Source of the DNA: an uncultured Clostridia bacterium | GTDB taxonomy: Bacteria; Bacillota; Clostridia; Christensenellales; UBA1242 | Assembly: GCA_934754475.1 (NCBI GenBank) | Contig: CAKVHV010000001.1 | Span: forward strand, 420,228-484,227 | Direction of reading: 5' to 3' | Length of the DNA stretch: 64,000 nucleotides | Shown: one piece after another, positions 1 through 64,000 of the stretch | Layout of the letters: each line of letters starts with the position of its first letter | Numbering within the stretch: the first letter of the stretch is position 1 | Program-made: the position numbers and the translations under genes | Notes under the pieces: model-generated | Database searches by the model: none | Seen by the model: the letters and a program-made list of their open reading frames with translations, nothing else | Told to the model about the DNA's origin: nothing

Positions 1-288
1 ATTCTATCAATTGTAGTTTCATTAGGATTTATGCTCCCTATACTATTTAATCCAAACGAACACAAACTGAATAGTTTTAAGTTGAAATATGCAGTGGTCT
101 TTGGAATATTGACATTCTTAATATCTATTATATTAGTTTATTGTTTTAATTCACTTGCTGGATTTGAACTAGATAACTTCAAATACTTTGCAGTTAAACT
201 AATTTTGCCATTAATACTAACCTTTAATTTTGTTATACTTCCACCTTTGTATGGTGCAATTATTAAATCAAAAAAATTCTATGACTAA
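1..288 (+). CDS. C-terminal part of a hydrophobic membrane protein (5' end outside window), family not recognised
   Basis: Frame is open from nt 1 to the TAA at 286-288 (track ORF 31..288). Translation is mostly hydrophobic helices (YAVVFGILTFLISIILVYCF, LILPLILTFNFVILPPLYGAII). Confidence 0.4.
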   Translation: MLSIVVSLGFMLPILFNPNEHKLNSFKLKYAVVFGILTFLISIILVYCFNSLAGFELDNFKYFAVKLILPLILTFNFVILPPLYGAIIKSKKFYD

Positions 289-291
289 TAT

Positions 292-1191
292 TTATGAGTT
301 GGATTTTTGCTTTTTTGACTTTTTTCGCTTAAATATTTTGTTTAGTATAAATTCTTGCATTTTGTCTTGATATTTATATGTAACAAATATTGCAGCGACA
401 ACCAGAACAAGTATTACAATCCAAACATACACTCCCCAACCCGTAAACGGAATAACATAACCGCTTCCAAAGAATGACATACAAATTACACCAATAGGTC
501 TAGTGATAGCTGTGACCCAAGCGAATGTCTTAAATTTCATATTAGTAATGCCAGCGATTAAACACAAAATATCGTCGGGAAACATTGGGAGCAAAAATGC
601 AATTGCCAAAAAGAATGCACCACGTTTTCTTAAAATTTCTGAGTACTTATCCGTATTTTCTTTGCCGGCAATCCATGCAACAATTTTGTAACCGAATGTT
701 TTGCCAATAAAGAAAGAAATAAAAGAGCCAATAAGTATTCCGATAGAACAATACAACCCCCCAAGCAATGGTCCGTATATAAGACTGCCAACAACACATA
801 TTATGGCGGCTGGAACTGGAAGAATTACTACTTGCGCTGTTTGGATTAAAATATAAATATAAACACCTTTTTCCTTGGTTGAAAGAATATAGTTTTTCAA
901 ACTCTCAACCGAAGAAATAGTCGAAATTATATTATATTTAAATAGAATTGTATACCCTATTATCGAAAGTGACAAAGTAATATATAAAACAAATAATATT
1001 TTGCTAGTTTTTTGCATTTTGAACCATTTGAAAACTATAGACAAAAAATAAATTATATTAGTTCCAAGAAGCAATATTACTTTCATAGTAGGACTAATAG
1101 TATCTACTTTAATAAACGTTAAACAAACAAAAACTGCTGTCAAAAGCAATGAATTAAAAAGGAAAAACAATATTTTTTTAGTCATATTCAC
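292..1191 (-). CDS. TVP38/TMEM64 (DedA superfamily, SNARE-associated) integral membrane protein
   Basis: 299-aa polytopic ORF. Family-typical segments VILPVPAAIICVVGSLIYGP..GSFISFFIGKTFG and FLLPMFPDDILCLIAGITNMKFKTF. AGGTGA Shine-Dalgarno upstream of the ATG. Confidence 0.75.
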   Translation of the reverse strand: MNMTKKILFFLFNSLLLTAVFVCLTFIKVDTISPTMKVILLLGTNIIYFLSIVFKWFKMQKTSKILFVLYITLSLSIIGYTILFKYNIISTISSVESLKNYILSTKEKGVYIYILIQTAQVVILPVPAAIICVVGSLIYGPLLGGLYCSIGILIGSFISFFIGKTFGYKIVAWIAGKENTDKYSEILRKRGAFFLAIAFLLPMFPDDILCLIAGITNMKFKTFAWVTAITRPIGVICMSFFGSGYVIPFTGWGVYVWIVILVLVVAAIFVTYKYQDKMQEFILNKIFKRKKSKKQKSNS

Positions 1192-1252
1192 CTGCTAAAT
1201 TTAATCTAATAATAATATATTGCAAGCATAATTTGATTATAACTAAAATGGA

Positions 1253-2209
1253 ATGAAAAAAGGAGAAAATATTTTGAAAGTTGTGCTAGATGTATCCAAT
1301 GTCACCAAGGCATTTGGAAATAGAGTCGCCGTTAATAACGTTTCATTTACCTTGCACGAAGGCGAAATTTTTGGTTTTCTTGGTCCCAACGGAGCGGGAA
1401 AAACAACAACCATGAAGATGATATGTGGACTTTGTGGAATAACAAAAGGAACGATTAGAATTTGCGGATTTGATATGCCAAAAGACAAAGAAAAAGCACT
1501 CGCTAATGTTGGCGCTTTGATTGAAAATCCCCTAATGTATCCAAACATGACCGGGCTTGACAATCTAAAATATTACGCAAGTCTCTATAAAAATATCAAA
1601 CTCGACGATATTATGAAATATTCAAGAGTTGTAGGACTTGAGCATAGACTCAAAGACAAAGTCAAAACATACTCACTAGGAATGAAACAACGTTTGGGAA
1701 TTGCTCAAGCGCTGTTACACTCACCAAAACTTCTAATCTTGGATGAGCCTTTGAGCGGACTTGACCCTAATGGTGTTAAGGAAATGAGAGACTTTTTGAA
1801 AACTCTTGCCAAAGAATTTAATATTGCAATTTTAATATCTAGCCATATGCTTAGCGATATGGAACAAATATGCGACACTATTGGAATAATAAATAACGGA
1901 CAACTTTTGGAAATAAAATCAATGAATTCTCTCAAAGAGAGTATCGAAGGCACTAGTCGTATTCAAATCAAAGTAGATTATCCTAACTTTGCAGGCAAGA
2001 TAATTGTTAATGAATTACAATTAAAATGTGAACTTGCTGGAAACAAAGTGTTGGTTTATGCTGATGAAAGCAGAATTAACGATATAACATCAAGGCTTGT
2101 TAATTATGGCATATCTATCTTTGGAATTGAATTAGTATCCAAATCACTTGAACAAATTTTCTTAGATATTATTAACTCAAAATCCAAAGGAAAAACAAGT
2201 ATTATATAA
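1253..2209 (+). CDS. ABC transporter ATP-binding protein (ABC-2 exporter type)
   Basis: Walker A GPNGAGKTT, signature-like YSLGMKQRLGIAQAL, Walker B LLILDEPLSGLD, H-loop SSHML. An AAAGGAG inside the first codons followed by TTG at 1274 suggests the real start may be 1274. Confidence 0.9.
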   Translation: MKKGENILKVVLDVSNVTKAFGNRVAVNNVSFTLHEGEIFGFLGPNGAGKTTTMKMICGLCGITKGTIRICGFDMPKDKEKALANVGALIENPLMYPNMTGLDNLKYYASLYKNIKLDDIMKYSRVVGLEHRLKDKVKTYSLGMKQRLGIAQALLHSPKLLILDEPLSGLDPNGVKEMRDFLKTLAKEFNIAILISSHMLSDMEQICDTIGIINNGQLLEIKSMNSLKESIEGTSRIQIKVDYPNFAGKIIVNELQLKCELAGNKVLVYADESRINDITSRLVNYGISIFGIELVSKSLEQIFLDIINSKSKGKTSII

Positions 2210-2220
2210 AGGAGAAAGAA

Positions 2221-4341
2221 ATGACTAGTACATTTAGATTAACTAGAGCTGAATTTAAAAAGATATTCAAACGAGCTAGTGTTTATATCATGGCATTACT
2301 CTTACTTGTTGCAGTACTTATTTCAATGTACTTATTTAGTCCCATTGAAAAAGTCGATAACTTGGTTAGTTATGGCGAAAATTTAACAGTCGAAAATTAC
2401 TATAATAATTTCTTTTCGTCCGACCTACCCCAAAGCAAACAAGCTATAGACAAGTCTTTTGATGACACCAACTCAATTTTAAATTATTATGAGATTAATC
2501 TTGATAGAGACACAAAACTTAATCAAAATTATATTGATGTTGTAAATTCATTTGATGAACTAAAAAATACAAATGAACCAACTATCAAAGAACAAAAATA
2601 CACCAATCTCAAAACTAATTTGCAGTCAATGCTCAATAATATTTCTAATTTTGATGACCTTGAAATTTATGAGTATGTTGAGTTTATGAAAAATGGAACA
2701 ACTTATATCAAAGACGGAAATACATTCAAAACTTACAAATTATCTGATTTGTATTTGGATAATTATACTAGTAGTACAAAGTCTTTGCTAAATAAAACAA
2801 CAACTTTTAATAGCACTCAAATAATCGAAACATACGAAACAAATGATTTCAAAAAATTATTGCAAAACGAAATAAATGCTAGTATTGATTATATTCCACG
2901 AACAATTTATATTTTGTCAAAAGATATAAAAGACCAATATGATTATTTCAATCAAGAATATGCCAAAGGTTCAAGCAATATAGATAGATGCGAAATAACC
3001 CGAAAAAATTTACTTAATAGTTGCAAAAATTTAAAAGATTATCTAAGTATCGTTTTTGATAATGATTTCCCAATAGTTCTTATAAACAAACAACTAAAAA
3101 GCGAAATATTTAATCAACTAGATAATGCTATAGAAAATCTTACTTCGGGATTTACAGGAACTACCAAAACAATTTCACACTACAAAACACTAAATGATAA
3201 TTTAACAAGCATCAATCTTCCTAATTACTTTAAATCCACTTTTGATGTATCAAAAAACAATGTTTTTCAAGTAAAACTCAAAACCACTACTCTCGAAGAA
3301 TTTAATAAAGTTAAACAAAAAGTTGAAAGCAATAGAGAAGAACTTATCAAAGTTATCAAAAAATATCGTAGTGACGAAAGCATACGAAATATTCAAATCA
3401 AAATAACCGATTATAATTTGCTTGCAAATAGTTACAAGACATACTTTATTGATACAATTCTATTAAATCTAAGCAAAAATTATCGAAGTACCGACTTTGC
3501 TAATTTATATAATTATCAACTAAACGAATTTAATAGTTATCAAACTCAAGAGAGAATTACTGCAAACAAATATTATATCAATAATAACATTTATTCTGAT
3601 TCGTTCTTGACAAATTTCTCGTTTGAACAAAATAGCGGAAAAACAACTAATGCTATGGACTTTATGTACTTTTCAATGGAAATCTGTACAGTACTTATTA
3701 CAATATTTGCCATGATGTTAGTATGTAATTTAATTACACAAGAAACAGAAAGCGGAACGATTAAATTATTGCTTACAAGACCATACAAACGTTCAAAAAT
3801 TATTACTGCCAAATTATTTGCTACAATATTCTTTGTAATTAGTTTTGTAGTATTCTCAGCACTAATTAGTTTTGTGGGTGGATACTTTGTATTTGGACTT
3901 GATAATACAAATATTCTTATGATATTCAATTCAACTACAGCCTGTGTAATTTCTCCACTACTACTAATGTTTATTAATATTTTAAGTTTGACACTTGATA
4001 TAATTTTCTATGTAATAATTGCCTTAATGATTTCAATAATATTCAAAAATTATGCCGGGTCAATATCTTTCTGCTTTGTAATACTTTTGGTTACTTATAC
4101 CCTTAATATTTTGTTTGCTGGCTCATTCTGGTATTCACTACTTCCGGGAATGAATTTGCACTTGTTTAAATACTTTGGAAATTCGTTTGCTTCAATCAAT
4201 GAAAACTCAGTACTCAAAAATATTCTCATAACCCCTATTCAAAGTTCAATGAATATTGTATTTAGTTTTTTAATTACTTGTGCATACTCACTTATCTCAC
4301 TTGCAATTTCATATTCTGTATTTAACAAACGTGATTTCTAA
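2221..4341 (+). CDS. ABC-2 family permease with a ~440-aa extracytoplasmic insert between TM1 and the C-terminal TM bundle
   Basis: AAGGAG RBS. Starts 12 nt after the ATPase stop. N-terminal TM (VYIMALLLLVAVLISMYLF), a long N/D/K/Y-rich loop, then about 5 TM helices (aa ~480-700) typical of ABC-2 permeases. Confidence 0.7.
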   Translation: MTSTFRLTRAEFKKIFKRASVYIMALLLLVAVLISMYLFSPIEKVDNLVSYGENLTVENYYNNFFSSDLPQSKQAIDKSFDDTNSILNYYEINLDRDTKLNQNYIDVVNSFDELKNTNEPTIKEQKYTNLKTNLQSMLNNISNFDDLEIYEYVEFMKNGTTYIKDGNTFKTYKLSDLYLDNYTSSTKSLLNKTTTFNSTQIIETYETNDFKKLLQNEINASIDYIPRTIYILSKDIKDQYDYFNQEYAKGSSNIDRCEITRKNLLNSCKNLKDYLSIVFDNDFPIVLINKQLKSEIFNQLDNAIENLTSGFTGTTKTISHYKTLNDNLTSINLPNYFKSTFDVSKNNVFQVKLKTTTLEEFNKVKQKVESNREELIKVIKKYRSDESIRNIQIKITDYNLLANSYKTYFIDTILLNLSKNYRSTDFANLYNYQLNEFNSYQTQERITANKYYINNNIYSDSFLTNFSFEQNSGKTTNAMDFMYFSMEICTVLITIFAMMLVCNLITQETESGTIKLLLTRPYKRSKIITAKLFATIFFVISFVVFSALISFVGGYFVFGLDNTNILMIFNSTTACVISPLLLMFINILSLTLDIIFYVIIALMISIIFKNYAGSISFCFVILLVTYTLNILFAGSFWYSLLPGMNLHLFKYFGNSFASINENSVLKNILITPIQSSMNIVFSFLITCAYSLISLAISYSVFNKRDF

Positions 4342-4351
4342 AATTTAACTT

Positions 4352-4407
4352 ATTAGTTTTGTGAGTGTATACTTAATATTTGGACTTGGTAACACAAATA
4401 TTCTTAT
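4352..4407. repeat. Degenerate 56-bp copy of an internal segment of the permease gene (3865..3920)
   Basis: attagttttgtgagtgtatacttaatatttggacttggtaacacaaatattcttat aligns without gaps to attagttttgtgggtggatactttgtatttggacttgataatacaaatattcttat, about 50 of 56 identical by hand. It lies just after the permease stop. Confidence 0.6.
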
Positions 4408-4416
4408 TTAGATTAT

Positions 4417-4457
4417 AAAAAAACTGATAGACATATTAAATCTATCAGTTTTTTTAT
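4417..4457 (+). terminator. Rho-independent terminator of the ABC operon (A-run upstream, so potentially bidirectional)
   Basis: Perfect 11-bp stem aaactgataga/tctatcagttt (4421-4431 / 4441-4451), 9-nt loop, then a T-run. Confidence 0.75.
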
Positions 4458-4488
4458 TAAAAAATCATATTGTATTTAAAATAAATGC

Positions 4489-4523
4489 AAAAAACTAATG
4501 GAGTAAGAAACTTACTTCATTAG
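4489..4523 (-). terminator. Rho-independent terminator of the giant gene
   Basis: 13-bp stem ctaatggagtaag/cttacttcattag (one G-U) at 4495-4523, 8 nt downstream of the TAA. On the minus strand it is followed by a T-run (plus-strand A-run 4489-4494). Confidence 0.75.
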
Positions 4524-4531
4524 TTTTTTTG

Positions 4532-7500
4532 TTACATATTGGTAGCACTTTCGTGTAACCAATATTCATAAGGTTTGTTTAGAGTTATACTAATTTCAAC
4601 ATCACGTGTAATAGTATCCAAATTAAACGAACCAAAAGCATTAATGCTACAATTTTGTGTATTGATAGTATCAATTGTTGTGTATTGAGTGTAACTTGCT
4701 ATCAAGTAGTTTGCATTGAGTGTTGGGTTATGCGAAACGTTTTGATTCAAAGTTACATACGAATGTGCCGAAGAGTTCAAATAGAACATTGGATAGAATA
4801 CATAGATTTCATAAGTTCCATAACTATCAGTAGTCATGTCCCTACCGTCATTTTGACTTACAATATCATATTCACCGTTGTAGATATTTTCAAAGGTGTA
4901 AGATTGATTGTTTCTCAAATTAATTGAGTAAGCATGGTCAACTTCACCAGCACTATTTTTGTGAACTAATAGAACTGTCATATAGTCACTATCTTGAACA
5001 CCATCAGTTCCAACATCCGCCGTAAGCGTAGAGTTAATTGTTACATTAAATACTCTTTCGTTAAATGTGATAACCAAACCATAAGTAACTTTGTCAATAG
5101 TTTGAGAAATTATAATGTCAGCATTATCGAGAGTATCAGCATATTCTTGATAATTAGTTTGGTCTTCGGTTAGTGTTACTCCACCAACTTCAGTACCCGC
5201 TTTTTGCAATTCCCCAAATAATGTTGAAGTTATAAGTCCAGTAGATGTATTAGAAATTATGAAATTACCAACTTCGTCTGTGATAATAGAATAAGTAAAC
5301 TTAAGTTCGGTTGTATCACTAAATTCTGTTGAATTTTCAATATTTCCATAAATAGATTCTACTTTGTTATCAGAGTTTTTGAATAATATATCGTTATTAT
5401 CAAGATTCAAATTACCTAATTGATTTGTATCATCTGAATATTTGTGTGGATTATAGATAGTTACTTCAATATCTGTTGTGTCCCCACCATAAATTGCACG
5501 CAATACTGGATAATCCCAGTTGATGTGATTGATATAAATCCAAATATCATCAAAGTCCCAAGTACTATCATTTTTGAATGTCTTTTGATTACATAAGTTA
5601 CTACTTGAAATTTGAATAACATTTGAAGCCACTGTACCACTCATGCCAGAAGGTGTGCCTTGAATACCTTGTCCAATCTTAGGAGTGCTAGAACTATCTA
5701 CCAAGTAATAGTTTTTGGATACATTGTATCCCGAAGCACTACCATTAATTGCGCCTAGTACATAAGCATTTCCACTAGTCAAATTTAAGTCAAGTGCGAC
5801 GTAGTTATTAATAACATTTGCACCGCCATAAATTTCATTTACAAGACCAGAAATATTGTTATTTGCATAGTGGCTAATAATCTTGCCTTTGACATAGTTA
5901 TTTTGAACTGAACCATATAGATAATTTACATATCCACTATGCGAATTATCTGTATTGTAAATTTCAATTGTTCCATTGAAATATGATTCTTCCAAAACAG
6001 CATTGTCGTTGACACTAGATACCATACCACTAGCATAAACATTATTATTAAGAGCAGATATATTACCGCCAAGGTCGTTGCCAAATTCATAACTTTCATG
6101 CAATACTTGAGTTCCGTTTACATATCCAGTAACCGTACTTGCACTAATATTAGTTGTATCCTTAATAATTCCAACAAGACCCGAAATCAATGTATTTCTC
6201 TCGGTTATTTGTTTGTTGTTATAACCAAAGATGTTTCCGCTAATATAATTACAATTAGTTATCTTTGATGTTCCACTAACTAGTCCCGAAATAACTGCAC
6301 TAGAATTGAATGTCAATATGTCTACATTTTCAAAATCTAATCCACGAATAGTTGAATTTGAAATTGTATTTATAAATGCACTATAAATTAAATTTTCGTT
6401 CATGCTAGCATTATAAATTCCAGCATAAGAATTACTTTCAATTGTAAGTCCACTAATCTTGACGTTTTCAATATCAGCATCTTCTAATAAGTCAGAAGCA
6501 AGAATATCATCTTTGTTCTTTGCAATTCCAATTATATTAAATGAATTGTTGTATCCACTATTAATTGGAGTAAAGTATCTTCCACTCAAATCAATTGGTG
6601 TAGCACTTGCAATAACAAATGTTTTTCCTTGAATTTCGGCATTATTATATGTTGTTGCTCTTGATAGCCAGGCTAAATGTAAAGCATTTTCCAAAATATA
6701 ATAATCGCTAGTTCCAATAGTCTTTTTCAAACTACTTAGAGTAATACTTTCAACACCTGCTTTTTCAATCCACAAACCAAAGTCTGTGACAGTTGTTGAA
6801 GATGAATAATCGTTAATACCAAGTGTTGCATAACCTAGAGTCTTATCCGAAATAAATTCTGGATAATCAGCAGTAGAATAAGCATTTAGAACATTTCCAA
6901 CATTATTACAAATTACGTTAGTGCTTGTAGTGTTACTAATTGTACCTAGACTTACAACGTTGTAAACCAAAACATCTTTTGCATTAGTATCAATGTTAAA
7001 CGAAATGCCTTGAATTAACTTATCCTTGTCAGCAACAAAGTTAAGAGAATTTTTGATATAACTCAAAGAACCAAAGTTCTTAGTATTAATAATTTGTCCA
7101 TAGTTTGCTCCAGCAATTCCGCCAAACTGAGTAATTGACTGATTGTTAGAACTATTATCAATTGAATAGTTAAGTGTTGCATTGTTAATTGAATTGCTAA
7201 TAATTCCTTTGTTTACACCAGCAATTCCACCAAAAGCAACTGTGTATGCGCCCGATGCACTACTCAAACTAGGATTGTTTTCAATCAAATACAATGACGA
7301 ATTATCTGCATCACTTAGTATTTGAATGTTGTCAAGTTTTCCATTATTTTCAGCAATCAATGATACTGTAGATTTGTTTGAACCAAAATTATTGTTTTCG
7401 GATGCAATAATATTTACTCCAGCAAATTTAAGTCCAGTAATTAATCCCGAAGTTTCAAGAGTATTAATCAAGCCATACTTGGTTGTCCTTGTAGTTGAAT

Positions 7501-10500
7501 CAAACTCAGACATTCCATAAGTATACTCAGAATCTTGAGCCACTCCACTTGCATGACGAGTTGTAATTCCTAAGTTTCTATGTGAGTCAAGTACAATATT
7601 ATTAAATGTATATCCATTACCGAAGATATTTCCTGCAAATTTATTTAGTGTTGGAGTAAATCTACTTGCAAAATCAATATCGTTAGTAACCATGAAATAT
7701 TTATCTTTGTAATATTCATTTGAAGCATTAGAAGTATTAACTATATACCCCCAATCACTTGCCTTAGAAATTCTATAAGGATTTGTCTTAGTTCCGCCAC
7801 CTTGCAAAGTTGAAGTTGTTGGTTCATCATTCCAGTAATATCTTACATAGTTTACATGAATTTCAATGTTTCCAACTACGTTGTCAATCTTGAGTTCATA
7901 ACTATAGTTTGTATCACCAGTTGTTGCACCATTAGATTCGACATTATATGTGGTTTCCAATGTCTTAAGTGTTGTCTTGTTATCTGCTAATACTCCATTT
8001 ACATACTTTTGAACTACTGGCAAATAGTTGTCTGTGATGTTTTGAGTATTTGATTCCCAAGTTGAGTTGGATTGATTGTAGTAAATTCTAGTAGTTGTAC
8101 CATTGTTTTCTACATCCTTATAAACATAATATCTTATGCAACATTTGTCATAAACATATTTGTTATCTGGAAGTAGAGATATTGTGATATTTGTTCCATG
8201 TCTAACTTCACTAGTTATGTCAGTTCCAGTAAGTGTTGTTGTGCTTGACGAATTTGGAACTTCGCTTGGAGCAGATACAACACCATTTTCTGTATTATAT
8301 TCAAGTTCGCCACCCTTATCTACAATTGTATTGATATAGTGTTTGCTTGGAATATAATTAGCAACTATCATACTATCGCCATAGAAAGCATTAGTAAGAG
8401 CGTCTATTCTATAAGTATATAGTTCAAGTGATTCGCCACCAACAACAATTGTGTTAGTTACATTCGAAAGACTTACATCATTTGAACCAGACTTTGTAGT
8501 AAATCCAGTAAATGTATAGGTTTCTTTTGAATAAGTACTAAAGTTTATACTTGCATTATGGTCAACAAACATTTTGGTTATGAATGTTGTATTCATATAA
8601 TCTTTGTTTGTTAGATTGTCGGTGTCGTTGTAGTTATAATTTGTACTTTCCTTTTGATAAATACCAGCATCCAATAATCTTGTAGTTAGTACTCCATTAC
8701 TATAAGCATAGTAATTTAAATTATAACTTTGAGTTGAAATTGTATTGTTGTTATCCTTATCACCTAAGTTCTTTTGATTAATCTGATAAGCAGATTTGAC
8801 TTGTGAGTCTCCAGTTTCAAGTATTGCTTTTTCGACAGCAGAAACATTTTCATAACCATTTACATAAGCAATTGGATAATCAAATCCTATATCAGTATTA
8901 ACCTTAAACTTAACTTGTACAAGCCATTGTTTGATAAGAGATATTACATAATTACCACTAGTTTCAGCAGTTGCCACAAAGTCAATACTAATTTTTCCAC
9001 TAGATATATTGTATTCGCTAGTATTGGTTGAGCCATTTGTTTCAAACATAGTGTAATTTGCTTTGTTATATAGTTTGTCAAGTTCAAACTTATTATCGTT
9101 TGTTTCCAAACTATTAACAATTGTCTTATTGTCTAACAAATAGTTATAACCCGTATTATCAGTTAGAATATTATCAACTTCAAGCATCCAATAGTCTACT
9201 CTTATATTTGTATATTCATCTCTAATAATATCAGGATTTAGACTTAGTTCAATCTTAACTCTACTTCCATGTGGAATACTTTGTAGAGTTGGATTTGTAT
9301 TTGAAGCACTCTTATTATTTGTAGTATCAGATATAGTAATCTTGTCTATTAGTCTTCTTACACTTGTATCATCGGTTGTTTCAAGTGCTTCGGCTGAAAT
9401 ATCATAAGTATCTATATCTTCGGTGATATTAACAAAATAATCAAATCTATTTCTATCATACATATCAAGGACACTAGCAGATGGCAACATATCAAATCTT
9501 ACACCAAGTTTTTTGCCTGTATAATTTTTGGTTGTATTGCTACCCAAGTATTCGTCTTTGTCTTGAACATCGTCCGTTCTTGAATAAGTATTTGTTATAT
9601 TTTCGATTTGAGAACTTTCATGTCCCAAAGTAATAGTTGTTACATGTCTATAAATTATTGATGTAACTCTAAGTGTAACAGTTGCACCTTTGTAAATATA
9701 AATCGTTCCGTCTTCGTTTATTACTACTTCTCTAAGATTTATAATCATAGATTGCAAACCAGTTTCTTGAATGTTAGTTTCACTATTATCAATATCTACA
9801 ATATAGTTTTCGTGAATCATAACACGTGTGTTTTTATCTGGTCTTACATAAGTAAAGTATCTATCTAATAAATCGTCCGAATAGCCAATTGAATGATTTG
9901 CATCATGTGGAAGTTTGACGATGTAGTCATTAAATTGTTTGAATACAGGAAGACCACCATTTATATCGGTGTAAACACTCCAAACATTGACATAATCCCA
10001 TGTAGTGTCTGGGAATGTAGAAGATAATCTAATAATTTCATTAGAAGCCTTGCTTGATACACTTTCCAAAGTTGTAGTGCCAGTTGTAACCACTGCTTTG
10101 TCAGTTGAGTAAGCGGTGCTACCCAAGTTGTCTATAACACTAGATAGCCATACAGAATTGCCAAGAATAACATTTCCGCCAGCATAACTAATTACAAGTG
10201 GAGCAACTTTGATAGTTGGAGTAGCAACATTCGAAATAAGTTTGATTGAACCACTAATATAGATATTAGAAATAGTCAAACTTGCGTTAGTGCTAGAATT
10301 AATAACACCAGCAACACTTTGAGTTGAACTTCCGTCATCAGAAATCATAAGTGTGCCGACATTGTACATATCTTTCAAAACATTAATTGTTTCAGCACTT
10401 GCAATTACACCACCAATGTGTTTGTAACCTAGGATGTTTGCATAATTTCCAAGTGTTGTGCTTTTAGAACCCGTTGTACTCTTTCCAACAACACCCGAAA

Positions 10501-13500
10501 CATATTCAAGTCCTAGTATATTACCATCAGATATTAGTGTCGAAACTTTGCTAGTATTGATTGCAACAACTCCGGTTGTGTATTCAGAAGTAGAAATTAT
10601 ATCTGCAACAACTGATACGTTTCGAACTAGTCCAGAATTTGTATTTCTTGCAACCAAAGCACTTGTACCATATGTATCATTATTTGAAACATACAAGTTT
10701 GAATTGACGATGTGGAAGTCTACCACAAACAAGTTTTCAATCTTTCCTTGATTTTCAAGTATCAAAGCACTATCAAAATATGTTTGACCATTAATTGTTA
10801 GTCCCATATCTGAATACAAATAGAAGCCCGAAATCTTGTGATTGTTACCATCCAAATTAGCCTTGAATAGAATAATTGGATTTATGTATTTTCCACTCAA
10901 ATCAATATCTGCTGTGAGTTTGTAATAAACAGCATTGGTATTATTACTATTGCTATTCATATTGTTTACAAATAGTACAAAGTCTTGAGTGTTTTGAATT
11001 AAGTATGGATTATAAATAGTACCTTTGTTTGTGGCTTCAGTTGTACTAAGTGAAGTACTTGTTGTACTCATATCAAATGCAGTTGAAATAAGTTTCAATG
11101 TACCCCTTGAGTCAGTATTGTCTGAATTGTTAGCCCAAACACGTGAGTCTAATTTATTTAGAGTTGTGATATTTACATTAGCACTTGCAACACTTGTTGC
11201 ATCCGCTACAGTCTTAGTTCCAACCAAATAGTTGAATTCTTTGTTGTCTAAAATGTTTCCGTTTGCAAACATCAAGTCTGAATTTGCTACACCTGAATTT
11301 ACAAAGTGAACGTTATTTTTGAGAACAACATTATTAGCATTTACAAATTTAATAGTTGGATTAGAAGTTGTAATTCCAGTATTTGATTTGTAAGTAGTAA
11401 TTCTATTTACAAAAGCATAAGTATTGTAAATTTTACCAAAGTAATCGCTAGCACCAACTACTGCACTCACATTATTGTGATTTGTTGCAAAGTCGACACC
11501 GGTTATCTCAGTTTGATTGACAGCAAACATATAATTTGCTCTACCAACCAAACCACCTACAGCAATTGAATCGGAAGTGTTAGAATTTTTGATGTTACAA
11601 ATAACTGAATTTCTAACATTTATGTTATCAAAGTAACTTGAGTTAGCAAGTCCAACCAAATTACCAATGCTTACAGCCAAATCAGTATTAATGTCAAAAT
11701 TATTAAGAGTAAGTCCTATAAACTTAGCATTATTTGACTTAGCAATCAAACCTACATGATTTGAATTGATGTCATTTGTTGTATCAAACGAACCTGTAAC
11801 ATTACTTGCAATAATATCAATTTTAATATTATTTATGCTTCCACTATCCAAAGCATCATTTAGGCTAAACATAACGCCATCAAATTGAGTTATTGGTAGC
11901 CAGAATTTGCTAGACATATCCAAGTTATTTGAAATCTTGTAATAAGCATCTTTGAACTTATAAGATACTCCGTTAACTTTGTATGTCTCATCTGGATTGT
12001 TATTAAGCATATGAGCAAGCCAGCCGAGTTTGTATGATGAATTAATTGTAAATGCGGTATTCTTGGTTAATCCATCTTCACCCGATGTAATATTGCTATC
12101 CTTGGTTGCAAATTGGATAGAACTCAATATTTCACTTAGTGTTGGTTGACCACTTGAAATAATTGGAGTTGTGTTATTAAACTTGGCTGAAGCAGTCGTA
12201 CTTCCACTCAAATTATTTGTGTAATAATTAGGAATATTGGTATCAATTCCAAATTGGTCAAAGTACGAGTAATAGTCTTTGGCAAATTTAATATCCAAGT
12301 CAACTTTTTCGTCAATTATAGTTACTGTTCCATAATCATAAGTATAAGTCTTGGTTGATGTTCCCGAAACCAAATTAAATGCCAAATTATATGACAAATA
12401 TGCTTTGTCTCTAATTCCAAGTTTGTCAGTTTCGGTATGACTAACATCTTGATAACTAGTGTATTTAATTTGATTAGTTACATCTTTGTTTGTCATTCTT
12501 GCGACAATGCTATCATTTTGGTCAGTGAGCCTATAAGAATCTAGGGTTGTACTAATAAGTTTTGCAACATGTCCGTCTGGCATTTGAGATGTAATAATTA
12601 CATTATTGCCACTTAGCATTACGCTAACTTTGAGTGTTCTACCCATAACACTTACAAGTTTTGAAACCATTGTGCTAGGAATATTTACGTAGTTATTTTC
12701 ACTACCGAATGAATATTTAAGTACACCATTGTCGTTTTTGATAGAAATTGCATTTCCAAATACACTTTCTTTCGAAATTTCCAAATGGGTCTCAGACATT
12801 CTATCTGCATCGAAAATATTGAATGTAAAGTCATACAATTTTTCAATCATATAGAAGGCATATTCACCATCAGTATTCACAGGCGAGTTAACATTTGTTG
12901 TGCTTCGTGTCAAAGTAAATTCAATTCTTGTTTGATATTCTTTTGACCCATCAATAGTTACTAGTCTTGAGTTGCTAACATCAAATATTCCGTTTGCTTC
13001 GTCGACATAAGAACTATCAAAATAAACTTTCTCATAACTGATTGAGCCATCACTCTTTCGTGTCTCATTTAGCTTGTAAATTGCTTTGATGTATTGTTCT
13101 TCAATTTCGTAGTAATAGATTTGCAATGAATTTGTAGAAGTATCATAGAATCTTCTTGCAAACTTGCCGATAAGCGAACCTTGTTTTTCATTTTGGATTT
13201 GTATTCTTACTCTACTACCTTCACTTAAGATGTCTCCCGGAGTAATATCCGAACTAGTATCAACATTTTGGATTGTTACGTTATTTGAATTTAGACAAGT
13301 ATTTCCACCTGTAGTACAAGTATTTGTATAATCAAATGGATGTGAAACATCGTCGTCACAAATAAGTTCGCCATTAGAATTATAACAACTATCTAAGTGG
13401 TTGTGATAATGCAAAGCGGTAACAACCGAAGATGTGTAGATGTATTCAACTACTGGATAATAATATCCGTCAGTAACTTTGTCGGAAGTAACGGATAGAG

Positions 13501-16500
13501 TTGCTTTGGTGATGTACTTCGAAGAAACCTTTCCATTAGACATTCCAATTTCGCTTGTTTGAATTGTTGAAGAATTAATATCAATAAACCCTGTAATATT
13601 CTTTGCATAATTCAAAGTATCATTATTTGAAACAATCTCATAACCGATTGTTCCATCTCCATTAAATTTGTATTTAATTAGAGATGCGTTTTTGATAGTA
13701 TCCCAATTTCTATCACTAGAATTTGCACTAGCATAGGTCTCATAAACCCAACCAATTAGTCTAGTTGCAATATATGAGTTTTTGTCACCTACTCTTGGTG
13801 TTGCTTCAAAGGTGAATGTTACCAAACTATTTGCACTATTTGGAGAATTTAAACCACTAGTATTTTGATAGTAGTAGTCATGTAATTCTTCAGGCAAGTA
13901 CCAAGTAGAATAATTTGTATTATCTACACTATGGTTGTAATAGCCGGAATTGCCTTTGAGCATGTTTGTTTTTCCATTACTTGTTGTACCAGAAACTGTC
14001 AAAGTGCCATATTCGTTACTTATAGTATTAGTAATACTATCTCGTGACATTTTTGTACCATTTATTCCAGTACCCAAGAAATTAAAGTTTTTGCTTAGAA
14101 CAATCTTGAGAGTATGATTATTTGTTCTAGCATATGTCTTTTGGTCTCCAGAATAATTAGAATTTGACGAAATCAAATTTAAATAATCTGTAGATATAGC
14201 ACTTGTTGATGATGTTGGATTTCTACGATAATTGTAATTTAGGAATGGCACACCATCAAGAACAATGCTAACAATATGATAATTAGTTTTTGGAGTAATT
14301 TTGATACGATTACTTGTTTTGTTTGCATCAATAGAATCACTATGCAAAACTTGAACGTAATAATCTATAGCATTCTTTGTGCTAGTAGTATCAGTATGTT
14401 CGTCTTTGACACCATAAATGATTTGTTCATAGCCATAATCATTAGTTAACTCAAATACCGAAGTGATGTTTTCGTCGGTGAAATCAATACCTTCAACCGA
14501 AAGTTCTACCTTGACATCATGAGTATTTTTGTTGCCAATTAGCATTGGATATGGATATGTGTGAATCTCATCAGTAGTCTGATAATACCAAACATTATCA
14601 AAATCAAATCCGTTTAGACCAGTTTTGTTTTTGAGATTTGCATCACTTATGCCATTGGTGATATTTGTAGGAACAGAACTAAATGTGCCATTGAGCATAT
14701 AAATTCCATTTCCAGAACTTGTACCACTTGTCACTCCGTTAGCCGAAGCCAAACTGAAGTTTGCACTTGAATAGAAATAATTAATCTCAAGTCCAGTACC
14801 AGTACCACTCAAAGCATATGCTTTGGAATTTGATGTCTTTTCAAACTCGTTAATACTTGCTACATACTCACTATTTGCATAATTTCCATAGTAAGAATTA
14901 TTTACACTAATATTTGTGTGCTTTCCAACAAGTCCACCAAAGTACGATGAATTATTTACTCTTGTCTTGTTTCCATAAGTATTAATAGTTGCAGACGAGT
15001 GAACTTTGCTAAGTGACCCACCATTCATGTATCCTACGATACCACCAACATATTTTGGTGATGTAGTGTTCTTTCCAAATGCACCAATACTTATATTTCC
15101 AACAAATTCAAGTTCGTACAAGGCTTGAGAGTTTGTTCCAATCAAACCACCAATATATACTTCGTTAGAATCAGAATTATTAATATTTGCATCAATTGTT
15201 CCTTGAACACTAGTAGATAGAATTTCGCCTGTGTTGTTAGAAACAATCAAAGCATAGTTGCTTGGCTTGTATGTTGCAAATACACCTACTGACATATAGA
15301 TATTTTCTACATACAAGTTTTTGATAACCCCTGCGTTAGTTCCAAACATCGCATAACTATTTGTGTCTCTACTATAGTTATTAAGAACAATATTCGAAAT
15401 CTTGTAACCAGCACCATTGAAAGTATATCCACTTGAAATATCCACTGTTGGCCATACAGAGTATCCAAAGTCAATATCTTGGGTTAGTCTTAGTTCTACA
15501 TAAGATTTTGAACTGTCTATATTACTTAGATGTCCAAGTAAGTCATTTTTGCTTGAAATAGCATAGATTTTTGGGCTATTTGCAGATGTGCCACCGGTGT
15601 GGTTGTCTACATTTGTAAATGTTGAATATGTGCTGTCAATCTTGAGTTTGCGTGTAGTTGTAGTTGGGTTTGACCAACGAATAGCAAAGTTGCTAGTTTG
15701 ATTACTTGACACAAATTCAGTATCTGTATTTGTCGCAAGGAATGTTTTGGAGAATATCGAATGATATACAAAAGTTGTATTAGTTGTCAAATCACTATTA
15801 GATATAGGATTTGTAGTTGCTGGCTTGTCACCTGTTACTTCAAAGTAAATATCATGAGCATATGCACTACTTGAAGTGTAATTAGAAATAAGTCCAGCAA
15901 GTTTTAGATTAGTTCCACCAGAAACCCTATTGCCAGTTCCAGTGATACTAATATTTGACAAATATTCATTCGTGCTTATTCCGTTGTCAGTAACAATTGG
16001 CTTGTCACTACTATTACAGTTGCTTTGACCAATTACAAACGAAGCACTAATATTTTCACCAGTTATTGTACATACAAAACTTCCGGTAGATTTGGAGTTT
16101 CTAATAACATTGTAGCCATTAGTTGTTCCTATAAACTTAGCAAAATAGTAATTGCTAGATAATGCTAACGAAGAAACTGATGTATATGTTACATTGTTAA
16201 TTTCAACATCCAAAATTGTAGTGTTTGTCGAACTACCGATAATAGAACCATTGAATTTATTTTTGGAATTGTAATAAGTTCCTACAAAATCATCAATTAC
16301 AAGTCCTTCGATAGTAGCACCATTAGTAGTATCCAATAGTGACATTGAACTATCAACATTATAGTTGTAATATGCAGTGTTACCCGAACTAGTATAAGTA
16401 AACTCGTCATTATATGAATTAATATAACTTGGAGTACTATTAGTTCCGTCAATAGTCAAAGAACTATTAAGCATAATGTTTGCTTGTCCGGTTGTACGAA

Positions 16501-19500
16501 GTCCACTAATTTTGTATTTTTCCGAAATGATTTGACCACGGAAGTCAATCATTGGAAGCCATAGATGTGCCGACATATTTATATCACTATCAATATAAAT
16601 AATTGTATTTTCACTAGCACTTCCTTGAGAAATACTTGGTGTACTTGCAATATAAGCAAGTTGACTAGCGGTTGTTACATGATAACCAACCTTAGAAATT
16701 CCATTTTTTGTAATTGTAGTAGAAGAAATAGAAGTATGATAGTTTGGATTTCTCCAAGTATCAGATGTAAATACCAAAGTAATTTCGGTATTATATTGCA
16801 TGTAGTTGACGTCACTACCTGGTGTCCAGTCTCTAATAGAATAAACAAATACATTGTTTTCACTACTAAAGTAAATATCGTCTTCGGCAGTTGCACTATT
16901 TTGACCACTCTTTGAGAAGTACATATTCGAAGCATTAGTATACTTAGCACTAACGGAAGCAAAGGTTGAATGTTCTTGTGGATAAGCTTTGATAACCAAA
17001 TACTTAGCACCATTAGTTATAAGTGAATTAGTCGCTCTGAAAATATCATTTGTCTCATTAGCATACTTGTTTTGGTCAAACAAAGTATAATTTGTCGATG
17101 CACTTAGAGCATCAGTTGAAGTTGAATATCCAAATTGGAAGTATCCGTTTCCATAAATATTAATCTTGTCTACGTTGTCTGAGTTCAAAGTATAGTCAGC
17201 AACAATATTGTAAGAAGCGCCATCCGAATCACTAGGAACAGATATTGAGTACTCATACATTCCGTTTTTGGTAGCCAATGCAGAAGCCAAAACCAAATAA
17301 GTACTAGTTCCCGCAATCTTAAAGCCCTTGAAGTCGTAAGATGTTGTTGCCGAAATATCTTGAGCATATAGAGTGAGAGTTGTAAAATCAGTTTTAGTCG
17401 CTTGAACGGTGGCGGAAATAGTTTTTGGCTTGCTAGAAATATTATTTGAAACATAAATATTCTTGCCTTTGTATTCCCCGCTTGTTAGACTAGTGGACTT
17501 AAACGAGCCATAAGTCAATTTTTCCGTTGGAGTTGTTGCCCCTACTGGGTCAATGGTTTTTTGTCCCATCTCAATTATAGGTTGAGTAGAAACGTCCAAA
17601 TATTCTGGATTGACAGTTAATGTCACATTTCTCTTTTCCATGAAACGCAATGTTTCAATCCACTTGTCAGATGTTTGTGCAACTTTTTCTTTTCCAGTAG
17701 TAGCATCAACATTGCTTGACGAGAAGTAAACGGTTTTTTCAAATTTAATCTGATTTTGACTAGCATTATTTACACTATAATAGGTTGTATTGCCTTGACC
17801 GGCGATATATCCTATGTTTTGAGTATTGCTAGTGACTACATTACTATCATAGATTTGAGTTTGATTATACAAGTTATCAAATTTGTCATCATCCCAGAGA
17901 ACTTGAACTGTAGTTTCTTCATTTTCTAGAACGTGAACATTCTTGTAATAAATATCTCCGCCTGTAGTTGTAGTTGGAATAGTATAAGTACTAGTTCCAA
18001 TCTTCAAAATTACACTAGCAGGTGTTCCATCTGAAGCATTAGACAAATATGTTGAAAATTCAATTGTATATTCTCTAGCAAATGATGGAGTAACAGAATT
18101 TTTGTCTTGATATATATTATTGTCCGAAACGGTCAATGTGTTAGACGAATAATAACTTTCTCTAAGCGATTTATCAATCAAAGCATTGTTATAAACACCA
18201 CTTGAAAGGTTTTCGTAATCGACATATTTTTCGGTATTATTGTCCGTTATCTTTACTTGGAAATGTGCAGTATTTTGAGTTGTATTGTTTGTATAAGATA
18301 CTTCGTGTGGAATATATCTCTCACTAGTTTCAATTGCACTAGTATTTTCAATATAAGGAGTTAGAGTTGTCTTATAATAAAGTCCATTGTCACCATTTCC
18401 ATGATATACAACAAATACATAAGTATTCCCCGTAGATTCATGATTTATTTCAAAAATATTAGATATACTAGTATCCCTATTAATAGTTCCAGTTGAAATC
18501 GAATTAGTAGCATTATAAACCATTGAATATGATTGCGAAGAAGTTCCGTTTGAACCGCCCGTCCAACCATCAGGATACACAACTTGAGAATATAATGGTT
18601 TGATTTTTACCAAATTTTTTTCCACATTACGTTTAAAGGAATAAAATTCAGTTGTTGCAGTACCCTTGCCGACTGAGTTGTGACCAGCAACACCATTAGG
18701 TTTTTCAAGTGTAACAAGAACGACAGGATTATATAACAATGTAATTTCTTCGCTAGCAGTAATATTTGAAATTGTCAAACTATAAGTAGTTCCACCTTGG
18801 TCTGCAGTAGTTTTAATTGTTGAACTTCCCAACCTAGAAATATTTTCGTAAACATAGCCCGGAACATAATTATCTACACTAGTAGATGTAAATGAAGGCT
18901 CAACAACAGCATCGAATGTTTCACCACTGATTGTTCCATTATAAGGAACAACAAATGTCTTAAAATAAACTTTGTTATCTGAAGTTGTATAACCATCTGC
19001 AACACCAAACTTAGATTTGAAAGTTCCATTTGTTAGATTAAACGCATCATTTCTAGTTGAAGCAAACTTGATTGTAACCTTATTGGTATAAGTAAAGTAA
19101 GCAGATACACGAATCTCTTTGTTGTCTTGTTGATTTGTACTTGAATTAACGGAAGGATGTTCAGATGTTTTGTTTGTAAGTTTTAGTGTGCCTTCAAAAC
19201 TTCCTGAGCCGTTCATAAGTTCGGTCTTATTATAGCCAATTTCCAAACCATTGTGAGAATATCCGTAAATTATGTTTGTAATACCTTCATATGGATTGTA
19301 ATTATTAACATTGTGTGTTCTAAATTTGTAACTACTATCTTGATTAACCGAAGTTACAAATGTTACTGACCCAAAGTAGCCAATATAATTTTTGTTGCCT
19401 TCCATAGCGAGAATTTCGCTCAAAGGCTTGCCAGTAAACTTGGTATCAGTACTTAAGTTATCGTTAGTAACCAAAGTCTTAAGTCCTTGATTATTCTTTA

Positions 19501-22500
19501 GTGCAGCCAATTTGAATTGATTGCCATCAGGTCTTACATCATCAGTAAATACATTTCCATTAAGGTCACATATTCCGTAGAAGACATTATATGTAGTCTT
19601 TTTCTCAGTTACATATAGCACAATTGGATTTCCATTGGTAGAATTAATATGGCTTTCATTAGCAATGAATGTATAATTGCCATAACCTTGTTTTACAAGA
19701 TTCTCGCTTGTAAATCCAGCAAAGCATTCTTTCATTCCCGCAGAATTTGGTTTGTATTCTTCAAAGCCTTGGTCAAACGAAAGTGTCATTCTTACTTGGT
19801 CAAATCTATCTACAAAGTTTGCAGTCTCGTTTACTTTCGAAGCATTGCTCTTGTCTTTGGCAATAATACCAATATAAATTCCATCTTTTACTTCATAGAT
19901 TCCATTATCTTTTACTTTAGTAACTGGATTAGTATCATTGCCAAATGCAATTGAGCCACCAGTTACACCACTAAAGTTGTTTTGACCATTTTCAGAAATA
20001 AATGATTTATTGGTTGCACCAGTATCTAGTCTAATCATTTCTACCAAGTCGATATAGTATGTTCCAGCAGTCGCACTAGTGATAGTAAATGTGCTAGTAG
20101 CATTATTAAATCCATTGTTGTTGATAGTAAACGAAGGAACTGAAGATACACCATTGGTTGCAATTTTGGCAATTCTGAATGGTGCAATGTAAGAATCAAC
20201 ATTTTCAAAAGGAACATAAGCATCAATAGTAATGCTTTGACCACTTATAAATTTCTTTTGATAGGACGAACCAAATGTAGTAAATTTGTCGGTTGCATAT
20301 TCGCCCGCATAACCCAAATACAAATCTGCCTTATTTTTGGTATCAAAATCTTCATAAGCATTCAAACTTGTTCTAATTCTATACTTAATAGTTACTTCAT
20401 ATAGTCTATTTAGATTTACTTGACCTATAGTATGATTTTTGAAACTACCCTGCAATTTATCATTAACATAAGTAGTGTCAAATGGTATGCCAGTAGTATT
20501 TATATAGAAACTATCCGAGTTTGAAGTATCAAGCGAAACAAACGAGCACGATGTACCAGAGTGTGCATCATTATGTTTAGTCATATCCTTGAATGAATAA
20601 TTTACAAGACCAGATGTGTCGTACTTAACAAAGATATTAAAACTATCAATAAAGTTTCTGTTTGTTCCAGTGCCACAACCAACTATCATATATCCATCAC
20701 TGCGAAGTGGAAGTGGTTTGGAGCATGCACTATCTTGGAATAGAGATACTTGTCCATAAATATTATCAGCACCAATATCAAAAGTATTTTTTGTACTATT
20801 TGTAAGTATTGTTGCAACTTTGGTTACAGCACCGTTATCATAAGTATTAATTTCAAGTTGAACTGGTTTTGCTTGTGAATAGAAAGCAGTATAATAAATG
20901 TTTTCGTTGTTTGCATTAGTAATCTGAACATTATTTACAGTAAATGGAGTATTTGTAGATACTGCAGTAGTTATTGGAGTAGAAACATTCGTGTAATAGG
21001 TGGAATAACCCGAATTTTTGTACCAACTATCTTGGGCAGTATAATCTGTTCCGCTTACATAAGAATTTGTGCCTTTAAGCAAGCCAAATACATAGAATTT
21101 ATCTTTGGAGAATGGAGTGTTTGTGTTCTCGTTAATTTGGTCACTAGCACTAAGTTTAAAATACTCACCTTCTCTTAGATAAATAGATGCATAGTTTCCG
21201 ATACTACTCTCAGTTAGTTCTTGTTTGTTATTCGCTTTTTCGATTTGAGTTACAGAAATTGCACCATTCGCTTTGGAAGCAGCTGCATTTGTTACATTAA
21301 CTCTATCTAGGAATACTTGGTGATAATAATCAAATACAGTTTTTATTTCAATATTATCACAATAATTAACTGTTGTAGTAGATTTTTTGTCAAGTGTATA
21401 AGTTATCGTACCACCAGTTGTAGGGTCAACCCTACCACCGGCATTTGCTACCCATGTAGACGACGATTCAATCGAACAATTGTCATAATTACTAATAGCC
21501 TGTGCGGTCAATTTACTTCCTGCGGTATTCAAAGTTTTTGTAGTTGAACCCGCTGTTATTTGTCCCATATTAATAGCATACGGCATTGTTGTATTGTCTG
21601 AATAAGTAATAATTACCTTAGCACCAGCAACAACTCTAAGAGTATATGTTCCGGCACTAAACTTGCCATCGATATTAGCAGATATAGTTCCAATAACCTT
21701 AGCACCATGCTTAATTTGATAAGTAACGTCTGAACTTGTTTGGTTAGATTTCTCAATTACAAGTGCTTCTTTGAAGGCATTGGTATCAGTATTAAATCTA
21801 TTAACTTCGCCTAACAACGAAATTTGGAAAGATCCATCAAATTTGTGTCTAAAGTTAACTGAATATGTGCTTGGAATATCTACATTTAGACCATCTTTGA
21901 TAGCATACTCAATCCAGTCGCTATAGAAATCAGGTTTAAAGTTAATTGTAGTTGTTATCGTGCCACTATTTAGATAAGTATAGTTTGCATATAGAGACTG
22001 ATTTGGTTTATCAGAAGTAGCACTATTATCTACAACTATCCACGAATTAGTATAGATGTTGACATCGTTACTCTTGGCGATTAGATATAGTTTTGTAAAG
22101 TACCCTACTGTAATTTTGGTGTACTTAATGTCAGGCAGGTCAGCATACATAGCCATTCCATTATAGGTACTTCGTTTGCTCGCATCAATATCACTAACAG
22201 ATGTAGGAATTTGTGAACTAATATTTGTAGCAGTACCAGTGCTTGCATTAGTATCAAATCTACGAGCAGATTCAGCCGCTTTTAGTTCTATTAGAGCAGA
22301 ATTTGCATTGCTTCCCGAAATTGTAGTAGCACTTGCACCATTTTGAGAAAGAGTTGTATAAACATCAATTGTTCCAGCATAACAGCTTGTACAACTTGAA
22401 TTGTTACAACCATGTCCAACGGTGTGTGTAAATTGTTTTTCGGCTATATTTATTCTAATAGTAAATATCTTAAATGTATTAGCACTTGAATTTCTAAAAT

Positions 22501-25500
22501 TACCCGAAAGTGTTGTATTGTTAGCGTCAACCGATACTACCGAACAATCCGAAGTACTAGCAGTAGCACTACCTTCAAGAATAGTCATACCCTTGTATTC
22601 CCAACCACGCATGCTAGTATTATTCAAAACACCAGTATTAAAGTTGAATTTATAAGCATTTGCATTAGTCTTTGAATTTTCACTAGAGAAATATCTATAT
22701 GCCCCATATTGGCTAGCATTTGGAGTGTTTTGGTTAGAATTTCCCGAAGAATCATGTGTAATTCCGCCTAGAATTGTGTTAATTTGGTCTTTAGTCATTG
22801 AAGCATTAGCAGAATAATATGTAACATATACATTATATTTATTACCAGATATAGTACTAGCGGTATAGTACCTTTGAGCATATGCGGTGTTTGTAGTATT
22901 TGAAATAACCGCATGAGTTTGGATATGGTTAGAACCATTTAATTTGGATACATAACTATAACTATCTGTAATGAGTCTAATTCCACTAACTTGAGTACTC
23001 TTAACTTGGCTACCAGTGTAACCAACCATAAGTTCAACAGCCGAAGTATCGCTCAAAGCATTGTTTGTGCTGATTTGAATGTTTACACTAAAGTTAGCAT
23101 TAAATTCATTCAAAATATTGCTACTACCCGAAGTTCTTTGGAAGAATAACCCCATATACTTGGCAGAACTTGATGCAGTAATTGTTTGGATATATTGGTA
23201 ATCCGAATTAGTGTCAACTTGGGCTAAGTTTTCATTAAATGTTACAAGTTTAACTTTGTAGTCAGCCATATTGCTACTAACTCTGTATGTTTTTCCGCTA
23301 ACAATTGGGAAATATCCGTCAACATTAGGCACTATCAACTGATTTCCCGAATTTGTATACGACTTAAAGTTATCCAAATTCAAACCATAATCGGCTACAA
23401 AGTCAATAACGTATGGCGAAGTGCTACTAGCAGTAACCGCCCCGTCAACATATGAGTCATAGATTGTGTACCAGGTAGAATTGTCTGTACTTAAGTACAA
23501 TGCATTAAATGCACCATTAATCGAAATCCTAGTAATATTTTTGTTTCCGCCCAAATTTAGCGTTGGACTTGACGAAGTAGTACTAGTTCCGTCGTAGTAA
23601 ACGGTGTAACTAGGCATAGTACCAGCACTAAACTTCAAGTATCTAGCACTAATTGTATTAGATGCCCACTTCAAAGCCACCGGACTAGCACCCGAACTAG
23701 CCGAAATTGTCTTGGCAGTTTCGCACATAACTGGCTCAACCAAAATATTACTACAAGAGCCATAATAGTTACTCTTTTCGCTGTTTACTAAATAGTTAAG
23801 TGCAAGTGTTACATTATTTGAATTTCTAGCAATCGTTGCAGTAAAGTTTTGTTCCAATGAATTTCCGGTATATGTATATTGCTTTGGAACTTTCAAATTA
23901 CTAGAACCCGAAGAAATTGTGTATAAAGTATAAGGAGTACTTTGAGTTGTACTAGTATCCCCAGTTGTTTTGTATACATAAATTTTAAAGTACTTGAGAG
24001 AATAACCACTTGCAGGAGTTAATGTATATGTTGTTCCCGAATATGATGTCTCTGTCCCATTTGAAATTGTAAAACTATTTACCCCTTGACCAACATTTGA
24101 ACTAGCATCACGAGTTATCATCTGCGGACTAATTCTATTTGTTCGGTGCAAAGTTATTCCCACAAACTGAGCCGAAATATTAAACGTCGTGCCGGTATTA
24201 TAAGTTCCTTTGAGATTTGTGTTGGCTGTATCATACCATGTCAATGGGTCTTGAGCATAAGTACCATTAGTAAGTCCATTAACTTGAGCATATTGTCTAT
24301 AAAAGTTTGAAGCATTAGTAAACTTAACTTCCAAGTTAGTATAGTAATAAATATTAAGAGTACTTATGCTAAGTGTATAATTAGTACCACTAGTATTAGT
24401 TAGCGACAAAGTTGAATTATTGCCATAAGTATTGTTATACTTGTCTTTGATATCAATAGTTCCACGACCATAGATTGTAACCGATGTATTCTTGCCAACA
24501 GAAGTACCATCTTCGTATGTACCAAAAGTTTGTTTTTCGACTAAATATGGAGTATAAGCCGAAACGATAGTAATAGTATCACTATCCAAATAACTAGACT
24601 TGTTAAGCTCAATTTCAATTTTAAGAGTTTTGCAATCAATAAGATAAGTGCTTCCTGATGCAGTAAGTGTCACCTTGTAATTAGTTACATCATCAGCATC
24701 ATTTGTACTAATATATTCTGAATAAGGCGCTTTTGTAGTCTTTAAATTTGTTGCGGCAGCAAAAAGTCTATAACTTCCAAATACAAGTCGGCTTAATTCA
24801 AATCCGTCATCAATGGTCATAGTTGCAGTGACTATTAAGTTAACACCAGACGAAGTTGACGCAAGGTCATAAGTAATTTCCTTTGTGCCATTAGTTCTAG
24901 CCGCTGCAAAGGTTGAACCATTTAGTTTTGCACTAATACTAATACTCTTAATTCCGTCAACCGATTCGCCTTGTTTAGATTTTGCATCATCAACACTATT
25001 AAAGTTAAGAGTAACATAAGGCGCATAAGTAAAGATTATCGAAGAATTTCCGTCCTTCAAATATCCTTTCAAGGTATATTTTTGGTCTTTCTTTCCATCA
25101 ATTGTAATTGTACTTGGATTTAGATTTTGGAAAAAGTCTTTTTGAGTTTGACTACTACTATTTGTAACATTTGGGTAGCCACTATCCGAAGATTCCAAAC
25201 TAATAAGGATGTTTCTGTCAGCCACAGTTGCAATACTATCCTTGTCACCCCTAGTAAACTCAAAGTAGTTTCCATAAACAGATGTCAAAACATATGTGTA
25301 TTTACCAGTCGAGCCATAAGTGGTACTTCCCGATGCTTGCAAAGTCACATTGGCTAGCAAATTAGAACTATAATTGATTGTATTTGCACCAATTGACGAT
25401 GTGTTGTTTTTGGCAAGTTTTACTAATGTTCCGTTTTCACTGCTAGATGTTAGATGAACAGGATCAGGACTACGTCCAGTAGATGTATAAGTATAAAAAC

Positions 25501-28500
25501 TTACATAAGGTATTAATCTGTAGAAATAATCATGTCTTGAGTTGTTGTATTGCAAGCCAGGGTTCTCGATATAAATACCTATAGACTTGGAAATCTGTTG
25601 AACTTTGCTTAGACTAATTGTAACATCACTAGTTACATTTGTACTAGACTTAGAGTTTGTGCTAGGAATACTAAATAGATTATCAAGACTAAACGATTGT
25701 CCTGAAAGTGTTAGAGTTCCGTTGTCTTGGGAATAAGTATATTTACCACCATAGTCTACATAGTACAAGTTGCTATTGTTGTGTAAAATTTTTGAACCAT
25801 TAGCAGTAACAGTTGTGCTATCGCTAAATGAATTTGCACCATTAGATGCATAAGATGTATTACGTGAAATACTAATTTGGTGAATTACTCTAGCACCCAA
25901 ATTACTAAATAATGCCGAATAATATGTGTTTGAGTATACGTTTGAATCATTAGTATCAACCGCAATCTTTTCCTGTTCAATTAAATATAGATAAATTGTA
26001 TAAGGATTAGTCTGAACGGCACCTGACGAGTATCCATCGTTTCCTTCCGAACTAGCAGTTGTATTTGAACCACTTGTGTTCCAATACATACGATATATAT
26101 GACTGCCAAAGTTAAATGCTGAATATCCAGAAGTATCGGTAGTATTCTTAGATAAAATACCCGAACCATATTTAGCTTGTACTTTAAGAGCGGTACCAAT
26201 TACAACTTGACTAAATTTGGTCGAATAAGTATAAAGATTACCACTAGTACTAGATAACGACAAATCATTGCTTGTCTTGGCGGATGTTTTATCATATATT
26301 TTGAAATTAGATAATTCGGTATCGCTAAATTGTGTACCCAATAACTTGACATAAATAGGCACATCTACAGCGGATAATTTTGGATTGACAACAATCGCAA
26401 CAACCGCAGTAGGACTCGCTCCCGCTTGAACCGCATGCCATAACAAGTTACCATCTGACGAATTGGTGTTTGTGACGGTTGTCGTACCATACTTAACAGT
26501 AGGTTTGGTATTATATCCAGTTGAAGCAATTGATAGAGTAACGTTATCATACTCGCTAGAATTAACATAAGTGCTACTACCCATAGTAACTTTGTTTATT
26601 CTATAAGTACTGCTTCCGTCTGTAATATTTATGGTGTACGAATAATGATTGTTTGTATCATAAAGCAAATATTTTGTAGTCGCTGTCGATTCAAGTTTAT
26701 CTCCAAAACTAATTGCGCTACTTCCACCAGTAATACTTCCCGTAAATCCACTAGGTGCAGGACTATCAATTTTCATACTAGTAGTGACGTAATAGTTATT
26801 AATACTAATAGCCAATGCCGATGTCGATGCCGATGTGAATGGGAATATTACAGTCTTGTTGGATGCAGTAAATGAATAAGACCCACTTGTTGCATTTTGG
26901 TAAGCACCACTTGTACTATTGAATGTTGTAAGTGTTGTACTACTTCCAAACTTAATTTGACCAAAATTAATAGCGCCATAATTTTTAGTAATATTAAAGC
27001 TAAGTGTATCATTTAAGAAACAATTGTATGTATTTCCGCTACTTTTATAGCAATAATACGAACTTGCTAGTGTATTTCCAAAAGCAGATATTGCAATCTG
27101 TTGGGATATGGTTACTGCAACAGTTGAGCAGTAAATATTTATTGCAAAACTATTAGAAGTTGGTTTAAGACTAATTGAAAAGGATTTATCTGTACTATCG
27201 TTATACGAACCAAACGAATAATTTGATGGCATAACTGAAGTATTTCCAAGTTTAACATCCGTAATAAATGCCCTAGCATTTTTTGCCACTGTAATTGTAT
27301 AAGACTCAGTCTCGCCCTGCAAAATTGATATATTATTGTTAATAGAAGCAATAAATGAGTCATTTACAGAACTAGACTCTTCATTAAACATCAATGCAGA
27401 AAATGTAGATAAATTTGCTACAAACACAATGTTTGAATTACTTGTTGAAGTAATTGGGGAATTATTTAGATAATAATTAATTGAACCAACGTTATAAAAG
27501 CTTTGAGTGTAATTAATAAGTGGATAACCACGATTGTATTGATAATCTATGTTGGTGTTCAATCCACTTTGAGTAATAAACCAACCATCTTCACCAAATG
27601 TAAAGCCATTGAAGTTAGATTTGTCTTTCATTTGAGATTCACTAGTTCTGCGAGTACCATAACTAGATGTACCCAAAGTTCCCGAGCCTATGTAATAATA
27701 AGCATTGCCAACCGAACCACTACCCGAAACTTTGACAGGGTACATTTTACCAACCCCATGGGATACAAAGTAAACATTTTTTATACTTCCCGAATTAGTA
27801 TTTGTAAGTCCAATATTTTTTCCACTAGTACCACTAGCCACAACAAAATATGAATTTTGAAGATTGCCTGAATTTGAATTAATCAAAAAGAAACTATCAT
27901 CTACGCCAGCATCAAGGCTTACAAACCTAACATATTTTCCACTATTATTTGTACCAACAAAACTAGCATAGCCACTTGTATTTCCGTCTAATCCACAATA
28001 TTCAATAGTTCCACTATTTGTTTGGCAAAGCATGGCTTTTCCACTAACACTACATGTACCACTTCCAACAAATAGATTAGATATTTTTCCATTATTTGTT
28101 TGAACTATTGCTGTACCAGAACTAGTAGATATCACCATATTACTTAAAGTATAATATTTCCCGTCAAGTGTTCCTGAACTCGACAACGAACTAAACCCTA
28201 CAAAGTCATAGTCCATTGTATAAGTATAAGTTGTGCCACCTATTGTCAATGAACTAGGGCTAAAGTCAATATCTGCACCAATTGTATAATTTGTTGTTGG
28301 GTTATTAACAAAGTATGCAAATTGAAGCGGTGTTGTAATATTAGTAGCACTTGAACTAGTTAAATTAGAATTTCTGCATTTTGCTACATCAGTCCAAGTT
28401 AACTTAATATATTTAATATTAATGCTAACAGTTGAACTAGCATTTCCCATTATTGTTTTAATACTATCCGCCAACATTGTGAAGTTGTTTGTTGTTGGTG

Positions 28501-31489
28501 CAGAGCCACGACCTGTAGCTGTCGTATTAATTAGTGTACCATTGCTTACTACATAATAATTCCCTGCACTATTACCATTTGTAATTGTAACTTGAGCATA
28601 ATATGTTTTGCTAGGGAAAGTTAAATTTAGTTTATTATATTCACGGGAACCTTTGACACTAACTGCGGTGGTGCTTGAACCCGAACCCCTTTGATTATTA
28701 GCACCATCTACAAAGGTCCATGAACCACTAGTCGAATCTCCCGAACTATCTATTTTAATACTAAAGTCATATGTATAGTCCAAATCCCAAGTTAATGTAA
28801 TAGTTCTCGGGGTTGTAAGACTTGACGTCACCTTGTTGGTAAGTTTCATGTTGGCTTGAGCAGTATTATGGTCATATTTTTTATTATCTATAATAGTCGA
28901 GCCATATTTAAGTACACCCGTCAAAGAGTCTCCTTCAGCATAATTTCCACCAATATAGAAATACGAAGAAGAACTACTCAAATCGCAGTATAAACTACTT
29001 ACACTACTAGAATAATTGCTACTATTGTAGTAGAATGTAAAGTTTCCGCCAGTAGAAGTAACTTTTGTCAAAACTTTACCTGGGTCACCGGAATAAGCCA
29101 TTATGATTTCCGGCATTGAACTAGTACTATCTGACTCACCAAAGTAACTTGAACTAGACAAAGTAAATGTCACAACTTTGTCTTTTGCAGTTCCGGAGTT
29201 TGAAATTGCAGTAACCGAACCTGTATTACTACCTTTCAGATAGTTGTTTTGATAGTACTTCAGATAATTGCAAGAATACGAGCCAATCGCTACAAAATAA
29301 TTACTACTAATTACTGCATTACTCCAAGTAATCTTAATAGTATCTGATGCCGAATATCCCGAGACTTTGTACACCCAGCCAATTCCCGCATTAACCGAGA
29401 CTTCCGAAGTAGTCGCACTCATAGGTGAACTCGAGCTATTCAAATAAACTAGTGGCGCATCCAAATTCATCGAATTATATGCATAACTATCCAATACGAC
29501 CATAAAGTAAGCATCGTTATTTGCCCAACTATATGTAATATATCTTCGTGTAGTCTCATTAGTAGATGTTCCGCTAGACGAGATTCTATTTGAACAATCT
29601 AGTTTTACTCCCGACGAACTTGTGCTAGATACACTATGTACAACAGTTCCCGTAGCACTGCCATATCTTAGTTCGGCAGTTAATTTCATATTTGCTTTGT
29701 AACCACTACTTACATCAAACCAAATTGTAGTTGTGCCAGTATCCCCCAAATAACAGAATAAATCGTTTGTAAGACTTGAACTTGTGCTAGAGTTGTAATA
29801 GTACTTAAACTTATTTGAACTAACCGCAGATGTTACACGGGTGAGTGTTCTTCCACCAGTACCAAATGTGTATACAGGCATAGTTTCCATATTTTCGACA
29901 TATCCATCAGTACGTGTAGCTGTTTCGTAACCTGACAAATGTAGAATTTCATCAGTACTAATTAGTGGCAAATCTTGTACATTTATTTGTATTAAATATC
30001 CATCTACAGCTGAACTTTCAAAATCCTTATACACTTCATAAGTCAAATCTTCACCAGCTGAGCTAGCACCACCACACGAAGCATATGTTGTAATTAGATA
30101 GTTACCAGGGAAATAAATATAATTCCAAGAACTATATTCTGAGTACGCACTCACTGAAAGATTAGTTAATGAACTGCCAGTACCATACATATTATGAGCG
30201 CTTGAAAAATTAACTGACAATGTGGCTGCTGATTCATTAGAATATTCTTGATTGACTTGATACAAATAACATGTACCTAAATTAAACTCGGCATAATTAT
30301 GCCCTTCATATTTAAATTGAAAAGTTTTGTATAAAGTTAGATAAGTACTATCCGAATACATAATCCAAGGTGTAATGCCTGTAGGACATATAATACCTAG
30401 CCAACGATAGTTATTTCCACTTGCCTTTTGACACAATCCAATACAGTGACCTTCTGAGTGATAAGCAGGAACAGGTACTTGACCGCAATACACACATGTT
30501 GCATATTCTGTTGAAGAGTTGTCATATGTAGTATTACAATGTGGGCAAGTATAACTTGAAGGGTCTGCATTAGGTGTATTAGCCTTGTAACTAACATGCA
30601 CATCTCTGGAAAAAACAACTGAAAAATTTATCATTGAGTGCCATTTTTCATAACTATTAATATTCCCTTCCCATTCATCAGAACCCAAAGGAAGAACAGT
30701 TTCTGAAATAGTTATTTTTCGAACATTTGCAAATATATTATCCCAAGACACACTCCATGAACCACCACCACTATTACTGTTATTTGAATAAGTAAAACCC
30801 GAACCTAAATTCGACGATGCTAAGCTCATAGGAGTTGATGCAATAAAAGTATCACTTGCATCATAAAAATAAACAAGAAGATCGTCATCACAATTATCTT
30901 CATTAGCCGTATTTAAATCGATACCTTCTTGAAGTGCAAAATCAATGCCTGTAATATTACTACTAGTCCAGCTTATATCCATAGCAAATTCTGCCCCAAT
31001 ACTAATAACATCAGGGTCTGAACTTCCATGTGGAGCATTCTCAAGATAATAAATTTCAAAGTTAAAGAGAGAAGAAGTACCAGAGCCATCAGCTGAATAT
31101 CCGCCTTGACTAATATCTGGATCTCCACCACCAAGTGATGCTAGAATTCCAATATCTGAACTACAGCCTTCAGTAGAAATTGTAACTGAATCATAACTTG
31201 ACGGCGGGTTTAAACATTGCCCAGTACAATGTACTCCGTGAAAGTCTGCTAAGCTATTGTAATACTCATGACAATATGAACATGTGCCACCAGGACCGCC
31301 AGTATCAAACGTCACACCGCAATCAGGACATGTCTCAGACCATGCCATAACATGATTTTGCGAGATTTCATTTATCATTACCGCAGAAAAAATTCCTGAG
31401 AACAGCATAACTATTCCCAAAAGGATAACTTTTATTAAATACGAATAAGGATGTTTTACTTTTAATTCTGAATTAACACTTTTTCGCAT
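4532..31489 (-). CDS. Giant (8,985-aa) N-terminally anchored S/T/N/Y/G-rich surface protein with GLUG-motif beta-helix modules; putative fibrillar adhesin, function unknown
   Basis: Single open frame of 26,958 nt. AGGAG sits 7 nt upstream of the ATG and a terminator follows the TAA. The N-terminus is a basic stretch plus one hydrophobic helix (LIKVILLGIVMLFSGIFSAVMI). Repeated GGLVG/GGIAG/GGVIA GLUG-like motifs. The longest alternative-frame ORFs inside it in the supplied track are 116 aa. Confidence 0.92.
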   Translation of the reverse strand: MRKSVNSELKVKHPYSYLIKVILLGIVMLFSGIFSAVMINEISQNHVMAWSETCPDCGVTFDTGGPGGTCSYCHEYYNSLADFHGVHCTGQCLNPPSSYDSVTISTEGCSSDIGILASLGGGDPDISQGGYSADGSGTSSLFNFEIYYLENAPHGSSDPDVISIGAEFAMDISWTSSNITGIDFALQEGIDLNTANEDNCDDDLLVYFYDASDTFIASTPMSLASSNLGSGFTYSNNSNSGGGSWSVSWDNIFANVRKITISETVLPLGSDEWEGNINSYEKWHSMINFSVVFSRDVHVSYKANTPNADPSSYTCPHCNTTYDNSSTEYATCVYCGQVPVPAYHSEGHCIGLCQKASGNNYRWLGIICPTGITPWIMYSDSTYLTLYKTFQFKYEGHNYAEFNLGTCYLYQVNQEYSNESAATLSVNFSSAHNMYGTGSSLTNLSVSAYSEYSSWNYIYFPGNYLITTYASCGGASSAGEDLTYEVYKDFESSAVDGYLIQINVQDLPLISTDEILHLSGYETATRTDGYVENMETMPVYTFGTGGRTLTRVTSAVSSNKFKYYYNSSTSSSLTNDLFCYLGDTGTTTIWFDVSSGYKANMKLTAELRYGSATGTVVHSVSSTSSSGVKLDCSNRISSSGTSTNETTRRYITYSWANNDAYFMVVLDSYAYNSMNLDAPLVYLNSSSSPMSATTSEVSVNAGIGWVYKVSGYSASDTIKITWSNAVISSNYFVAIGSYSCNYLKYYQNNYLKGSNTGSVTAISNSGTAKDKVVTFTLSSSSYFGESDSTSSMPEIIMAYSGDPGKVLTKVTSTGGNFTFYYNSSNYSSSVSSLYCDLSSSSSYFYIGGNYAEGDSLTGVLKYGSTIIDNKKYDHNTAQANMKLTNKVTSSLTTPRTITLTWDLDYTYDFSIKIDSSGDSTSGSWTFVDGANNQRGSGSSTTAVSVKGSREYNKLNLTFPSKTYYAQVTITNGNSAGNYYVVSNGTLINTTATGRGSAPTTNNFTMLADSIKTIMGNASSTVSINIKYIKLTWTDVAKCRNSNLTSSSATNITTPLQFAYFVNNPTTNYTIGADIDFSPSSLTIGGTTYTYTMDYDFVGFSSLSSSGTLDGKYYTLSNMVISTSSGTAIVQTNNGKISNLFVGSGTCSVSGKAMLCQTNSGTIEYCGLDGNTSGYASFVGTNNSGKYVRFVSLDAGVDDSFFLINSNSGNLQNSYFVVASGTSGKNIGLTNTNSGSIKNVYFVSHGVGKMYPVKVSGSGSVGNAYYYIGSGTLGTSSYGTRRTSESQMKDKSNFNGFTFGEDGWFITQSGLNTNIDYQYNRGYPLINYTQSFYNVGSINYYLNNSPITSTSNSNIVFVANLSTFSALMFNEESSSVNDSFIASINNNISILQGETESYTITVAKNARAFITDVKLGNTSVMPSNYSFGSYNDSTDKSFSISLKPTSNSFAINIYCSTVAVTISQQIAISAFGNTLASSYYCYKSSGNTYNCFLNDTLSFNITKNYGAINFGQIKFGSSTTLTTFNSTSGAYQNATSGSYSFTASNKTVIFPFTSASTSALAISINNYYVTTSMKIDSPAPSGFTGSITGGSSAISFGDKLESTATTKYLLYDTNNHYSYTINITDGSSTYRINKVTMGSSTYVNSSEYDNVTLSIASTGYNTKPTVKYGTTTVTNTNSSDGNLLWHAVQAGASPTAVVAIVVNPKLSAVDVPIYVKLLGTQFSDTELSNFKIYDKTSAKTSNDLSLSSTSGNLYTYSTKFSQVVIGTALKVQAKYGSGILSKNTTDTSGYSAFNFGSHIYRMYWNTSGSNTTASSEGNDGYSSGAVQTNPYTIYLYLIEQEKIAVDTNDSNVYSNTYYSALFSNLGARVIHQISISRNTSYASNGANSFSDSTTVTANGSKILHNNSNLYYVDYGGKYTYSQDNGTLTLSGQSFSLDNLFSIPSTNSKSSTNVTSDVTISLSKVQQISKSIGIYIENPGLQYNNSRHDYFYRLIPYVSFYTYTSTGRSPDPVHLTSSSENGTLVKLAKNNTSSIGANTINYSSNLLANVTLQASGSTTYGSTGKYTYVLTSVYGNYFEFTRGDKDSIATVADRNILISLESSDSGYPNVTNSSSQTQKDFFQNLNPSTITIDGKKDQKYTLKGYLKDGNSSIIFTYAPYVTLNFNSVDDAKSKQGESVDGIKSISISAKLNGSTFAAARTNGTKEITYDLASTSSGVNLIVTATMTIDDGFELSRLVFGSYRLFAAATNLKTTKAPYSEYISTNDADDVTNYKVTLTASGSTYLIDCKTLKIEIELNKSSYLDSDTITIVSAYTPYLVEKQTFGTYEDGTSVGKNTSVTIYGRGTIDIKDKYNNTYGNNSTLSLTNTSGTNYTLSISTLNIYYYTNLEVKFTNASNFYRQYAQVNGLTNGTYAQDPLTWYDTANTNLKGTYNTGTTFNISAQFVGITLHRTNRISPQMITRDASSNVGQGVNSFTISNGTETSYSGTTYTLTPASGYSLKYFKIYVYKTTGDTSTTQSTPYTLYTISSGSSNLKVPKQYTYTGNSLEQNFTATIARNSNNVTLALNYLVNSEKSNYYGSCSNILVEPVMCETAKTISASSGASPVALKWASNTISARYLKFSAGTMPSYTVYYDGTSTTSSSPTLNLGGNKNITRISINGAFNALYLSTDNSTWYTIYDSYVDGAVTASSTSPYVIDFVADYGLNLDNFKSYTNSGNQLIVPNVDGYFPIVSGKTYRVSSNMADYKVKLVTFNENLAQVDTNSDYQYIQTITASSSAKYMGLFFQRTSGSSNILNEFNANFSVNIQISTNNALSDTSAVELMVGYTGSQVKSTQVSGIRLITDSYSYVSKLNGSNHIQTHAVISNTTNTAYAQRYYTASTISGNKYNVYVTYYSANASMTKDQINTILGGITHDSSGNSNQNTPNASQYGAYRYFSSENSKTNANAYKFNFNTGVLNNTSMRGWEYKGMTILEGSATASTSDCSVVSVDANNTTLSGNFRNSSANTFKIFTIRINIAEKQFTHTVGHGCNNSSCTSCYAGTIDVYTTLSQNGASATTISGSNANSALIELKAAESARRFDTNASTGTATNISSQIPTSVSDIDASKRSTYNGMAMYADLPDIKYTKITVGYFTKLYLIAKSNDVNIYTNSWIVVDNSATSDKPNQSLYANYTYLNSGTITTTINFKPDFYSDWIEYAIKDGLNVDIPSTYSVNFRHKFDGSFQISLLGEVNRFNTDTNAFKEALVIEKSNQTSSDVTYQIKHGAKVIGTISANIDGKFSAGTYTLRVVAGAKVIITYSDNTTMPYAINMGQITAGSTTKTLNTAGSKLTAQAISNYDNCSIESSSTWVANAGGRVDPTTGGTITYTLDKKSTTTVNYCDNIEIKTVFDYYHQVFLDRVNVTNAAASKANGAISVTQIEKANNKQELTESSIGNYASIYLREGEYFKLSASDQINENTNTPFSKDKFYVFGLLKGTNSYVSGTDYTAQDSWYKNSGYSTYYTNVSTPITTAVSTNTPFTVNNVQITNANNENIYYTAFYSQAKPVQLEINTYDNGAVTKVATILTNSTKNTFDIGADNIYGQVSLFQDSACSKPLPLRSDGYMIVGCGTGTNRNFIDSFNIFVKYDTSGLVNYSFKDMTKHNDAHSGTSCSFVSLDTSNSDSFYINTTGIPFDTTYVNDKLQGSFKNHTIGQVNLNRLYEVTIKYRIRTSLNAYEDFDTKNKADLYLGYAGEYATDKFTTFGSSYQKKFISGQSITIDAYVPFENVDSYIAPFRIAKIATNGVSSVPSFTINNNGFNNATSTFTITSATAGTYYIDLVEMIRLDTGATNKSFISENGQNNFSGVTGGSIAFGNDTNPVTKVKDNGIYEVKDGIYIGIIAKDKSNASKVNETANFVDRFDQVRMTLSFDQGFEEYKPNSAGMKECFAGFTSENLVKQGYGNYTFIANESHINSTNGNPIVLYVTEKKTTYNVFYGICDLNGNVFTDDVRPDGNQFKLAALKNNQGLKTLVTNDNLSTDTKFTGKPLSEILAMEGNKNYIGYFGSVTFVTSVNQDSSYKFRTHNVNNYNPYEGITNIIYGYSHNGLEIGYNKTELMNGSGSFEGTLKLTNKTSEHPSVNSSTNQQDNKEIRVSAYFTYTNKVTIKFASTRNDAFNLTNGTFKSKFGVADGYTTSDNKVYFKTFVVPYNGTISGETFDAVVEPSFTSTSVDNYVPGYVYENISRLGSSTIKTTADQGGTTYSLTISNITASEEITLLYNPVVLVTLEKPNGVAGHNSVGKGTATTEFYSFKRNVEKNLVKIKPLYSQVVYPDGWTGGSNGTSSQSYSMVYNATNSISTGTINRDTSISNIFEINHESTGNTYVFVVYHGNGDNGLYYKTTLTPYIENTSAIETSERYIPHEVSYTNNTTQNTAHFQVKITDNNTEKYVDYENLSSGVYNNALIDKSLRESYYSSNTLTVSDNNIYQDKNSVTPSFAREYTIEFSTYLSNASDGTPASVILKIGTSTYTIPTTTTGGDIYYKNVHVLENEETTVQVLWDDDKFDNLYNQTQIYDSNVVTSNTQNIGYIAGQGNTTYYSVNNASQNQIKFEKTVYFSSSNVDATTGKEKVAQTSDKWIETLRFMEKRNVTLTVNPEYLDVSTQPIIEMGQKTIDPVGATTPTEKLTYGSFKSTSLTSGEYKGKNIYVSNNISSKPKTISATVQATKTDFTTLTLYAQDISATTSYDFKGFKIAGTSTYLVLASALATKNGMYEYSISVPSDSDGASYNIVADYTLNSDNVDKINIYGNGYFQFGYSTSTDALSASTNYTLFDQNKYANETNDIFRATNSLITNGAKYLVIKAYPQEHSTFASVSAKYTNASNMYFSKSGQNSATAEDDIYFSSENNVFVYSIRDWTPGSDVNYMQYNTEITLVFTSDTWRNPNYHTSISSTTITKNGISKVGYHVTTASQLAYIASTPSISQGSASENTIIYIDSDINMSAHLWLPMIDFRGQIISEKYKISGLRTTGQANIMLNSSLTIDGTNSTPSYINSYNDEFTYTSSGNTAYYNYNVDSSMSLLDTTNGATIEGLVIDDFVGTYYNSKNKFNGSIIGSSTNTTILDVEINNVTYTSVSSLALSSNYYFAKFIGTTNGYNVIRNSKSTGSFVCTITGENISASFVIGQSNCNSSDKPIVTDNGISTNEYLSNISITGTGNRVSGGTNLKLAGLISNYTSSSAYAHDIYFEVTGDKPATTNPISNSDLTTNTTFVYHSIFSKTFLATNTDTEFVSSNQTSNFAIRWSNPTTTTRKLKIDSTYSTFTNVDNHTGGTSANSPKIYAISSKNDLLGHLSNIDSSKSYVELRLTQDIDFGYSVWPTVDISSGYTFNGAGYKISNIVLNNYSRDTNSYAMFGTNAGVIKNLYVENIYMSVGVFATYKPSNYALIVSNNTGEILSTSVQGTIDANINNSDSNEVYIGGLIGTNSQALYELEFVGNISIGAFGKNTTSPKYVGGIVGYMNGGSLSKVHSSATINTYGNKTRVNNSSYFGGLVGKHTNISVNNSYYGNYANSEYVASINEFEKTSNSKAYALSGTGTGLEINYFYSSANFSLASANGVTSGTSSGNGIYMLNGTFSSVPTNITNGISDANLKNKTGLNGFDFDNVWYYQTTDEIHTYPYPMLIGNKNTHDVKVELSVEGIDFTDENITSVFELTNDYGYEQIIYGVKDEHTDTTSTKNAIDYYVQVLHSDSIDANKTSNRIKITPKTNYHIVSIVLDGVPFLNYNYRRNPTSSTSAISTDYLNLISSNSNYSGDQKTYARTNNHTLKIVLSKNFNFLGTGINGTKMSRDSITNTISNEYGTLTVSGTTSNGKTNMLKGNSGYYNHSVDNTNYSTWYLPEELHDYYYQNTSGLNSPNSANSLVTFTFEATPRVGDKNSYIATRLIGWVYETYASANSSDRNWDTIKNASLIKYKFNGDGTIGYEIVSNNDTLNYAKNITGFIDINSSTIQTSEIGMSNGKVSSKYITKATLSVTSDKVTDGYYYPVVEYIYTSSVVTALHYHNHLDSCYNSNGELICDDDVSHPFDYTNTCTTGGNTCLNSNNVTIQNVDTSSDITPGDILSEGSRVRIQIQNEKQGSLIGKFARRFYDTSTNSLQIYYYEIEEQYIKAIYKLNETRKSDGSISYEKVYFDSSYVDEANGIFDVSNSRLVTIDGSKEYQTRIEFTLTRSTTNVNSPVNTDGEYAFYMIEKLYDFTFNIFDADRMSETHLEISKESVFGNAISIKNDNGVLKYSFGSENNYVNIPSTMVSKLVSVMGRTLKVSVMLSGNNVIITSQMPDGHVAKLISTTLDSYRLTDQNDSIVARMTNKDVTNQIKYTSYQDVSHTETDKLGIRDKAYLSYNLAFNLVSGTSTKTYTYDYGTVTIIDEKVDLDIKFAKDYYSYFDQFGIDTNIPNYYTNNLSGSTTASAKFNNTTPIISSGQPTLSEILSSIQFATKDSNITSGEDGLTKNTAFTINSSYKLGWLAHMLNNNPDETYKVNGVSYKFKDAYYKISNNLDMSSKFWLPITQFDGVMFSLNDALDSGSINNIKIDIIASNVTGSFDTTNDINSNHVGLIAKSNNAKFIGLTLNNFDINTDLAVSIGNLVGLANSSYFDNINVRNSVICNIKNSNTSDSIAVGGLVGRANYMFAVNQTEITGVDFATNHNNVSAVVGASDYFGKIYNTYAFVNRITTYKSNTGITTSNPTIKFVNANNVVLKNNVHFVNSGVANSDLMFANGNILDNKEFNYLVGTKTVADATSVASANVNITTLNKLDSRVWANNSDNTDSRGTLKLISTAFDMSTTSTSLSTTEATNKGTIYNPYLIQNTQDFVLFVNNMNSNSNNTNAVYYKLTADIDLSGKYINPIILFKANLDGNNHKISGFYLYSDMGLTINGQTYFDSALILENQGKIENLFVVDFHIVNSNLYVSNNDTYGTSALVARNTNSGLVRNVSVVADIISTSEYTTGVVAINTSKVSTLISDGNILGLEYVSGVVGKSTTGSKSTTLGNYANILGYKHIGGVIASAETINVLKDMYNVGTLMISDDGSSTQSVAGVINSSTNASLTISNIYISGSIKLISNVATPTIKVAPLVISYAGGNVILGNSVWLSSVIDNLGSTAYSTDKAVVTTGTTTLESVSSKASNEIIRLSSTFPDTTWDYVNVWSVYTDINGGLPVFKQFNDYIVKLPHDANHSIGYSDDLLDRYFTYVRPDKNTRVMIHENYIVDIDNSETNIQETGLQSMIINLREVVINEDGTIYIYKGATVTLRVTSIIYRHVTTITLGHESSQIENITNTYSRTDDVQDKDEYLGSNTTKNYTGKKLGVRFDMLPSASVLDMYDRNRFDYFVNITEDIDTYDISAEALETTDDTSVRRLIDKITISDTTNNKSASNTNPTLQSIPHGSRVKIELSLNPDIIRDEYTNIRVDYWMLEVDNILTDNTGYNYLLDNKTIVNSLETNDNKFELDKLYNKANYTMFETNGSTNTSEYNISSGKISIDFVATAETSGNYVISLIKQWLVQVKFKVNTDIGFDYPIAYVNGYENVSAVEKAILETGDSQVKSAYQINQKNLGDKDNNNTISTQSYNLNYYAYSNGVLTTRLLDAGIYQKESTNYNYNDTDNLTNKDYMNTTFITKMFVDHNASINFSTYSKETYTFTGFTTKSGSNDVSLSNVTNTIVVGGESLELYTYRIDALTNAFYGDSMIVANYIPSKHYINTIVDKGGELEYNTENGVVSAPSEVPNSSSTTTLTGTDITSEVRHGTNITISLLPDNKYVYDKCCIRYYVYKDVENNGTTTRIYYNQSNSTWESNTQNITDNYLPVVQKYVNGVLADNKTTLKTLETTYNVESNGATTGDTNYSYELKIDNVVGNIEIHVNYVRYYWNDEPTTSTLQGGGTKTNPYRISKASDWGYIVNTSNASNEYYKDKYFMVTNDIDFASRFTPTLNKFAGNIFGNGYTFNNIVLDSHRNLGITTRHASGVAQDSEYTYGMSEFDSTTRTTKYGLINTLETSGLITGLKFAGVNIIASENNNFGSNKSTVSLIAENNGKLDNIQILSDADNSSLYLIENNPSLSSASGAYTVAFGGIAGVNKGIISNSINNATLNYSIDNSSNNQSITQFGGIAGANYGQIINTKNFGSLSYIKNSLNFVADKDKLIQGISFNIDTNAKDVLVYNVVSLGTISNTTSTNVICNNVGNVLNAYSTADYPEFISDKTLGYATLGINDYSSSTTVTDFGLWIEKAGVESITLSSLKKTIGTSDYYILENALHLAWLSRATTYNNAEIQGKTFVIASATPIDLSGRYFTPINSGYNNSFNIIGIAKNKDDILASDLLEDADIENVKISGLTIESNSYAGIYNASMNENLIYSAFINTISNSTIRGLDFENVDILTFNSSAVISGLVSGTSKITNCNYISGNIFGYNNKQITERNTLISGLVGIIKDTTNISASTVTGYVNGTQVLHESYEFGNDLGGNISALNNNVYASGMVSSVNDNAVLEESYFNGTIEIYNTDNSHSGYVNYLYGSVQNNYVKGKIISHYANNNISGLVNEIYGGANVINNYVALDLNLTSGNAYVLGAINGSASGYNVSKNYYLVDSSSTPKIGQGIQGTPSGMSGTVASNVIQISSSNLCNQKTFKNDSTWDFDDIWIYINHINWDYPVLRAIYGGDTTDIEVTIYNPHKYSDDTNQLGNLNLDNNDILFKNSDNKVESIYGNIENSTEFSDTTELKFTYSIITDEVGNFIISNTSTGLITSTLFGELQKAGTEVGGVTLTEDQTNYQEYADTLDNADIIISQTIDKVTYGLVITFNERVFNVTINSTLTADVGTDGVQDSDYMTVLLVHKNSAGEVDHAYSINLRNNQSYTFENIYNGEYDIVSQNDGRDMTTDSYGTYEIYVFYPMFYLNSSAHSYVTLNQNVSHNPTLNANYLIASYTQYTTIDTINTQNCSINAFGSFNLDTITRDVEISITLNKPYEYWLHESATNM
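5486..6715 (-). repeat. GLUG-type beta-helix module G of the giant protein (aa ~8259-8668)
   Basis: Opens GTSDYYILENALHLAWLS..IASATPIDLSGRYFTPI. Contains ISGLVGIIKDTTNISASTVTGYVNG. Closes DSTWDFDDIWIYINHINWDYPVLRAIYG. Confidence 0.65.
6740..7801 (-). repeat. GLUG-type beta-helix module F (aa ~7897-8250)
   Basis: Opens GGGTKTNPYRISKASDWGYIVN..FMVTNDIDFASRFTPTL. Contains FGGIAGVNKGIISNSINNATLNY and FGGIAGANYGQIINTKNFGSL. Confidence 0.65.
9932..11023 (-). repeat. GLUG-type beta-helix module E (aa ~6823-7186)
   Basis: Opens GTIYNPYLIQNTQDFVLFVNN..YKLTADIDLSGKYINPI. Contains YVSGVVGKSTTG and HIGGVIASAETI. Closes TTWDYVNVWSVYTDINGGLPVFKQF. Confidence 0.65.
11060..12070 (-). repeat. GLUG-type beta-helix module D (aa ~6474-6810)
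   Basis: Opens LTKNTAFTINSSYKLGWLAHML..YYKISNNLDMSSKFWLPITQFDG. Contains AVGGLVGRANYMFAVNQ. Closes LDSRVWANNSDNTDSRGTLKL. Confidence 0.6.
14534..15577 (-). repeat. GLUG-type beta-helix module C (aa ~5305-5652)
   Basis: Opens SPKIYAISSKNDLLGHL..RLTQDIDFGYSVWPTV. Contains YIGGLIGTNSQ, YVGGIVGYMNGGSLSKV and YFGGLVGKHTNISVNNSYYG. Closes GLNGFDFDNVWYYQTTDEIHTYPYPMLIG. Confidence 0.7.
15590..16690 (-). repeat. beta-helix module B (aa ~4934-5300), first member of the B-C pair
   Basis: Opens VGYHVTTASQLAYIASTPS..IIYIDSDINMSAHLWLPMIDFRGQI, the same cap pattern as the other modules. GLUG motifs are degenerate here (LAGLISNYTSS). Ends with FAIRWSNPTTTTRKLKI. Confidence 0.5.
27512..28342 (-). repeat. 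Solitary beta-helix module A (aa ~1050-1326)
   Basis: Opens NITTPLQFAYFVNNPTTNYTIGADIDF. Has short G-x-S/N rungs (NNGKISNLFVGSG, NSGTIEYCGLDG, NSGSIKNVYFVSHG). Closes SNFNGFTFGEDGWFI..YQYNRGYPLINY. Confidence 0.5.
30431..30553 (-). other. Cys6His2 knuckle motif, copy 2 (aa 313-353 of the giant protein)
   Basis: YTCPHCNTTYDNSSTEYATCVYCGQVPVPAYHSEGHCIGLC has the same Cys/His pattern as copy 1. Confidence 0.6.
31214..31339 (-). other. Cys6His2 knuckle motif, copy 1 (aa 51-92), immediately after the N-terminal membrane helix
   Basis: SETCPDCGVTFDTGGPGGTCSYCHEYYNSLADFHGVHCTGQC: CxxC-x12-CxxC-x14-CxxxC with conserved His residues. Confidence 0.6.
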
Positions 31490-31519
31490 GGTTTTCTCCT
31501 AAAATTATTATTTGTAAAA

Positions 31520-31547
31520 AATATAATTTGTTGCATATTATTTTCAA
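31520..31547 (-). promoter_or_regulatory. Candidate sigma-A-type promoter of the giant gene
   Basis: Minus strand reads TTGAAA, 16 nt, TATATT, about 30 nt upstream of the AGGAG/ATG. The AT-rich context makes chance matches likely. Confidence 0.3.
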
Positions 31548-31560
31548 ATGTATTTGATTA

Positions 31561-31586
31561 CTTAAGCTAACTTAAGACAACCTAAG
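31561..31586. promoter_or_regulatory. Three CTTAAG-type hexamers phased at exactly 10 bp (candidate transcription-factor site array)
   Basis: cttaagctaa cttaagacaa cctaag: palindromic hexamers start at 31561, 31571 and 31581, just upstream of the candidate -35. Confidence 0.3.
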
Positions 31587-31736
31587 TATTTTTGGGTGGC
31601 GGAATTGTAAGTTTATCGTTTAGACATATAGTCAACTACTTTGAATAGTTGAAATTTATATTCCCTAGCCAAACTCAATTTATTCCGACACTATCCAGCA
31701 CTACATAGATTTAAGTGTAAGATAATTATTAAACTT

Positions 31737-31782
31737 ACGTGCATATACACACATAGCCCGTGTACACATACACGCACGCATG
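31737..31782. other. Two alternating purine-pyrimidine tracts (18 and 22 bp), Z-DNA-prone
   Basis: acgtgcatatacacacat (31737-31754) and tgtacacatacacgcacgcatg (31761-31782) alternate R/Y strictly. A TA-alternating stretch follows at about 31797-31822. Confidence 0.5.
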
Positions 31783-31872
31783 AAAGTAAATTTTTCCATA
31801 TATAATTATATATAATATAATTAAGCCCGTCAAACAAAAATCGACAAAAACTTTTGAAAAACTATTAAATTT

Positions 31873-31909
31873 AAAAAAAACCTAAACTTGGGTACAAACT
31901 AAATTTAGG
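31873..31909 (-). terminator. Rho-independent terminator downstream of rnhA
   Basis: On the minus strand, a cctaaattt/aagtttagg stem (one G-U) is followed by T8 (plus-strand A-run 31873-31880). Confidence 0.6.
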
Positions 31910-31920
31910 CGTGTAATATA

Positions 31921-31996
31921 CTTTAAAAACTTCCCAAAGTCAAGAAGTTTTCAATGTGTATTTTGAAAACTTTGTCAAAATGGGAAGTTTTTAAAG
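31921..31996. repeat. 76-nt AT-rich hairpin / inverted repeat with perfect 16-bp outer arms
   Basis: ctttaaaaacttccca (31921-36) is the exact reverse complement of tgggaagtttttaaag (31981-96). A second inner 10-bp pair is aagttttcaa (31945-54) / ttgaaaactt (31963-72). Confidence 0.7.
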
Positions 31997-32051
31997 TGAA
32001 AATGCTAATTTTTTTTGAATTTATAAATTAGATAAGACCTTGTGAAACGTG

Positions 32052-32504
32052 TCAGTTATCCGAGTGCTTTGCAATTTCGCCCGTTGCGAGTTTGTCGCAA
32101 CGATTGTTGTATACATTATCCGCATGACCTTTGACTTTGTGCCAAGTAACTTTGTGTGGACGTATGAGTTCAAGTAATTCCTGCCAAAGCTCAACATTTT
32201 GGACTGGTTTTTTGCCGGCAGTACGCCAATTATTCTTTGTCCAATTTTCTATCCAGCCTTCCAAAAAAGCATTGACGGTGTAAGCACTATCCGAATAAAT
32301 GTCTATTTCAACGGGTTCTTTGAGCATTTTGAGACCCATAATAACTGCTGTCAATTCCATGCGGTTATTTGTAGTATTTTCGGCAAAACCGCTATATTCT
32401 TTTTCTATCCCCTTGTATATGAGAATCCCACCATATCCGCCTTTCCCGGGATTTCCGCTACAAGCGCCATCAGTATAAAGTTCGACTTTTTTGAGTTCTG
32501 CCAT
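32052..32504 (-). CDS. rnhA: Ribonuclease HI
   Basis: 150 aa. Catalytic-core motifs LYTDGACSGNPG, NNRMELTAVIMGL, IYSDSAYTVN and WHKVKGHADNVYNNRCDKLA. GGAG RBS. Confidence 0.9.
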   Translation of the reverse strand: MAELKKVELYTDGACSGNPGKGGYGGILIYKGIEKEYSGFAENTTNNRMELTAVIMGLKMLKEPVEIDIYSDSAYTVNAFLEGWIENWTKNNWRTAGKKPVQNVELWQELLELIRPHKVTWHKVKGHADNVYNNRCDKLATGEIAKHSDN

Positions 32505-32525
32505 TTCTCACTCCGATTTTATTTT

Positions 32526-32543
32526 TTAACATATATATGTTAA
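32526..32543. promoter_or_regulatory. Perfect 18-bp palindrome upstream of rnhA (operator-like)
   Basis: ttaacatatatatgttaa is fully self-complementary and lies 22 bp upstream of the rnhA ATG. Confidence 0.35.
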
Positions 32544-32596
32544 CAAAAAACAATTTTGTTGGCAAGAAAATTTTTGGCGAAAATTTGGATTATTGC

Positions 32597-32626
32597 TTGA
32601 CAATAATGTTTAAATTGTTATACAAT
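32597..32626 (+). promoter_or_regulatory. Sigma-A-type promoter of tRNA-Trp
   Basis: TTGACA (32597-32602), 18 nt, TACAAT (32621-32626). The tRNA starts at 32645. Confidence 0.55.
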
Positions 32627-32644
32627 AGCATTGTTATTTTATTT

Positions 32645-32719
32645 AGGGGTGTGGCTCAATGGTAGAGTAGCGGTCTCCAAAACCGTAGGTTGTGGGTTCG
32701 AGTCCTACCACCCCTGCCA
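32645..32719 (+). tRNA. tRNA-Trp (anticodon CCA), CCA end encoded
   Basis: AGGGGTG acceptor pairs with CACCCCT. Anticodon loop CTCCAAA. T-arm GTGGG-TTCGAGT-CCTAC. Terminal GCCA. Confidence 0.92.
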
Positions 32720-32896
32720 AAACATTCAAATAAATTTATTTTTTGCCAAGGGTGGTAGGAAGTATGCTTTGCATACCCAACAAAAACCCTTGGTTTTTTG
32801 TTGCTCGAACCGGTGACGTTCGCTTATTTGTGCTAGCACACGCTCACTAATTTGATTACTTCGTAATCTGCACCGCGTCGCAACCACCCCTGCCAA
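32720..32896 (+). other. 177-bp G+C-enriched tRNA-Trp trailer bounded by a 14-bp direct repeat of the tRNA 3' end; contains an antisense copy of the tRNA 3' strand and nested hairpins
   Basis: accacccctgccaa occurs at 32707-32720 and again at 32883-32896. gggtggtagga (32750-60) is the reverse complement of tRNA nt 32703-13. There is a ccaaggg..cccttgg stem plus T6, with an inner gtatgc-ttt-gcatac hairpin. Confidence 0.5.
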
Positions 32897-32942
32897 GTAA
32901 ACAAAAAGAAAGTCTTATTTTGAGACTTTCTTTTTTGTTTAC
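32897..32942. terminator. Bidirectional rho-independent terminator between the tRNA-Trp unit and rny
   Basis: Long inverted repeat gtaaacaaaaagaaagtct / agactttcttttttgtttac, with A/T runs on both sides. Confidence 0.8.
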
Positions 32943-33010
32943 AATGATATTTCCTAACGGAAATGATATTCGTTTCACGAATGATATTTTGCTATTTTAA
33001 CCCCAAAGGT

Positions 33011-34600
33011 TTATTTTGCATAGTCAACGTTACGAGTTTCTCTAATGACATTAACCTTAATTTGACCTGGATATTCCATTTCTTTTTCAATCTTTTGAGC
33101 AATATCTTTAGCCATAAACAAAGCTTGTTCATCGGTTACTTCGTTCGGTTTAACAATAATTCTAATTTCTCTACCGGCTTGGATAGCATAACTTGTATCT
33201 ACACCCTTGAAACTATTTGCAATTTCTTCGAGTTGAGTTAGACGTTTGATATATGCTTCCAAAGTCTCACGTCTTGCACCTGGCCTACTACTACTGATTG
33301 CATCGGCAGTTTGAACAAGTATTGCTTCCAAACTTTCAAACTCAACATTTCCGTGGTGAGCAGCGATACAATGGATAACTTCCTTGCTTTCTTTGTATTT
33401 TGTAGCCAAATCTACACCGATTGTAACGTGTGTTCCTTCGGTTTCGTGGTCAATTGCCTTGCCAATATCGTGGAGCAAACCACCCCTTTTGGCGATTTGA
33501 ACATTAGCACCAACTTCGGCAGCAAGAAGTCCAGCCAAATAACATACTTCCAAACTATGTTTAAGTACGTTTTGACCATAACTTGTACGATATTTAAGTC
33601 TACCAAGAAGTTTGATAAGTTCAGGGTGCATACCATGAATACCCGCATCAAAAACAGCGGCTTCGCCTTCTTCCTTGATAGTATTTTCTATATCTTTGGT
33701 TACTTTATCCACCATTTCTTCGATTCTAGCTGGATGAATACGTCCATCTAATATGAGTTTTTCAAGAGAAATTCTCGCAATTTCCCTTCTAACTGGGTCA
33801 AACGAAGATAGAACAACTGCTTCGGGAGTATCGTCGATAATCAAATCAACCCCAGTTGCAGCTTCCAAGGCACGAATATTACGACCTTCTCTACCAATAA
33901 TTCTACCCTTAACTTCATCATTAGGAAGTGGAACTGTCGAAACAGTTACTTCGCTAGTATGGTCAACAGCAGTTTTTTGAATAGCAAGTGTAACAATTTC
34001 CTTAGCCTTTTTGTTTGCTTCGTCTTTTGCTTGGTTTTCTATATTTCTAACAAGGATTGCTGCATCTTTTTTTGCATCTTCTTCGTATTTAGAAATAAGT
34101 TCCTTTTTTGCTTCTTCTTTTGTTAGTTTTGATATTCTCTCAAGTTCTTTGGTCATTTTTTCGGTTATTGCATTTTGTTCGTCTTGAGATTTTTTGAGCA
34201 TCGCTTCTTTTTCCGCCAAATCTTCTTTAATCTTTTCGATTTGGTCGTTTTTCTTTTCGATTAACTCTTCTTTTTTGTCCAAAAATTCTTCTCTTTGGTT
34301 AATTCTGTTTTCTGCTTTTTGCATTTCTGCACGACGAGTTTTGAGTTCTTGGTCACATTCGCTTGTTAGTCTAAAGGCTTCTTCTTTTGCTTCCAAAACC
34401 GCTTCTTTTTTTAGGTTTTTGGCTTCAGCCTTTGCTTCTTCTAACAAACTTTTTGCACTGGTTTTATCTTTTTCAGCCTTGTCTTTTTGCACTTTTCTTA
34501 GCACAAAGAATGTACTAGGAGTAGCAACAGCAAGTCCAATCAAAACACCAATTAGACCAGTAACCCAACCCGACATAAGCATCATACTTATGTTTAACAT
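33011..34600 (-). CDS. rny: Ribonuclease Y
   Basis: N-terminal TM helix, long K/E-rich coiled coil, KH domain ([26 protein letters not shown]), HD domain (GLLHDIGKA). AAAGGAG RBS. Confidence 0.95.
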
Positions 34601-34697
34601 TTAGGTTACTCCTTTCATAAAAAATATAATCTTATATAATATTAAAGTTGTGCAAAACGAAAATTGCACACACTACTGATTGTATTATACGATTTTG

Positions 34698-34726
34698 ATT
34701 ATATACCAAATTTAGTCTTTGGTCAA
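34698..34726 (-). promoter_or_regulatory. Near-consensus sigma-A promoter of rny
   Basis: Minus strand reads TTGACC (34721-26), exactly 17 nt, TATAAT (34698-34703), about 95 nt upstream of the rny ATG. Confidence 0.7.
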
Positions 34727-34788
34727 ACTATTTTGAAATGTAATTTTCAAAATCTACAAGTATTTTGTCATAAACTTTTTTCAAGTAA

Positions 34789-34812
34789 CAAAAAAACCGC
34801 CAATTTAGGCGG
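34789..34812 (-). terminator. Rho-independent terminator closing the thiI / structured-element transcript
   Basis: Minus strand reads ccgcc-taaatt-ggcgg followed by T7-8. Confidence 0.7.
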
Positions 34813-34925
34813 AAATTTTGAAAATATCTATTATTAATTTATAAAATACATATATAAACAAACCAAATTATTAAAAATTTTGTCTGAAAGCGACGAAGTC
34901 ATTTTCAAGCAAAACTGATGTTTAT

Positions 34926-34982
34926 TCAATCTATGTGACCACGATTTTATCGTGGCATTTGCGGTAGCAAATTGGTTTGTGA
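34926..34982. repeat. 57-bp direct repeat, copy 1
   Basis: ttcaatctatgtGaccacgattttatcgtggcatttgcggtagcaaattggtttgtga; differs from copy 2 at one position. Confidence 0.85.
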
Positions 34983-35075
34983 GCAAGGTTAACACACAAT
35001 ATCACATGGATTATAATCTAGGAAGATTAAGCAAAGTAGTCCGCAAGGACACCTTGATTTAATCTGACGACGTTT

Positions 35076-35132
35076 TCAATCTATGTAACCACGATTTTAT
35101 CGTGGCATTTGCGGTAGCAAATTGGTTTGTGA
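35076..35132. repeat. 57-bp direct repeat, copy 2 (150-bp period)
   Basis: ttcaatctatgtAaccacgattttatcgtggcatttgcggtagcaaattggtttgtga. Confidence 0.85.
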
Positions 35133-35161
35133 ATGCAATGAACAAACCAACATTACATAGA

Positions 35162-36370
35162 TTAAATTTCAACAACTTCGATATTTTCCATTGCTTCACT
35201 AATAAGGGCTTCAATATCCAGTTTACTCTCTTCTTTCAAGCATTTTTCAAGTTTTGGTTTGATTACTGGATGCTTTGGCAAGAATACTGTACAACAATCT
35301 TCGTATGGAAGAATTGATGTCTCAAAAGTTCCAATTTTTTGAGCAACCCTAGAAATATCTTCTTTGTCAAACGAAATAAGTGGTCTAAAGATAGGAAGGT
35401 CATTAACGACTGCATTTGTAACAGTCATGCTTTCAACCGTCTGACTAGCGACTTGACCCAAGTTCTCACCAGTTATAATCGACTGATAATTATTTTGTTT
35501 AGCCAAACGTTCAGCAATTCTATACATAATTCTACGCATAAGAGTTATCATAAAGTCCCCGTCACAAAACTTGTGAATACTCTCTTGAATATGAGTAAAG
35601 GAAACGATATGTAGTTTGAAACCACCAGTGTATTTTTTCATGATTTTAGCAAGCTCAATAACCTTATCTTTTGCATTTTGACTAGTATAAGGATAACTAT
35701 GGAAATGCAAAGCATTAATAGTCATACCACGTCTAGCCATCATATAACCAGCTACTGGACTATCTATACCGCCCGACAAAAGCAACAATCCACTACCGCT
35801 AGTTCCAACCGGCATACCACCAGACATTTCGATAACATCAGTGTAAACAAGAGTGTATCCACTCTCTCTAATGTCAACATAAATAGTCACTTCGGGATTA
35901 TGCAAATCAACTTTTAAACTTGGATTGTTTTTGAGTACCAACCCGCCAAGAGATTTTGAGTAATCAATTGATGTCATTGGAAATCTTTTGTCAGCACGAT
36001 TTACAGTTACTCTAAATGTATTACACTTCAATTTGAGTGAAGCAACATAATCATCAATAGCCTTTAAATCAGTATCAAGCATAACAGCAACACTGATAGA
36101 ACATATACCAAAAACAGTCTTTAAGATTTCAATAATTTTCTTTTCTTTTTTCTCTTCAAAATTCTCAACCAAAAATCTTTTGTTTGTTCTTTTTACTTCA
36201 GCCAAACCTTCTAATTTTTCGGAGATATTACTAAGCAATTTCTTTTCAAAAAATCCAAAATTTTTTCCTTTCAAAAATATCTCACTATACCTAACAACTA
36301 TTACTTTTTTTAAGTCTTCCATACGTATATCCTTTTTTAATTTCATTCGTTTTACTAAATCATTTTTCAT
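35162..36370 (-). CDS. thiI: tRNA 4-thiouridine(8) synthase ThiI
   Basis: THUMP-type N-terminal half and PP-loop SGGIDSPVAGYMMARRG. The likely true start is the ATG at 36322 (MEDLKKVIVVRYSEIFLKGKN), which has AAGGA 8 nt upstream; the track start at 36370 is probably an extension. Confidence 0.9.
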   Translation of the reverse strand: MKNDLVKRMKLKKDIRMEDLKKVIVVRYSEIFLKGKNFGFFEKKLLSNISEKLEGLAEVKRTNKRFLVENFEEKKEKKIIEILKTVFGICSISVAVMLDTDLKAIDDYVASLKLKCNTFRVTVNRADKRFPMTSIDYSKSLGGLVLKNNPSLKVDLHNPEVTIYVDIRESGYTLVYTDVIEMSGGMPVGTSGSGLLLLSGGIDSPVAGYMMARRGMTINALHFHSYPYTSQNAKDKVIELAKIMKKYTGGFKLHIVSFTHIQESIHKFCDGDFMITLMRRIMYRIAERLAKQNNYQSIITGENLGQVASQTVESMTVTNAVVNDLPIFRPLISFDKEDISRVAQKIGTFETSILPYEDCCTVFLPKHPVIKPKLEKCLKEESKLDIEALISEAMENIEVVEI

Positions 36371-36602
36371 TCGTCTTATAAAATCATTCTTTGCAAAATG
36401 ACAACTTAAATTCTTTTGCTACGAATTTTCTATTGCAAAAAAATTTATACAAAAATTATCGTTTTTTTAATAAATAATTTTCAGTGTATCACACGTCACT
36501 TATTGACAGAAACATCTATATTATTGTCACAAAATACTATCATATTCACCAAAAGTACACAAATAAATGACAATTTTAAAAATAAAATTACAACTCAATT
36601 AT

Positions 36603-37769
36603 TTATTGTTTAACATCGTATTTTAAATAAGTATTAACACGCTCAGTTAATTTTTCAACTAAATACTCAACTTCTTCCGGGATATTATATAGACCAAAAC
36701 TTATTCGCAAATTGCCTTCGATTTCAGACTTTGGAACACCCATATTTTCAAGCACTCTATTACCACTTTTTTTGGCTGAGCATGCCGAACCATTACCAAC
36801 ATAAATGTTATCAAAATCACTAAGCATATTTAGCAGTGTTTCAGCTCTACATTTATCAAAACTAACCGACACAATATATGGCGAATTATCTTCGAATGAA
36901 TGTAAAGTATATTTCAAATTTGTTTGACTAAGTTTATCCAAAAACAACTTTTTAAGACTCATAATTTTTTTGTAATTAGTTTCAAGATTACTTGTTACAA
37001 TTTGACTAGCACGATACAACGTATAAATACCAAGCATGTTTTCCGTTCCACTTCGCAAACCAGATTCTTGACCACCACCAAAAATTATTGGCTTAAGAGA
37101 AATTGTATTTTTAAGATACAAAGCACCGACACCTTTGCTTCCATAAATCTTGTGAGCGGATATAGTATACATATCCACTCCTAAGTCGTCAACATCAACA
37201 TCAATTTTTCCAAAGGCTTGAACACCGTCACAATGGAATATAACTTTGGGATTAACCGACTTTGCAATCTCAACTAGACTTGGAATATCGTTAATAGCAC
37301 CAGTTTCGTTGCTTACATGCATAATTGATACCAAGTCAACATCGGAAGTCATCTTACTTTCAAAATCTTCAATATCAACCTTGCCTGTCTTATCAAGATT
37401 TACAAACTCAACATTGTATCCCCGATTTTTCAATTCCAATGCGGAATTATATACACTAGGATGTTCACCCATAGATACAAGAATTTTTCTAGTATTCTTT
37501 TTGACCGACCCAAAGAGTGCTAGATTGCTAGCTTCTGTTGCCGACCCAGTAAAGATAAGTTTTCCGTTTTCACCACCCAAGCACTCAAGCAAACTCTTAC
37601 GCATTTTTTCTAGTGTTGGTTTATTGCTATCGTCCTTTCTGTATAGATTATTATACAAAGCACTTGGATTTAAATAATAATTATTATTAAAGTAGGACAA
37701 CTCATCCACTATCTCAGGCATTATCTTAGTTGTGCTAGCATTATCAAAAAATACAGTATCAAAAGTCAT
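36603..37769 (-). CDS. iscS: Cysteine desulfurase (class V aminotransferase, NifS/NifZ/IscS-like), partner of ThiI
   Basis: PLP-lysine context SAHKIYGSKGVGALY. Active-site Cys loop GNGSACSAK. HVSNETG motif. Adjacent to thiI, like the nifZ-thiI pair in Bacillus. Confidence 0.85.
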   Translation of the reverse strand: MTFDTVFFDNASTTKIMPEIVDELSYFNNNYYLNPSALYNNLYRKDDSNKPTLEKMRKSLLECLGGENGKLIFTGSATEASNLALFGSVKKNTRKILVSMGEHPSVYNSALELKNRGYNVEFVNLDKTGKVDIEDFESKMTSDVDLVSIMHVSNETGAINDIPSLVEIAKSVNPKVIFHCDGVQAFGKIDVDVDDLGVDMYTISAHKIYGSKGVGALYLKNTISLKPIIFGGGQESGLRSGTENMLGIYTLYRASQIVTSNLETNYKKIMSLKKLFLDKLSQTNLKYTLHSFEDNSPYIVSVSFDKCRAETLLNMLSDFDNIYVGNGSACSAKKSGNRVLENMGVPKSEIEGNLRISFGLYNIPEEVEYLVEKLTERVNTYLKYDVKQ

Positions 37770-38005
37770 ACTTATCTCCTAAACTAATTTTACTATCAGT
37801 TTAGTCTACCACAAAATGCCAAAAAATTCAATATTTTATGCTTATGTTTAATAATAAATTATTTATCAAATATAAGCACACTTAAACATTTTTACAAATA
37901 ATCATTAGTCAAAACATTTATGCAATCACACAAACAAAAATTAATTAAATATTCATACAATAGGACTTTAAGTACACAAAAATATTTTTTGTATAAAAAT
38001 ACATA

Positions 38006-38686
38006 TTAGTACGGAACAAAGTTAAGCAAAGTATCCAAAGTATCCGAATACAAATAAACTTCTGGAACTTGTCCAACAATAACACTTTCGCTAATCAGAA
38101 CTTCTTGTTCTGCAGAAAAACTACGACTACTTAGTGGCATTACAACACCGACGTTCGCCCTAATATTGACATAGATTTTATGTATAGTTTGGTTGATACC
38201 AGCCGACTCAAAGTGAGACACAAACTTACACATAACACTTCCAATTGGAGTCATTCTGACATTCACCCTAGGACCACGACCCACAAGCAAAGGAATGCCC
38301 GTAAAAGTTCCTAGCGGAATTGCCACACCACTCTTACCATAGTCTTGTATTCGTGCTTCACACGTTTGCGCCAAATCTTTGCTTAAGTTGTTAATTTCCA
38401 AAGAATTGGCTTGAATCATGCTAATATTTCCAAACTCGTCGCTTATAATATTGACCAAATCATCATAGACTATCGAATTCATTACAACATCGGCAATAGA
38501 ACTATTCATCGCTCTTGTTGCTAGTGCCTTAGATTTAAGTTCGACAGTATCCATTATAACCGGATTAATCATATATGCAAAAATTACAAAAATAAAAGCA
38601 ATTATACTAAAAATCACTAATATTTTTGTAACTTTCTTTTTACTTAATTTTAAAATTTTATTTATATTAACAAAAAAATTTTTCAC
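38006..38686 (-). CDS. yunB: Sporulation protein YunB
   Basis: N-terminal TM, then YunB-like segments IPLGTFTGIPLLVGRGPRVNVRMTPIGSV, FESAGINQTIHKIYVNI and VLISESVIVGQVPEVY. It starts with GTG and has no clear Shine-Dalgarno, so the start is uncertain. Confidence 0.65.
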   Translation of the reverse strand: MKNFFVNINKILKLSKKKVTKILVIFSIIAFIFVIFAYMINPVIMDTVELKSKALATRAMNSSIADVVMNSIVYDDLVNIISDEFGNISMIQANSLEINNLSKDLAQTCEARIQDYGKSGVAIPLGTFTGIPLLVGRGPRVNVRMTPIGSVMCKFVSHFESAGINQTIHKIYVNIRANVGVVMPLSSRSFSAEQEVLISESVIVGQVPEVYLYSDTLDTLLNFVPY

Positions 38687-38991
38687 ATAACATTATATGC
38701 CTAAGTCGCCTTAAATTATGTTATTGTAGCACACAAATTAATTAACTAATTTTGAAAGAATTATTAAATCTAAGACAAAAAACCGAAGCACTAAAACTAG
38801 CATCATTAATTTTAAAATTATTTTCGCCTTAAATTATTTAGCAAAACCAAAACGTCTCAATTTCACCATAAACAAATATCATGAATAAATATTTATATTT
38901 GTAAATAAATATTAAAATTAATAATTTTTTAGTGAAAATACAATTTTGTATAAATATTTAATTTTATAAATAATTATAATATCTACAAAAA

Positions 38992-39357
38992 TTAATATTT
39001 TTTAGTTCTACTACTAAATATTAATGCAAAGATGTATGCAAATATAACTGCTGCCGTTATACCCCCTGCTGTTGCTGTCAACCCACCAGTCAAAACTCCT
39101 AGAAATCCTTTTTCTTTGATACTTTCAATTGCGCCCTTGGCAAGGCTTCGACCAAATCCCGTAATCGGCACAGTCGCACCAGCAGAAGCGAAATTTACAA
39201 TTGGGTCATACAGTCCAAACGCTTCCATAACCGCCCCGATACAGACAAACAAAACCAAAATTCTCGAACTCGTCATATTGGTTTTGATTATGAGTATTTG
39301 ACCAAGCATACATATAAATCCACCAACCAAAAAAACTTTTAAATAAGTTAAAAACAT
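38992..39357 (-). CDS. spoVAE: Stage V sporulation protein AE (SpoVAEB-type)
   Basis: 121-aa membrane protein (LVGGFICMLGQILI..PITGFGRSLAKGA) at the last position of a spoVAC-AD-AE cluster. Confidence 0.85.
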   Translation of the reverse strand: MFLTYLKVFLVGGFICMLGQILIIKTNMTSSRILVLFVCIGAVMEAFGLYDPIVNFASAGATVPITGFGRSLAKGAIESIKEKGFLGVLTGGLTATAGGITAAVIFAYIFALIFSSRTKKY

Positions 39358-39369
39358 AAATTTACCCCA

Positions 39370-40389
39370 TTATTTCTCAGATTTTCTAATTTCAACCGCA
39401 TGACAAATCCCCGGAATAGTATCCCCTTGTTGACTACTAAGAGTACTAAGCAATGCTCCAGTTGCGGCAAATAATACACGTTTATACTTGCCTTCATTCA
39501 TTTTTTGCATAACATAGGAATTTAGTATAACAGCACTACATCCAGCACCGCTTCCGCCTTGATAACTTTTTTGGTTATTATTAAATATCATTTGCCCGCA
39601 GTCATTATAGTTACTTTTGAGTTTATACCCCTTGTTTTCCATCAAGTCCATAAGAATTTCACTTCCAAGTTTTCCCAAGTCACCAGTTAATATCAAATCA
39701 TAATCATCGGGAGTTGTTTTTGTGTCTTCAAAGTGAGCAATCAGCGTACTCATAGCCGCTGGAGCCATTGCTGCACCCATATTGTTTACATCATTTATCC
39801 CAAAATCGGTCACTTTTCCAAACGTTGCATTAACAATTTCTTTGTCACCACCTTTGTCTCCAAGGATAGTACAACCAGACCCAGTTACAGTCCATTGACT
39901 TACTGGCGGACGTTGGTTTCCTAGTTCCAAAGGAAATCTATATTGTCTTTCAGCACTACTAAAGTGACTACCTGTCGCACATGCAACTTTGGAAACATAA
40001 CCCGCATTAATCAGTGCCGACCCGACCGACAAAGTTTCCGCCATTGTGCTACAAGCCCCGTACAAACCCAGGAAAGGAATATCCAATTCTCTAGCGGTAA
40101 AACTCGAAGAGATTATCTGATTAAGCAAGTCACCACATACAAGCAAATCCAAATCTTTGCTATCCAGCCCCGCATTATTTATCGCATTAATAACCGCATG
40201 TTCAAGCATTTTTCTTTCTGCCTTTTCAAAGGTTTTTTCGCCAAATAAATCGTTTTTTAAAACATAATCAAAGTAATCTTTGAAATTACTATTACCTTCT
40301 TTCTGTCCAACAATCGTATAATTTCCGATTATTTTTGGTGCATTTTTAAAGTATATTGTCTGATTTCTTTTTTTCATATAATCACCCAT
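39370..40389 (-). CDS. spoVAD: Stage V sporulation protein AD (thiolase-fold)
   Basis: 339 aa. GQKEGNSNF..FGEKTFEKAERKM..GLYGACSTMAE..ATGSHFSSAERQYRFPLELG are typical of SpoVAD. Confidence 0.9.
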   Translation of the reverse strand: MGDYMKKRNQTIYFKNAPKIIGNYTIVGQKEGNSNFKDYFDYVLKNDLFGEKTFEKAERKMLEHAVINAINNAGLDSKDLDLLVCGDLLNQIISSSFTARELDIPFLGLYGACSTMAETLSVGSALINAGYVSKVACATGSHFSSAERQYRFPLELGNQRPPVSQWTVTGSGCTILGDKGGDKEIVNATFGKVTDFGINDVNNMGAAMAPAAMSTLIAHFEDTKTTPDDYDLILTGDLGKLGSEILMDLMENKGYKLKSNYNDCGQMIFNNNQKSYQGGSGAGCSAVILNSYVMQKMNEGKYKRVLFAATGALLSTLSSQQGDTIPGICHAVEIRKSEK

Positions 40390-40579
40390 TAAATTTATTA
40401 CTAGTCACTCAAAGTTCAAATGCAATCTAAATTAGTACTGGATATATAAATACCAAATATATAAAATTTAAATACCATTATTTAAAGTAAACACTTTAAA
40501 AAAGTATTAATAACAAAAATCCATTTTAACTTTCATAGCGACTGAACTTATCTTAATTCAATCTAAGATTTTGAGAAAA

Positions 40580-41026
40580 TCACAAAAACAAATAAATAAT
40601 TCCCACAATTACAGATATTGCAAGACCATTTACAATTACTGGACCTGCCACTGTAAACATCTTAACACAAAGCCCAAAGATTATACCTTCTTTTTTAAAC
40701 TCCATAGCAGGACTGGTTATAGAATTAGAAAATCCAGTGATTGGAACAATTGAACCCGCTCCAGCAAAAACACCAATTCTATCATAAACACCGATTGCAG
40801 TAAGAAAACTAGCAAGGAAGATAAGAATAATTAACATCCATGCTCCAGCACTTTCAACACTCATAGTTGGAAAAATCGCAAGCAAAGCATCCTGAATCCC
40901 TTGACCTATCATACAGATAAGCCCACCTACCAAATAAGCATAAATCAGTGTCGGAAAATTTTTTGTCTGTGGTTTCTTAGCATCGACGTATTCATTATAT
41001 TTTTTGTTTCTTAATTTCGCATCCAT
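40580..41026 (-). CDS. spoVAC: Stage V sporulation protein AC
   Basis: 148 aa. YAYLVGGLICMIGQGI..GAGSIVPITGFSNSI are typical of SpoVAC. Confidence 0.9.
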   Translation of the reverse strand: MDAKLRNKKYNEYVDAKKPQTKNFPTLIYAYLVGGLICMIGQGIQDALLAIFPTMSVESAGAWMLIILIFLASFLTAIGVYDRIGVFAGAGSIVPITGFSNSITSPAMEFKKEGIIFGLCVKMFTVAGPVIVNGLAISVIVGIIYLFL

Positions 41027-41158
41027 TACACTTCTCCATAATTAAACATATTTAAATATTTCACAAAAAAAAATTTTTAAACAAATTTTAAATAAAAAAT
41101 AAATAATTTTTAATTTTCTTCGCAAAATACAATTAATAAAAAATTTTAGGAGATAAAC

Positions 41159-43804
41159 ATGAAAAAAACATTTATTATAATTACTAGTTTGCTACTCATT
41201 TGTGTGATGTTAATTGGATGCAATTCAACCGACGCAACTATTCAAGCTAGTAAGGAATTAAATAAAAACTTAAACTTATTATATAATACCGTTAATAGAC
41301 TAGACACTGTTGACAATGAATATCTTGTTAGCAATGATATTTATGAATTAAACAAAATTAACGCAAGCAATGTGCCATCACCAAACAAAACCAGAACAAG
41401 AGTTTTGGCAAAGAGTAATTTAAATGAACCACAAGTTAGTTATACAACCATACAAGAAATTCCAGATAGTTTGCAAGACACAAAGGTTAAACTAACTTCA
41501 ACTGAAGATTTAAAAGCCGACGAAATCAGTCTGAAGGACGACTTAACTCAAGCACTCAAAAATGAACTTATTAATAGACTATATTGTGACAGCAACGGAA
41601 ATTGTAAGCTTTGCAAAAACAAATATACGTGTTCAGACAATGGTGTATGCAATAGCTGTAATCAAACAGTAATCTGCGATAGCAATGGAAACTGTACTTC
41701 ATGCAAAAACACTTTGGTATTGGATAACAACAATAATTGTTCATCTTGCAAAAAATCTTGTGTAACAACTACTCCAAATACAAATCTTAATTCTCAAACA
41801 AAAAGTTGTTTGCAAAAAATTTCAGCTAACAATCAAAAGTTAGATGTCGAATTATTATCTACAAATAATAACGATTTAGTTGTTAAAAATGATAGCGACA
41901 AAGTTGACACATTGACTGATACAAATATTAATATTCATGACACAAACAATAATGTTATTGACAATAACACTATAGTAAAAAACAATAATGTAAATAATAT
42001 TGACACAAACAATACAGATAACAATATTACAAATTATGATAATAATACTATTAAAAACACAATAGATTTGCCTAAAGAAGAAATAATTGTTACTACAGAT
42101 TCTACTGACACATCAAACAATGTAGACAATCAGATTATAACTAAAACCGAAAGGCCAGTAGTAATTAGCGATTCAAATCTTTCAAATTCAGACAACACAA
42201 TGAACAATAACTCAACAGATACTGATGTTGTTTTAGATGATAGTACTAATAACAAAAATACTAATACAGATAGCATTGTTAGATTTGAACCATACAAAGT
42301 TATCTATTATAGTGAAAGTTCATTTACTCCAGATTTACTAAAATACAATCCTAGATTTATAAATTCAATTAATTATGATAGTGCAAATAATACACTTAGC
42401 AAATATGTAGAAAAACTCCAAAAGTTGTATACAATGACCGCTGATGTAGTCGAAGCAAACAACACTTTGGCAAACTACAAAGTTGTAATACTTGAAAATA
42501 TTCATGATGCCAAAGAATTAAACGAATGTGTCCTAAATGGAAATTGCACACCAAATGCAAATCAAGTATCCGCTCTTAATAATTACATTGAAGACATCAA
42601 AACAACAATTAAAAATCTAAGAAATACTAATGGTACTCTTACAAATGAAATTAACAAAATTTCATCAAACAACACAGGACTTGCACAAAGCATAGATATT
42701 GCAAATAGCAATTATCTAAAAATCCTAAATCAAATTGACACTAGAATTTCTTATCACGAAAATGCAATTGCAACTTTGGAACAAATTAAATATTTGTTGC
42801 AAGATGCACAAAACAATAATGGTGTAACAGTTGTAGAAAACTTGAATAACAACACAAATGTTACAACTGACATTAATCGTTCTAATGATACACTTGACAA
42901 CACAAAAGTTGAAACTATTATTGACGACAAAAATATTATAGTTGAAGACAATAGCAATATAACCCCTGTTACTCCAAACAATGATGTTAAAAAAGAAGAA
43001 AAAGTAACAACTACAAATGAATTAGTTGAAGTTGAAAAAACTATAGACGAAAATGGCAACGTTGTTGTTGACAAAAAAATTATCACACCCGATAATTCAA
43101 TTATAACAAACATTGAAGAAGATAATAACGAAATTATAACAAACAACGATAGTCTAAACGATAGCACTATCGTCAAAGAAACAATAGTCACTGAAAATAA
43201 TGATAATTTAAATTCAAACGAAGAATTTAATAACGATAGTTTTCTTGATAAAAAAACTTTTAGTAATGTCGACACATATAATCAAAATCTAAAAAATGTT
43301 GATACTTACAAAAAGGAAGTAGTTTTAAACGACGCAACTAATCAAGTTCAAGAAAACAACGATAATATTGTAATTAACGATAATATCGACACAAATAACA
43401 ATTCAGAAATTGTGAATAATAATGATAATCTAAATACAACAAATGAAGCAGTTACAGACAACAACGACACAATCATTAATCCAAATAACACTCCACAAAT
43501 GGTAGATAATACTAATAACTTTGGTGTTACTGGAAACAATTATAACAACGGACTAAACAATGGTTACAACAATACAATTATTAGTCAAAATAATCTAGAC
43601 AACAACGACCTTGGAAATAATAGTTATAGATATGACGGAAATGGCTCATTATACAACAACACAAATGGTTATAATAATGGTGCTATCAACAACGTTAATG
43701 AAAGAAATAACAATGTTAACACCTACAAATATAACACACTAATAGATAGTATTAATCGTGGAACAGTAAATAACGGCATCAATACTCTCAAAGTTTCTGC
43801 ATAA
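41159..43804 (+). CDS. Asn-rich lipoprotein with a triple Cys-repeat and a central helical region; function unknown
   Basis: Signal peptide with lipobox (LLLICVMLIGC). AGGAG RBS. 881-aa open frame in AT-rich DNA. Long N/D/T low-complexity tracts. Confidence 0.6.
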   Translation: MKKTFIIITSLLLICVMLIGCNSTDATIQASKELNKNLNLLYNTVNRLDTVDNEYLVSNDIYELNKINASNVPSPNKTRTRVLAKSNLNEPQVSYTTIQEIPDSLQDTKVKLTSTEDLKADEISLKDDLTQALKNELINRLYCDSNGNCKLCKNKYTCSDNGVCNSCNQTVICDSNGNCTSCKNTLVLDNNNNCSSCKKSCVTTTPNTNLNSQTKSCLQKISANNQKLDVELLSTNNNDLVVKNDSDKVDTLTDTNINIHDTNNNVIDNNTIVKNNNVNNIDTNNTDNNITNYDNNTIKNTIDLPKEEIIVTTDSTDTSNNVDNQIITKTERPVVISDSNLSNSDNTMNNNSTDTDVVLDDSTNNKNTNTDSIVRFEPYKVIYYSESSFTPDLLKYNPRFINSINYDSANNTLSKYVEKLQKLYTMTADVVEANNTLANYKVVILENIHDAKELNECVLNGNCTPNANQVSALNNYIEDIKTTIKNLRNTNGTLTNEINKISSNNTGLAQSIDIANSNYLKILNQIDTRISYHENAIATLEQIKYLLQDAQNNNGVTVVENLNNNTNVTTDINRSNDTLDNTKVETIIDDKNIIVEDNSNITPVTPNNDVKKEEKVTTTNELVEVEKTIDENGNVVVDKKIITPDNSIITNIEEDNNEIITNNDSLNDSTIVKETIVTENNDNLNSNEEFNNDSFLDKKTFSNVDTYNQNLKNVDTYKKEVVLNDATNQVQENNDNIVINDNIDTNNNSEIVNNNDNLNTTNEAVTDNNDTIINPNNTPQMVDNTNNFGVTGNNYNNGLNNGYNNTIISQNNLDNNDLGNNSYRYDGNGSLYNNTNGYNNGAINNVNERNNNVNTYKYNTLIDSINRGTVNNGINTLKVSA

Positions 43805-43810
43805 AAATTT

Positions 43811-43860
43811 AAAAAAAGACCTACAAATCAAGTTTTAATTTGAATTGTTGGTCTATTTTT
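43811..43860. terminator. Bidirectional terminator between the lipoprotein gene and sigF
   Basis: Imperfect 15-bp stem agacctacaaatcaa/ttgaattgttggtct (2 mismatches), flanked by an A-run and a T-run. Confidence 0.55.
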
Positions 43861-44582
43861 TATGTCAATTTATCTTTTAACTTAGCCAAAATCTTGCTTT
43901 CTAGCCTACTTACTTGCACTTGAGAAACACCAAGTTCGAGTGCTATATCTTTTTGAGTTTTATCTCTAAAATATCTAAGGATTATAATCTTTTTTTCTCT
44001 AACTGGCAATTCTTTGATAATTTTGTATAATAGTTCATTATCTAGTTGACTATCTATTGGCTTGTCGTCTTCAATTTTGTCTATCAAATATTGTTCTTTT
44101 CCATTTTCATCTCCCACTAGTGAATACAAAGAAATTGGCTTGATTGAACTATCCATAGCATAAACCACTTCTGTATCCGGGATTCCAAATTGTTTGGCAA
44201 TTTCGGAAGTTGTTGGAGTTTTATGATTCTTTGAAATATATTCTTCAATAAATCTATTTATGTGAAGATTAAGTTGCTTTGTACTACGCGAAACCTTGAT
44301 AATTCCATTATCTCTTATAAACCTTTTGATTTCACCAGCAATCATTGGAACAGCATATGTTGAAAATTTTACACCAAAACTTTCATCAAAGTTACTAATC
44401 GCTTTCAAAAATCCCAAGCTTCCCAACTGATACAAATCGTCAAATTCAATCCCTTTGCCCATGTACTTTTTTATTACACTCTTAATAAGCGGAGAATTTT
44501 CGGTGATTAAAGTTTCTTTGGCTTTTTCATCACCATTTTTTGCAAGAACAATAAGACTATTTGTCGTCTCTAAATCCAGCAT
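43860..44582 (-). CDS. sigF: RNA polymerase sporulation sigma factor SigF
   Basis: 240 aa. Sigma-70 regions 2 to 4 (DLYQLGSLGFLKAISNFD, FSTYAVPMIAGEIKRFIRD, QKDIALELGVSQVQVSRLE). Third gene after spoIIAA-spoIIAB. Confidence 0.9.
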   Translation of the reverse strand: MLDLETTNSLIVLAKNGDEKAKETLITENSPLIKSVIKKYMGKGIEFDDLYQLGSLGFLKAISNFDESFGVKFSTYAVPMIAGEIKRFIRDNGIIKVSRSTKQLNLHINRFIEEYISKNHKTPTTSEIAKQFGIPDTEVVYAMDSSIKPISLYSLVGDENGKEQYLIDKIEDDKPIDSQLDNELLYKIIKELPVREKKIIILRYFRDKTQKDIALELGVSQVQVSRLESKILAKLKDKLT

Positions 44583-44591
44583 ATTATCTCC

Positions 44592-45017
44592 TTATTTCTT
44601 TATATTTTTGATAAGTGTAACCTTAGTACCTTTTCCAAAAGATGATTTAACATCCATTTTGTCCATAAAACCTTCCATAACAGTAAATCCCATTCCACTA
44701 CGTTCTTTGTCAGGCTTTGTTGTAAAAAATGGTGTTAATGCTTTTTCCACATCATCAATACCTTTGCCAGTATCAATAATCTCTATTTTTACATGGTCTG
44801 GATATATCTCACAATCAATTTCAATTTCACCCATAGTTCCGTCATAACCATGAACAATAGCATTAGTAACCCCTTCGCTTACAGCAGTTTTTATGTCTGA
44901 GATTTCTTCGACATCAAACGGAATATTAGAACAAAAACTAGCCACCGCCAGCCTTGCAAAACTTTCATTCTCACCTTTTGACCAAAATTTTAAATTCATT
45001 TTATTTATTATTTCCAT
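44592..45017 (-). CDS. spoIIAB: Anti-sigma F factor / serine kinase SpoIIAB
   Basis: 141 aa. HATPase_c motifs EGVTNAIVHGY, DTGKGI and GMGFTVME. Confidence 0.9.
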   Translation of the reverse strand: MEIINKMNLKFWSKGENESFARLAVASFCSNIPFDVEEISDIKTAVSEGVTNAIVHGYDGTMGEIEIDCEIYPDHVKIEIIDTGKGIDDVEKALTPFFTTKPDKERSGMGFTVMEGFMDKMDVKSSFGKGTKVTLIKNIKK

Positions 45018-45029
45018 AATTTCTCTCCA

Positions 45030-45338
45030 TTAAGATATTTTGGGCATTATTTCAAAAATACCCGACATTCTAAATATTTTATCAACCGTATTTGTGGGAT
45101 TACTTATATAAATATTTTTATTTTTGTTTTTTAGATATTTATATCTTCCAATAAGCACCCCAATTCCCGTACTATCCATAAAATTAAGCTCTGACATATC
45201 AAAAACAACATCGTCATAATTATACTTACGCAGAGCATCATCAAGAATCTGCCTAACAAAACTCGCACTACAATCATCAAGCTCGCCTATTAGCATGACT
45301 CTTAATGTCCCATTACTCAAACTAAACTTAACATCCAT
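45030..45338 (-). CDS. spoIIAA: Anti-sigma F factor antagonist SpoIIAA (STAS domain)
   Basis: 102 aa. LRVMLIGELDDCSA..FMDSTGIGVLIGRYK, including the phosphorylatable Ser in DSTGIG. Confidence 0.9.
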   Translation of the reverse strand: MDVKFSLSNGTLRVMLIGELDDCSASFVRQILDDALRKYNYDDVVFDMSELNFMDSTGIGVLIGRYKYLKNKNKNIYISNPTNTVDKIFRMSGIFEIMPKIS

Positions 45339-45498
45339 ATCATTCTCCTATAATACTTAAAACAAAAAGCAATTAACTAATTTTGCTTTAATTATTTTAA
45401 CACCTATAACATTGCAAAAAATTAGAACATAACTCACATAGTTTGTTTTTTTGTAGAAAAAATTTTTGTTAGATAATTTAGCAATTGAAATTATTTAC

Positions 45499-45549
45499 AA
45501 AAAAAAGACCTTATCATGAAGTGATTTAGTTTATCACTACATGATAAGG
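45499..45549 (-). terminator. Rho-independent terminator (minus strand) downstream of the structured-RNA candidate
   Basis: 17-bp stem with one mismatch (45509-25 / 45533-49), followed on the minus strand by T8 (plus-strand A-run 45499-45506). Confidence 0.7.
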
Positions 45550-45550
45550 C

Positions 45551-45691
45551 ACTTAACAATATTAATATTGAATTAGTATAGTAACCATATTTGTCGGGTG
45601 GCAGTGCAACTGACGGGTCCCCGACTACCCTTGATGGTTCATATGGCGTTAGCCATTGCATGCACTAGCATGCAGAATCCATCCCAAGCAC
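45551..45691. ncRNA. Unassigned G+C-enriched structured RNA candidate bracketed by two terminators
   Basis: Markedly more G+C than its surroundings. Hairpins tgcatgc-acta-gcatgca (45656-73), atggc-gtta-gccat (45643-56) and gtcggg..cccgac (45593-98 / 45619-24), plus aaccat/atggtt. No ORF. I could not match it to SRP, 6S, tmRNA or a riboswitch by eye. Confidence 0.35.
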
Positions 45692-45720
45692 AAAAAAATG
45701 ACCTTTGATAGGTCATTTTT
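45692..45720. terminator. Bidirectional terminator immediately after tRNA-Tyr
   Basis: Perfect 9-bp stem aaatgacct/aggtcattt with an A-run upstream and a T-run downstream. It abuts the tRNA-Tyr CCA end at 45721. Confidence 0.75.
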
Positions 45721-45805
45721 TGGTGGGAGGGGATGGATTCGAACCATCGAAGTCTGAGACGACGGATTTACAGTCCGTTGCATTTGACCGCTCTGCAACC
45801 CTCCC
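45721..45805 (-). tRNA. tRNA-Tyr (anticodon GTA), long variable arm, CCA encoded
   Basis: Reverse complement is GGGAGGGTTGCAGAGCGGTCAAATGCAACGGACTGTAAATCCGTCGTCTCAGACTTCGATGGTTCGAATCCATCCCCTCCCACCA. Confidence 0.92.
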
Positions 45806-45808
45806 GCA

Positions 45809-45883
45809 TGGAGCTGGTGATAGGAATCGAACCTACAACCTGCTGATTACAAGTCAGCTGCTCTACCGTTGAGCCACACCAGC
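45809..45883 (-). tRNA. tRNA-Thr (anticodon TGT)
   Basis: Reverse complement is GCTGGTGTGGCTCAACGGTAGAGCAGCTGACTTGTAATCAGCAGGTTGTAGGTTCGATTCCTATCACCAGCTCCA. Only 3 nt separate it from tRNA-Tyr. Confidence 0.92.
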
Positions 45884-45944
45884 ATATACAGTGTTGCCTC
45901 GCTATAGTTTCGGTAGACTATAGGGAAAACAACATAAATTAATA

Positions 45945-46020
45945 TGGTGCCTTGGGGCGGAATCGAACCACCGACACAAGGATTTTCAGTCCTCCGCTCT
46001 ACCGACTGAGCTACCGAGGC
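45945..46020 (-). tRNA. tRNA-Phe (anticodon GAA)
   Basis: Reverse complement is GCCTCGGTAGCTCAGTCGGTAGAGCGGAGGACTGAAAATCCTTGTGTCGGTGGTTCGATTCCGCCCCAAGGCACCA. Confidence 0.92.
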
Positions 46021-46030
46021 ATACATATAA

Positions 46031-46107
46031 TGGCGACCTGGATGGGACTCGAACCCACGACCTCTAGCGTGACAGGCTAGCGTTCTAACCAGCTGAACTA
46101 CCAGGCC
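46031..46107 (-). tRNA. tRNA-Asp (anticodon GTC)
   Basis: Reverse complement is GGCCTGGTAGTTCAGCTGGTTAGAACGCTAGCCTGTCACGCTAGAGGTCGTGGGTTCGAGTCCCATCCAGGTCGCCA. Confidence 0.92.
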
Positions 46108-46139
46108 AAATATAAATATATATGTTAAGGGGAGAAAAG

Positions 46140-46216
46140 TGGTGGGCCTTCAGGGACTTGAACCCCGGACAAACCGGTTATGAGCCGGTTGCTCTAACCA
46201 ACTGAGCTAAAGGCCC
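46140..46216 (-). tRNA. tRNA with anticodon CAT; the body resembles tRNA-Ile2 (lysidine type) more than elongator or initiator Met
   Basis: Reverse complement is GGGCCTTTAGCTCAGTTGGTTAGAGCAACCGGCTCATAACCGGTTTGTCCGGGGTTCAAGTCCCTGAAGGCCCACCA. The GGxCCTTTAGCTCAGTTGGTTAGAGC 5' half is Ile-like. Confidence 0.85.
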
Positions 46217-46230
46217 ATTATAAGTAATAA

Positions 46231-46307
46231 TGGTCGGGGTGAAGAGACTCGAACTCCCGGCCCCTTGATCCCAAATCAAGTGCGCTACCAAACTGCGCTA
46301 CACCCCG
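46231..46307 (-). tRNA. tRNA-Pro (anticodon TGG)
   Basis: Reverse complement is CGGGGTGTAGCGCAGTTTGGTAGCGCACTTGATTTGGGATCAAGGGGCCGGGAGTTCGAGTCTCTTCACCCCGACCA. Confidence 0.92.
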
Positions 46308-46336
46308 TTACTCACTTTCAAACGATTAACAAACTA

Positions 46337-46365
46337 ATTTTACTATAAAATAATATGATTGTCAA
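46337..46365 (-). promoter_or_regulatory. Strong sigma-A promoter of the six-tRNA operon
   Basis: Minus strand reads TTGACA (46360-65), exactly 17 nt, TAAAAT (46337-42), about 30 nt upstream of tRNA-Pro. Confidence 0.7.
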
Positions 46366-46512
46366 CAATTTTGTTAAAAAATAATAAAATTTTTTTGTAT
46401 GTCTCAAGTGAGTTTCATTTGTTAAATATATTTGAATTTAATTGATTAAATCGGTTTTTTATATTTAAATTATGAAGTAAACCTACTTTTTTGTAAGTTT
46501 ACTTCACGATTA

Positions 46513-47187
46513 TTATTTGGCTTTTTTAGACTTTTTAATCTGCTTTAATTCTTTTTTGTATTCTTTATAATCTATTTTGTATTGTTTGATAGAAATATTC
46601 TTTAGATACATTATCTTGTCTTGCAAAACTTGTGATGCTTTATCAAGAAGTTCTTTGTCCATTTTTTTGTCTTTGAATTCGGACATCTCAGATAGTTTAA
46701 ATGGTCTTCCAATTAGATATGTATTAAATACAAATGGCATGGTTATTTTTCTAAAATAAGTTGGCACTATATAACTATCTGTTTTGAGTGCAAACATCAC
46801 AGCACCATTTTTGACATCCATCGCTTCGGCATTCTTGACTCTTGTGCCTTCTGGAAACAAAAGTAGCGTCTTATTTGCCTTGAGAAGTTTGAGTGTATAT
46901 TTGATAGCATTTATATCGTTTCCACCCCTATCCACTGGATAAGCACCATACTTTTTGAGAATTAATCCGCCAAGTTTACATTTAAACAAAGATTTTTTAG
47001 CCATTATTTTGGCATTTGGCACAACACGCGCTTTCAAAATCACAGCATCATTATTAGTTTGATGATTGGCACAAACTATTTTTGATTGTCCTTTTGTAAT
47101 CTTGAAATACTTTCTGCCCATAACTCTAAGCGGAAACAACAAAAACACAAAAGGCACTGCTATTATCCAACAAATCCAATAAAACAT
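46513..47187 (-). CDS. plsC: 1-acyl-sn-glycerol-3-phosphate acyltransferase
   Basis: HX4D motif (CANHQTNNDAVIL) and the FPEGTR motif. N-terminal TM. Confidence 0.85.
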   Translation of the reverse strand: MFYWICWIIAVPFVFLLFPLRVMGRKYFKITKGQSKIVCANHQTNNDAVILKARVVPNAKIMAKKSLFKCKLGGLILKKYGAYPVDRGGNDINAIKYTLKLLKANKTLLLFPEGTRVKNAEAMDVKNGAVMFALKTDSYIVPTYFRKITMPFVFNTYLIGRPFKLSEMSEFKDKKMDKELLDKASQVLQDKIMYLKNISIKQYKIDYKEYKKELKQIKKSKKAK

Positions 47188-47847
47188 TTAGTTCTCCTTA
47201 ATTGTCCTATAAAGCAAATCTACTTCTTCGTCAATAGTCATATCTGAATTATCTATATAAATCGTTCCTTCGGTCAAAATGAGTGGAGACAACTCACGTT
47301 CTCTATCTCTTCGGTCTCTCTCCACCAAATCCGCTTTGATTTCTTCCAAAGAAACTTTTTGATTTTTGGAAATTAATTCATCATATCTGCGTTTTGCTCT
47401 AACATCAATACTTGCATCCAAGAAAAATCTAAATTTTGCATCAGGCAATACATGTGAAGTAATATCCCTGCCTTCCATAATTAAATCAATTTCTCTAGCC
47501 GAATTACGTTGAATATTAAGCACAAATTCTCGACACTTAGGATATGGTGCAATTATAGAACAAATATCACTCACTTTGTTTAGTCTAATTTTGGTTGAAA
47601 CATCTTCACCATTTAATATGGTGATTTGTTCACCATTATTATGTTTGAGTGTAATATTAATATCTTTAAGTGATTTTTCAACTTCGCTTTCATTATACGG
47701 GTCAATATTATTATCCATTACATACACTCCAAGCGCTCTATAAATAGCACCTGTGTCAAAGTGTACAACCCCTAACTTTTGAGCAAGTTTTGTACAAACA
47801 ATTCCCTTTCCCGACGATGATGTTCCATCAATTGCGATTGTTAACAT
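47188..47847 (-). CDS. cmk: Cytidylate kinase
   Basis: P-loop IAIDGTSSSGKG, then FDTGAIYRA and GRDITSHVLPDA. Confidence 0.9.
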   Translation of the reverse strand: MLTIAIDGTSSSGKGIVCTKLAQKLGVVHFDTGAIYRALGVYVMDNNIDPYNESEVEKSLKDINITLKHNNGEQITILNGEDVSTKIRLNKVSDICSIIAPYPKCREFVLNIQRNSAREIDLIMEGRDITSHVLPDAKFRFFLDASIDVRAKRRYDELISKNQKVSLEEIKADLVERDRRDRERELSPLILTEGTIYIDNSDMTIDEEVDLLYRTIKEN

Positions 47848-48554
47848 AAATCCCCCTTAAAAACCAAATCTTTTTGTTTATCGTCTAAAAATACATACTT
47901 TCCTTCTTGTAAATCACCAAGTTTCAAACAGCCAATCGAAAGTCTTTTTAGAGCATAGACAGTAACCTTCATGCTCTCAAATATCTTTCTTATCTCTCTA
48001 TTTTTACCTTCCATAATAGTTATATGATAATAGTAATAATCTTCGTCATTATGGCTTAATTCAATTTTGGCTGGCAAGTATTTAATGTTATCTATTATCA
48101 TGCCTTTTCTAATAGAATTTAATTCTTTGTTTGTAAGAATTACTTTGAGTTTAACTTCGTATGTTTTGTAAATATGTTTTGAAGGATGAATTATATTGTT
48201 TGCCCAGTCACCATCGTTTGTAAGCAAAAGCAACCCTTGAGTATTATAATCAAGTCTTCCTACAGGAAAAACTTTTTCCTTGACATTTTTTAATAAATCA
48301 GTAACTACTTTTCTATCTTTTTCATCTTTTAGAGATGTTATATAACAACGTGGCTTGTTAAGCATTATATAAAGTTTTTTGCTAGCAGGTTTAACAATTT
48401 TGCCATCAAAGGAAACAATATCTTCGTCACCTACATCATATGCCAAATTCTTGATAACTTTGTTATTAACACTAATTCTTCCCGAAGTTACAAACTCTTC
48501 AACATGTCTTCGACTTCCAAGTTCGCAACTTGCCAAAAATTTATTTATTCTCAT
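47841..48554 (-). CDS. rluB: Pseudouridine synthase, RsuA/RluB family (S4 domain plus catalytic GRLD)
   Basis: MRINKFLASCELGSRR (S4 domain) and VGRLDYNTQGLLLLTNDG, which carries the catalytic Asp. Confidence 0.85.
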   Translation of the reverse strand: MRINKFLASCELGSRRHVEEFVTSGRISVNNKVIKNLAYDVGDEDIVSFDGKIVKPASKKLYIMLNKPRCYITSLKDEKDRKVVTDLLKNVKEKVFPVGRLDYNTQGLLLLTNDGDWANNIIHPSKHIYKTYEVKLKVILTNKELNSIRKGMIIDNIKYLPAKIELSHNDEDYYYYHITIMEGKNREIRKIFESMKVTVYALKRLSIGCLKLGDLQEGKYVFLDDKQKDLVFKGDLC

Positions 48555-48721
48555 ATTTTCACCTAAATATATTTTACTCTATTTTATATAATTAATCAAT
48601 CAATATTTATCCTTTTGTAATTTTGTAAATACATTAAAACAAAAAACATACTAGACCTAAGCATCTAATATGTTTATTAAAATTTTTAATTAATTTGTTA
48701 TCAAAATAAACTTAAAAATTA

Positions 48722-49852
48722 TTAAAACCATTTGTCGATTATATTATCAAAAAGATATTTCATATCGTTGTTTTGAGCGCCTTCAATTGTTATTAATTCG
48801 CCTTCATAAATAACATCGCCTTTATACAAAACTTGAACACTGCCAACCCCTTGATTAAGTTCAATTGGGGCTACTAATCTATCTGGCATAATATATTTAA
48901 CTTCGTATTCATTCTCTTCCGATTTCAAAATAGGTTTTTTAAAGCCAGCAACTGTTATAATTCCAATCTCAGACTTAGGAGACTTGTCTATTTCAATATT
49001 ACTTACAAAATTGTATGGTAGTACAAATTCTTTCATCATGTATTCACTCATTGCAAGTTTTGTTAGTCTATCACATTCTTCAAACATAGGTTGACAATTA
49101 AGAACAACCGAAATTATTTGAAGACCATTTTCTTCGTGTGCATTAACCAAACATCTTCCAGCATTATCCGTAAAACCAGTTTTGACACCTATGCAATTTT
49201 CATCAGTAAACAACAATCTGTTTTTATGCTTTAAATATCTAGCCTGATATAAATCATTCTTTTCAATAACCATACGTTCAGTAGAAACTATTTCTCTAAA
49301 TATTGGGTTTCTAAGAGCGTAAGCGGTCATCATGCCCAAATCATAAGCCGAAGTGTAATGTCCGTCTTCGTCAAGCCCATGTGGATTTTTAAAACTTGTA
49401 TGCTCAAGTCCTAAGTTACTTGCAAATTGATTCATAAGCCCTACAAAGTTATCTAGTCCACCAATATGCTCAGCAATTGCAACCGCACAATCGTTTCCAC
49501 TAGCCAAAATTAGTCCATACAACAATTCTCTTAGGCTTAACTTTTCACCGCTTTTTAGATAAATACTTGTGCCTTCGATTCCAATCGCTTTCTCACTTAC
49601 GACAAACTTTTCGTCCAAGTCACTTGCATTTTCAATTGCAACAATCGCTGTAACAATTTTGGTTGTACTAGCCATAGGAAGTTCTAAGTTTTCATTTTTT
49701 GAATATAGCACTTCGCCCGAATTGCCTTCGATTACAACCATGCCTTTGGCACTAGAAGATATTTCTTTTGCCATAACATTCATTTTGAAACTACTCAAAA
49801 AAATTGCAATTAGTATAAATATCAAACTCAATATCTTATTCTTTTTCATCAT
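48722..49852 (-). CDS. dacB: D-alanyl-D-alanine carboxypeptidase (sporulation DacB-like, serine type)
   Basis: Signal peptide. SxxK (ASTTK), SGN and KTG (VKTGFT) motifs. Lies downstream of scpA-scpB, as dacB does in Bacillus and Clostridium. Confidence 0.8.
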   Translation of the reverse strand: MMKKNKILSLIFILIAIFLSSFKMNVMAKEISSSAKGMVVIEGNSGEVLYSKNENLELPMASTTKIVTAIVAIENASDLDEKFVVSEKAIGIEGTSIYLKSGEKLSLRELLYGLILASGNDCAVAIAEHIGGLDNFVGLMNQFASNLGLEHTSFKNPHGLDEDGHYTSAYDLGMMTAYALRNPIFREIVSTERMVIEKNDLYQARYLKHKNRLLFTDENCIGVKTGFTDNAGRCLVNAHEENGLQIISVVLNCQPMFEECDRLTKLAMSEYMMKEFVLPYNFVSNIEIDKSPKSEIGIITVAGFKKPILKSEENEYEVKYIMPDRLVAPIELNQGVGSVQVLYKGDVIYEGELITIEGAQNNDMKYLFDNIIDKWF

Positions 49853-50231
49853 TTATGTCCTTTTTGTTAGCTACATAATTTTCATAAAATTTAAACATCA
49901 TATCCAAAATATTTTTTGACATATCTCCAGTTGTGTTTACTGGCATAAATTTAAAGTCTAAATTTGACACCGCAATAAATCCAATTGGAACTATATTAAA
50001 TCCCGTTCCACTTCCGGCACTTACATTTTGTTCCTTGCCTTTTGGCATAGAACCACCGCCCGAAATAAGTCCGACACTAATTTTGCTTACGGGAATTAAA
50101 TACATGTTTTTGCCAATCTCAATAATTTTGCCTACAACAGTATTGGCATCAACAATATCTTTGATATGTTCAAAAGTATTTTCAATAATATTATCTATTT
50201 GAGATTTTTCTTCTTTTTCTTTTTTTGACAT
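49836..50231 (-). CDS. ytfJ: Sporulation protein YtfJ/GerW family
   Basis: 131 aa. VVGKIIEIGKNMYLIPVSKISVGLISGGG..GSGTGFNIVPIGFIAV. Confidence 0.85.
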   Translation of the reverse strand: MSKKEKEEKSQIDNIIENTFEHIKDIVDANTVVGKIIEIGKNMYLIPVSKISVGLISGGGSMPKGKEQNVSAGSGTGFNIVPIGFIAVSNLDFKFMPVNTTGDMSKNILDMMFKFYENYVANKKDINDEKE

Positions 50232-50766
50232 ATTTATTTCTCCTATAAAAACTTAAAATAATTGAAAATAACAAATCAAACAAAGTAAAATACACCTTTA
50301 AATCCAAATTAAAGATGATATTATTATTCAAAAAATCCATCGTATTCAAATAACTAAAACTTAAATCTTTGTTTGAATATTTCAACTTATTTTTTGCAAA
50401 AAAACAAATATTATTAAGGATGCTTACAAAAATTACACTTGAACTCGAATTAACTATTCCCAGTTTAGAAAATAAACTTATGTCATCAAAATAAAGTTTA
50501 TCTACAATATTTTTTTTGATTTCCATAGCCAAGTACTCACTTTTTTTGTCAAACAAAACACTTAGAGTTTTGAGTTTCTTTTTGTTGTTAATTTGAATGT
50601 ACAAGCCAATAAGACTAATACTAATTGACACTAATTTTATTCCAAAAAGTTTAATTGTAATATCTATAGAATTTGAATACAAATCAAAAATTATATTGAT
50701 TTTAAAAACCAACATAACACTCAAAAACACAATCAAAAGAGACAAAAAAATAATAGTACTATTCAT
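50191..50766 (-). CDS. Membrane protein, probably YtfI-like (DUF2953); call is mainly positional
   Basis: 191 aa with an N-terminal TM and a basic C-terminus. It sits directly upstream of ytfJ, like ytfI. Sequence similarity was not verifiable by eye. Confidence 0.45.
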   Translation of the reverse strand: MNSTIIFLSLLIVFLSVMLVFKINIIFDLYSNSIDITIKLFGIKLVSISISLIGLYIQINNKKKLKTLSVLFDKKSEYLAMEIKKNIVDKLYFDDISLFSKLGIVNSSSSVIFVSILNNICFFAKNKLKYSNKDLSFSYLNTMDFLNNNIIFNLDLKVYFTLFDLLFSIILSFYRRNKYVKKRKRRKISNR

Positions 50767-50801
50767 ACTACTATTTTTTTCAAAATTATTTATTATATGT
50801 A

Positions 50802-51554
50802 TTAATTGTCTTCGGCATTAATGTCGATTGTAGGAATATTTGACAAATCGTCACTAAACTTTCCAAGTATATCATCAAGACGATTTCTATCTTCCATAAT
50901 TTCTTCTTTTGTCTCTTTGATGCCTTTGATAATCTGTTCTGCTTCTTCGTCAGACATATTCTTTGCAATATCTTCTTCTTCGGGAATTTCTCTAAAGTCA
51001 AACAATGAATTGTCGCTCTCTTCGTGTAGAACTTTGATTCTTTCGAGAAGTTGTTCATAATCTGGCAAATCTTGAAGACTGGAAATATTGAATTTTTTAA
51101 GGAATGTGTCAGTAGTTCCAAACAAAAGCGGTTTACCCACTGCATCCTTTCTTCCAACTACTTCAATAAGGTTGTTTTCAAGCAAAGTATTAATTGCATA
51201 GTCGCAATTTGCTCCACCCCTAATATTTTCAATTTCAAGTCTTGTAATTGGCTGTTTGTAAGCAATTATCCCACACACTTCCAAAACAATCTTAGTGAGC
51301 ATTTTTTCTTTAATAGGATTAAGCACAATAGATATAGTATCTGCAAAGTTTTTGTTAGAACATAGTTGTGCTTTTTCGTTGTAAATAATTACTTGAATTC
51401 CGTCGTTATTTTCTTGTCTTTGTTTTTGGAGTTCCTTAACTGCATCTTCAACTTCAGACTTGTCAATTTCAAGTTTTTCGGCTATATCCAAAAAAGACAC
51501 ACCTTCGCCCGCAACAAATAGTATTCCTTCAATTATCTTAGATAAGTTCTCCAT
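50802..51554 (-). CDS. scpB: Segregation and condensation protein B
   Basis: IEGILFVAGEGVS..IAYKQPITRLEIENIRGGANCDYAINTLLENNLIEVVGRKDAVGKPLLFGTTDTFLKKF. Acidic C-terminal tail. Confidence 0.9.
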   Translation of the reverse strand: MENLSKIIEGILFVAGEGVSFLDIAEKLEIDKSEVEDAVKELQKQRQENNDGIQVIIYNEKAQLCSNKNFADTISIVLNPIKEKMLTKIVLEVCGIIAYKQPITRLEIENIRGGANCDYAINTLLENNLIEVVGRKDAVGKPLLFGTTDTFLKKFNISSLQDLPDYEQLLERIKVLHEESDNSLFDFREIPEEEDIAKNMSDEEAEQIIKGIKETKEEIMEDRNRLDDILGKFSDDLSNIPTIDINAEDN

Positions 51555-52365
51555 TCATTTCATCTCCCGTTTTTTCTATTTGAATATCCGAAAACAAGTC
51601 ATCTTGAGATACTCTAATCACTTGCATCTTAATAAGTTCAAGTAGCGCCATAAAAGTAGTAATTACTTCGTCTCTACTTGATGTCTCCAAGAATAGTTCG
51701 CTAAATTTAAGTTTACTGCGTGAAATCAAGGTGTCTTTGATAGACGAAATCTTTTGCTCAACAGTAAAAGTTTCCTTGACAATCTCCTTGCTTTCCTTAC
51801 TCTTTTCAATCTTGTTAACTTTGTGCATAATTCCAACAAAAGCATCAAGAAGTTTGTCAAGTTCCATGTCCTTAATTACAATTCTAAATTTGTTCGCTTC
51901 TTTTTCGGGCGCTTTGTAGAACTTGTCATTACTTTCAAGTTTTCCTAACTTTTCATTGACTTCCTTAAACATCTGATACTCTCTAAGTCTGAGTTTCAAA
52001 ATATATTCAGGGTCTAGTTCGTCTTCGTCATTCTCAACAATCTTAGGAAGCAACTTTTTGCTTTTGATTTCAATTAGTAATGCCGCATATTCAATAAACT
52101 CGCTAGCAACTTCCATATCTACTTTGGATATATCTTTCATAATCTCCAAATACTGCTCAGTCAAGTCACTAATTTGAATATCTTCGATGTCAAGCTTGCT
52201 TTTTTTGATAAGTGTAAGCAACAAGTCAAGTGGTCCACTGAAATTTTCCAACTTAAATGTTAGTTTAAATTCACTATCATTTTCATTTTGTGTTTGACTT
52301 TCAATATTATCTGCCAACACATCACTATCTATATTAGATTCTATATTTTTCTCTTCTTCAATCAT
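51538..52365 (-). CDS. scpA: Segregation and condensation protein A
   Basis: FKLENFSGPLDLLLTLIKKSKLDIEDIQISDLTEQYLEIM plus the C-terminal FMALLELIK motif. Overlaps the scpB start. Confidence 0.9.
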   Translation of the reverse strand: MIEEEKNIESNIDSDVLADNIESQTQNENDSEFKLTFKLENFSGPLDLLLTLIKKSKLDIEDIQISDLTEQYLEIMKDISKVDMEVASEFIEYAALLIEIKSKKLLPKIVENDEDELDPEYILKLRLREYQMFKEVNEKLGKLESNDKFYKAPEKEANKFRIVIKDMELDKLLDAFVGIMHKVNKIEKSKESKEIVKETFTVEQKISSIKDTLISRSKLKFSELFLETSSRDEVITTFMALLELIKMQVIRVSQDDLFSDIQIEKTGDEMNGELI

Positions 52366-52440
52366 AAATTTTTTCCATAAATTTAGTTTTACATAGTACT
52401 ATGCAATATTTTTAATTTCGCCAAATTTCTGACATTTTTA

Positions 52441-53088
52441 TCAAAAGAACAATCTCCAAAACAACTCAATTGGAGTAGATATTAGAGCAATTAAATTAAA
52501 TAGTATTCTGTCTAAGAACAATAAAACTACAAGCAAAATAATTGAGCCATATCTATACATAAATTTAACATAAGGATTGTCATACTTTGTGTAATTTTCA
52601 ACAAGTTTAAATCCATCCAAAGGATAAATTGGAAGCAAATTAAACACTGCTAGACTTATGTTTATAAAGTACAAAAAGTAAAAGAATTGTTGTAAAAATA
52701 AGACAAATACACTAGTGGATTTAATAAGCATGGTTAAATAAAAAAATCCACAGCCAAAAAATCCAAGTATCAAATTTACAAGAATTCCGGCTACACTTGT
52801 TAACCCAATTCCCTTTTTGATATTCCTAAAATTATCTGGATTAGATTGAACTGGTTTAGCCCAACCAAATCCAAAAACCGCACAAGAAATAAAGCCAATT
52901 GTATCAATGTGCTTGAGCGGATTTAAACTTACTCTTCCCTGCATCTTTGGAGTCATATCGCCACATTTGTAAGCAACATACGCATGCCCAAATTCATGCA
53001 AACTAAGAGACAAAAGTATTACTAAAATATAAGCAAGTGAGACAATAACAAAGTCCCAGCCTTGATAAGAATTAATAAAAAATAACAT
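52441..53088 (-). CDS. Site-2 protease family (peptidase M50) membrane metalloprotease
   Basis: HEFGHAYVA (HExxH) in a TM helix, and NLLPIYPLDGFKL (NxxPxxxLDG). Confidence 0.8.
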   Translation of the reverse strand: MLFFINSYQGWDFVIVSLAYILVILLSLSLHEFGHAYVAYKCGDMTPKMQGRVSLNPLKHIDTIGFISCAVFGFGWAKPVQSNPDNFRNIKKGIGLTSVAGILVNLILGFFGCGFFYLTMLIKSTSVFVLFLQQFFYFLYFINISLAVFNLLPIYPLDGFKLVENYTKYDNPYVKFMYRYGSIILLVVLLFLDRILFNLIALISTPIELFWRLFF

Positions 53089-53150
53089 AAAAACCTTTTT
53101 AATTTATAAGTATTTTAACAAATATAAATATTTTTGACAATTTATTATCT

Positions 53151-53843
53151 TTATTTCATGTAAATAATTCTATGGCATTGTTCACAAACAATAGTGCCTT
53201 CGTTTTTGAGTTTGTTAACTCTTGCGGTTGGAATTTCTACTCTACAACCCGAACAATGACCATTGTCAAAACTAACATAAACTGGGAAGATTTTGTCCGC
53301 TTTCATAGTCTTGTATTTGTTTAATAGTTGACTATCTATTTCCCCTTCCAAAGCCTTCATTTTGTCTTCGATTTCTTTGATTTTTGGTTCAACTAATTTC
53401 ATAGATTTTTCATAAGCAACTTTGAATTCGTTATACTTAGTTCTAGCCTTAATCATATTATTTTTTGTTGTCTCAAAATCTTTTAGACTAGATTTTATTT
53501 TGGTAATAATTATATTAATATTTCTTTCTAACAAGAATAATTCGCTACTAAGTGAATTGATTGTAGACAAGATATTATCTACATCATCAAGTTCAACTGT
53601 GTTTAAATCTTTGTTAATTAGTTTTTGGATTTTTTGAGAATTAGAGTCATATTGTTTTTTTAGATTTTCATAGTCTTTGAGCAAATCACTTGCATCATTT
53701 TCAAGTTTGACACCTTTGTCGTGTGCTTCTACTATAAAACCTTTGAGTTTGTTCATATTACTCTTTTCAACACTATTCAAATTGGATTTTTTGAGTTTGT
53801 TTAGTTCCAAATCTAATTTTTGATATTCTAGTATTTTATTCAT
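53151..53843 (-). CDS. Coiled-coil protein with a C-terminal C4 zinc ribbon (COG1579/DUF164-like)
   Basis: A long heptad-rich region, then HCSGCRVEIP..IVCEQCHRIIY. Confidence 0.7.
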   Translation of the reverse strand: MNKILEYQKLDLELNKLKKSNLNSVEKSNMNKLKGFIVEAHDKGVKLENDASDLLKDYENLKKQYDSNSQKIQKLINKDLNTVELDDVDNILSTINSLSSELFLLERNINIIITKIKSSLKDFETTKNNMIKARTKYNEFKVAYEKSMKLVEPKIKEIEDKMKALEGEIDSQLLNKYKTMKADKIFPVYVSFDNGHCSGCRVEIPTARVNKLKNEGTIVCEQCHRIIYMK

Positions 53844-54498
53844 AATTCAATTCCTTTTTTGCTTTTTCAAAAAGCATTATACTCTTTTCCACTTTTGCAT
53901 CTATTGTTTTTTGATTTTGCTTGATTAAATATAATTTTTTTAGATTGCTTTTGACATAATCATTGATAGCACTTTCGTTGTTTTCAAAATTATCTTTTCC
54001 AAACCATAGTTCAAATTCAGACAATTTGTCTACATTATCGCATTTTTCACATTTAATTATATTATAGAACTTATTTTTGTCTTTGATAATAATATCAAAA
54101 GTAATTTTGTAGTGATTATTAATTAAATATTCTTTGAGAACAATATTGTCATGCTGTGGTGCTAAGATAAATTTTTGAATATCCACTTTTGAATTTTTGA
54201 TTATATTCAAAATTTCATATCCACCCATTCCAGCAATAGCACATTCACCGATTATAGAGTCATCATATCCACTAAGTCCATCGCAACAAATTGCTTTGAT
54301 TTTATCCTTTTTGTCGGCTAATAAATCAACCGCTTTTTGAAGACTACTGCTACTTATATCCGAAACATATGCAAAATCAATTTTATTTTCGTCAAAAAGC
54401 TTACGAACCAATTTTCCATGGTCACAACCAACATCCGCTATAATTCTTTCGTCTACAAGACTTGAAATAAATTCTAGTCTAAAAGATAGTTTATTCAT
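53836..54498 (-). CDS. trmK: tRNA (adenine22-N1)-methyltransferase TrmK
   Basis: [36 protein letters not shown]. Sits downstream of sigA, like yqfN in Bacillus. Confidence 0.8.
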
Positions 54499-55546
54499 AA
54501 AAATCTTGCAACTTTTTGCTACGATTTGGATGTCTAAGTTTTCTTAGGGCTTTGGCTTCGATTTGACGAATTCTTTCTCGTGTAACATTAAATTCTTTGC
54601 CGACTTCTTCCAAAGTTCTAGGATGACTATCGTCTAGTCCGTATCTAAGTCTTATAACCTTTTGTTCTCTTGGAGTCAAAGTCTCAATTACTTGCAAAAG
54701 TTGTGCTTTCAAAATATCTTGGGCTGCATTGTCTGTTGGAGACTTGATACTTTCGTCTTCGACAAAGTCACTAATTCTGCTCTCGTCTTCTTCGCCTACT
54801 GGACTCTCAAGCGATACTGGGTCTTGAGCAATTTTTTGAATTTCAATTACTCTATTTTCACTTAGTCCCATACGTTCGGCAATCTCTGCATTTGTTGGGT
54901 CTCTGCCAAGTTCTTGCATAAGTTGTTTGCTAACACGAGAAAGTCTATGTATAGTTTCAACCATATGAACAGGAATTCTAATAGTTCTTGCTTGGTCGGC
55001 AATCGCTCTGGTTATTGATTGTCTAATCCACCAAGTTGCATAGGTCGAAAATCTAAATCCTTTGGTGTAATCAAACTTTTCAACTGCTTTGAGAAGTCCT
55101 AAGTTTCCTTCTTGAATAAGGTCAAGAAATTGCATAGAACTACGATTAACATACTTTTTTGCAATACTAACTACTAGTTTTAGGTTTCTTTCGGACAATT
55201 CTTTTTTGGCTCTTTCGTCGCCTTCAATTATTTTTTTGGCAAGTTCTACTTCTTGTTCGGGAGTAAGTAGTTGGGCTTGTCCAATATCCTTAAGATACAT
55301 TTTAACCGGGTCATCAACTTTGACATCACTAATTAGACTTTTGAGTTCTTCGTCCTTAATTACTTCGTCAACTGGTGGCTCAACTGTTATTCCTTCGTCT
55401 TCTAGTCTATCTTTGACTTCCTTGAGTTCTTCGGCAGAAAGTTCAAAGTTAATAAGTTTTGCTCCCAAATCTTCTTCGGTTATTGTGTTTCCGTCCTTGC
55501 TTGCATCTTTTATAATCTTCTCAATTTCTTCATCTAAATTATTCAT
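54491..55546 (-). CDS. sigA: Primary RNA polymerase sigma factor SigA/RpoD
   Basis: Regions 1.2 to 4.2: [83 protein letters not shown]. Confidence 0.95.
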
Positions 55547-57327
55547 TATTTTCCCCTATTGTTTTTTTCTGCGATTAATTTTTTGATTTCTTGCATTATT
55601 TCCATTCTTTCATTGTTATCGCTTACTTTGGCTAGTTTGGCGGTCAAACTATCTATCTGACTACTAAGCCCAGTCTTAATAAGAATATTCAAGCAATCTT
55701 CAAAGTGCTTGTCGTTATCGTCACCAGCAACAAAGTTGTAGTTGACAATATCATATATATCAGATGTATTTTCAACATCAAACATATCAAATAGTTTGCT
55801 TACTATTGGTTTGCGGTTGTTTTGGTATTCATTTTCTATGTACTTATAAATCTTGACATAATCGGAATTATATAGGTTGGATATAATTCTATCGTCGAGT
55901 TTGGCATAATCTTTTTTGTAAAGCAGTGATGCTATAATAAACTTAACAGATTTGACATAAGAATTTTCTTTTAGGTTTATCTTGTTGTCAACAGTTTCAA
56001 CTATGTCTTCTTGAGTTACGTTTTGAGTTCCAAGTTTGGTTAAATCACTCTTGAGAACACTGATATTAATGTTAGTCATTTGTTGAACCATTTTGAGATA
56101 AATCTCTTGTTCACTTTCGCTTCCAAGTGACTTAATAACATTAAGTGCATCGGCTATAAATTTCGTCTTTTGTTCGGGCTTGCTCAAATCATAATTACTT
56201 GCAAAGTCCTTTATCAAAAATTCCACCCAATAGAGTGCATTACTTAGCATTTCATCCCAAGCGGACTTTCCAAAAGCATTTACAAATTCGTCTGGGTCTC
56301 TACCATCTGGAATTGTTACAACATACACAAGCAGTCCGGCGTTTACTAGTATCTCAATGCTTCTGAGTGTTGCCTTTTTACCCGCGTTATCCCCGTCAAA
56401 ACAAAGAATTACTTTGTCGGCAAAACGTTTCAAATTTTTGGCATGACTGGCTGTTAATGCTGTTCCCATACAAGCAACCGCATTTTGAACACCGCTCTTG
56501 TATAGAGATATGACATCCATTTGACCTTCAACTATTACAATCTCTTTGAGTTCACCTTGTTTTTTGGCTTTTTTGATTTCATTTATTCCATAAATCAAAC
56601 TACTTTTGTCAAACACAAGAGTCTGAGCGGTATTTTTGTATTTTGCAAAATCCGCCTTTCCAATAACTCTGCCGCTAAATCCTACAACATTTCCCATTAA
56701 ATTGAATATTGGAAATATTATTCGCTTTCCATAAGCATCAGATATTTTGCCGGGTTCGTATCTGTCACAAACACCCGCATCAATCATTTCGTCTTCGGTA
56801 TATCCAAGACTCTTTAAATGCGTAACAATATCATGCCAACCTATGCTATAACCAATTCCATATTCCTTGATAATACTCATATCAAGTTTTCGTGATGCCA
56901 AGTATTCAAGTGCTGGAGCCGCTTCGGGTTTTTTGAGATTACCATAATAATACTTTGCCGCATCAACCAACAAGTTATAAATTCTATCACGTTTTTTCTT
57001 AAGTTTAATCAAGTTTTCGTCGTTATGGTATTCCGGAAGTTCCATGTTAGCATATTCAGCAAGTTTTTTGCACGCATCATAAAAATCAAGTGATTCATAT
57101 TTGCAAACAAAGTTAATAACATCCCCACTCGCACCACAACCAAAACAATGGTAGTATTGTTCTATTTCGTTAATTGCAAAAGATGGTGTTTTTTCAAAGT
57201 GAAAAGGACAACAAGCCCACCAAGTTTTGCCCTTGCGAGTAAGATTTATGTACTTAGAAATAGTAGTAACTATGTCGTTATTTTGCTTTAATTTTTCTAT
57301 AAAATCTTGAGAAAAACCTTTATCCAA
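55546..57327 (-). CDS. dnaG: DNA primase
   Basis: Zinc-binding [30 protein letters not shown] and a TOPRIM domain ([18 protein letters not shown]). Its stop overlaps the sigA ATG (TAATG). Confidence 0.95.
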
Positions 57328-57413
57328 TCGTACACCTCACAAAAATTCTACTAATATATACGTCAAAATTTGTTAATTTCCTTTTTTTATTTAAAAGTTT
57401 TTTTAAAATTAAA

Positions 57414-57441
57414 CAAAAAAATTAACTAGCCACCCGCTAGT
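57414..57441 (-). terminator. Terminator after the small membrane-protein gene
   Basis: Minus strand reads actagc-gggtg-gctagt followed by a T-rich run. Confidence 0.5.
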
Positions 57442-57457
57442 CAACTTTTCATTTTGA

Positions 57458-57712
57458 TTATTTGCTTGAAGATTTGTCTTTTTTATCTTCAGTTTTGTCT
57501 TCAGTTTTTGGTGTTTCAGTATGCAAATTTGCATATGTATTAATAGAAATTGATACAATACCACAAACAATTCCACTACAAGGAATAACAATCCAAGTTG
57601 GGTGCCAAATATTTGCAAAAATTCCAACTAAAATAAACACAAGAATTGAAGCAAGCATAAGTATACCACAAATAGCATCGCAAATAATTTGTGCTTTAGA
57701 TTTTTTGTACAT
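57458..57712 (-). CDS. Small two-TM membrane protein with a K/E/D-rich tail; function unknown
   Basis: 84 aa. AGGGGG Shine-Dalgarno 8 nt upstream of the ATG. Two hydrophobic helices. Confidence 0.55.
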   Translation of the reverse strand: MYKKSKAQIICDAICGILMLASILVFILVGIFANIWHPTWIVIPCSGIVCGIVSISINTYANLHTETPKTEDKTEDKKDKSSSK

Positions 57713-57840
57713 AACATTTCCCCCTAATCTAATAACTAATTATATTATATCAAATAAAAATTTGTTTAACAAATATTTTGCATTAAGTTTAAATAATTAA
57801 TTAACGATTAATTATTTTAAAACAAAGCCCCAGTTTATCT

Positions 57841-57874
57841 AAAAAACAAAAAAAGTCCAAAATTTTTTTGGACT
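57841..57874 (-). terminator. Terminator of the WG-repeat gene
   Basis: Perfect 9-bp stem agtccaaaa/ttttggact, followed by a long T-run on the minus strand. Confidence 0.7.
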
Positions 57875-57881
57875 TTTATCA

Positions 57882-58802
57882 TTATTTGTTTAAACCTAAT
57901 TCATCTAACAAATTTTTCTTTTTCCCATTAAATTCTTGTTGTGCCTGTTGTAATTCTTTAGCTTGTTGTTTTAAAAAATAAGCGCGAGACAAAACATTTT
58001 CCATAATTTCCAAATAGTAATCTTTTGTTTGTTCCAATTGTTCTTCGTTTTCTGCTAAATCAATACATTGAGTAGTCATGTTCTTTGTTTTGTTAATTAT
58101 GTAATCAACAAACCCTGGCGCTTTTATATCTTTATCATCAAGGTCAACAGCATCAATTTTGTCATTAAAATATGCACCGGCATTACTAGTTGGAAATGGC
58201 TCATTGGTTAGATTTCCGAACATATCTCTATAAAACCATTCACCACTATCATTTTTTACAGGTGCAAAGCTAGCATAATCTCCACATATGTAAGAACCAG
58301 CACTCTCGTATTCTTCGCTCAAATTTCCCTTCATATCTCTGTATGCATATTTTCCATTATCCTTTTTAACTAAAGCTAATCCATTCACGTAACTTGATGC
58401 ATGCTCATATTCTTCACTCAAATTCCCATTCATGTCTCTAAATGCGTATTTGCCATTATTCTTTTCAACTAAAGCAAACCCATTCGAATATTTGTATGCA
58501 TACTTATATTCTTCACTTAAATTTCCTTTGGTATCTCTAAAAGCATATTTCTCACTATCCTTTTCAACTATAGCAATACCATTCGAATAACTTGATGCAC
58601 ACCAATATTCTTCACTCAAATTTCCTTCCATATCTCTGAATGCATAATTTCTATTTGGTAGTTGAACTAATCCATAACCATTAACATAATCCCATGCATT
58701 CCTAAAAGTTTCACTTCTTTCATTAGTATATACATTGCGATAATAATAACCTTTTTTTGCTGGTCCCTTTTCAAGGACCCATTTGTTTTCTGTATTATTC
58801 AT
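57882..58802 (-). CDS. WG-repeat (KWG-like) protein with about five 33-aa repeats
   Basis: Repeats of YAFRDxxGNLSEEYxxAxxYSNGxALVEKxxGK. The likely start is the ATG at 58802, with AAGGTGG 9 nt upstream; the track starts two codons earlier at a TTG (58808). Confidence 0.7.
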   Translation of the reverse strand: MNNTENKWVLEKGPAKKGYYYRNVYTNERSETFRNAWDYVNGYGLVQLPNRNYAFRDMEGNLSEEYWCASSYSNGIAIVEKDSEKYAFRDTKGNLSEEYKYAYKYSNGFALVEKNNGKYAFRDMNGNLSEEYEHASSYVNGLALVKKDNGKYAYRDMKGNLSEEYESAGSYICGDYASFAPVKNDSGEWFYRDMFGNLTNEPFPTSNAGAYFNDKIDAVDLDDKDIKAPGFVDYIINKTKNMTTQCIDLAENEEQLEQTKDYYLEIMENVLSRAYFLKQQAKELQQAQQEFNGKKKNLLDELGLNK

Positions 58803-58954
58803 AAACAATAATCCACCTTTATTTTTTATGTAAGTATTATATCATACAAATTTTTACATTTCAATACCCTTTTGAAAATTTGACTATTTATAAATTTTGA
58901 AGTATTTTTAAACTCTTTAAAACATATATTAATATTCCATTTTTCGCTTTACAG

Positions 58955-58983
58955 AAAAAATAGCCAAGCAAAAGCTTGACTAT
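58955..58983 (-). terminator. Terminator of ppdK
   Basis: 10-bp stem with one mismatch, atagccaagc/gcttgactat, then T6 on the minus strand. Confidence 0.65.
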
Positions 58984-58992
58984 TTATATTAA

Positions 58993-61632
58993 TTATTTAT
59001 TTCTGATTGCTGCTTGAGCGGCTGCAAGTCTAGCGATAGGTACTCTATATGGAGAGCAACTTACATAGTCAAGACCAATCTTGTGACAGAATTCAATAGA
59101 ACTTGGGTCACCACCATGTTCACCACAAATACCGCAGTGAAGTTGTGGACGAGTGCCTTTGCCTAGCTTAACTGCCATATCCATAAGTTTGCCAACACCA
59201 ACAGTGTCAAGTCTAGCAAATGGGTCAGATTCGTAAATCTTGTTTGCATAGTAAGATGGCAAGAATTTGCCAGCATCATCACGGCTGAAACCAAATGTCA
59301 TTTGAGTCAAGTCGTTTGTACCAAAGCAGAAGAATTCAGCTTCTTTTGCAATTTCGTCTGCAGTAAGAGCAGCACGTGGAATTTCAATCATTGTACCAAC
59401 ATGGTATTTAAGTTCAACACCGCTAGCTTTGATAATTGCATCAGCAGTTTCAACAACTGTCTTTTTAACAAATGCAAGTTCTTTAACTTCGCCAACAAGT
59501 GGAATCATGATTTCTGGAACTACGTTCCAATCTGGATGATTCTTTTGAACATTGATAGCAGCTTTGATTACTGCTTTTGTTTGCATAACAGCGATTTCTG
59601 GATAAGTAACAGTAAGTCTACATCCACGGTGTCCCATCATTGGGTTAACTTCATGAAGGTCTGTGATATATTGTTTGATTTGAGCAACAGTTTTGCCTTT
59701 TGCTTTTGCCAATGCTTCAATATCTTGAGCTTCGGTTGGAACGAACTCATGAAGTGGTGGGTCTAGGAATCTGATACAAACTGGCATACCTTTGAGTGCT
59801 TCCATCAAAGCTTCAAAGTCTGCTTGTTGCATAGGTTCGATTTTGTTTAGAGCAACTTCTCTTTCTTCCTTAGTATCTGAACAAATCATTTCTCTGAATG
59901 CACCGATTCTTTGTGGGTCAAAGAACATATGCTCAGTACGACATAGACCAATACCTTGAGCGCCTAGTTCTTCGGCACGTTTAGCATCGTTTGGTGTATC
60001 TGCGTTAGTTCTAACACCAAGTTTTTTGTACTTGTCAGCAAGTCTCATAATTCTTCCAAAGTAACCACTATTTGGGTCAGCTGGAACAGTCTTGATTTCA
60101 CAATTGTAAATTTTACCAGTTGTACCATCAAGAGAGATATAGTCTCCTTCGTGGAAAGTTTGACCACTTAGAGTAAATTGTTTGTTTTCTTCGTCCATCT
60201 TGATGTCTCCACAACCAGAAACACAACATGTACCCATACCACGAGCAACAACTGCTGCGTGAGATGTTTGACCGCCACGAACAGTAAGAATACCTTGAGC
60301 ATATTTCATACCTTCAATATCTTCTGGGCTAGTTTCAAGTCTAACAAGAACAACTTTTTCTTTGTTTTTGCCATGAACAACAGCATCTTCAGCTGTGAAC
60401 ACGATTTTACCAGTTGCAGCACCTGGAGATGCAGCAATACCCTTGCCTACAACATTTTCTTTGTCTGCATTTTTAAGAGCAACTGTGTCAAATTGTGGGT
60501 GAAGAAGCATATCAAGAGATTTAGCATCAATTTGCATCAAAGCTTCTTCTTCAGAAATCATTCCTTCATCAATCAAATCACAAGCGATTCTGATAGCAGC
60601 AGCAGCTGTTCTCTTACCATTTCTTGTTTGAAGCATGTATAGATGTCTATCTTCGATAGTAAATTCCATATCTTGCATATCTCTATAATGACTTTCTAGT
60701 TTGTTACAGATTTCCAAGAATTGGTCATAAACATCAGGCATTATTTCAGCCATTTTTGAAATAGGCATAGGAGTTCTAACACCAGCAACAACGTCTTCAC
60801 CTTGTGCATTCATCAAAAATTCGCCCATAAGACCTTTTTCACCAGTAGCAGGATTACGAGTAAACGCAACACCAGTACCAGAAGTTTCACCCATGTTACC
60901 AAAAGCCATCATTTGAACGTTTACAGCAGTTCCCCAAGAATAAGGAATGTCGTGGTCCATACGATAGATATTAGCACGTGGATTATCCCAAGAACGGAAT
61001 ACAGCCTTGATAGCTTCAAATAATTGTTCCTTAGGGTCATTAGGGAAATCTTTTCCTAATTGATTTTTGTATTCTTGCTTAAATTCATAAGCTAGTTCTT
61101 TTAAATCGTCAGCAGTTAAATCTACGTCGTAAACTACACCCTTTCTTTCTTTCATTTGGTCGATAAGTTTTTCGAAGTATTTTTTGCCAACTTCCATAAC
61201 AACGTCACTGAACATTTGAATAAATCTTCTGTAACAGTCCCAAGCCCATCTTGGATTACCGGATTTAGCTGAAATAACTTCAACAACATCTTCGTTAAGA
61301 CCCAAGTTAAGGATTGTATCCATCATTCCTGGCATAGATGCTCTAGCACCAGACCTTACTGATACAAGAAGTGGATTTTCCTTGTCACCGAACTTTTTGC
61401 CAGTGATTTTTTCCATCTTTTCGATATTTTCCATTATTTCTCTTTGAATATCTGCATTAATTTGTCTACCATCTTCGTAGTATTGAGTGCAGGCTTCAGT
61501 AGAAATAGTGAAACCTTGTGGAACAGGCAAGCCTAAGTTAGTCATTTCTGCCAAGTTAGCACCTTTTCCGCCAAGTAGTTCTCTCATTTTAGCGTTACCT
61601 TCGCTAAATAAATAAACATATTTCTTTTGCAT
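58993..61632 (-). CDS. ppdK: Pyruvate, phosphate dikinase
   Basis: GGKGANLAEM, the phospho-His loop GGQTSHAAVVARG and the PEP-utilizing C-terminal domain (GLCRTEHMF, FFCFGTNDLTQ). The start is set at the ATG at 61632 (MQKKYVYLF), which has AAGGAGA upstream; the track ORF carries 16 extra codons. Confidence 0.95.
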   Translation of the reverse strand: MQKKYVYLFSEGNAKMRELLGGKGANLAEMTNLGLPVPQGFTISTEACTQYYEDGRQINADIQREIMENIEKMEKITGKKFGDKENPLLVSVRSGARASMPGMMDTILNLGLNEDVVEVISAKSGNPRWAWDCYRRFIQMFSDVVMEVGKKYFEKLIDQMKERKGVVYDVDLTADDLKELAYEFKQEYKNQLGKDFPNDPKEQLFEAIKAVFRSWDNPRANIYRMDHDIPYSWGTAVNVQMMAFGNMGETSGTGVAFTRNPATGEKGLMGEFLMNAQGEDVVAGVRTPMPISKMAEIMPDVYDQFLEICNKLESHYRDMQDMEFTIEDRHLYMLQTRNGKRTAAAAIRIACDLIDEGMISEEEALMQIDAKSLDMLLHPQFDTVALKNADKENVVGKGIAASPGAATGKIVFTAEDAVVHGKNKEKVVLVRLETSPEDIEGMKYAQGILTVRGGQTSHAAVVARGMGTCCVSGCGDIKMDEENKQFTLSGQTFHEGDYISLDGTTGKIYNCEIKTVPADPNSGYFGRIMRLADKYKKLGVRTNADTPNDAKRAEELGAQGIGLCRTEHMFFDPQRIGAFREMICSDTKEEREVALNKIEPMQQADFEALMEALKGMPVCIRFLDPPLHEFVPTEAQDIEALAKAKGKTVAQIKQYITDLHEVNPMMGHRGCRLTVTYPEIAVMQTKAVIKAAINVQKNHPDWNVVPEIMIPLVGEVKELAFVKKTVVETADAIIKASGVELKYHVGTMIEIPRAALTADEIAKEAEFFCFGTNDLTQMTFGFSRDDAGKFLPSYYANKIYESDPFARLDTVGVGKLMDMAVKLGKGTRPQLHCGICGEHGGDPSSIEFCHKIGLDYVSCSPYRVPIARLAAAQAAIRNK

Positions 61633-61843
61633 ATTTTCTCCTTTATGTAAAACTACTCCACTAGTATATATTTTTTGCACAAATCTTGCAAGTAAATCTG
61701 TAAAAAAGTTTAAAAAATTTGTAAGAATTATCTAAAAATAAAGCCATTTTGCATAAATATACAAAATGACTTATAATTATTTATTGAGTGTAATTTATTA
61801 GTTAATAATATAACTTAAATGTCTTGTAAATAGAATTAAAACA

Positions 61844-62563
61844 TTAATCTTTCAATGACTTAAACTTGTAATTTAGCCTATTTGACAAATCCATAGTACA
61901 CAATTCAAAAATTCTATCTTGGCAATCCACCGATACTTTGACAGAATTTAATTTTTCCAAACTTGTATTTTGAATAATCTTGAGAGTTACAAAATCTTGT
62001 TTTGAGACAATCACCCCACCCGAACAGTTTGAACATCTAAATGTTCCTGTGTAGACATCAAACTTAATATCTCCCATAAATTTTAGTCCACAGTTATCGC
62101 ATGTATCAAAGTTAAGCTCATATCCAATAATTTTAAGAACTATTAGCATAAACTTTATAACACTAAGTTTGGTATTAACATTCTCGGAATAAACAATATT
62201 TTGAAGAGTTTTGAGAAGTGTCAAAAACAAACTCTCCGAAATAATATTTGGTTTCATAATAACTTTGCAAATTTCAAGCATAAGACTACATAGTTTGTAA
62301 GAGTCATAGTCGCTGGTCAAATCAAAAAATGTGTCAATAAGGTCAGCCCCCTTGACAACATAAAAATCTTTTGCTTTGACTAAATCGAATTTTCCAAAAC
62401 AAAAAGGTTGAGATGCAAATTTAAGTTTTGAATTCGGTGCAGAAACTCCTTTGAGTATTCCCGTAATAACCCCTAATTCAACACTAAATATGTGAACCAA
62501 TTTGTCTTTGTCTTTGTATGGCATCGAACTTAAAACAATACCAGTAACCGATAGTTCTTCCAA
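61844..62563 (-). CDS. recO: DNA repair protein RecO
   Basis: OB-fold N-terminus (GIVLSSMPYKDKDKLVHIFS) and a zinc finger CDNCG..CSNC. TTG start abutting the yqzL stop. Confidence 0.85.
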   Translation of the reverse strand: MEELSVTGIVLSSMPYKDKDKLVHIFSVELGVITGILKGVSAPNSKLKFASQPFCFGKFDLVKAKDFYVVKGADLIDTFFDLTSDYDSYKLCSLMLEICKVIMKPNIISESLFLTLLKTLQNIVYSENVNTKLSVIKFMLIVLKIIGYELNFDTCDNCGLKFMGDIKFDVYTGTFRCSNCSGGVIVSKQDFVTLKIIQNTSLEKLNSVKVSVDCQDRIFELCTMDLSNRLNYKFKSLKD

Positions 62564-62650
62564 TTATTTTTTCCTTTTTAACGCACTATACAACAAGTAA
62601 TAGTTTATCTGTCCAGTTTTTTCAAATAGTTTCCAACATAAATCTTCCAT
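62564..62650 (-). CDS. yqzL: YqzL-family micro-protein (28 aa), absent from the ORF track
   Basis: MEDLCWKLFEKTGQINYYLLYSALKRKK. AAGGGG Shine-Dalgarno upstream. It sits in the conserved era-yqzL-recO position, and the W-x-x-F-x-x-TG-x-I-x-x-Y-L-L pattern matches Bacillus YqzL as I recall it. Confidence 0.6.
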   Translation of the reverse strand: MEDLCWKLFEKTGQINYYLLYSALKRKK

Positions 62651-62801
62651 GACAACCCCTTATAAAGTGTTTTTTATATTTTATGTGAGTAATCTAAGTT
62701 TATGCTAGTTTTTAAATAAACAAATATTTTTAAATTGAATAATTATTTAATATTCTAAATATTTATTCTTAAGTAATCATTTAAAATTAAAACATTATAT
62801 T

Positions 62802-63686
62802 TTACAAATCATCTTGGCTATATCCAAGCGATTTGACAGTACTAGTTGAGTTTCGCCAGTCTTCCCTAACCTTAACAAATAGTTTGAGCATGACTTTTCT
62901 ATCTAGCAATTTTTCTATATCTAGTCTGGATTTTGTGCCAATACTTTTGAGCATTGCCCCATTCTTTCCAATTACAATAGATTTGTGGCTGGCTTTTTCC
63001 AAAATTATATCTGCATCAATCTCCACTACTGGGTTTGACTCATCAAATCTGGCTATTTCAATAGCAATTCCGTGTGGAAGTTCATCTTGCAAAAGCCACA
63101 ACGTTTTTTCTCTTATAATTTCGCCTACCAAAAATTTGATTGATTTGTCTGTATATACATCATCGTCAAAATACTTAACATCTTCGTGCAAGTACGATTT
63201 GATTACTTTGATAAGTTCTTCCAAATTCTTTGATTTCAAAGCAGAAACCGGCACAATGTCTTTGATATTATTAAGTGAATTACACTTAGTAAGTTCGGGA
63301 TAAAGTTTGACATATGTTGTATCGTCAATTTTGTTTACGACCAAAACAACATTAGCATTCCCCGTATATTTATTCAGATTATCCAAAGTTTTTTCGGTTA
63401 TCTTTTTTGACCCGTCTATTACATACAAAATTACATCAACATCTGTTTTTGCTGTTGTAATTGCTTTTGACATATAGTCATCTAGTTTATTTTTTGATTT
63501 ATGAATTCCGGGAGTATCAATAAAAACGATTTGACTTTCTTCGTCGTTGTAAATTCCAAGTATTTTATTTCGTGTTGTTTGTGGTTTTGGTGATACAATA
63601 GAAACTTTTTCTTTCAAAATCGAATTTAAAAGTGTACTCTTCCCCACATTAGGCTCACCCAAAATTGCAACAAATCCTGACTTCAT
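62802..63686 (-). CDS. era: GTPase Era
   Basis: G1 GEPNVGKST, G3 DTPG, G4 NKID, and a C-terminal KH domain (VIGKNGAMLKSIG). Confidence 0.95.
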   Translation of the reverse strand: MKSGFVAILGEPNVGKSTLLNSILKEKVSIVSPKPQTTRNKILGIYNDEESQIVFIDTPGIHKSKNKLDDYMSKAITTAKTDVDVILYVIDGSKKITEKTLDNLNKYTGNANVVLVVNKIDDTTYVKLYPELTKCNSLNNIKDIVPVSALKSKNLEELIKVIKSYLHEDVKYFDDDVYTDKSIKFLVGEIIREKTLWLLQDELPHGIAIEIARFDESNPVVEIDADIILEKASHKSIVIGKNGAMLKSIGTKSRLDIEKLLDRKVMLKLFVKVREDWRNSTSTVKSLGYSQDDL

Positions 63687-64000
63687 TATTTTCTCTCCAA
63701 GTTAACTTTTTTCATAATTTTTTCTTCCATTTCACGCATTACAGGCTTGTCGTCATCTTTCATATGGTCATATCCCAACAAGTGTAGCAATCCGTGTACT
63801 GCCATGTAAGTCATTTCTCTAAGTTTAGTATTTCCATATTCTTTGGCATGTTTATAAACAATTGGCTTACAAATACAAATATCCCCTACAAAAATTGCAT
63901 TAGTGTCTGGATTAATTTCGCTTTTGAAATTTTCCCTTGTTAGTTTGTCTATAATTAACTGCATATCTGTCTTTCCTTGTTCTAACAAATTTGGAAAAGA
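63686..64000 (-). CDS. ybeY: rRNA maturation endoribonuclease YbeY (N-terminus outside window)
   Basis: HGLLHLLGYDH zinc-binding motif. The frame is still open at the window edge. Its stop overlaps the era start. Confidence 0.9.
   Translation of the reverse strand, partial: SFPNLLEQGKTDMQLIIDKLTRENFKSEINPDTNAIFVGDICICKPIVYKHAKEYGNTKLREMTYMAVHGLLHLLGYDHMKDDDKPVMREMEEKIMKKVNLERK

Follow-up and report, generated by a model that had tools for sequence, protein, structure and literature searches.

A 27-kb gene in uncultured Clostridia encodes a largely orphan giant protein with putative GLUG-type beta-helix modules

The 64,000-nt window analysed here, a stretch of one contig from an uncultured Clostridia bacterium, contains a minus-strand reading frame of 8,985 codons, which raises the question of whether such a frame is a genuine gene and what its product might do. 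The frame had been described as uninterrupted in an initial annotation of this DNA, and it indeed forms a single ATG-initiated frame with one terminal TAA (Table 1). The remaining five frames across the region are all closed, as had also been stated, the limit being 122 codons rather than 116. With a stop probability of 0.077 per codon at the local base composition, a frame of this length would arise by chance with a probability of ~1e-313. An assembly artefact, or a decaying pseudogene open by accident, might be suspected, since the window comes from a metagenome assembly and an in-frame TGA lies 20 nt short of the end of related contig L005. Against this, full-length calls agree across independent assemblies from different samples: the same 8,985-aa gene was found in ENA ERZ28613653 (167-kb contig) and Logan ERR7746349, and an 8,933-aa call was found in ENA ERZ15610045 (384-kb contig), so that the assembly continuity whose confirmation had been advised is borne out. 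Partial copies (SRR31242824, SRR22974104 and ULTU01093111.1) are open as far as their contig ends. Furthermore, TRF detected no tandem arrays in the gene, hence no DNA repeats able to cause collapse or expansion, and dN/dS falls as low as 0.05. Taken with the chance estimate, these results leave an artefact virtually no probability. Since several independent assemblies carry the gene and its dN/dS is below 1, the ORF is a genuine, intact and functional chromosomal gene.

Table 1. Features of the giant gene and its product (window coordinates; aa, residues of the translation).
Feature	Position	Strand	Remarks
Complete CDS	4532..31489	-	8,985 codons + TAA; same gene called in independent assemblies
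Candidate sigma-70-like promoter	31520..31547	-	TTGAAA, 16 nt, TATATT; consensus match only
Ribosome-binding site AGGAG	31496..31500	-	ends 6 nt before ATG; context ...TTTTAGGAGAAAACC followed by ATG
N-terminal export/anchor region, aa 1-48	31346..31489	-	basic tail, conserved motif with helix, then V-M-A
Cys-rich unit 1, aa 50-94	31208..31342	-	CxxC-x12-CxxC-x14-C-x3-C, zinc-ribbon-like
Cys-rich unit 2, aa 311-355	30425..30559	-	paralogue of Cys-rich unit 1
Internal duplication	28565..30142	-	one unit in two diverged copies, aa ~450-700 and ~780-975
Module M1, aa 1045-1330	27500..28357	-	putative GLUG-type beta-helix; equivalent in all orthologue fragments
Hypervariable mosaic patch, aa ~1401-1800	26090..27289	-	~42% identity to same-species strain, dS saturated
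Main dark region, aa ~1450-4900	16790..27142	-	non-repetitive; searches for families, structures and distant homologues negative
Module M2, aa 4935-5299	15593..16687	-	module alignment, profile iteration
Module M3, aa 5300-5655	14525..15592	-	best-preserved; tail FDFDNVW...YPYPML
Pfam GLUG motif, sub-threshold, aa ~5479-5503	14981..15055	-	E 7.7e-4; 20.1 bits vs 20.5 cutoff
Module M4, aa 6472-6805	11075..12076	-	module alignment, profile iteration
Module M5, aa 6822-7188	9926..11026	-	module alignment, profile iteration
Module M6, aa 7898-8254	6728..7798	-	module alignment; dN/dS 0.07 vs L090
Module M7, aa 8255-8672	5474..6727	-	module alignment; dN/dS 0.11 vs L090
C-terminal tip, aa 8673-8985	4535..5473	-	no anchor motif, no recognised fold; strongest constraint measured
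Intrinsic terminator-like hairpin	4489..4529	-	18-bp AT-rich stem, -16.8 kcal/mol

The slot following RNase Y/RNase H holds a giant ORF in eight related uncultured Clostridia species. On contigs L006, L008-L010, L012 and L013 the same-slot ORFs exceed 2,800 aa and stay open as far as the fetched flank extends, while on L007 the ORF is shorter and contig-limited; more distant relatives have no giant ORF in this slot. Because the gene also has a GC content like that of its flanks, it is resident and syntenic rather than cargo, in agreement with what had been proposed from the window. An origin as phage tail fibre, tailspike or other prophage gene was also considered and rejected, as no tile of the protein matched PHROGs and the neighbours are housekeeping genes, and a neighbouring 881-aa orphan ORF was compared with the giant and rejected as a relative. 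The closest GTDB representative, the MAG "Clostridiales bacterium UBA11490", is a sister species carrying an orthologue; relatives at a greater distance are labelled Christensenella or Christensenellaceae. That orthologue exists although a search of the GTDB representatives with peptide patterns from the giant's N-terminus, a method that needs near-identical octapeptides, returned no relative. A scan of JGI metagenomes with the N-terminal motif gave no match, and a literature search returned no paper on a giant protein of this lineage.

The gene appears equipped for expression. The AGGAG reported earlier is present, at a spacing of 6 nt rather than 7, and a scan of the 560-nt intergenic region for promoter consensus sequences gave 10 sites versus 3.6 expected. 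The hairpin and T-run described after the TAA were recovered as well. This hairpin is flanked by an A-run on one side and a T-run on the other, and is probably bidirectional and common to the convergent ABC permease gene; a consensus terminator scan misses it because that scan needs at least 3 G-C pairs.

The computed product has a mass of 982.8 kDa, in line with the roughly 1 MDa first estimated, a pI of ~5.0 and a net charge of -204. Its composition (S 12.4, T 11.4, N 10.5, I 7.4, G 7.1 and Y 7.1%) is dominated by the small and polar residues already pointed out, S, T, N, Y and G. At its N-terminus lies an export signal conserved in all orthologues, made of a basic tail and a ~20-residue hydrophobic helix. 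As the initial annotation had it, this helix (aa 21-39, Kyte-Doolittle 2.67) is the sole TM-grade segment of the protein, the runner-up scoring 1.56, and the same scan revealed neither a second hydrophobic helix nor a C-terminal TM segment. The +4 tail ahead of the helix predicts an N-in/C-out topology under the positive-inside rule. The helix belongs to a conserved motif, K.NF.VKHPY.YLI.SI.LG..ML..G.FS, with 10 positions invariant across 7 orthologue N-termini, while identity over the rest of the protein goes down to ~26%. The stretch Y-L-I-[KR]-S-I-L-L-G resembles the Y-S-I-R-K-x3-G of YSIRK-G/S signals only loosely, and this assignment was rejected; neither PF04650 nor TIGR01168 was matched, the seven N-termini being searched against Pfam at E<=10 and the tiles against NCBIfam.

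What becomes of this helix after export bears directly on where the protein resides. V-M-A at aa 46-48 is a possible signal-peptidase site and, by eye, V-x-A-like sites recur 8-20 residues past the helix in the giant as well as in six of its orthologues (VMA, VKA, VDA, ASA, VEA, TDA and VSA). The giant could consequently be a secreted protein with a long signal peptide of Gram-positive type, cut at this V-x-A to a mature form of ~978 kDa that builds an extracellular matrix, sheath or aggregate and is not tethered to the cell. The recurrence of the site is consistent with this reading, as is the lack of a retention motif elsewhere in the protein. However, a ~20-residue helix with so many invariant positions is conserved far above ordinary signal-peptide h-regions, as a segment of lasting function would be, and we regard a free matrix protein as unlikely. 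Judged from sequence, a permanent anchor and a long cleaved signal peptide are equally possible fates for the helix itself. The helix described in the initial annotation is thus conserved, whereas "N-terminally anchored" describes only one of two equally possible states.

Two paralogous Cys-rich units, the second with a very weak Pfam hint to a double zinc ribbon family (E 0.39), lie close behind the helix, and aa 63-332, between them, is missing in the sister-species orthologue. Such CxxC...CxxC zinc-ribbon-like units would count against export, being more typical of cytoplasmic proteins. They are followed by a diverged internal duplication, for which a PDB search with an orthologue-based profile (A6, aa 800-980) gave no match.

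A known means of retention was sought along the whole chain, which ends in ...KPYEYWLHESATNM. Motif searches of the full translation revealed no LPXTG, NPXTG or SPXTG, and Pfam and NCBIfam scans of the tiles no SLH, CWB2, LysM, SH3b or choline-binding family, which upholds the earlier statement that wall-retention motifs are lacking. The N-terminal helix may therefore be the only retention element of the giant, and may itself be cleaved. The protein could alternatively be a structural component of the envelope or spore surface, such as an S-layer-like coat, a spore appendage or an exosporium fibre: it is huge, acidic and beta-rich like many surface-layer proteins, and its neighbours include, besides housekeeping genes, the sporulation genes SpoVAD and YunB. 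Yet these belong to separate transcription units several kb away, neither SLH, CWB2 nor any other S-layer or spore-coat family was matched in the Pfam and NCBIfam tiles, and the match to CsxC is at chance level (E 0.08, 13 bits versus a 135-bit cutoff). S-layers are not known to be built from ~1-MDa monomers. We consider such a structural role improbable.

Seven modules of ~350 aa, which could be aligned with one another, make up 28% of the chain. All share the head ..NPY.I.t..dL...DIDls..w.PIg..F.G.fdGnGy.I.nL, coil turns of the form G-G-[LIV]-[VA]-G and the tail WDF..vW...YP.L. The initial annotation had brought up GLUG motifs; at the Pfam level these are barely seen, as PF07581 never reached its gathering score of 20.5 bits and gave a single match, found in 998-aa tiles (Table 1) but not in 4,500-aa halves, although a remote, profile-level relation to GLUG surface proteins is real. 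A profile built from the window's modules only (A1) had 7 matches in 5.8e9 proteins (E 3e-9 to 3e-4), three of them above the Pfam GLUG cutoff and two more just below; one, P0004, carries 4 GLUG motifs at 5e-41. The window-only HMM matched full-length modules in 88 of the 130 retrieved proteins. Once expanded, the profile matched 384 proteins, nearly all with PF07581 and often with Peptidase_M26_N, SLH, Listeria-Bacteroides repeats, dockerin or T9SS tails.

Among solved structures, the expanded profile (A3) matched 3n6z at 4e-30, the N-terminal domain (NTD) of the Streptococcus pneumoniae IgA1 protease (6xjb) at 1e-20 and the Gemella haemolysans IgA1 protease at 4e-16; A3 is dominated by external GLUG sequences, which makes the window's link to these structures transitive, and the window-only profile itself had no match in the PDB. 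AlphaFold2 predicted M3 as an all-beta coil, with pLDDT 85-97 over its first ~227 residues, while a first run whose alignment held the seven internal modules alone gave a mean pLDDT of 46 and a weak fold search. With the M3 model, the top Foldseek matches were 6xjb and 7uvk (probability 1.00, E ~6e-3), none reaching 1e-3. Based on these profiles and models, we interpret the seven modules as putative, remote GLUG-type beta-helices, whose nearest relative would be the N-terminal beta-helix of M26 IgA1 proteases. The beta-helix of the IgA1 protease NTD is a binding domain, with the Fab of IgA1 as its ligand (PMC7695701).

The weak Foldseek matches include pectate and alginate lyases, enzymes of the same fold class as the modules, and a link to the breakdown of carbohydrates has been drawn for giant proteins from other sources (bioRxiv 10.1101/2023.11.21.568195). 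The modules or dark parts might thus be catalytic, making the giant an extracellular polysaccharide lyase, hydrolase or protease acting on host or dietary polymers. The best structural and sequence matches nevertheless fall not on lyase active-site regions but on the NTD of IgA1 proteases, which binds substrate and is not catalytic. Neither Peptidase_M26 nor any other peptidase family was matched in the Pfam and NCBIfam tiles, these scans and motif searches detected no catalytic family or motif anywhere, and HExxH is absent throughout the translation. The earlier report of no catalytic signature holds for HExxH and for families; a single P-loop-like G-x4-GK[ST] string does occur, at aa 5834, and was set aside as a lone pattern hit. 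An enzyme therefore seems very unlikely.

Around 66% of the giant (~6,000 residues) is non-repetitive and orphan, with no match in Pfam, NCBIfam, PHROGs or the PDB and only four among 1.84 billion representative proteins. The tiled Pfam search proposed earlier, run together with NCBIfam on 998-aa tiles, was essentially empty but for the sub-threshold GLUG motif. Tiling matters here: HMMER filters rejected the self-match against the 8,985-aa target, a reminder that standard HMMER can lose even self-matches on very long, compositionally biased proteins, which should be tiled before annotation. Searching both halves of the giant against the PDB with phmmer (E<=1) gave no match, nor did a PDB search with an orthologue-based profile of a dark segment (aa 1740-1990); the dark region at aa 5656-6471, modelled by AlphaFold2 without alignment support, had a pLDDT below 50. 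BLASTP self-comparison revealed no match at E<1e-3, and an iterative profile search with filters off recovered nothing beyond the seven modules, the two Cys-rich units and a single duplication near the N-terminus. The initial annotation's "fibrillar adhesin" was consequently rejected in its strict sense: TRF, BLASTP self-comparison and profile iteration all failed to reveal a tandem-repeat stalk, and no surface anchor was recognised.

The two ends of the protein evolve differently. Selection was analysed for the first 3,100 aa and the last 3,300 aa, each at two divergence levels, and dN/dS was 0.41-0.46 in the former and 0.05-0.13 in the latter. The C-terminal third is strongly constrained (dN/dS ~0.1), the N-terminal third evolving 4-5 times faster. 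Constraint culminates in the C-terminal tip, which retains 96% aa identity at a dS of 0.38 (dN/dS 0.05). Comparison with a same-species strain revealed that aa 601-800 are identical, unlike the hypervariable patch at aa ~1401-1800, and on this sequence pattern the N-terminal third is best described as a recombination mosaic.

On balance, we favour as reasonably likely that the giant is a very long, adhesin-like surface filament bearing GLUG-type binding modules. We infer its surface location, its adhesion, which end binds and how it is retained. The basic tail and hydrophobic helix would direct Sec export, after which the helix would either remain membrane-embedded as a signal anchor or be cut off at the V-x-A site. 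Once exported, the chain would form a very long filament, probably mostly beta-structured, in which the seven right-handed beta-helix modules would act as ligand-binding units and the ~6,000 lineage-specific, non-repetitive residues as spacer or stalk, possibly with further unrecognised functions. The constrained C-terminal third, to which the tip and six modules belong, would be the likely binding end, while the fast-evolving, recombining N-terminal third may be tolerant of change or under diversifying pressure. In the gut, the giant would likely serve in attachment to a macromolecule of host, dietary or microbial origin.

A more radical reading is that the orphan residues are a string of unseen domains with new folds, possibly enzymatic or receptor-like, that the HPY.YL helix is a new sorting or anchoring signal and that the protein serves as a multifunctional "organelle" of the cell surface, confined to one genus, for instance for obligate cell-cell or host attachment in small-genome gut Clostridia. 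We find this quite unlikely; most likely, the make-up of the giant is unusual rather than a new kind of biology. If the adhesin-like filament is the right reading, an uncultured gut Clostridia lineage spends a 27-kb gene on one surface protein, probably more than 1% of the genome, given that more distant relatives have genomes of 1.5-1.65 Mb. With one end conserved for binding and the other diverging, the protein would be a candidate determinant of Christensenella-like attachment to mucus, food particles or partner microbes. It also offers a clean example of a giant protein other than a repeat array, and a dense source of possibly new folds.

Among known systems, the NTD of M26 IgA1 proteases (S. 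pneumoniae IgA1P/ZmpA, 6xja/6xjb; G. haemolysans, 7uvk) is nearest to the giant's modules, together with Bacteroides ovatus BACOVA_03286 (3n6z) and Pfam families PF07581 and PF05342. Unlike these proteases, the giant has no protease domain, HExxH, G5 domain or LPXTG, and where each enzyme has a single module it has seven, spread over 9,000 aa.

Staphylococcus aureus Ebh reaches ~1.1 MDa. Proteins of 10,000-30,000 aa have already been reported in Clostridia of the mammalian gut by West-Roberts et al. (bioRxiv 10.1101/2023.11.21.568195). Like Ebh and these proteins, the window's giant is very large, seemingly exported and beta-rich, with putative binding modules and an attachment role that is inferred. 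Those giants are dominated by tandem arrays of FIVAR-GA, Listeria-Bacteroides repeats, RCC1, Big or dockerin domains, whereas the one described here has no detectable array or such domain and is two thirds orphan.

Another parallel is provided by Giant1-5 of Apilactobacillus kunkeei, a small-genome Firmicute. These are Asn-rich extracellular proteins of 3,000-8,000 aa with an N-terminal Sec signal, a beta-solenoid binding domain and DUF5776/SH3b-like wall-binding C-termini, most of their length consisting of imperfect internal repeats (13-51 copies); they are encoded in a five-gene cluster, have a narrow taxonomic range and diversify by short intragenic recombination (PMC12863079). Export of so large a chain, presented as a puzzle in the initial annotation, thus has a described precedent. 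The giant differs from Giant1-5 in being non-repetitive, encoded by a single gene and built on modules of GLUG rather than SRRP-like type, and DUF5776 had no Pfam match in its tiles or in the N-termini. Like Giant1-5, it is Asn-rich, is narrow in taxonomic range, carries an N-terminal export signal and predicted beta-helix modules, and appears to recombine.

A single minus-strand frame of the window (4532-31489) stays open for 8,985 codons from an ATG start to a TAA stop, as the uninterrupted 26,958-nt ORF of the initial annotation requires. The remaining five frames over this interval all close early, the limit being 122 codons rather than the 116 first reported, and the probability of a frame this long staying open by chance, estimated from local composition (~33% GC, 0.077 stops per codon), is ~1e-313. 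AGGAG is present 6 nt upstream of the ATG. The hairpin and T-run proposed to follow the TAA were confirmed as an 18-bp AT-rich stem (-16.8 kcal/mol) with A- and T-runs at its sides; it faces a convergent ABC-permease gene and is overlooked by a consensus terminator scan because of the G-C requirement alone. Further copies, used to check assembly continuity, were located by exact-sequence look-up of genes beside the giant, those for RNase H and the ABC permease. The gene recurs with an 8,985-aa call on two contigs, one of 167 kb from ENA and one from Logan, each matching at 100% across the overlap retrieved; a further ENA contig, of 384 kb, yields a call of 8,933 aa (98.8% nt identity). Partial copies in three more samples keep the frame open to each contig end. 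No DNA tandem repeats capable of causing mis-assembly were found in the gene. The giant gene is not an assembly artefact, and its reading as an artefact or pseudogene is extremely improbable. The 52-aa length difference between strains is located N-terminal to aa 5718. In the orthologue L005 (gut-metagenome contig ERR2597512...k127_793736), an in-frame TGA at 6530-6532 replaces a Ser of the window; it sits 20 nt from the contig end, and homology carries on beyond it. The sister species L006 shares almost the same N-terminus with L005 and shows an open frame at this position. An error at the assembly end or a nonsense mutation at strain level is the probable cause of this TGA.

The giant gene is flanked by housekeeping and sporulation genes of similar GC, coding for a DedA/VTT protein, an ABC transporter, RNase H, tRNA-Trp, RNase Y, ThiI, a NifS-like aminotransferase, YunB, SpoVAD, a sigma factor, Cmk, a DacB-like PBP5, DnaG, PPDK and Era. 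A scan of GTDB species representatives with RNase Y placed the lineage nearest to 'Clostridiales bacterium UBA11490' (99% aa), followed by uncultured Clostridia MAGs from the guts of human, rabbit, goat and deer and, more distantly, by MAGs carrying Christensenella or Christensenellaceae labels. Since the flanks of UBA11490 share only 86-88% DNA identity with those of the window, it represents a sister species. Among the eight species loci closest to the window (RNase Y at least 86%), seven carry a giant frame in the slot next to RNase Y/RNase H, open to the end of the fetched DNA. This frame exceeds 2,800 aa in six and spans a contig-limited 1,252 aa in L007; the contig of the eighth, L011, ends before the slot could be seen. 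No such frame follows RNase Y/RNase H in the examined loci at RNase Y <=79%. Presence in the same slot among close relatives and absence further out thus define a syntenic, genus-level resident gene, which upholds the residency first argued from a position among core genes and flank-like AT-richness.

With RNase Y as the reference, RNase H appears to be inverted in L007, L008, L009 and L010 but not in L012, L013 or L006; the short interval 5' of the giant has therefore been repeatedly rearranged. Compared with L005, L006 and L008, the window and the conspecific L001 carry the tRNA-Trp segment (~96% identical across loci versus 86-92% in the flanks) in inverted orientation: the tRNA runs antisense to the adjacent genes in the window and co-directionally with them in these three loci. 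Further along, an 881-aa ORF with a lipoprotein-like N-terminus (lipobox LIGC) matches no Pfam family; it contains 21.7% Asn, long low-complexity N/D/T-rich runs and a Cys-rich patch (aa ~140-200), and was rejected as a relative of the giant. Compared by size and strand, related loci contain a similar open frame. The Met and Pro genes of a six-tRNA cluster are also present in L008. Beyond the window start, positions 1-8068 of the longer contigs L086/L087 (L086 7781 corresponds to window base 1) encode a tyrosine integrase, a LexA/S24-like repressor, a YgjP-like protein, a 638-aa PadR-domain protein and a protein bearing a CD-NTase C-terminal domain like those of CBASS-type defence; possibly, an integrated or defence islet lies here, next to MutL/MiaA.

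The predicted product (982.8 kDa, pI ~5.0, net charge -204) is enriched in S, T, N, I, G and Y and contains only 55 Cys. Two Cys clusters lie in otherwise Cys-poor surroundings and could be metal-binding sites or disulphide knots. LPXTG-type motifs are absent, as first noted. A +4 tail followed by the only TM-grade helix of the giant (aa 21-39, hydropathy 2.67; runner-up 1.56) lies within aa 1-48, the best-conserved part of the family. Its motif, K.NF.VKHPY.YLI.SI.LG..ML..G.FS, has 10 positions invariant among seven orthologues whose bodies diverge to 26% identity, and is confined to giant N-termini within 1.44 Mb of related loci. No signal-peptide family, including YSIRK, matched the N-terminus, and the YSIRK reading was discarded. 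A V/A-x-A site 8-20 residues downstream of the helix, judged by eye, is common to orthologues. The helix could therefore be either a permanent signal anchor or a long cleaved signal peptide. In the latter case the protein might be released as a matrix protein, which we consider unlikely. The segment between two paralogous Cys-rich units is absent in the sister species.

Features of the giant protein and of its surroundings
Feature	Giant (aa)	Window position	Remark
Cys-rich unit 1, CxxC...CxxC	50-94		paralogue of unit 2
Cys-rich unit 2, CxxC...CxxC	311-355		paralogue of unit 1
Diverged duplication, one pair	~450-700 and ~780-975		C-terminal to Cys-rich units
Module M1	1045-1330		
Module M2	4935-5299		
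Module M3	5300-5655		
Module M4	6472-6805		
Module M5	6822-7188		
Module M6	7898-8254		
Module M7	8255-8672		
Dark regions	~1450-4900, 5720-6450, 7250-7890, 8673-8985		~66% of giant
Cys cluster HGCNNSSCTSC	3028-3036	~22382-22408	
Cys cluster C-x8-C-x13-C-x6-C	6035-6065	~13295-13387	near 'HYHNHLDSC'
RNase H		32052-32504	
tRNA-Trp segment		32531-32950	interval given; segment itself ~296 bp, between RNase Y and RNase H
Inverted repeat, 23 nt		32531-32553 / 32928-32950	imperfect (78%), encloses tRNA-Trp segment
tRNA-Trp		32645-32719 (+)	
881-aa ORF		41159-43804 (+)	
Six-tRNA cluster		45721-46307 (-)	Tyr, Thr, Phe, Asp, Met, Pro

Pfam and NCBIfam matched nothing when the giant was searched as two 4,500-aa halves. 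The HMMER bias and Forward filters drop the self-match of a 150-aa tile against the full 8,985-aa biased target; giants of this kind consequently need tiling or --max for domain scans. Pfam/NCBIfam scans were redone on 998-aa tiles and iterative searches run on tiled targets with filters off. On these tiles NCBIfam and PHROGs gave no match, a zinc-ribbon hint (aa 310-338) was at chance level, and Pfam yielded a sole GLUG (PF07581) match at aa ~5479-5503 (E 7.7e-4), visible only after tiling and, at 20.1 bits, below the 20.5 cutoff. The GLUG motifs of the initial annotation hold as remote profile-level kinship but not as a Pfam assignment. Seven modules of 286-418 aa, totalling 2,483 aa (28% of the giant), share a head (NPY.I.t..dL...DIDls..w.P...F.G...GnGy.I.nl), turns of the G-G-[LIV]-[VA]-G type and, in several, a tail (WDF..vW...YP.L), at pairwise identities of 16-24%; every orthologue fragment likewise has one, located 550-1,330 aa into the fragment. 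A profile built from the window modules alone retrieved 7 of 5.8 billion proteins (E 3e-9 to 3e-4); three carry Pfam GLUG above cutoff (one with four motifs, 5e-41), two fall just below, and weak Peptidase_M26_N and 'pectate-lyase-like adhesive domain' matches also occur. Enlarged by these seven, the profile retrieved 384 proteins, nearly all with GLUG, whose frequent partners (Peptidase_M26_N, SLH, Listeria-Bacteroides repeats, Big_2, dockerin, T9SS tails) are typical surface-protein contexts. An HMM of the window modules alone aligned over whole modules in this wider set of proteins.

From a 23-row alignment, AlphaFold2 predicted an all-beta coil (pLDDT 85-97) for the N-terminal ~227 residues of M3. 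Foldseek ranked the M26 IgA1 proteases 6xjb (S. pneumoniae) and 7uvk (G. haemolysans) first (probability 1.00 but E ~6e-3) and pectate lyases next, a fold class towards which an earlier weak module model had already pointed. As a sequence profile, in which external GLUG sequences predominate, the same alignment matched 3n6z (4e-30), 6xjb/6xja (1e-20, over residues 112-430, the NTD) and 7uvk/7uvl. In the solved pneumococcal enzyme, the NTD beta-helix serves as a non-catalytic binding element that touches the Fab of IgA1 and controls access to the active site (PMC7695701). Because a protease domain is absent, the modules are filed as remote GLUG/IgA1P-NTD-type beta-helices and the giant is rejected as an IgA1 protease. 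Hidden catalytic activity in the giant is very improbable: the whole translation contains no HExxH, in line with the annotation, which had also noticed no P-loop; one G-x4-GK[ST] string does occur at aa 5834, dismissed as a lone regex match.

The dark regions contain no internal repeats detectable by TRF, BLASTP or iterated profiles. Both giant halves matched nothing at E<=1 in a phmmer search of all PDB sequences, and neither did orthologue-based profiles of two dark segments at E<=10. When aa 3301-4500 were compared with 1.84 billion representatives by exhaustive phmmer, four proteins came back, all devoid of Pfam domains: two close-orthologue fragments (87% and 95%) and two marginal matches, one with 37% identity across 140 aa and the other with 29% (E 2.5e-5). 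The only relative found for aa 1-1200 was P0001, a syntenic orthologue fragment. AlphaFold2 gave pLDDT <50 for aa 5656-6471, modelled without alignment depth.

Substitution rates, compared over the N- and C-terminal parts on either side of aa 3,150-5,700, are polarised. The N-terminal ~3,100 aa show dN/dS of 0.41 against the conspecific strain L001 (dS 0.22) and 0.46 against L006 (dS 0.42). Over the C-terminal ~3,270 aa, dN/dS is 0.03-0.22 per 400-aa block against the conspecific L087 (dS ~0.04); against L090, another related locus, it is 0.08 for the last 965 aa (dS 0.34) and 0.05 for the C-terminal tip alone (dS 0.38). The N-terminal part is a mosaic: residues 601-800 match the conspecific strain exactly, whereas residues 1401-1800 are only ~42% identical, with saturated dS. 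This is the pattern left by recombination within the gene or by replacement of segments. The end that bears six modules out of seven is thus under tight constraint, and the membrane-proximal third is plastic.

On the most parsimonious interpretation, which we consider rather probable, the giant is a Sec-exported, very long surface filament with putative ligand binding by its GLUG-type beta-helices. After export, the conserved C-terminal third would be the working end and the orphan sequence would supply reach, and perhaps additional functions. A structural role in the envelope or on the spore surface appears improbable.

The nearest described analogues are Giant1-5 of Apilactobacillus kunkeei, Asn-rich proteins of 3,000-8,000 aa with a Sec signal, a beta-solenoid fold, terminal SH3b-like wall-binding domains and a recombination-shaped history (PMC12863079). 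Very large gut Clostridia proteins of Listeria-Bacteroides or RCC1 repeats have also been recorded (bioRxiv 10.1101/2023.11.21.568195); consequently, neither the size nor the presumed role of the giant is new. Unlike Giant1-5, which are built of repeats (PMC12863079), it is non-repetitive and largely orphan. It is set apart from these proteins by this build, by its seven dispersed and strongly diverged GLUG modules, by the polarised constraint and by having, as its sole candidate for retention, an invariant motif at the N-terminus.

Follow-up and report, generated by a model that had tools for sequence, protein, structure and literature searches.

The 64,000-nucleotide stretch of DNA analyzed here (the window) carries on its minus strand an open reading frame whose product, a surface protein of roughly 9,000 residues from an uncultured human-gut Clostridia bacterium, begins with a single hydrophobic stretch (aa 21-39) followed by two short cysteine-rich blocks, here called knuckles:

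Window 4532..31489, minus strand: giant surface protein, 8,985 aa, from translation of 4535..31489.
Window 31214-31339, minus strand: knuckle 1, aa 51-92, SETCPDCGVTFDTGGPGGTCSYCHEYYNSLADFHGVHCTGQC.
Window 30431-30553, minus strand: knuckle 2, aa 313-353, YTCPHCNTTYDNSSTEYATCVYCGQVPVPAYHSEGHCIGLC.

Translation bears out both knuckles at the coordinates given in the initial annotation, along with their shared spacing, which is CxxC-x12-CxxC-x14-CxxxC in knuckle 1 and CxxC-x13-CxxC-x13-CxxxC in knuckle 2, with a pair of histidines (84/87 and 344/348, respectively) ahead of the last cysteine pair. The ending GxHCxGxC, ascribed to both copies, is found in the first but not in the second, which has GHCxGxC. 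Several observations indicate that the knuckles are not a product of chance: 12 of the 55 cysteines in the entire protein (0.6% of residues) are concentrated in these two 40-residue blocks, random placement of 55 cysteines put six within 45 residues in only 71 of 200,000 trials, the blocks match each other by BLASTP (36% identity, E 4e-4), and a profile search finds further copies elsewhere. Judged by sequence, the two knuckles are homologous, true copies of one mini-domain. The duplication had been thought to take in the segments of about 260 residues that each knuckle heads, but these show no homology to each other, the alignment being limited to the knuckles themselves (about 44 residues), and nothing related to segment 1 (aa 93-312) could be detected anywhere.

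The same module, 45-60 residues long, occurs as eight tandem units in one giant protein of the same genus and as two or three in another, and most of these units are recovered by the module profile at E-values of 1e-12 to 1e-16 (two units score more weakly). The first four cysteines are invariant. Between the eight-unit array and an 89% identical relative there are 40 substitutions, none of which falls on any of the 44 cysteines or 8 histidines (P=0.0015). The expectation that homologues would conserve the cysteines and histidines holds for this array, but not for the closest full-length orthologue of the protein described here (G025), which is 83% identical overall but differs in its cysteine-rich head: its seven cysteines are arranged in another way, and it lacks the second knuckle. 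The front end of the giant surface protein, where the knuckles sit, is highly variable.

In every one of the 11 giants compared, the N-terminal flank is positively charged (net +2 to +6), and no transmembrane segment is found beyond the single hydrophobic stretch. These features indicate an N-terminal helix oriented as a signal or signal-anchor, and they argue that the knuckles are most likely extracytoplasmic, in support of the first of the two topologies considered initially. Of the two extracytoplasmic roles that had been suggested, a disulfide knot and a metal site, the metal site is favored. A knot would have to form in an organism whose genome has no DsbA, DsbB, or VKOR, and from sister units that mostly contain an odd number of cysteines (7 Cys and 1 His, the histidine conserved); an AlphaFold2 model (pLDDT 82) shows two hairpins in a zinc-ribbon-like fold, together with a helix, and likewise speaks for metal binding over a knot. 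The mini-domain is therefore best read as a putative structural site, most likely extracytoplasmic, that holds metal ions, the metal probably being zinc.

A position immediately outside the membrane anchor, originally presented as a property of the motif, does not hold up: because the module starts 1,090-1,380 residues from the N-terminus in same-genus giants (aa 1381 in G013 and aa 1090 in G032), its place beside the anchor in the 8,985-residue protein is incidental. The anchor may itself be a cleaved signal peptide, since a VxA/AxA-type site follows it; if so, knuckle 1 would lie at the mature N-terminus and not at the membrane.

The module was found in only 3 of 41 genomes of the genus, did not turn up in the 400 sampled genomes of the order or the 400 sampled genomes of the phylum, and has no match in Pfam or NCBIfam; it is a rare mini-domain without a family name. 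"Zinc-stapled" modules of surface proteins were reportedly first described in 2025. The mini-domain described here is of the same kind but differs from them in form: the kind of module is already known, and the version found here is new.

The two Cys/His motifs considered here (knuckles 1 and 2) lie close to the N-terminus of a single giant protein, and we lean towards reading each of them as a small, self-contained extracytoplasmic mini-domain whose eight Cys/His ligands form two tetrahedral sites, most likely for structural zinc.

Features of the giant protein gene in the window
4532..31489, minus strand: open reading frame of the giant protein, 8,985 aa, S/T/N-rich, host of both knuckles
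31496..31500, minus strand: Shine-Dalgarno sequence AGGAG, spaced 6 nt from the start codon (ATG, 31489) and unchanged in the relative L073
31343..31489, minus strand: predicted N-terminal export signal (aa 1-49), comprising a K/R-rich n-region with a KVKHPYSYL motif, a hydrophobic core and HVMA/WS (slash, putative cleavage site)
31373-31429, minus strand: hydrophobic core (aa 21-39), the sole hydrophobic stretch of the giant protein
29846..31348, minus strand: hypervariable head (aa 48-548), containing both knuckles, with 15-32% identity between this genome (G000) and G025
31214..31339, minus strand: knuckle 1 (aa 51-92), candidate ligands C54, C57, C70, C73, H84, H87, C88 and C92
30554..31213, minus strand: segment 1 (aa 93-312), an orphan domain between the knuckles
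30431..30553, minus strand: knuckle 2 (aa 313-353), candidate ligands C315, C318, C332, C335, H344, H348, C349 and C353

On translation, the motif sequences and the interval 30431-31339 of the initial annotation were reproduced exactly. Both copies have the spacing CxxC-x12/13-CxxC-x13/14-CxxxC, with two histidines within five residues before the last cysteine pair; the motif had been spelled with GxHCxGxC at its end, and while the cysteine pattern and the two histidines stand, knuckle 2 reads GHCxGxC. The protein is poor in cysteine (55 of 8,985 residues), 12 cysteines sit in two 40-residue blocks, and when the 55 were placed at random, six fell within 45 aa in 71 of 200,000 trials. The knuckles are homologous to each other (36% identity, BLASTP E 4e-4) and, with knuckle 1's own orthologue set aside, are reciprocal best matches among the 13 units of the family described below. 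The duplication is restricted to them: each had been described as heading a segment of ~260 aa, and neither BLASTP nor phmmer --max sees similarity between segment 1 and segment 2 (aa 354 onward). Two other Cys/His spots of the giant, a CxxC at aa 3028-3036 (window ~22382-22408, minus strand) and a His/Cys cluster at aa 6025-6066 (13292-13417, minus strand), were considered as extra copies and rejected, as neither matches the knuckle profile.

The host is by its predicted modules a surface protein with GLUG-type beta-helix domains: Pfam GLUG (PF07581) matches aa 5305-5652 at E 3.3e-6 when that stretch is scanned alone, no Pfam or NCBIfam match was found in the remaining 8,600 aa, and a sequence scan finds neither an LPxTG signal nor a second transmembrane (TM) segment. 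It shares the GLUG module, an export signal and an S/T/N-rich composition with the giant GLUG beta-helix surface proteins and adhesins of Firmicutes, but differs from them in having no LPxTG and in carrying a genus-specific KVKHPYxYL motif. The N-terminal 700 aa are matched in 17 of 61 related genomes, all 17 of the same genus; nearly all such matches are the N-terminus of a 7,000-10,800-aa open frame that opens with the KVKHPYxYL motif and a hydrophobic core, and intact orthologues or paralogues of 7-10.8 kaa were found across the genus. In all 11 giants that we assembled, the N-flank of the core carries a net charge of +2 to +6, against zero or less for the C-flank, so the bulk of the protein would lie outside the cell, a location that we infer from the positive-inside rule alone. 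The initial annotation had weighed an export signal against a reverse-oriented anchor; the single hydrophobic segment and the positive N-flank of 11/11 giants favor the former, which would make the knuckles extracytoplasmic. Because a VxA/AxA-type site lies 8-16 residues behind the core (HVMA/WS in G000, GVYA/SW in G025), the first 49 residues may be removed as a signal peptide instead of staying on as an anchor; were the signal cut at A49, the distance from the mature N-terminus to knuckle 1 would be 4 residues.

The ends of the giants have features of their own. The motif K(P)NFKVKHPYxYL[IF]KS (window 31430-31489, minus strand; N-termini of the giants in related genomes G005-G034 and loci L008-L014) directly precedes the core of every giant, is genus-specific, and in its KVKHPYxYL-type form is often the sole part conserved between giants; it looks like a lineage-specific signal-peptide motif, by analogy with YSIRK or KxYKxGKxW. 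The C-terminal ~40 residues (window 4535-4750, minus strand; LDTITRDVEI.ITLNKPYEYWLH...) are kept in most giants of the genus despite variable N-terminal heads and are a candidate cell-attachment or secretion element. The genome itself is small (1.36 Mb in 5 contigs, 97.6% complete), and related MAGs come from the human gut and bear the label Clostridiales or Clostridia. The giant's neighbors are housekeeping, sporulation and ABC-transporter genes; as they include SpoVAD and YunB, the organism is a spore-former. Across all contigs we count 12 open frames of >1,500 aa (8,988, 8,568, 7,802, 5,153, 3,622 and 3,395 aa, and others), amounting to ~10% of the 1.36-Mb genome, and most of them start with signal-like or lipoprotein-like N-termini.

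Both knuckles fall within the most variable part of the protein. The closest full-length orthologue, from Clostridiales bacterium UBA11490 (G025), is 83% identical over the whole protein but 15-32% identical over aa ~50-550. At the DNA level the two genomes are 95% similar through the promoter and signal peptide; the similarity stops at 31348 (codon 48) and returns at 29845, which places both knuckles in a head cassette that can be swapped. The mature part of the G025 protein also opens with TCPNCG, followed by a different arrangement of 7 Cys and 3 His, and has no second knuckle; a second, G025-like fragment keeps 7/7 Cys and 2/3 His of that arrangement. Segment 2 is conserved in G025. Segment 1, by contrast, probably a beta-rich domain, matched neither 10 other giants nor any of 1.84 billion representative proteins. 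Single-sequence AlphaFold2 (AF2) prediction of aa 45-360 gave an unusable model (pLDDT 34). A second hypervariable stretch lies at aa ~1301-1750 (window 26240-27589, minus strand), with 25-50% identity to G025 against 80-99% elsewhere.

The knuckle is one instance of a repeat module found in two other giants of the genus. The giant of G013 (10,781 aa) has eight head-to-tail units at aa 1381-1823, and that of G032 (9,940 aa) has two clear units and one degenerate at aa 1090-1280. In both, the units lie >1,000 residues from the sole TM segment, so the position of the knuckles beside the anchor in G000, which had been presented as a property of the module (immediately outside the membrane anchor), is incidental. 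The 13 units give the consensus xxTCPxCG-x9-11-CxxC-x10-12-CG[YW]-x-C-x-C-x-H; the first four cysteines are invariant in 13/13, and the units, all old and diverged, are mutually 13-44% identical. Conservation of the Cys/His residues in homologues, on which the initial annotation had staked its case, thus holds for those four cysteines, but not for G025, which differs in cysteine spacing and lacks the second knuckle. A metagenomic fragment 89% identical to the G013 array (P0010) offers a closer comparison: the 40 differences over 365 aligned positions include none at the 44 Cys and none at the 8 His (hypergeometric P=0.0015). For the G000 knuckles themselves, conservation is less well supported. 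The sole near-relative of knuckle 1, the L073 locus (gut metagenome ERZ943904, 2129-2407), has signal-peptide DNA 100% identical to ours and keeps C54, C57, C70, C73 and H84, with the changes H87N and C88R; the codon corresponding to C92 is TGA and lies 15 nt short of the contig end, and this stop may reflect decay (truncation or pseudogenisation of the allele) or an assembly artefact at the contig end.

Searches beyond these proteins returned little. Among 41 genomes of the genus, a unit-profile search found the full module in G000, G013 and G032 only, and nothing else in the G000 genome matches the profile well; in 400 sampled genomes of the order and 400 of the phylum there were just generic half-matches (profile positions 2-30) in ordinary-sized proteins. 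A word-index search of 5.8 billion proteins yielded nothing with the G000 head and one fragment, the 89%-identical one, with the G013 array, and an exhaustive search of 1.84 billion representative proteins yielded solely fragments: N-terminal signals, one piece resembling G025 and one containing knuckle 1. No homologues were found in two JGI metagenome scans. No Pfam or NCBIfam model reached its threshold on the giant's N-terminus, on the whole giant or on the G013 and G032 arrays, and the stretches upstream of those two arrays show no Pfam GLUG match and no phmmer similarity to the GLUG module of G000. A match to DnaJ in the related genome G023 was rejected as a homologue, as it is a spurious pairing of knuckle 2 with the DnaJ zinc finger. 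From these comparisons, the module forms a rare repeat family specific to this lineage and so far confined to giants of one genus of small-genome, spore-forming gut Clostridia.

The predicted fold resembles a zinc ribbon. An AF2 model of knuckle 1 built on the 13-row unit alignment has a mean pLDDT of 81.7; in its secondary structure, strands 3-5/12-14 and 20-21/28-29 flank the two CxxC, placing each CxxC pair on a beta-hairpin, and a helix spans L80-C88 with H84 and C88 one turn apart. In a Foldseek comparison with the PDB all matches had E > 1, the listed neighbors (C2H2, PHD, RING-like, ribosomal ribbons and Sec23/24) all being zinc-binding mini-domains. A profile search of PDB sequences was led by the DnaJ zinc finger (2ctt, E 0.0018, spanning 23 of 51 profile positions), followed by zinc ribbons of ribosomal proteins and RNA polymerase, interspersed with spurious Kazal matches; these structural and profile matches are either non-significant or confined to the generic CxxC...CxxC half. 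With zinc ribbons (DZR PF12773, HypA PF01155; ribosomal eL43, L37ae and L32; the C-terminal ribbons of TFIIS and RPA12) the module shares two CxxC knuckles 12-13 residues apart on predicted beta-hairpins: zinc ribbons space these knuckles ~10-20 residues apart, at the turns of two hairpins, and we find x12/13 in both copies and, in the model of knuckle 1, the hairpins. Curated ribbon models all score the knuckles below cut-off (HypA 14.5 bits against 28.9, DZR 12.8 against 27.3, YnfU 11.2 against 36), and known ribbons are cytoplasmic and bind one zinc each, whereas the present module is predicted to be exported, offers four extra ligands and occurs in tandem in relatives. The DnaJ cysteine-rich domain, with four CxxCxGxG motifs and two zinc ions, likewise draws eight ligands from CxxC hairpins in ~70 aa and has two metal centers, as predicted here; it is, however, cytoplasmic, uses no His ligands and has a GxG signature, while CxxCG occurs in only some of the present units, GxG in none, and the four CxxCxGxG motifs are absent from them. 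Two further assignments were considered and dropped. A SCIFF/ranthipeptide precursor, suggested by six Cys in forty-five residues, has no NCBIfam match at E<=1, and the motif lies inside an 8,985-aa protein among housekeeping, sporulation and ABC-transporter genes; a Gal4-type Zn2Cys6 cluster fits neither in spacing nor in context.

The initial annotation had allowed either a metal site or a disulfide knot for an extracytoplasmic knuckle, and of these the metal site is the one that the evidence favors. Three disulfides per unit, as in EGF-like, Kazal or VSP-type repeats, would suit the extracytoplasmic location and the even number of cysteines (6) in the G000 units, and the profile weakly matches Kazal/ovomucoid domains (E about 0.004-0.07), though over just 23 profile positions. 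Yet the two marks of disulfide-rich repeats, an even number of cysteines per unit and a set of oxidative folding enzymes, are both missing: the G013 array has 7 Cys and 1 His in five of its eight units, hence eight potential ligands and an odd number of cysteines, with at least one His in all units, and the 97.6%-complete genome contains no Thioredoxin_4/DsbA-like, DSBA, DsbB or VKOR gene (PF13462, PF01323, PF02600 and PF07884), families for which control genomes do score. The organism is moreover an anaerobic gut Clostridia bacterium, and among anaerobic Firmicutes exported proteins are not biased towards even numbers of cysteines (PMC2823432). Together with the conservation of all His along with the Cys between the G013 array and P0010, and with CxxC pairs placed on hairpins in the AF2 model, which is the geometry of a metal knuckle, this makes disulfide knots improbable. 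Cytoplasmic zinc ribbons behind a reverse anchor (N-out, C-in) are more improbable by far: CxxC...CxxC ribbons are usually cytoplasmic and there are weak sub-threshold matches to HypA, DZR and YnfU, but such a topology would place ~9,000 S/T/N-rich residues, GLUG modules included, in the cytoplasm, is at odds with the positive N-flank and neutral or negative C-flank of 11/11 giants, and fits poorly with G013 and G032, whose modules are >1,000 aa from the sole TM segment. For a structural metal site the ligands are sufficient. Units of G000 have 6 Cys and 2 His in the equivalent part, again eight ligands, and since eight ligands suffice for it, two tetrahedral sites per unit are proposed. The second half of the unit reads H,H,C,C in G000 and C,C,C,H in G013; the FHG/YHS of G000 in place of the sister CG[YW] is suggestive of the Cys-to-His exchange typical of metal ligands, which is plausible but not firm, because MAFFT puts the G000 His two columns off the CG[YW] Cys of the sister units. 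Metal identity, stoichiometry and structural role are what we infer from these patterns.

The nearest functional parallel is in the M64 IgA protease of Thomasclavelia ramosa, where ZBD1 and ZBD2 (= CTD2/CTD4, 'metal-associated periscope domains') have predicted structural zinc sites of the 2His+2Cys or 3Cys+1His type and no disulfides, and where the extracellular stalk that bears them is an extended rod by SAXS and the ZBDs have no close structural homologue (PMC12237041, PMC12415215). Both are small Cys/His modules of Firmicute surface proteins in which metal is predicted to replace disulfides or a hydrophobic core, and they share an extracellular position, which the positive-inside rule predicts for the present module. 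The ligand sets of the ZBDs may correspond to those on offer in the second half of the present units. It is conceivable, but unlikely, that the module is a strongly diverged member of these 'zinc-stapled' stalk repeats of gut Firmicutes rather than a separate family. Besides the common setting in the extracellular part of giant Firmicute surface proteins and the possible equality of the second-site ligand sets (2His+2Cys, 3Cys+1His; PMC12237041), local motifs are alike (CPDCGVTFDTGG here, CSVCGKYFDKDG in the ZBD-like stalk of a same-order M64 peptidase) and the H-x11-14-CxxCG spacing of G013 resembles the ZBD family. Against membership, hhalign of the 13-unit profile with the ZBD-like stalk of locus L083 gives a probability of 1.4%, this stalk being a proxy called ZBD by position and motif only and standing in for the T. 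ramosa ZBD sequences; the unit profile matches no such proteins in G000; and the unit has two CxxC pairs with an internal Cys4 set, eight ligands per 45-60 aa, whereas ZBD sites lie between three-stranded sheets, at ~one site per 35-40-aa sheet. The present module also sits in a hypervariable N-terminal head and the ZBDs in a wall-proximal C-terminal stalk. Because of the hhalign result and the different architecture, we file the module as one that would work like the ZBD domains but is not a demonstrated member. PDB sequences searched with the arrays, a His/Cys-rich ORF of G000 and the ZBD-like stalk of the related genome G105 matched no IgA-protease chain. A functional rather than structural role, as the metal-dependent binding tip of an adhesin (for a ligand, a partner cell or the host) or as a rubredoxin-like Fe site at an exposed mature N-terminus, strikes us as quite improbable. 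The knuckles do fall within the 500 aa that vary most in a protein elsewhere 80-99% conserved, as is typical of an exposed, selected interaction surface, and with cleavage at A49 knuckle 1 would begin 4 residues from the new N-terminus in both G000 and G025; CPxCG...CxxC is also the rubredoxin motif. But eight units without intervening domains in G013 resemble a rod or spacer and not a binding site, no partner is known, and no redox genes adjoin the giant ORF. A functional role, disulfide knots and a cytoplasmic location are thus each less well supported than a structural metal bead.

The structural metal bead could work as follows. The giant protein would be exported through its N-terminal signal, and each 45-residue knuckle would become a rigid bead by folding round a pair of metal ions, zinc being the most likely, with the CxxC pairs on two beta-hairpins as in a zinc ribbon and the His-His-Cys-Cys tail as a second ligand set, for which sister units would use Cys3His. 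The ligands may pair sequentially (a Cys4 ribbon and a His2Cys2 clasp) or in the cross-braced manner of RING and PHD domains. Bound metal would do the job of disulfides in an anaerobe without disulfide-forming enzymes, yielding a tiny domain that is rigid and protease-resistant without a hydrophobic core, and a knuckle so stiffened could serve as cap or spacer for variable head domains. In G013 the eight beads would form a tandem rod; in G000 two old, diverged copies would bracket an orphan domain in the hypervariable N-terminal head. A bolder version, which we consider rather doubtful, is that a two-metal 'ribbon-plus-clasp' domain outside the cell forms, after cleavage, the N-terminal tip of the 9,000-residue fibre, as a swappable part of a hypervariable, metal-dependent recognition head, the same unit being amplified into an eight-bead rod in relatives; adhesion or partner recognition would then depend on extracellular zinc and anoxia.

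Exported Cys/His clusters of other kinds occur in the same genome. An 881-aa ORF at window 41159-43804 (plus strand), with a lipoprotein-like N-terminus (MKKTFIIITSLLLICVMLIGC) and no Pfam match, has 13 Cys in ~60 residues, including CKLCKNKYTCSDNGVCNSC and CTSCKNTLVLDNNNNCSSC, is elsewhere extremely N/D/T-rich, and forms the second exported Cys-knuckle cluster of the window, unrelated to the knuckle profile. Exported proteins with 'H..HW..CxxC...H' knuckles are encoded by a 545-aa ORF at ~208,500 of contig C1 (plus strand) and a 667-aa ORF on contig C3 (minus strand), and in one such lipoprotein the knuckle lies directly behind the lipobox (GHTHEW...HWKKCTGC...HTFDGGTCTVCGY). Homologous to the gut IgA proteases is a 1,210-aa metallopeptidase of the M64 family (igalysin-like) encoded at G000:C4:104748-108378 (minus strand), which contains HEFGHGLLGLGDEY and has a TM segment at its C-terminus. 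It has repeat domains in place of a ZBD stalk, and its close homologue in G105 (L083, 607..3963) has a ZBD-like His/Cys stalk.

Structural zinc is textbook knowledge for cytoplasmic proteins. Predicted zinc-stapled extracellular mini-domains were first described only in 2025, in the stalk of one gut-bacterial IgA protease, and the present module would add a different and much rarer design of the same logic, a double CxxC ribbon with a His/Cys clasp and eight ligands, in host proteins to which about 2% of the 1.36-Mb genome is devoted. Confirmation would make it a compact, easily expressed 45-residue test object, and would support the idea that metal ions stiffen tiny extracellular domains in strict anaerobes that have no disulfide machinery. 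The head of the giants is a hypervariable cassette, and its makeup bears on how uncultured, small-genome Clostridia contact their hosts or partner cells.

Follow-up and report, generated by a model that had tools for sequence, protein, structure and literature searches.

Between the thiI and rny genes, the window (the whole 64,000-nt stretch of DNA that was analysed) carries two tandem copies of a repeat unit, each composed of a linker hairpin followed by a cloverleaf core (Table 1). The thiI-rny neighbourhood is kept across the genus. Every sequence statement made on this locus in an earlier note, prepared from the letters alone, was verified. The tandem repeat was recovered as 58 nt at 34925-34982 and 35075-35132 (98% identical, one mismatch, spacing 150). 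The closing stem aatctatgtaa/ttacatagatt was found at 35078-35088 and 35153-35163, overlapping the thiI stop codon (35162-35164), to which its 3' arm contributes two bases. The minus-strand terminator and the rny promoter were both recovered, the latter within a block (34601-34760) which is 89-94% identical over three lineages. As the thiI terminator lies beyond both units, the thiI mRNA would carry their reverse complement as its 3' UTR.

Table 1. Features of the thiI-rny locus, in positions of the window
Feature	Position	Strand	Basis
rny promoter TTGACC-17-TATAAT	34698..34726	-	host sequence outside the element
thiI intrinsic terminator	34787..34812	-	hairpin 34797-34812 and T run
Linker module, type A	34870..34925	+	aligned to A-type linkers elsewhere in the genome; fold
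Core 1, cloverleaf (closing stem and three hairpins)	34926..35012	+	covariance-model match of 84.7 bits, model positions 1-87; fold
Promoter-like site TTAACA-17-TATAAT	34989..35017	+	11/12 matches
Unit joint TCACATGGATTATAATCTAGGAAGA	35002..35026	+	differs from the family joint consensus at 3 positions
Linker module, type B	35013..35075	+	fold; B-type linkers at 6 other loci
Core 2, near-consensus cloverleaf	35076..35163	+	top covariance-model match of the genome, 106.7 bits; fold
thiI ORF, 402 aa (name from the earlier note)	35162..36370	-	overlap between its stop codon and the element's right end

The two units differ in their state of preservation. Linker A forms a long imperfect hairpin GTTTTGTCTGAAAGCGAC-GAA-GTCATTTTCAAGCAAAAC and its 5' recombinase-arm-like start is decayed, with ATTAAAAATT in place of ATTATCAGAAGTT. 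It showed 81-82% identity with the orthologous copies in the sister species G041 and in metagenome contig ULTU01065463, and core 1, in which the third hairpin is the variant GAGCAAGGTTAACACACAA, showed 83% identity with its orthologues. Linker B is made of the hairpin AGATTAAGCAAAGTAGTCC-GCAA-GGACACCTTGATTTAATCT followed by the conserved GACGACGTTTT; its identity with the orthologues was 95-97%, and that of core 2 was 94-95%. Core 1 is the older, decaying copy of the two. The predicted promoter points rightward into linker B and core 2 and then antisense into thiI, and the central region of the joint provides its -10 hexamer. The dimer appears to have been inserted at the stop codon of thiI long ago and is common to three lineages. 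No exact empty thiI-rny site was found, as the nearest relatives (G041 and the ULTU contig) are filled and the next (G011 and G013) are too diverged; in G013 and other congeners, the thiI-rny interval is free of the element. The role of the dimer may be at most that of a structured thiI 3' UTR with a possible antisense promoter.

The secondary structure of the 150-nt unit was predicted by ViennaRNA. It is composed of the linker hairpin and a four-way junction with three hairpins exactly as described in the earlier note. The free energy was -50.3 kcal/mol (z = -6.8), which was equalled by none of 200 shuffled sequences, and the minus strand was predicted to fold just as well. In copy 1, the G-C for A-T compensatory pair is present along with a T.G wobble of the plus strand, and this structural argument was found to extend to the entire family. 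Across 45 copies from six species, 92.8% of the pairing cells were kept against 32-42% in slid controls. Double (compensatory) changes were observed at 14 of the 31 base pairs, a level reached by 0 of 500 shuffles. Three cores possess an unrelated third hairpin, the hairpin being wholly rewritten in those copies. On the top strand, G.T outnumbered A.C over the copies (58 vs 16, a tally of cells and not of independent events), which points to the top strand as the folding one. Judged by these substitutions, the family is under structural constraint on one strand. Cmscan returned no Rfam match on the element (E <= 10) and ARAGORN predicted 0 tRNA or tmRNA genes in it, so a known RNA or tRNA-like gene was dropped from consideration.

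The genome which contains the window (G000, 1.36 Mb) possesses 22 full cores and several partial copies at 17 intergenic loci. Among 25 sampled congeners, the repeat was found in 8, with 0 to 26 copies per congener, and it was also found in one sister genus. About 190 other genomes of the order gave no significant match, with the exception of a single marginal one (E = 3e-4) from another family, and plasmids, phages and viral contigs gave no match. A metagenome scan for strain-level variation at the end of thiI returned nothing, while a scan with the core pattern returned three contigs, one of which is an orthologue of the thiI-rny locus with the same dimer. The suggestion of a single-locus structured RNA, either a 3'-UTR-derived sRNA or an antisense RNA, was not sustained: with 22 full cores at 17 loci, and copies in at least eight congeners, the element is not an RNA gene dedicated to the thiI-rny locus. 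Many units stand in head-to-tail arrays with a period of about 150 bp. Each unit consists of one of four interchangeable linker hairpins and then the 88-nt cloverleaf core, starts with ATCTAGGAAG, finishes with ACATAGATTATA and contains no ORF. The linker types are mixed within the arrays (A-B, C-B, D-A and A-C-B). The loci lie on both replichores (11 vs 6, no strong polarity); the polarity expected from lagging-strand single-strand insertion was looked for here, and the difference was not significant. From this distribution, the two thiI-rny units are apparently copies of a small gene-less mobile repeat dispersed through the genome.

Comparison with the sister species G041, in which ThiI is 95% identical and only about 8 copies are found, revealed clean empty sites at three loci (h, m and n). 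The inserted unit defined by filled and empty sites is a linker plus a core, about 150 bp. The insertions are flanked by short AT-rich direct repeats of 4-11 nt which coincide with the central region of the joint, and the targets are TATAAT/TTATATT-like pseudo-sites. At locus m, the insertion boundary adjoins TTGACA-17-TATAAT exactly at the promoter -10 box, the target sequence being TTGACA-N17-TATAATAAATATTAG. Left flanks of the arrays resemble an XerD-like arm and central region, while right flanks show little similarity to an XerC arm. Orthologous sites at loci a, e and p differ between the two species in linker or unit number; the linker itself differs at two shared sites. Homologous recombination or gene conversion could produce such linker swaps and array differences. 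Taken at the level of sequence, the comparison shows a family which is dispersed, modular and polymorphic between close species, with a dif-like joint as its boundary.

Units are joined head to tail via TTACATAG-ATTATA-ATCTAGGAAGT, in full TTACATAGATTATAATCTAGGAAGT. At the thiI-rny locus, the joint can be read as dif-like, with an XerD-arm-like ACATGG, a central ATTATA/TATAAT and the XerC-arm-like ATCTAGGAAG; it holds the near-palindrome TGGATTATAATCTA, which in consensus joints elsewhere is a perfect 14-bp TAGATTATAATCTA. The dif site of the chromosome itself was not found by regular expressions for B. subtilis dif, the joint, palindromic XerD-arm pairs and a motif shared by G015 and G044, and for this reason likeness was measured against B. 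subtilis dif. The only match near the GC-skew peak falls inside an ORF which reads like miaA, and the conserved blocks upstream of xer are only promoter- or operator-like. In reverse complement, the joint consensus agrees with B. subtilis dif in 21 of the 28 positions, the reference being that of B. subtilis while the host genus has one Xer and not an XerC/XerD pair. Within a single unit, a match this close would arise by chance with a probability of about 2-6e-4. Of all sites in the genome, just four come within 7 mismatches of B. subtilis dif, and all are element-linked. The congener G047 carries a second family in which the hairpins are different and the same joint is kept (ACTTCCTATATTATACATTATGTAAT, 23/26 match to B. 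subtilis dif). Each unit holds one complete dif-like site, and at its other boundary an XerD-like arm stands alone, preceded by GACGACGTTTTC. The core is flanked by inverted XerD-like arms. A complete duplex dif is not rebuilt in the folded top strand. All 8 internal joints of the genome also resemble sigma-A promoters of the form T[TG]AACA-17/18-TATAAT (10-11/12 matches). In its sequence the joint is a mimic of the Firmicutes dif site.

The enzymes available for movement were searched in the element-bearing genomes. Y1 transposase (Y1_Tnp, PF01797) is absent from the two richest genomes, G000 and G013, and mobilisation by IS200/IS605 or RAYT was dropped on this ground. Similarly, reverse transcriptase (PF00078) is absent from five element-bearing genomes (G000, G047, G041, G018 and G010), and retro-mobility was dropped. 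The repeats of >320 bp in G000 were only this family and one 1.2-kb duplicate, with no multi-copy IS, in a transposase screen which was not exhaustive and on MAG assemblies, which can lose IS elements. One Xer-like gene was found in every one of the 19 good congeners and is the sole tyrosine recombinase to be universal; its position is that of the GC-skew peak, and it is equally present in congeners lacking the repeat. In G000, it spans C1:414401-415441 and encodes 346 aa. No second recombinase was found to track the presence of the element.

With roughly even confidence, we regard the units as a non-autonomous, gene-less modular element of about 150 bp which would move by site-specific recombination, probably Xer-mediated. 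Since the units end in dif look-alikes, they would probably spread by borrowing a host recombinase. Recombination at the joint by a tyrosine recombinase, most likely the single housekeeping Xer-like enzyme of the genus, would account for unit integration, excision and module swapping. The crossover would fall inside the TATAAT-like central region, so that the targets would be AT-rich pseudo-sites such as promoter -10 boxes, as well as resident joints. The conserved top-strand fold may be needed for propagation, as single-stranded DNA or as RNA. Against the Xer route, the copies occupy 17 dispersed loci and not the terminus, which would require the recombinase to tolerate poor pseudo-sites, the Xer gene does not track the presence of the repeat among congeners, and a double-stranded circle of 150 bp is physically awkward.

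The earlier note had also offered a MITE-like element, and this was upheld in part. The family is short, non-coding, multi-copy, dispersed and polymorphic in relation to G041, but the proposed 11-bp terminal inverted repeat corresponds to the core's closing stem and not to the unit end; dispersed as the copies are, neither a target-site duplication of fixed length nor a cognate transposase was found. A classical MITE can still be framed with ATCTAGGAAG and CTTACATAGAT as its ends, which form an inverted repeat at 7/10 positions. A transposase would then act in trans, the TTAT/ATTAT of the flanks would be an AT-rich target duplication, and the dif likeness would be incidental. The short AT-rich direct repeats around insertions agree with it, bcr1-type repeats with a TTTAT duplication have been described in this way (PMC3184786), and the source IS could have dropped out of the MAGs. 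We consider it unlikely, as G000 has no multi-copy IS, neither G000 nor G013 has a Y1 transposase, and the flanking repeat varies in length and coincides with the central region of the joint. Moreover, tandem units share a single joint with no duplication between them, and the improbable dif match recurs in a second, otherwise different family.

Mobility would be secondary if the units were a structured RNA family with a cellular role as a 5' leader, mRNA stabiliser or trans-acting sRNA, with transcription of the top strand starting at the joint promoter or at a host promoter that the unit has captured. The compensatory changes, the G.U preference on one strand and the promoter-like sequence of 8/8 internal joints would all fit. 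A co-oriented gene lies directly downstream at 11 of the 17 loci, unit 2 at thiI-rny shows 94-97% conservation and the spacer next to it 70%, and bcr1 is transcribed (PMC3184786). Still, the unit has neither an Rfam or tRNA match nor a terminator, and its orientation varies relative to host transcription, which at 5-6 loci, thiI-rny included, would read the opposite strand, and the wobbles remain on the top strand. Presence also differs between sister species, which is ill-fitting for an essential RNA, and a cellular RNA role thus seems quite improbable. The remaining possibility is a domesticated element of chromosome architecture, serving as extra Xer/FtsK-related sites or as nucleoid-protein sites, in which case the thiI-rny copy might even be the real dif. 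That dimer lies on the skew plateau beside the terminus, at a distance of about 40 kb from the peak, three lineages retain it, and no other dif-like site was found in the genome. Such a function is nevertheless very hard to credit, because G013 and other congeners lack the thiI-rny element and keep the Xer gene, the copies spread over both replichores without strong polarity, and their number varies so widely among congeners.

If the preferred reading of Xer-mediated movement is taken further, the units might be 'mini dif modules' of 150 bp without genes, smaller than any other mobile element known to exploit Xer, a proposal which is tentative and which we regard as doubtful. A single Xer-type recombinase would integrate, excise and shuffle units at the dif-mimicking joint, and the closing stem of the folded strand would rebuild a duplex recombinase arm. 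Integron attC and CTX attP(+) sites are recognised as folded single strands. With TATAAT as the crossover region, units would home to promoter -10 boxes, and the replacement -35/-10 at their right end would rewire host promoters on moving. The same logic might account for the bcr1-type repeats of Bacillus. To our knowledge, bcr1 and other small structured repeats have lacked a mechanism through the 20 years since their discovery. In the present family, a dif mimic is the sole linear motif to be conserved, which makes 'site-specific recombination-like' a concrete, testable proposal. If the host Xer moves the units, Xer exploitation would extend beyond phages and the gene modules of plasmids to non-coding DNA of 150 bp, and its hosts would include single-Xer Clostridia as well as bacteria with XerC/XerD. 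The elements would then contribute to promoter turnover in abundant uncultured gut bacteria. For annotation, these cloverleaves should be masked as repeats and not called as locus-specific RNA genes.

Among known systems, bcr1 (bcr group A) is a non-coding intergenic repeat of about 155 bp with tens of copies and a TTTAT flanking repeat; its distribution differs among close strains, and compensatory changes keep its fold (PMC3184786). Compared by description only, these units resemble it in their size of about 150 bp, compensatory fold, strain-variable positions and AT-rich flanks, which are TTAT/ATTAT-like here and TTTAT in bcr1. In contrast, these units occur in uncultured small-genome gut Clostridia, and bcr1 is a two-arm cruciform while they have a four-way junction core, four linkers and a dif-mimic joint. 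A dif-mimic reading of bcr1 was not found in the accessible bcr1 literature. MITEs and BIME/REP elements are likewise small, non-autonomous intergenic repeats with hairpin potential, and BIMEs are also mosaics built from a small number of module types (PMC3184786). The present units differ from them in having no cognate transposase or RAYT, no fixed target duplication and a branched fold which is conserved on one strand only. REP/BIME are defined by 20-40-bp palindromes and a Y1 RAYT, whereas the unit here is 150 bp and branched, with no PF01797 in G000 or G013.

The IMEXs of Vibrio (the CTX, VGJ and TLC phages) share with the units the lack of an own recombinase, a dif-like attachment site and head-to-tail arrays. 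Successive integration builds the IMEX arrays, and in one class the substrate is a single strand in folded form (PMC5357621, PMC4246890). The units carry a dif-like site (21/28 and 23/26 in the two families) and no ORF, and they are integrated at 17 loci on both replichores and not at the chromosomal dif. IMEXs are kilobase-sized, gene-bearing phages or islands found at chromosomal dif, whereas the units are 150 bp, gene-less and located at 17 pseudo-sites. IMEX hosts possess XerC and XerD while the host here has one Xer, and the Xer dependence of the units is putative. The pdif modules of Acinetobacter are discrete, bounded by Xer sites, and shuffle and replace one another in place (PMC6449649, PMC13141974). 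Similarly, the core here lies between inverted XerD-like arms and linkers are exchanged at orthologous sites. The pdif modules are gene-carrying and plasmid-borne with complete inverse XerC-XerD sites at both ends, while the present units have one complete site each, carry no gene and are chromosomal.

The earlier note had described near-identical core copies between thiI and rny, and a 58-nt direct repeat with one mismatch was indeed found at a spacing of 150. All of its proposed stems were recovered in place, and the minus-strand signals, the thiI terminator and the rny promoter, were both located. The second unit (150 nt) is predicted to form a long hairpin and a four-way junction at -50.3 kcal/mol (z = -6.8), and 0 of 200 shuffled sequences folded as well. 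Unit 1 has the same predicted fold and the minus strand is equally stable. Rfam gave no match to the suspected RNA at E <= 10 and ARAGORN likewise gave none, which argues against a known RNA or tRNA. The thiI-rny neighbourhood is kept across the genus, with a spacer of 561 nt here against 150-250 nt in most congeners. The same dimer is present at this position in G041, the nearest relative (ThiI 95% identical), and in metagenome contig ULTU01065463 (91.5% identity), indicating that the insertion at this locus is old. A hairpin in the rny 5' leader is almost unchanged among three lineages and may be a structure that regulates the RNase Y mRNA. In another congener, G043, the spacer reaches ~990 nt with an insert of roughly 800 nt, GC-rich compared with the 32% GC of the surrounding genome, which may represent a foreign element or a chimeric assembly.

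All genomes compared were MAGs. A BLAST search of the window's own genome, G000 (1.36 Mb, 5 contigs, 32% GC), placed the ~90-nt core at 17 loci, commonly in tandems 146-154 bp apart, and a covariance model counted 22 full-length cores. Of the two readings that copy number was to separate, the single-locus RNA is therefore not supported, and the repeat is a dispersed one. Analysis of the G000 flanks showed a linker of ~60 nt on the 5' side of every core, with a hairpin of type A, B, C or D; the four types are unrelated to one another. All linkers start with AT(C/T)TAGGAAG or ATTATC(G/A)GAAG and end with (C)TGA(C/T)G...TTT immediately 5' of TCAATCTATGT. Their order is A-B at thiI-rny and C-B, D-A, A-C-B, A-B-D or B-D at other loci. 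Self-comparison of G000 yielded no other repeat of at least 250 bp except one 1.2-kb duplicate (96% identity), the only long repeat outside the element family. The repeat was detected by BLAST in 8 of 25 congeners; a covariance model search of 200 genomes of the order gave one positive sister genus and one marginal match, and plasmid, phage and viral-contig collections held no copies. Copies in G013 reach 92% identity with the window unit despite the distance of this species, which points to transfer or strong constraint.

Conservation of the fold was analyzed by scoring the four helices of the earlier note in 45 distinct cores from six species. Among the cells, 92.8% pair, against 32-42% with the partners slid; double changes occur at 14 of 31 pairs, and none of five pairing measures was reached in 500 shuffles. 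The cloverleaf is retained in three cores of G000 whose third hairpin, AAAATTTTAA-CTTG-TTTAAAATTTT, is wholly different. Among non-Watson-Crick cells, which are not independent events, 58 were G.T and 16 A.C; G.T equalled or exceeded A.C in every helix and was in excess in three. This excess argues that the fold of the top strand, as drawn, is under selection, a count that does not distinguish RNA from single-stranded DNA. The bias is also found in copies antisense to their neighbours, such as window copy 1 (T.G at 34932/35008).

Filled and empty sites were paired by mapping G000 flanks onto G041, the whole genome of which holds only ~8 copies. The pairs at loci h, n and m show that a linker and its core are inserted together as one unit, that the flanking 'duplication' is the AT-rich centre of the joint between units, and that at least one target, at locus m, is exactly a -10 box. 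Loci filled in both species differ in content, indicating module turnover at resident sites: at locus a the two genomes have one rare core in common, preceded by linker A in G000 and by linker B in G041; at locus p the linkers are C and A, respectively, and at locus e there are three units and one. Locus q and its flanks are ~99% identical between the two genomes, against 85-92% for other intergenic DNA, and this sequence identity suggests recent exchange between the lineages.

The dif site of B. subtilis is ACTTCCTAGAATATATATTATGTAAACT (Kono et al. 2011, PMC3025954). Read as its reverse complement, ACTTCCTAGAT-TATAAT-CTATGTAATAT, the joint is identical to this site at 21 of 28 positions, including 10 of 11 of the XerC (CodV) arm and TATGTAA of the XerD (RipX) arm. 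The chance of at least 21 matches within a 150-nt unit is 2.4e-4 under genome composition and 6e-4 under a 25% GC model. Only four G000 sites lie within 7 mismatches of this dif, all of them element joints or array left ends. The joint contains a perfect 14-bp palindrome, TAGATTA/TAATCTA, and is a conserved linear motif along with TAGGAAGTT and CTGACGAC...TTTCA.T.TAT.GTAA. Left flanks of arrays terminate in ATAA or ATAT and frequently resemble a XerD-like arm. All internal joints are also rightward promoter-like (T[TG]AACA, 17-18 nt, TATAAT; 10-11 of 12 matches). At 11 of 17 loci the gene just downstream is co-oriented. When the genus was scanned by pattern, a second family was recovered in G047, with ~20 dif-like joints (loci L167-L176) and the same architecture of linker hairpin, GACGAC...TTTCA and three-hairpin core; its hairpin sequences are different, and its core comes in three variants. 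The joint of this family, ACTTCCTATAT-TATACA-TTATGTAAT, agrees with B. subtilis dif at 23 of 26 positions; this joint (ACTTCCTATATTATACATTATGTAAT) is closer to that site than the G000 joint. Several G047 contigs terminate inside this family.

G000 possesses three tyrosine recombinases, two phage-type integrases and one Xer-like protein of 346 aa. The best NCBIfam match of the latter is XerS (190 bits, below the 267 cut-off), followed by ~150 bits each for XerC, XerD and XerA. Its gene occurs once in each of the 19 good congeners, and no other recombinase gene is common to all 19 genomes examined; the protein is 89% identical in G013, compared with only 73% for ThiI. The cumulative GC-skew maximum coincides exactly with this gene in G000 (C1:414 kb) and G041 (C3:509 kb). 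Its presence does not follow that of the repeat and so represents opportunity, not proof. The following ORF reads like lexA, and a possible operator motif, (G/T)TATTCGCAAAATAC, lies just upstream of the ribosome-binding site in most congeners. No dif-like site adjoins the gene, and pattern searches with B. subtilis dif, the joint and XerD-arm palindromes identified no stand-alone chromosomal dif. Two element-poor congeners, G015 and G044, share a 28-nt site, which by its sequence is a candidate single-recombinase dif; in G044 the site includes a perfect palindrome, TACATAAT-AA-ATTATGTA, composed of two XerD-like arms. An AT-rich near-palindromic stretch upstream of the 8,985-aa surface-protein gene has a 24-nt core and ~19 nt of right flank identical in G000 and G041 and a differing left flank; it could be a promoter or recombination site.

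Features of the element and related sites. Positions without a contig (C) refer to the window; ^, insertion point; inserted DNA in round brackets.
Feature	Position	Sequence or remark
Core direct repeat	34925-34982 / 35075-35132	
Folded second unit	35017-35166	
Joint promoter-like site	34989-35017	rightward
Linker B + core 2, thiI-rny		94-97% identity to orthologues
Linker A + core 1, thiI-rny		81-83% identity to orthologues
Terminator spacer adjoining dimer		70% identity to orthologues
rny leader hairpin	34649-34670, minus strand	TGTGCAATTTTCGTTTTGCACA
AT-rich stretch	31790-31830	TTTTTCCATATATAATTATATATAATATAATTAAG
Xer-like gene	G000 C1:414401-415441	~5 kb left of window start, outside window
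1.2-kb duplicate	G000 C1:13973-15190 / C1:18847-20063	
Locus h, empty	G041	CATTTATATT^ATTTTACAA
Locus h, filled	G000	AATTATATT(ATCGGAAG...two units...CATAGATTATATT)ATCATTTTACAA
Locus n, empty	G041	TACAATTAATTAT^TAAATTTG
Locus n, filled	G000	element at ^
Locus m, empty	G041	TTGACA-N17-TATAATA^AATATTAG
Locus m, filled	G000	TATAATA(ATCTAGGAAG...
Locus q	G000 C5:65440-65740; G041 C3:62630-62930	
28-nt site	G015 C3:557685 (L189); G044 C1:262500 (L190)	TTTTTCTACATA(A/T)TAAA(T/A)TATGTAATAG
thiI-rny spacer, G043	C3:72200-74700 (L043)	

The element is a mobile, modular, strand-specifically structured repeat without genes, with a joint that mimics dif. The joint would be where its units move by site-specific recombination, crossing over in the TATAAT-like centre, and the recombining enzyme is most likely the host's single Xer-like protein, a step of moderate confidence. 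A folded top-strand intermediate, or a transcript, would explain the structural constraint. A transposase-driven MITE, which would share the dispersed copies, is unlikely; self-comparison of G000 showed nothing similar to a multi-copy IS, and neither G000 nor G013 has a Y1 transposase. Reverse transcriptases are lacking in G000 and in four further genomes that bear the element. A function primarily at the RNA level is slightly less likely still. That the repeat is a domesticated chromosomal site seems highly improbable; the 17 loci show no clear replichore bias (11 vs 6).

No description of gene-less dif-bounded repeats was found in the full-text literature searched, an incomplete set, and this does not by itself prove novelty. 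Among the systems described, IMEXs and the dif modules of Acinetobacter are some of the closest to this repeat.

Follow-up and report, generated by a model that had tools for sequence, protein, structure and literature searches.

Hairpin-rich, tRNA-specific modules behind terminal tRNA genes of a gut Clostridia genus share the design of the Escherichia coli tRNA-linked repeats

Introduction

The closest described systems are the tRNA-linked repeats (TLRs) of Escherichia coli (Egan & Landy 1978; Rudd 1999), RtT among them, which have been reviewed (PMC8144298). A total of 22 TLRs are present at 10 loci in E. coli (PMC8144298). RtT RNA (rttR; Rfam RF00391) derives from 178-bp repeats behind tyrT/tyrV. 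TLRs that follow E. coli rRNA operons have a terminator on either side and arise by read-through, and RtT as well as RrA/B/F are transcribed together with the gene upstream and then processed into discrete RNAs (PMC8144298). We found no described Gram-positive counterpart in the literature; as far as we searched, TLRs are reported only for enterobacteria.

Two other kinds of element are relevant. Integron attC sites (bottom strand) and the attP(+) hairpin of CTX phage (XerCD) are imperfect inverted repeats that form a duplex site only in the folded single strand. Islands and prophages that integrate in tRNA genes at a T-loop sublocation were reportedly described by Williams in 2002. Here, we compare with these systems the tRNA flanks in a window of 64,000 nt (the whole stretch analyzed) from an uncultured Clostridia bacterium (assembly GCA_934754475.1, contig CAKVHV010000001.1).

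Results

Architecture of the modules

The module is a conserved, hairpin-rich element of about 125 to 190 bases, with no open reading frame in the insert, that immediately follows the terminator downstream of a transcription unit's final tRNA gene. At least 15 of the 22 tRNA transcription-unit ends in the 1.36-Mb genome carry one or two modules derived from the local tRNA, and every copy in this genome follows a cluster-terminal tRNA. Read in the direction of the tRNA, the module opens with an inverted copy of tRNA positions ~57 to 70, followed by two hairpins of free, variable sequence and by positions ~44 to 56, again inverted. About half of the copies then repeat the 5′ strand of the T-stem in direct orientation. 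Next comes a core found family-wide, GGTA-stem-AAATAT-hairpin-TTGACG, after which positions 56 to 76 recur in direct orientation, CCA included, and a duplicate of the terminator ends the module. The closing direct copy of the tRNA 3′ end, which the initial annotation had not described, was found at 11 loci of this genome as stretches of 10 to 21 nt with CCA. In the single-stranded module, the 5′ arm pairs with the 3′ arm to give a multi-hairpin junction. The break points coincide with the center of the T-loop: both inverted and direct junctions fall at positions 54 to 57, the center of a TTCGAA palindrome.

One architecture and one core are common to at least 19 different tRNAs, while the arms are specific to each. 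The inverted copy of positions 44 to 56 reaches into the variable region and is not derivable from the 3′ copy. In relatives with a different tRNA-Arg T-arm, all three tRNA-derived segments have changed to match. At most loci a good-looking terminator separates the tRNA from the module, and complete units are flanked on both sides by bidirectional-looking terminators. Truncated copies or decayed arms are frequent, the tRNA-Tyr copy being among them.

Downstream of cluster-terminal tRNAs, the best inverted match was 8 to 15 nt long in 15 cases, compared with only 4 to 7 nt for tRNAs inside clusters and a best match of ≤7 nt in the 250 nt upstream of all 36 tRNAs. By arithmetic, an exact inverted 11-mer is expected by chance at about 4800/4^11 = 0.001 per tRNA for a 30-nt tRNA tail against 250 nt of flank.

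The tRNA-Tyr flank

The tRNA-Tyr(GTA) gene (45721..45805, minus strand; ARAGORN; Rfam RF00005) is the final gene of the cluster Pro-Met-Asp-Phe-Thr-Tyr. An 11-nt antisense sequence had been claimed behind it and is indeed present: gaatccatccc at 45675-45685 is a perfect inverted repeat of gggatggattc at 45730-45740, inside the gene, a target that corresponds to tRNA-Tyr positions 57 to 67. As had also been noted, this 11-bp repeat encloses a terminator. The proximal terminator (45692..45715, minus strand) consists of the hairpin TGACCT-ATCAA-AGGTCA (45699-45715) and a T-run (45692-45698), and it looks bidirectional because an A-run lies ahead of the hairpin.

Within the module, the 11-mer stands at the 5′ arm (GGGATGGATTC; 45675..45685, minus strand), the exact reverse complement of tRNA-Tyr positions 57 to 67. 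Behind it are hairpin 1 (TGCATGC-TAGT-GCATGCA; 45657..45674, minus strand), located where the initial annotation had put it and kept in position but not in sequence across the family, and hairpin 2 (ATGGC-TAAC-GCCAT; 45643..45656, minus strand). The next segment, GAACCATC (45633..45640, minus strand), corresponds in reverse complement to tRNA-Tyr positions 49 to 56, the 5′ strand of the T-stem plus TTC. Taken together, GAACCATC and the 5′ arm make up an inverted T-arm copy, which the two hairpins split at C56|G57. The conserved core, designated class A (45593..45629, minus strand), begins with GGTA followed by the stem GTCGGG...CCCGAC, whose apex is GACCCGTCAG-TTGCA-CTGCCA; it matched covariance model R1 with 68.4 bits (E=5e-15). 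An AAATAT motif and a decayed last hairpin (45570..45592, minus strand) were identified by comparison with genomes G025, G013, G062, G014, G005, and G028. The Tyr units of these same six genomes have a 3′ arm, i.e., a copy of the tRNA-Tyr 3′ end, which has been lost in our genome, so that the module here is 3′-truncated. A second, strong terminator (45499..45549, minus strand) closes the locus.

The tRNA-Trp flank

The flank of tRNA-Trp(CCA), a single-gene unit (32645..32719, plus strand; ARAGORN; Rfam RF00005), had been proposed to follow the same design, and it does, with the antisense sequence gggtggtagga at 32750-60 followed by the hairpin gtatgc-ttt-gcatac at 32762-76. All parts are on the plus strand. 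A weak A/T-only hairpin with a T-run (32728..32744) separates the tRNA from the module. The 5′ arm (32746..32760), which encloses the antisense 11-mer, includes GGGTGGTAGGA, the reverse complement of tRNA-Trp positions 60 to 70; hairpin 1 (GTATGC-TTT-GCATAC; 32762-76) and hairpin 2 (CAACAAAAACC...GGTTTTTTGTTG; 32778-803) follow. Then comes CTCGAACC (32804..32811), the reverse complement of GGTTCGAG, which takes in the last part of the 5′ strand of the T-stem along with the T-loop. The core (32812..32882) is of a second subtype, also found behind the tRNAs Asn, Met, Ser-tga, and Ser-gct: a GGTGAC-stem with the apex GTGC-TA-GCAC is followed by TAATTTGA, the hairpin GATTAC-TTCG-GTAATC, and CTGCACCG. 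The 3′ arm, ACCACCCCTGCCA (32884..32896), repeats the final 13 nt of tRNA-Trp, CCA included, in direct orientation and pairs with the 5′ arm. Adjoining it is a strong bidirectional terminator (32897..32942), such that the module sits with the weak A/T hairpin on one side and the strong terminator on the other.

Kinship of the copies and distribution

Alignment of the Tyr and Trp flanks with MAFFT, as had been suggested, gave no meaningful sequence similarity. Their kinship is one of layout, and their core subtypes differ. The ATGC..GCAT hairpin that the two flanks have in common, presented earlier as a shared feature, is a coincidence: the sequence of hairpin 1 is unrelated in every other copy, and what is conserved is just that a hairpin exists there. 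The G+C enrichment of the tail was confirmed, the module bodies having 48% G+C compared with 32 to 33% for the genome. A check against Rfam, also suggested, returned only tRNAs at gathering scores in the window and only noise for both flanks at E≤10.

The supposition that the two flanks belong to a family of tRNA-flank elements was borne out, and the family is far bigger than two copies; further copies and homologues were found both in the same genome and in relatives. In the covariance-model scan that had been proposed, core model R1 matched 10 class-A copies in this genome and had matches in 20 of 37 genomes of the genus, with none in 24 genomes from other families of the order. Across 185,579 species searched, the core pattern was confined to assemblies of uncultured gut Clostridia/Christensenellales. 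The host genomes are Clostridia of 1.0 to 1.4 Mb in which most tRNA units are occupied. Among core matches in public assemblies, 27 of 38 had a tRNA in the same orientation within 900 nt upstream, and the remainder were at contig edges or behind later inserts. No copy away from a tRNA 3′-end copy was found in this genome or among these matches. We rejected phage carriage given that the core pattern was absent from 2.9 million viral contigs. The tRNA-like minihelices of a filamentous prophage near C1:310.5 kb showed no sequence relation to the modules.

Modules are inherited in place, and their loci also show gain, loss, duplication, and reordering of units. The tRNA-Tyr locus is empty in at least 10 species, holds a single unit in others, and has at least three units in G025. 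In our genome, double units are present behind Leu-TAG and Arg-ACG; the largest arrays have four units (G012), and the order of the tRNA-Arg units differs between G000 and G025. Since many species are without a module at a given tRNA, any function would have to be dispensable. At tRNA-Ser(CGA), a 25-kb island pair has been inserted and has parted the tRNA from its module. Because these islands lie on the tRNA side of the module, the module is the outer resident and the older one; the islands use a different, more 3′ crossover, separate from the module.

We found no transposase, reverse transcriptase, or serine recombinase that tracks the modules. Reverse transcriptase (PF00078) was absent from G000 and G025, with at least 10 units each, and its presence in 10 of 41 genomes of the genus bore no relation to unit counts. 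Large serine recombinases (PF07508) were absent from G025, G010, G013, G028, and G018 (6 to 10 class-A units each); mobilization by these enzymes was rejected, as their distribution does not match that of the modules.

Selection on structure

Module bodies fold more stably than dinucleotide shuffles (z = −4.4), as do the Tyr and Trp flanks in the window (z = −6.7 and −6.3, respectively). In close orthologous pairs, substitutions affected 10 of 408 paired positions (2.5%) versus 30 of 196 unpaired positions (15%), and 11 of 13 double changes were compensatory, with a Watson-Crick pair retained. Pair conservation was scored by scripts, as the variable hairpins defied alignment with MAFFT. The module stems are maintained by purifying selection with compensatory changes. 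The initial annotation had offered two alternatives, that the elements are mobile or that they act on tRNA precursors. The observations pull both ways: units turn over, yet orthologous copies are under in-place purifying selection for structure.

Discussion

Comparison with the E. coli repeats

We had started from the view that no motif with such a layout had been described, and this proved mistaken, since the E. coli TLRs share the deep layout. Like the Clostridial modules, the E. coli repeats immediately follow a tRNA gene and are co-oriented with it; their units measure about 100 to 180 nt, with one to five in tandem per locus, and end in a copy of the upstream gene's last 18 to 19 nt with CCA. 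The tyrT/tyrV units (178 bp) end in the tRNA's last 19 nt; the E. coli unit also has an inverted T-arm copy (19/22) and repeats the 5′ strand of the T-stem, extended by TTCGA, in direct orientation, which gives the same order of anti-3′, anti-5′, direct 5′, structured insert, and direct 3′. Units in both are closed by the same pairing of arms, are G+C-rich, and have many hairpins with GAA/GAAA loops. In contrast to the E. coli repeats, Clostridial units have an inverted T-arm copy that holds two additional hairpins, a distinct core (GGTA...AAATAT...TTGACG), and a terminator copy each; their GAA/GAAA loops are on the opposite strand rather than on the tRNA strand; and most tRNA units, rather than a few, are occupied. 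RF00391 did not match the Clostridial units at E≤1 (arrays) or E≤10 (the two flanks), whereas it scored 133 to 137 bits against E. coli units (gathering score, 45 bits). Given this absence of a match, the kinship is one of design and not demonstrated homology. Judged by that design, the modules of this genus are a Gram-positive counterpart of the E. coli tRNA-linked repeats.

The structured elements RrA, RrB, and RrF likewise occupy the end of a stable-RNA operon and are bracketed by two terminators, as is the tRNA-Trp module; at their own 3′ end they repeat that of the upstream gene. They differ in being linked to 5S rRNA (rrnA, rrnB, and rrnD) and not to tRNA (PMC8144298). They also bind Hfq and CsrA via GGA loops, with expression and binding shown in E. 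coli. Palindromic and miniature elements (MITEs, Correia, RUP, BOX, REP/BIME, and the PATEs of IS200/IS605) are also small, noncoding, hairpin-rich, multicopy, and variably present among relatives. The modules, however, have ends that are copies of the local tRNA, with no fixed terminal repeat and no fixed target duplication. Membership in this group was rejected on the grounds that the arms vary with the tRNA and that there is no dispersal to non-tRNA sites.

Alternative explanations

We consider the prospects about even that the 11-mer behind tRNA-Tyr is the 5′ arm of a TLR-type module whose read-through RNA, once trimmed, mimics a tRNA end. According to this model, trimming of the read-through RNA at its tRNA-like 3′ end would leave a stable, structured product, and the closing helix of this RNA, along with its NCCA tail, might imitate the acceptor/T minihelix of the cognate tRNA; turnover could proceed by recombination between the repeated segments of tRNA 3′ end plus terminator. 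An unlikely, though by no means negligible, alternative is that the unit of ~185 nt (tRNA 3′ end, terminator, 5′ arm, hairpins, and core) is a recombination cassette that exists as a small circle of folded single strand. Folding would pair the 5′ arm with the 3′ arm and anti-T5 with T5, rebuilding the T-arm duplex with the hairpins branching at the T-loop center, where a candidate recombinase would swap strands with the chromosomal tRNA gene, much as at attC or CTX-phage attP(+). New units would enter beside the tRNA and push older ones outward, which fits the position of the tRNA-Ser(CGA) module outside the younger 25-kb islands. A single crossover at the T-loop center yields exactly the observed order, including the direct copy from C56 and the duplicated terminator; the location of both junction types in the TTCGAA palindrome, the tandem arrays, the reordered units, and the empty sites all argue the same way. 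The stems are nearly all perfect Watson-Crick, with C-G-closed GAA/GAAA loops on one strand, and such loops are reportedly, from the work of Hirao et al., a form of very stable DNA mini-hairpins. In one terminator, the loop has opposite orientations in two species, which is a sign of template switching at palindromes. The likeness to attC and attP(+), drawn from sequence only, extends to cassette-like arrays beside one fixed site and strand-specific features, but the target is the tRNA T-loop rather than attI or dif and the cassettes are gene-less. The fold and arm pairings are present, but the strand signals conflict and no recombinase turned up: the unit-rich G025, G010, G013, and G028 lack large serine recombinases, and reverse transcriptase does no better. 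No circles were seen and no viral contig held a copy. A move to a new tRNA would require all three tRNA-derived segments to be rewritten, and in-place stem conservation of orthologues is not predicted for simple parasitic DNA unless turnover is fast. Decayed attachment sites of integrase-borne islands or prophages once resident in tRNA genes would also leave direct repeats of the tRNA 3′ part from the T-loop, the classic attL/attR mark, and several elements of this kind can accumulate at a single tRNA; islands are indeed present at tRNA-Ser(CGA) in this genome. That origin is nevertheless very improbable. It is contradicted by inserts of 125 to 190 nt with no integrase, gene, or coding remnant that have one fold and core at 19 or more tRNAs, by an inverted tRNA copy that is not an integration product, and by selection on the stems; moreover, the tRNA-Ser islands cross over elsewhere. 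Even less credence is due to a nonautonomous retroelement primed by the cognate tRNA. The opposite strand starts with TGG and the complement of the tRNA's last 13 to 21 nt with CCA, and this stretch stops within the T-loop, like the primer-binding sites of retroviruses, but the complement is simply the other strand of the direct 3′ copy, and the absence of PF00078 from the unit-rich G000 and G025 largely refutes the idea.

The conflicting strand signals bear on a further possibility, which we regard as quite improbable, that the product is an RNA from the strand opposite the tRNA, either an antisense small RNA or a multi-hairpin block that would stop or degrade convergent transcripts before they reach the tRNA gene. 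GNRA and GNA loops number 49 on the opposite strand versus 3 on the tRNA strand, and single stem mismatches on the tRNA strand are more often A.C than G.U (14 versus 4, de-duplicated); both point to the opposite strand. Loop substitutions across species also retain GNRA there (GAAA to GUAA and GGGA to GGAA), and a convergent gene heading toward tRNA-Trp ends at 33011. Promoter scans yielded bare consensus matches only. One such site (45553-45582, plus strand; 10 of 12 positions) faces into the Tyr module, but it is the sole promoter-like site and sits in sequence that replaces the lost 3′ arm, and complete units, bracketed by bidirectional-looking terminators, leave no room for a promoter. Raw folding energy was lower on the opposite strand in 48 of 53 units. 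This measure is unreliable for choosing a strand because E. coli RtT, a known sense RNA, fails it, with lower raw energy on the antisense strand, and because shuffle-controlled z-scores point the other way, giving the tRNA strand a slight edge (−4.39 versus −3.74); strand assignment from raw energy was therefore dropped. Mismatch classes in orthologues (9 versus 5) are not decisive.

Implications

A broader conjecture, which we hold to be rather unlikely, is that TLR-type modules form a gene-less cassette system docking at tRNA genes, in which single-stranded circles would rebuild the T-arm as a duplex four-way junction that a host recombinase would insert or excise at the T-loop center, with the same principle behind the E. 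coli TLRs. If true, one cassette principle would be common to two distant phyla and would cover E. coli repeats unexplained since 1978.

For annotation, duplicated tRNA ends resemble integration scars and would therefore mislead island finders. Although TLRs were described in E. coli as early as 1978, no origin has been assigned to them, nor any function to those linked to tRNAs. The same deep design is now found in a distant, genome-reduced genus of gut Clostridia in dozens of tRNA-specific versions, a data set big enough to define the layout: split inverted T-arm, core, direct 3′ end, and breaks at the T-loop center. The clear selection on structure indicates that the modules are not decaying junk, and models of their nature, whether a read-through RNA mimicking the tRNA end or a folded single-strand cassette, are now testable.

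Architecture of the tRNA-flank modules

The tRNA-Tyr gene of the window (45721-45805, minus strand) is the last gene of a six-gene minus-strand tRNA cluster, and sequence inspection confirmed the exact 11-nt antisense that the initial annotation had placed behind it. The segment gaatccatccc (45675-85) is exactly complementary to 45730-40 within the gene, corresponding to tRNA positions 57-67 (end of the T-loop, 3' strand of the T-stem, and first acceptor bases). This inverted repeat encloses a hairpin and T-run (45692-45715), and the palindrome tgcatgc-tagt-gcatgca (45657-74) follows the 11-mer in the tRNA direction. The same design had been claimed behind tRNA-Trp (32645-32719, plus strand) and was recovered there, with gggtggtagga (32750-60) followed by gtatgc-ttt-gcatac in the same order as at Tyr. 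The Tyr and Trp flanks fail to align at the sequence level, and the ATGC-type palindrome proposed as their common feature is a coincidence, since the first hairpin is different in every other copy of the element. The chance of such an exact 11-mer is ~0.001 per tRNA. Across all 36 tRNAs of the source genome, the best inverted match upstream was 7 nt; downstream of cluster-terminal tRNAs, inverted matches of 8 to 15 nt were found in 15 cases. A single 8,985-amino-acid ORF (27 kb), very large for a 1.36-Mb genome, also lies in the window (4532-31489, minus strand).

The source genome (1.36 Mb, 32% G+C, 5 contigs) carries one or two such hairpin-rich modules, each ~125 to 190 nt long, behind 15/22 tRNA transcription-unit ends, a count in which the Ile locus is ambiguous. 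The suggested family of tRNA-flank elements therefore stands, but without the ATGC hairpin as a family trait, as the first hairpin varies. In the tRNA direction, a complete module starts with the terminator of the tRNA, followed by a 5' arm in which tRNA positions ~57-70 are inverted, a pair of hairpins whose sequence is free, and an inverted copy of positions ~44-56 that extends into the variable region; 18 of the 37 copies that could be scored then have a return strand, which directly copies the 5' strand of the T-stem. Next come a core (GGTA, a stem, AAATAT, an A/T-rich hairpin, and T(T/A)GA), a direct repeat of tRNA positions 56-76 including CCA, and a copy of the terminator. The inverted copy is split, and the direct copy begins, at T-loop positions 54-57, mostly at C56|G57, which is the center of the TTCGAA palindrome. 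Folded as a single strand, the module is closed by its 5' and 3' arms into a junction with four to six radiating hairpins. None of the units contains an ORF. The arms follow the local tRNA: the T-arm of tRNA-Arg(ACG) in G012, a genome of the same genus, differs from that of the source genome, and the 5' arm, second inverted segment, and 3' arm differ to match.

The Tyr module is a copy of the core subtype that we call class A (68 bits with covariance model R1). It lacks the last hairpin and 3' arm, both of which are still present in the orthologous Tyr modules of six relatives. The sequence replacing the lost arm includes a promoter-like site (TTAACA-18-TATAGT, 10 of 12; 45553-45582, plus strand), a bare consensus match that faces the module and runs opposite to the tRNA. 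The Trp module is complete (3' arm at 32884-96) and has a second core subtype, found also behind Asn, Met, Ser-TGA, and Ser-GCT in the source genome.

Distribution and comparison with E. coli tRNA-linked repeats

The covariance model, built on the class-A core, recovered exactly the 10 class-A copies of the source genome. Class-A copies occurred in 20/37 genomes of the same genus (maximum, 12 per genome), and none were found with this model in 24 genomes that represent other families within the order. With 185,579 species represented by one genome each, the exact core pattern was found at 32 loci, all in gut assemblies, animal and human, of uncultured Clostridia, Clostridiales, or Christensenellales; it was absent from viral contigs. 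A co-oriented tRNA lay within 900 nt of 27 of the 38 exact core matches, and the remainder, at contig ends or behind later inserts, still had the copy of the tRNA 3' end. The genus-wide collection includes modules of at least 19 different tRNAs.

[quoted passage not shown] The 178-bp units at tyrT/tyrV of strain K-12, which terminate in the 3'-most 19 nt of tRNA-Tyr, contain an inverted copy of the entire T-arm (GGGGAAGGAT-GA-GAAGCTTCGA, 19 of 22), then AAGGTTCGA in direct orientation, hairpins with GAA/GAAA loops over ~85 nt, and the direct 3' end. Closing arm pairing and deep layout are the same as in the Clostridial modules. However, the E. coli units lack an internal terminator and the two hairpins inside the inverted copy, their insert differs, and their purine-rich loops are on the tRNA strand rather than opposite. 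The Rfam model of the RNA from these repeats (RtT, RF00391) scored 133 to 137 bits on E. coli units and gave nothing on Clostridial units. Given the shared layout and the lack of a match to this model, the Clostridial modules are classed as a variant of the TLR kind outside the RtT family. The tyrT-tyrV spacer itself (L127, K-12 1286709-1287622) is a fourth, more diverged TLR unit (RF00391, 132.9 bits; inverted arm, GGGGAAGGGT).

Turnover of units

Across the genus, the tRNA-Tyr locus is empty (tRNA and terminator only) in at least 10 species, has a single unit in the source genome (G000) and in G013, G062, G014, G005, and G028, has at least three tandem units in G025, and in G020 and G024 carries units that belong to another subtype. 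The longest arrays have four units. At tRNA-Arg in G025, a second-subtype unit adjoins the tRNA with a class-A unit outside, and in G000 two class-A units are followed by only the first 30 nt of the G025-type second-subtype unit. The repeated segment often continues beyond the terminator into the next 5' arm, which fits unequal or circle-mediated recombination between repeats better than precise transposition.

Several loci depart from the standard layout. At tRNA-Ser(CGA) the module lies 25 kb from its tRNA (contig C2:263509-288950) because islands inserted between them; two large serine recombinases lie in these islands, at C2:264361 and C2:284593, and the right island junction, TTGACTCCGCCA, takes only the last ~8 tRNA bases. 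In the tRNA-Glu(CTC) terminator hairpin, the loop has opposite orientations in the source genome and G025 (GTCC-GAAA-GGAC versus GTCC-TTTC-GGAC; C3:80392-80567 versus locus L053 of G025), a mark of palindrome-based template switching or loop inversion. Downstream of tRNA-Ile (C2:42990-43300, outside the window) by 104 nt is TGGTAGAGATGAGTG, a 15-nt inverted copy of the 3' end including CCA, beside two copies of GAGTGACGA(G/A)AACTACA, a layout unlike that of the usual module; in G025, a standard class-A module that carries a tRNA-Ile 3' arm lies elsewhere. The Asn module (C1:92300-92400, outside the window) lacks its last hairpin and 3' arm, and in their place a 27-nt unit, CACCAAGCGTGGGTGGTGTATCAAATA, is repeated three times in tandem. 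A noncoding gap in a prophage-like region (C1:310540-310700) contains two tRNA-like minihelices, each an acceptor-like stem plus T-arm (e.g., GCTGGCC...GAGTTCGAGTCTC...GCCAGCC), in which no resemblance to the module sequences was seen.

Selection on structure and possible mechanisms

Module bodies have 48% G+C and a fold z of about -4.4 versus shuffles. In the comparison of G000 with G025, a close relative, flanks are ~90% identical and substitutions in orthologous modules are almost exclusively in loops; in the four closest orthologous pairs, 10/408 paired and 30/196 unpaired positions changed. In distant pairs the stems differ yet stay paired, with a Watson-Crick pair restored in 11 of 13 double changes. 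The scarcity of stem substitutions and the compensatory changes therefore show that the hairpins are preserved where they stand rather than being scars in decay, and an origin as integrase scars is very improbable. As candidate machinery, reverse transcriptase was rejected (missing in G000 and G025 and present in just 10/41 genomes of the genus), as were large serine recombinases (missing in several unit-rich genomes). We give hardly any credence to a tRNA-primed retroelement. The main rival, insertion of a folded single-strand cassette at the T-loop center, is the most economical account of the module layout but comes without an enzyme, and we consider it unlikely.

It is also rather doubtful that the functional RNA comes from the strand opposite the tRNA. 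Raw folding energy is lower on that strand in 48/53 units; the same test assigns E. coli RtT to the wrong strand. Single stem mismatches point the same way (14 A.C versus 4 G.U after de-duplication, several at one homologous position), GNRA and GNA loops number 49 there versus 3 on the tRNA strand, and interspecies loop changes retain GNRA there. For the tRNA strand, the shuffle-controlled z is -4.39 versus -3.74, the polarity of the layout equals that of the E. coli repeats, which give a known sense RNA, and the sole strong promoter nearby is that of the tRNA.

The tRNA-templated architecture, break points at the T-loop center, in-place selection on stems, and gain, loss, and reordering of units are established. 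We put about even chances on a joint model in which the modules would be read-through products of the tRNA transcription unit and units would turn over through recombination between the repeated 3' end and terminator. Trimming of the read-through product at its tRNA-like end would yield a stable RNA that may imitate, through its closing helix and NCCA tail, the acceptor/T minihelix of the cognate tRNA.
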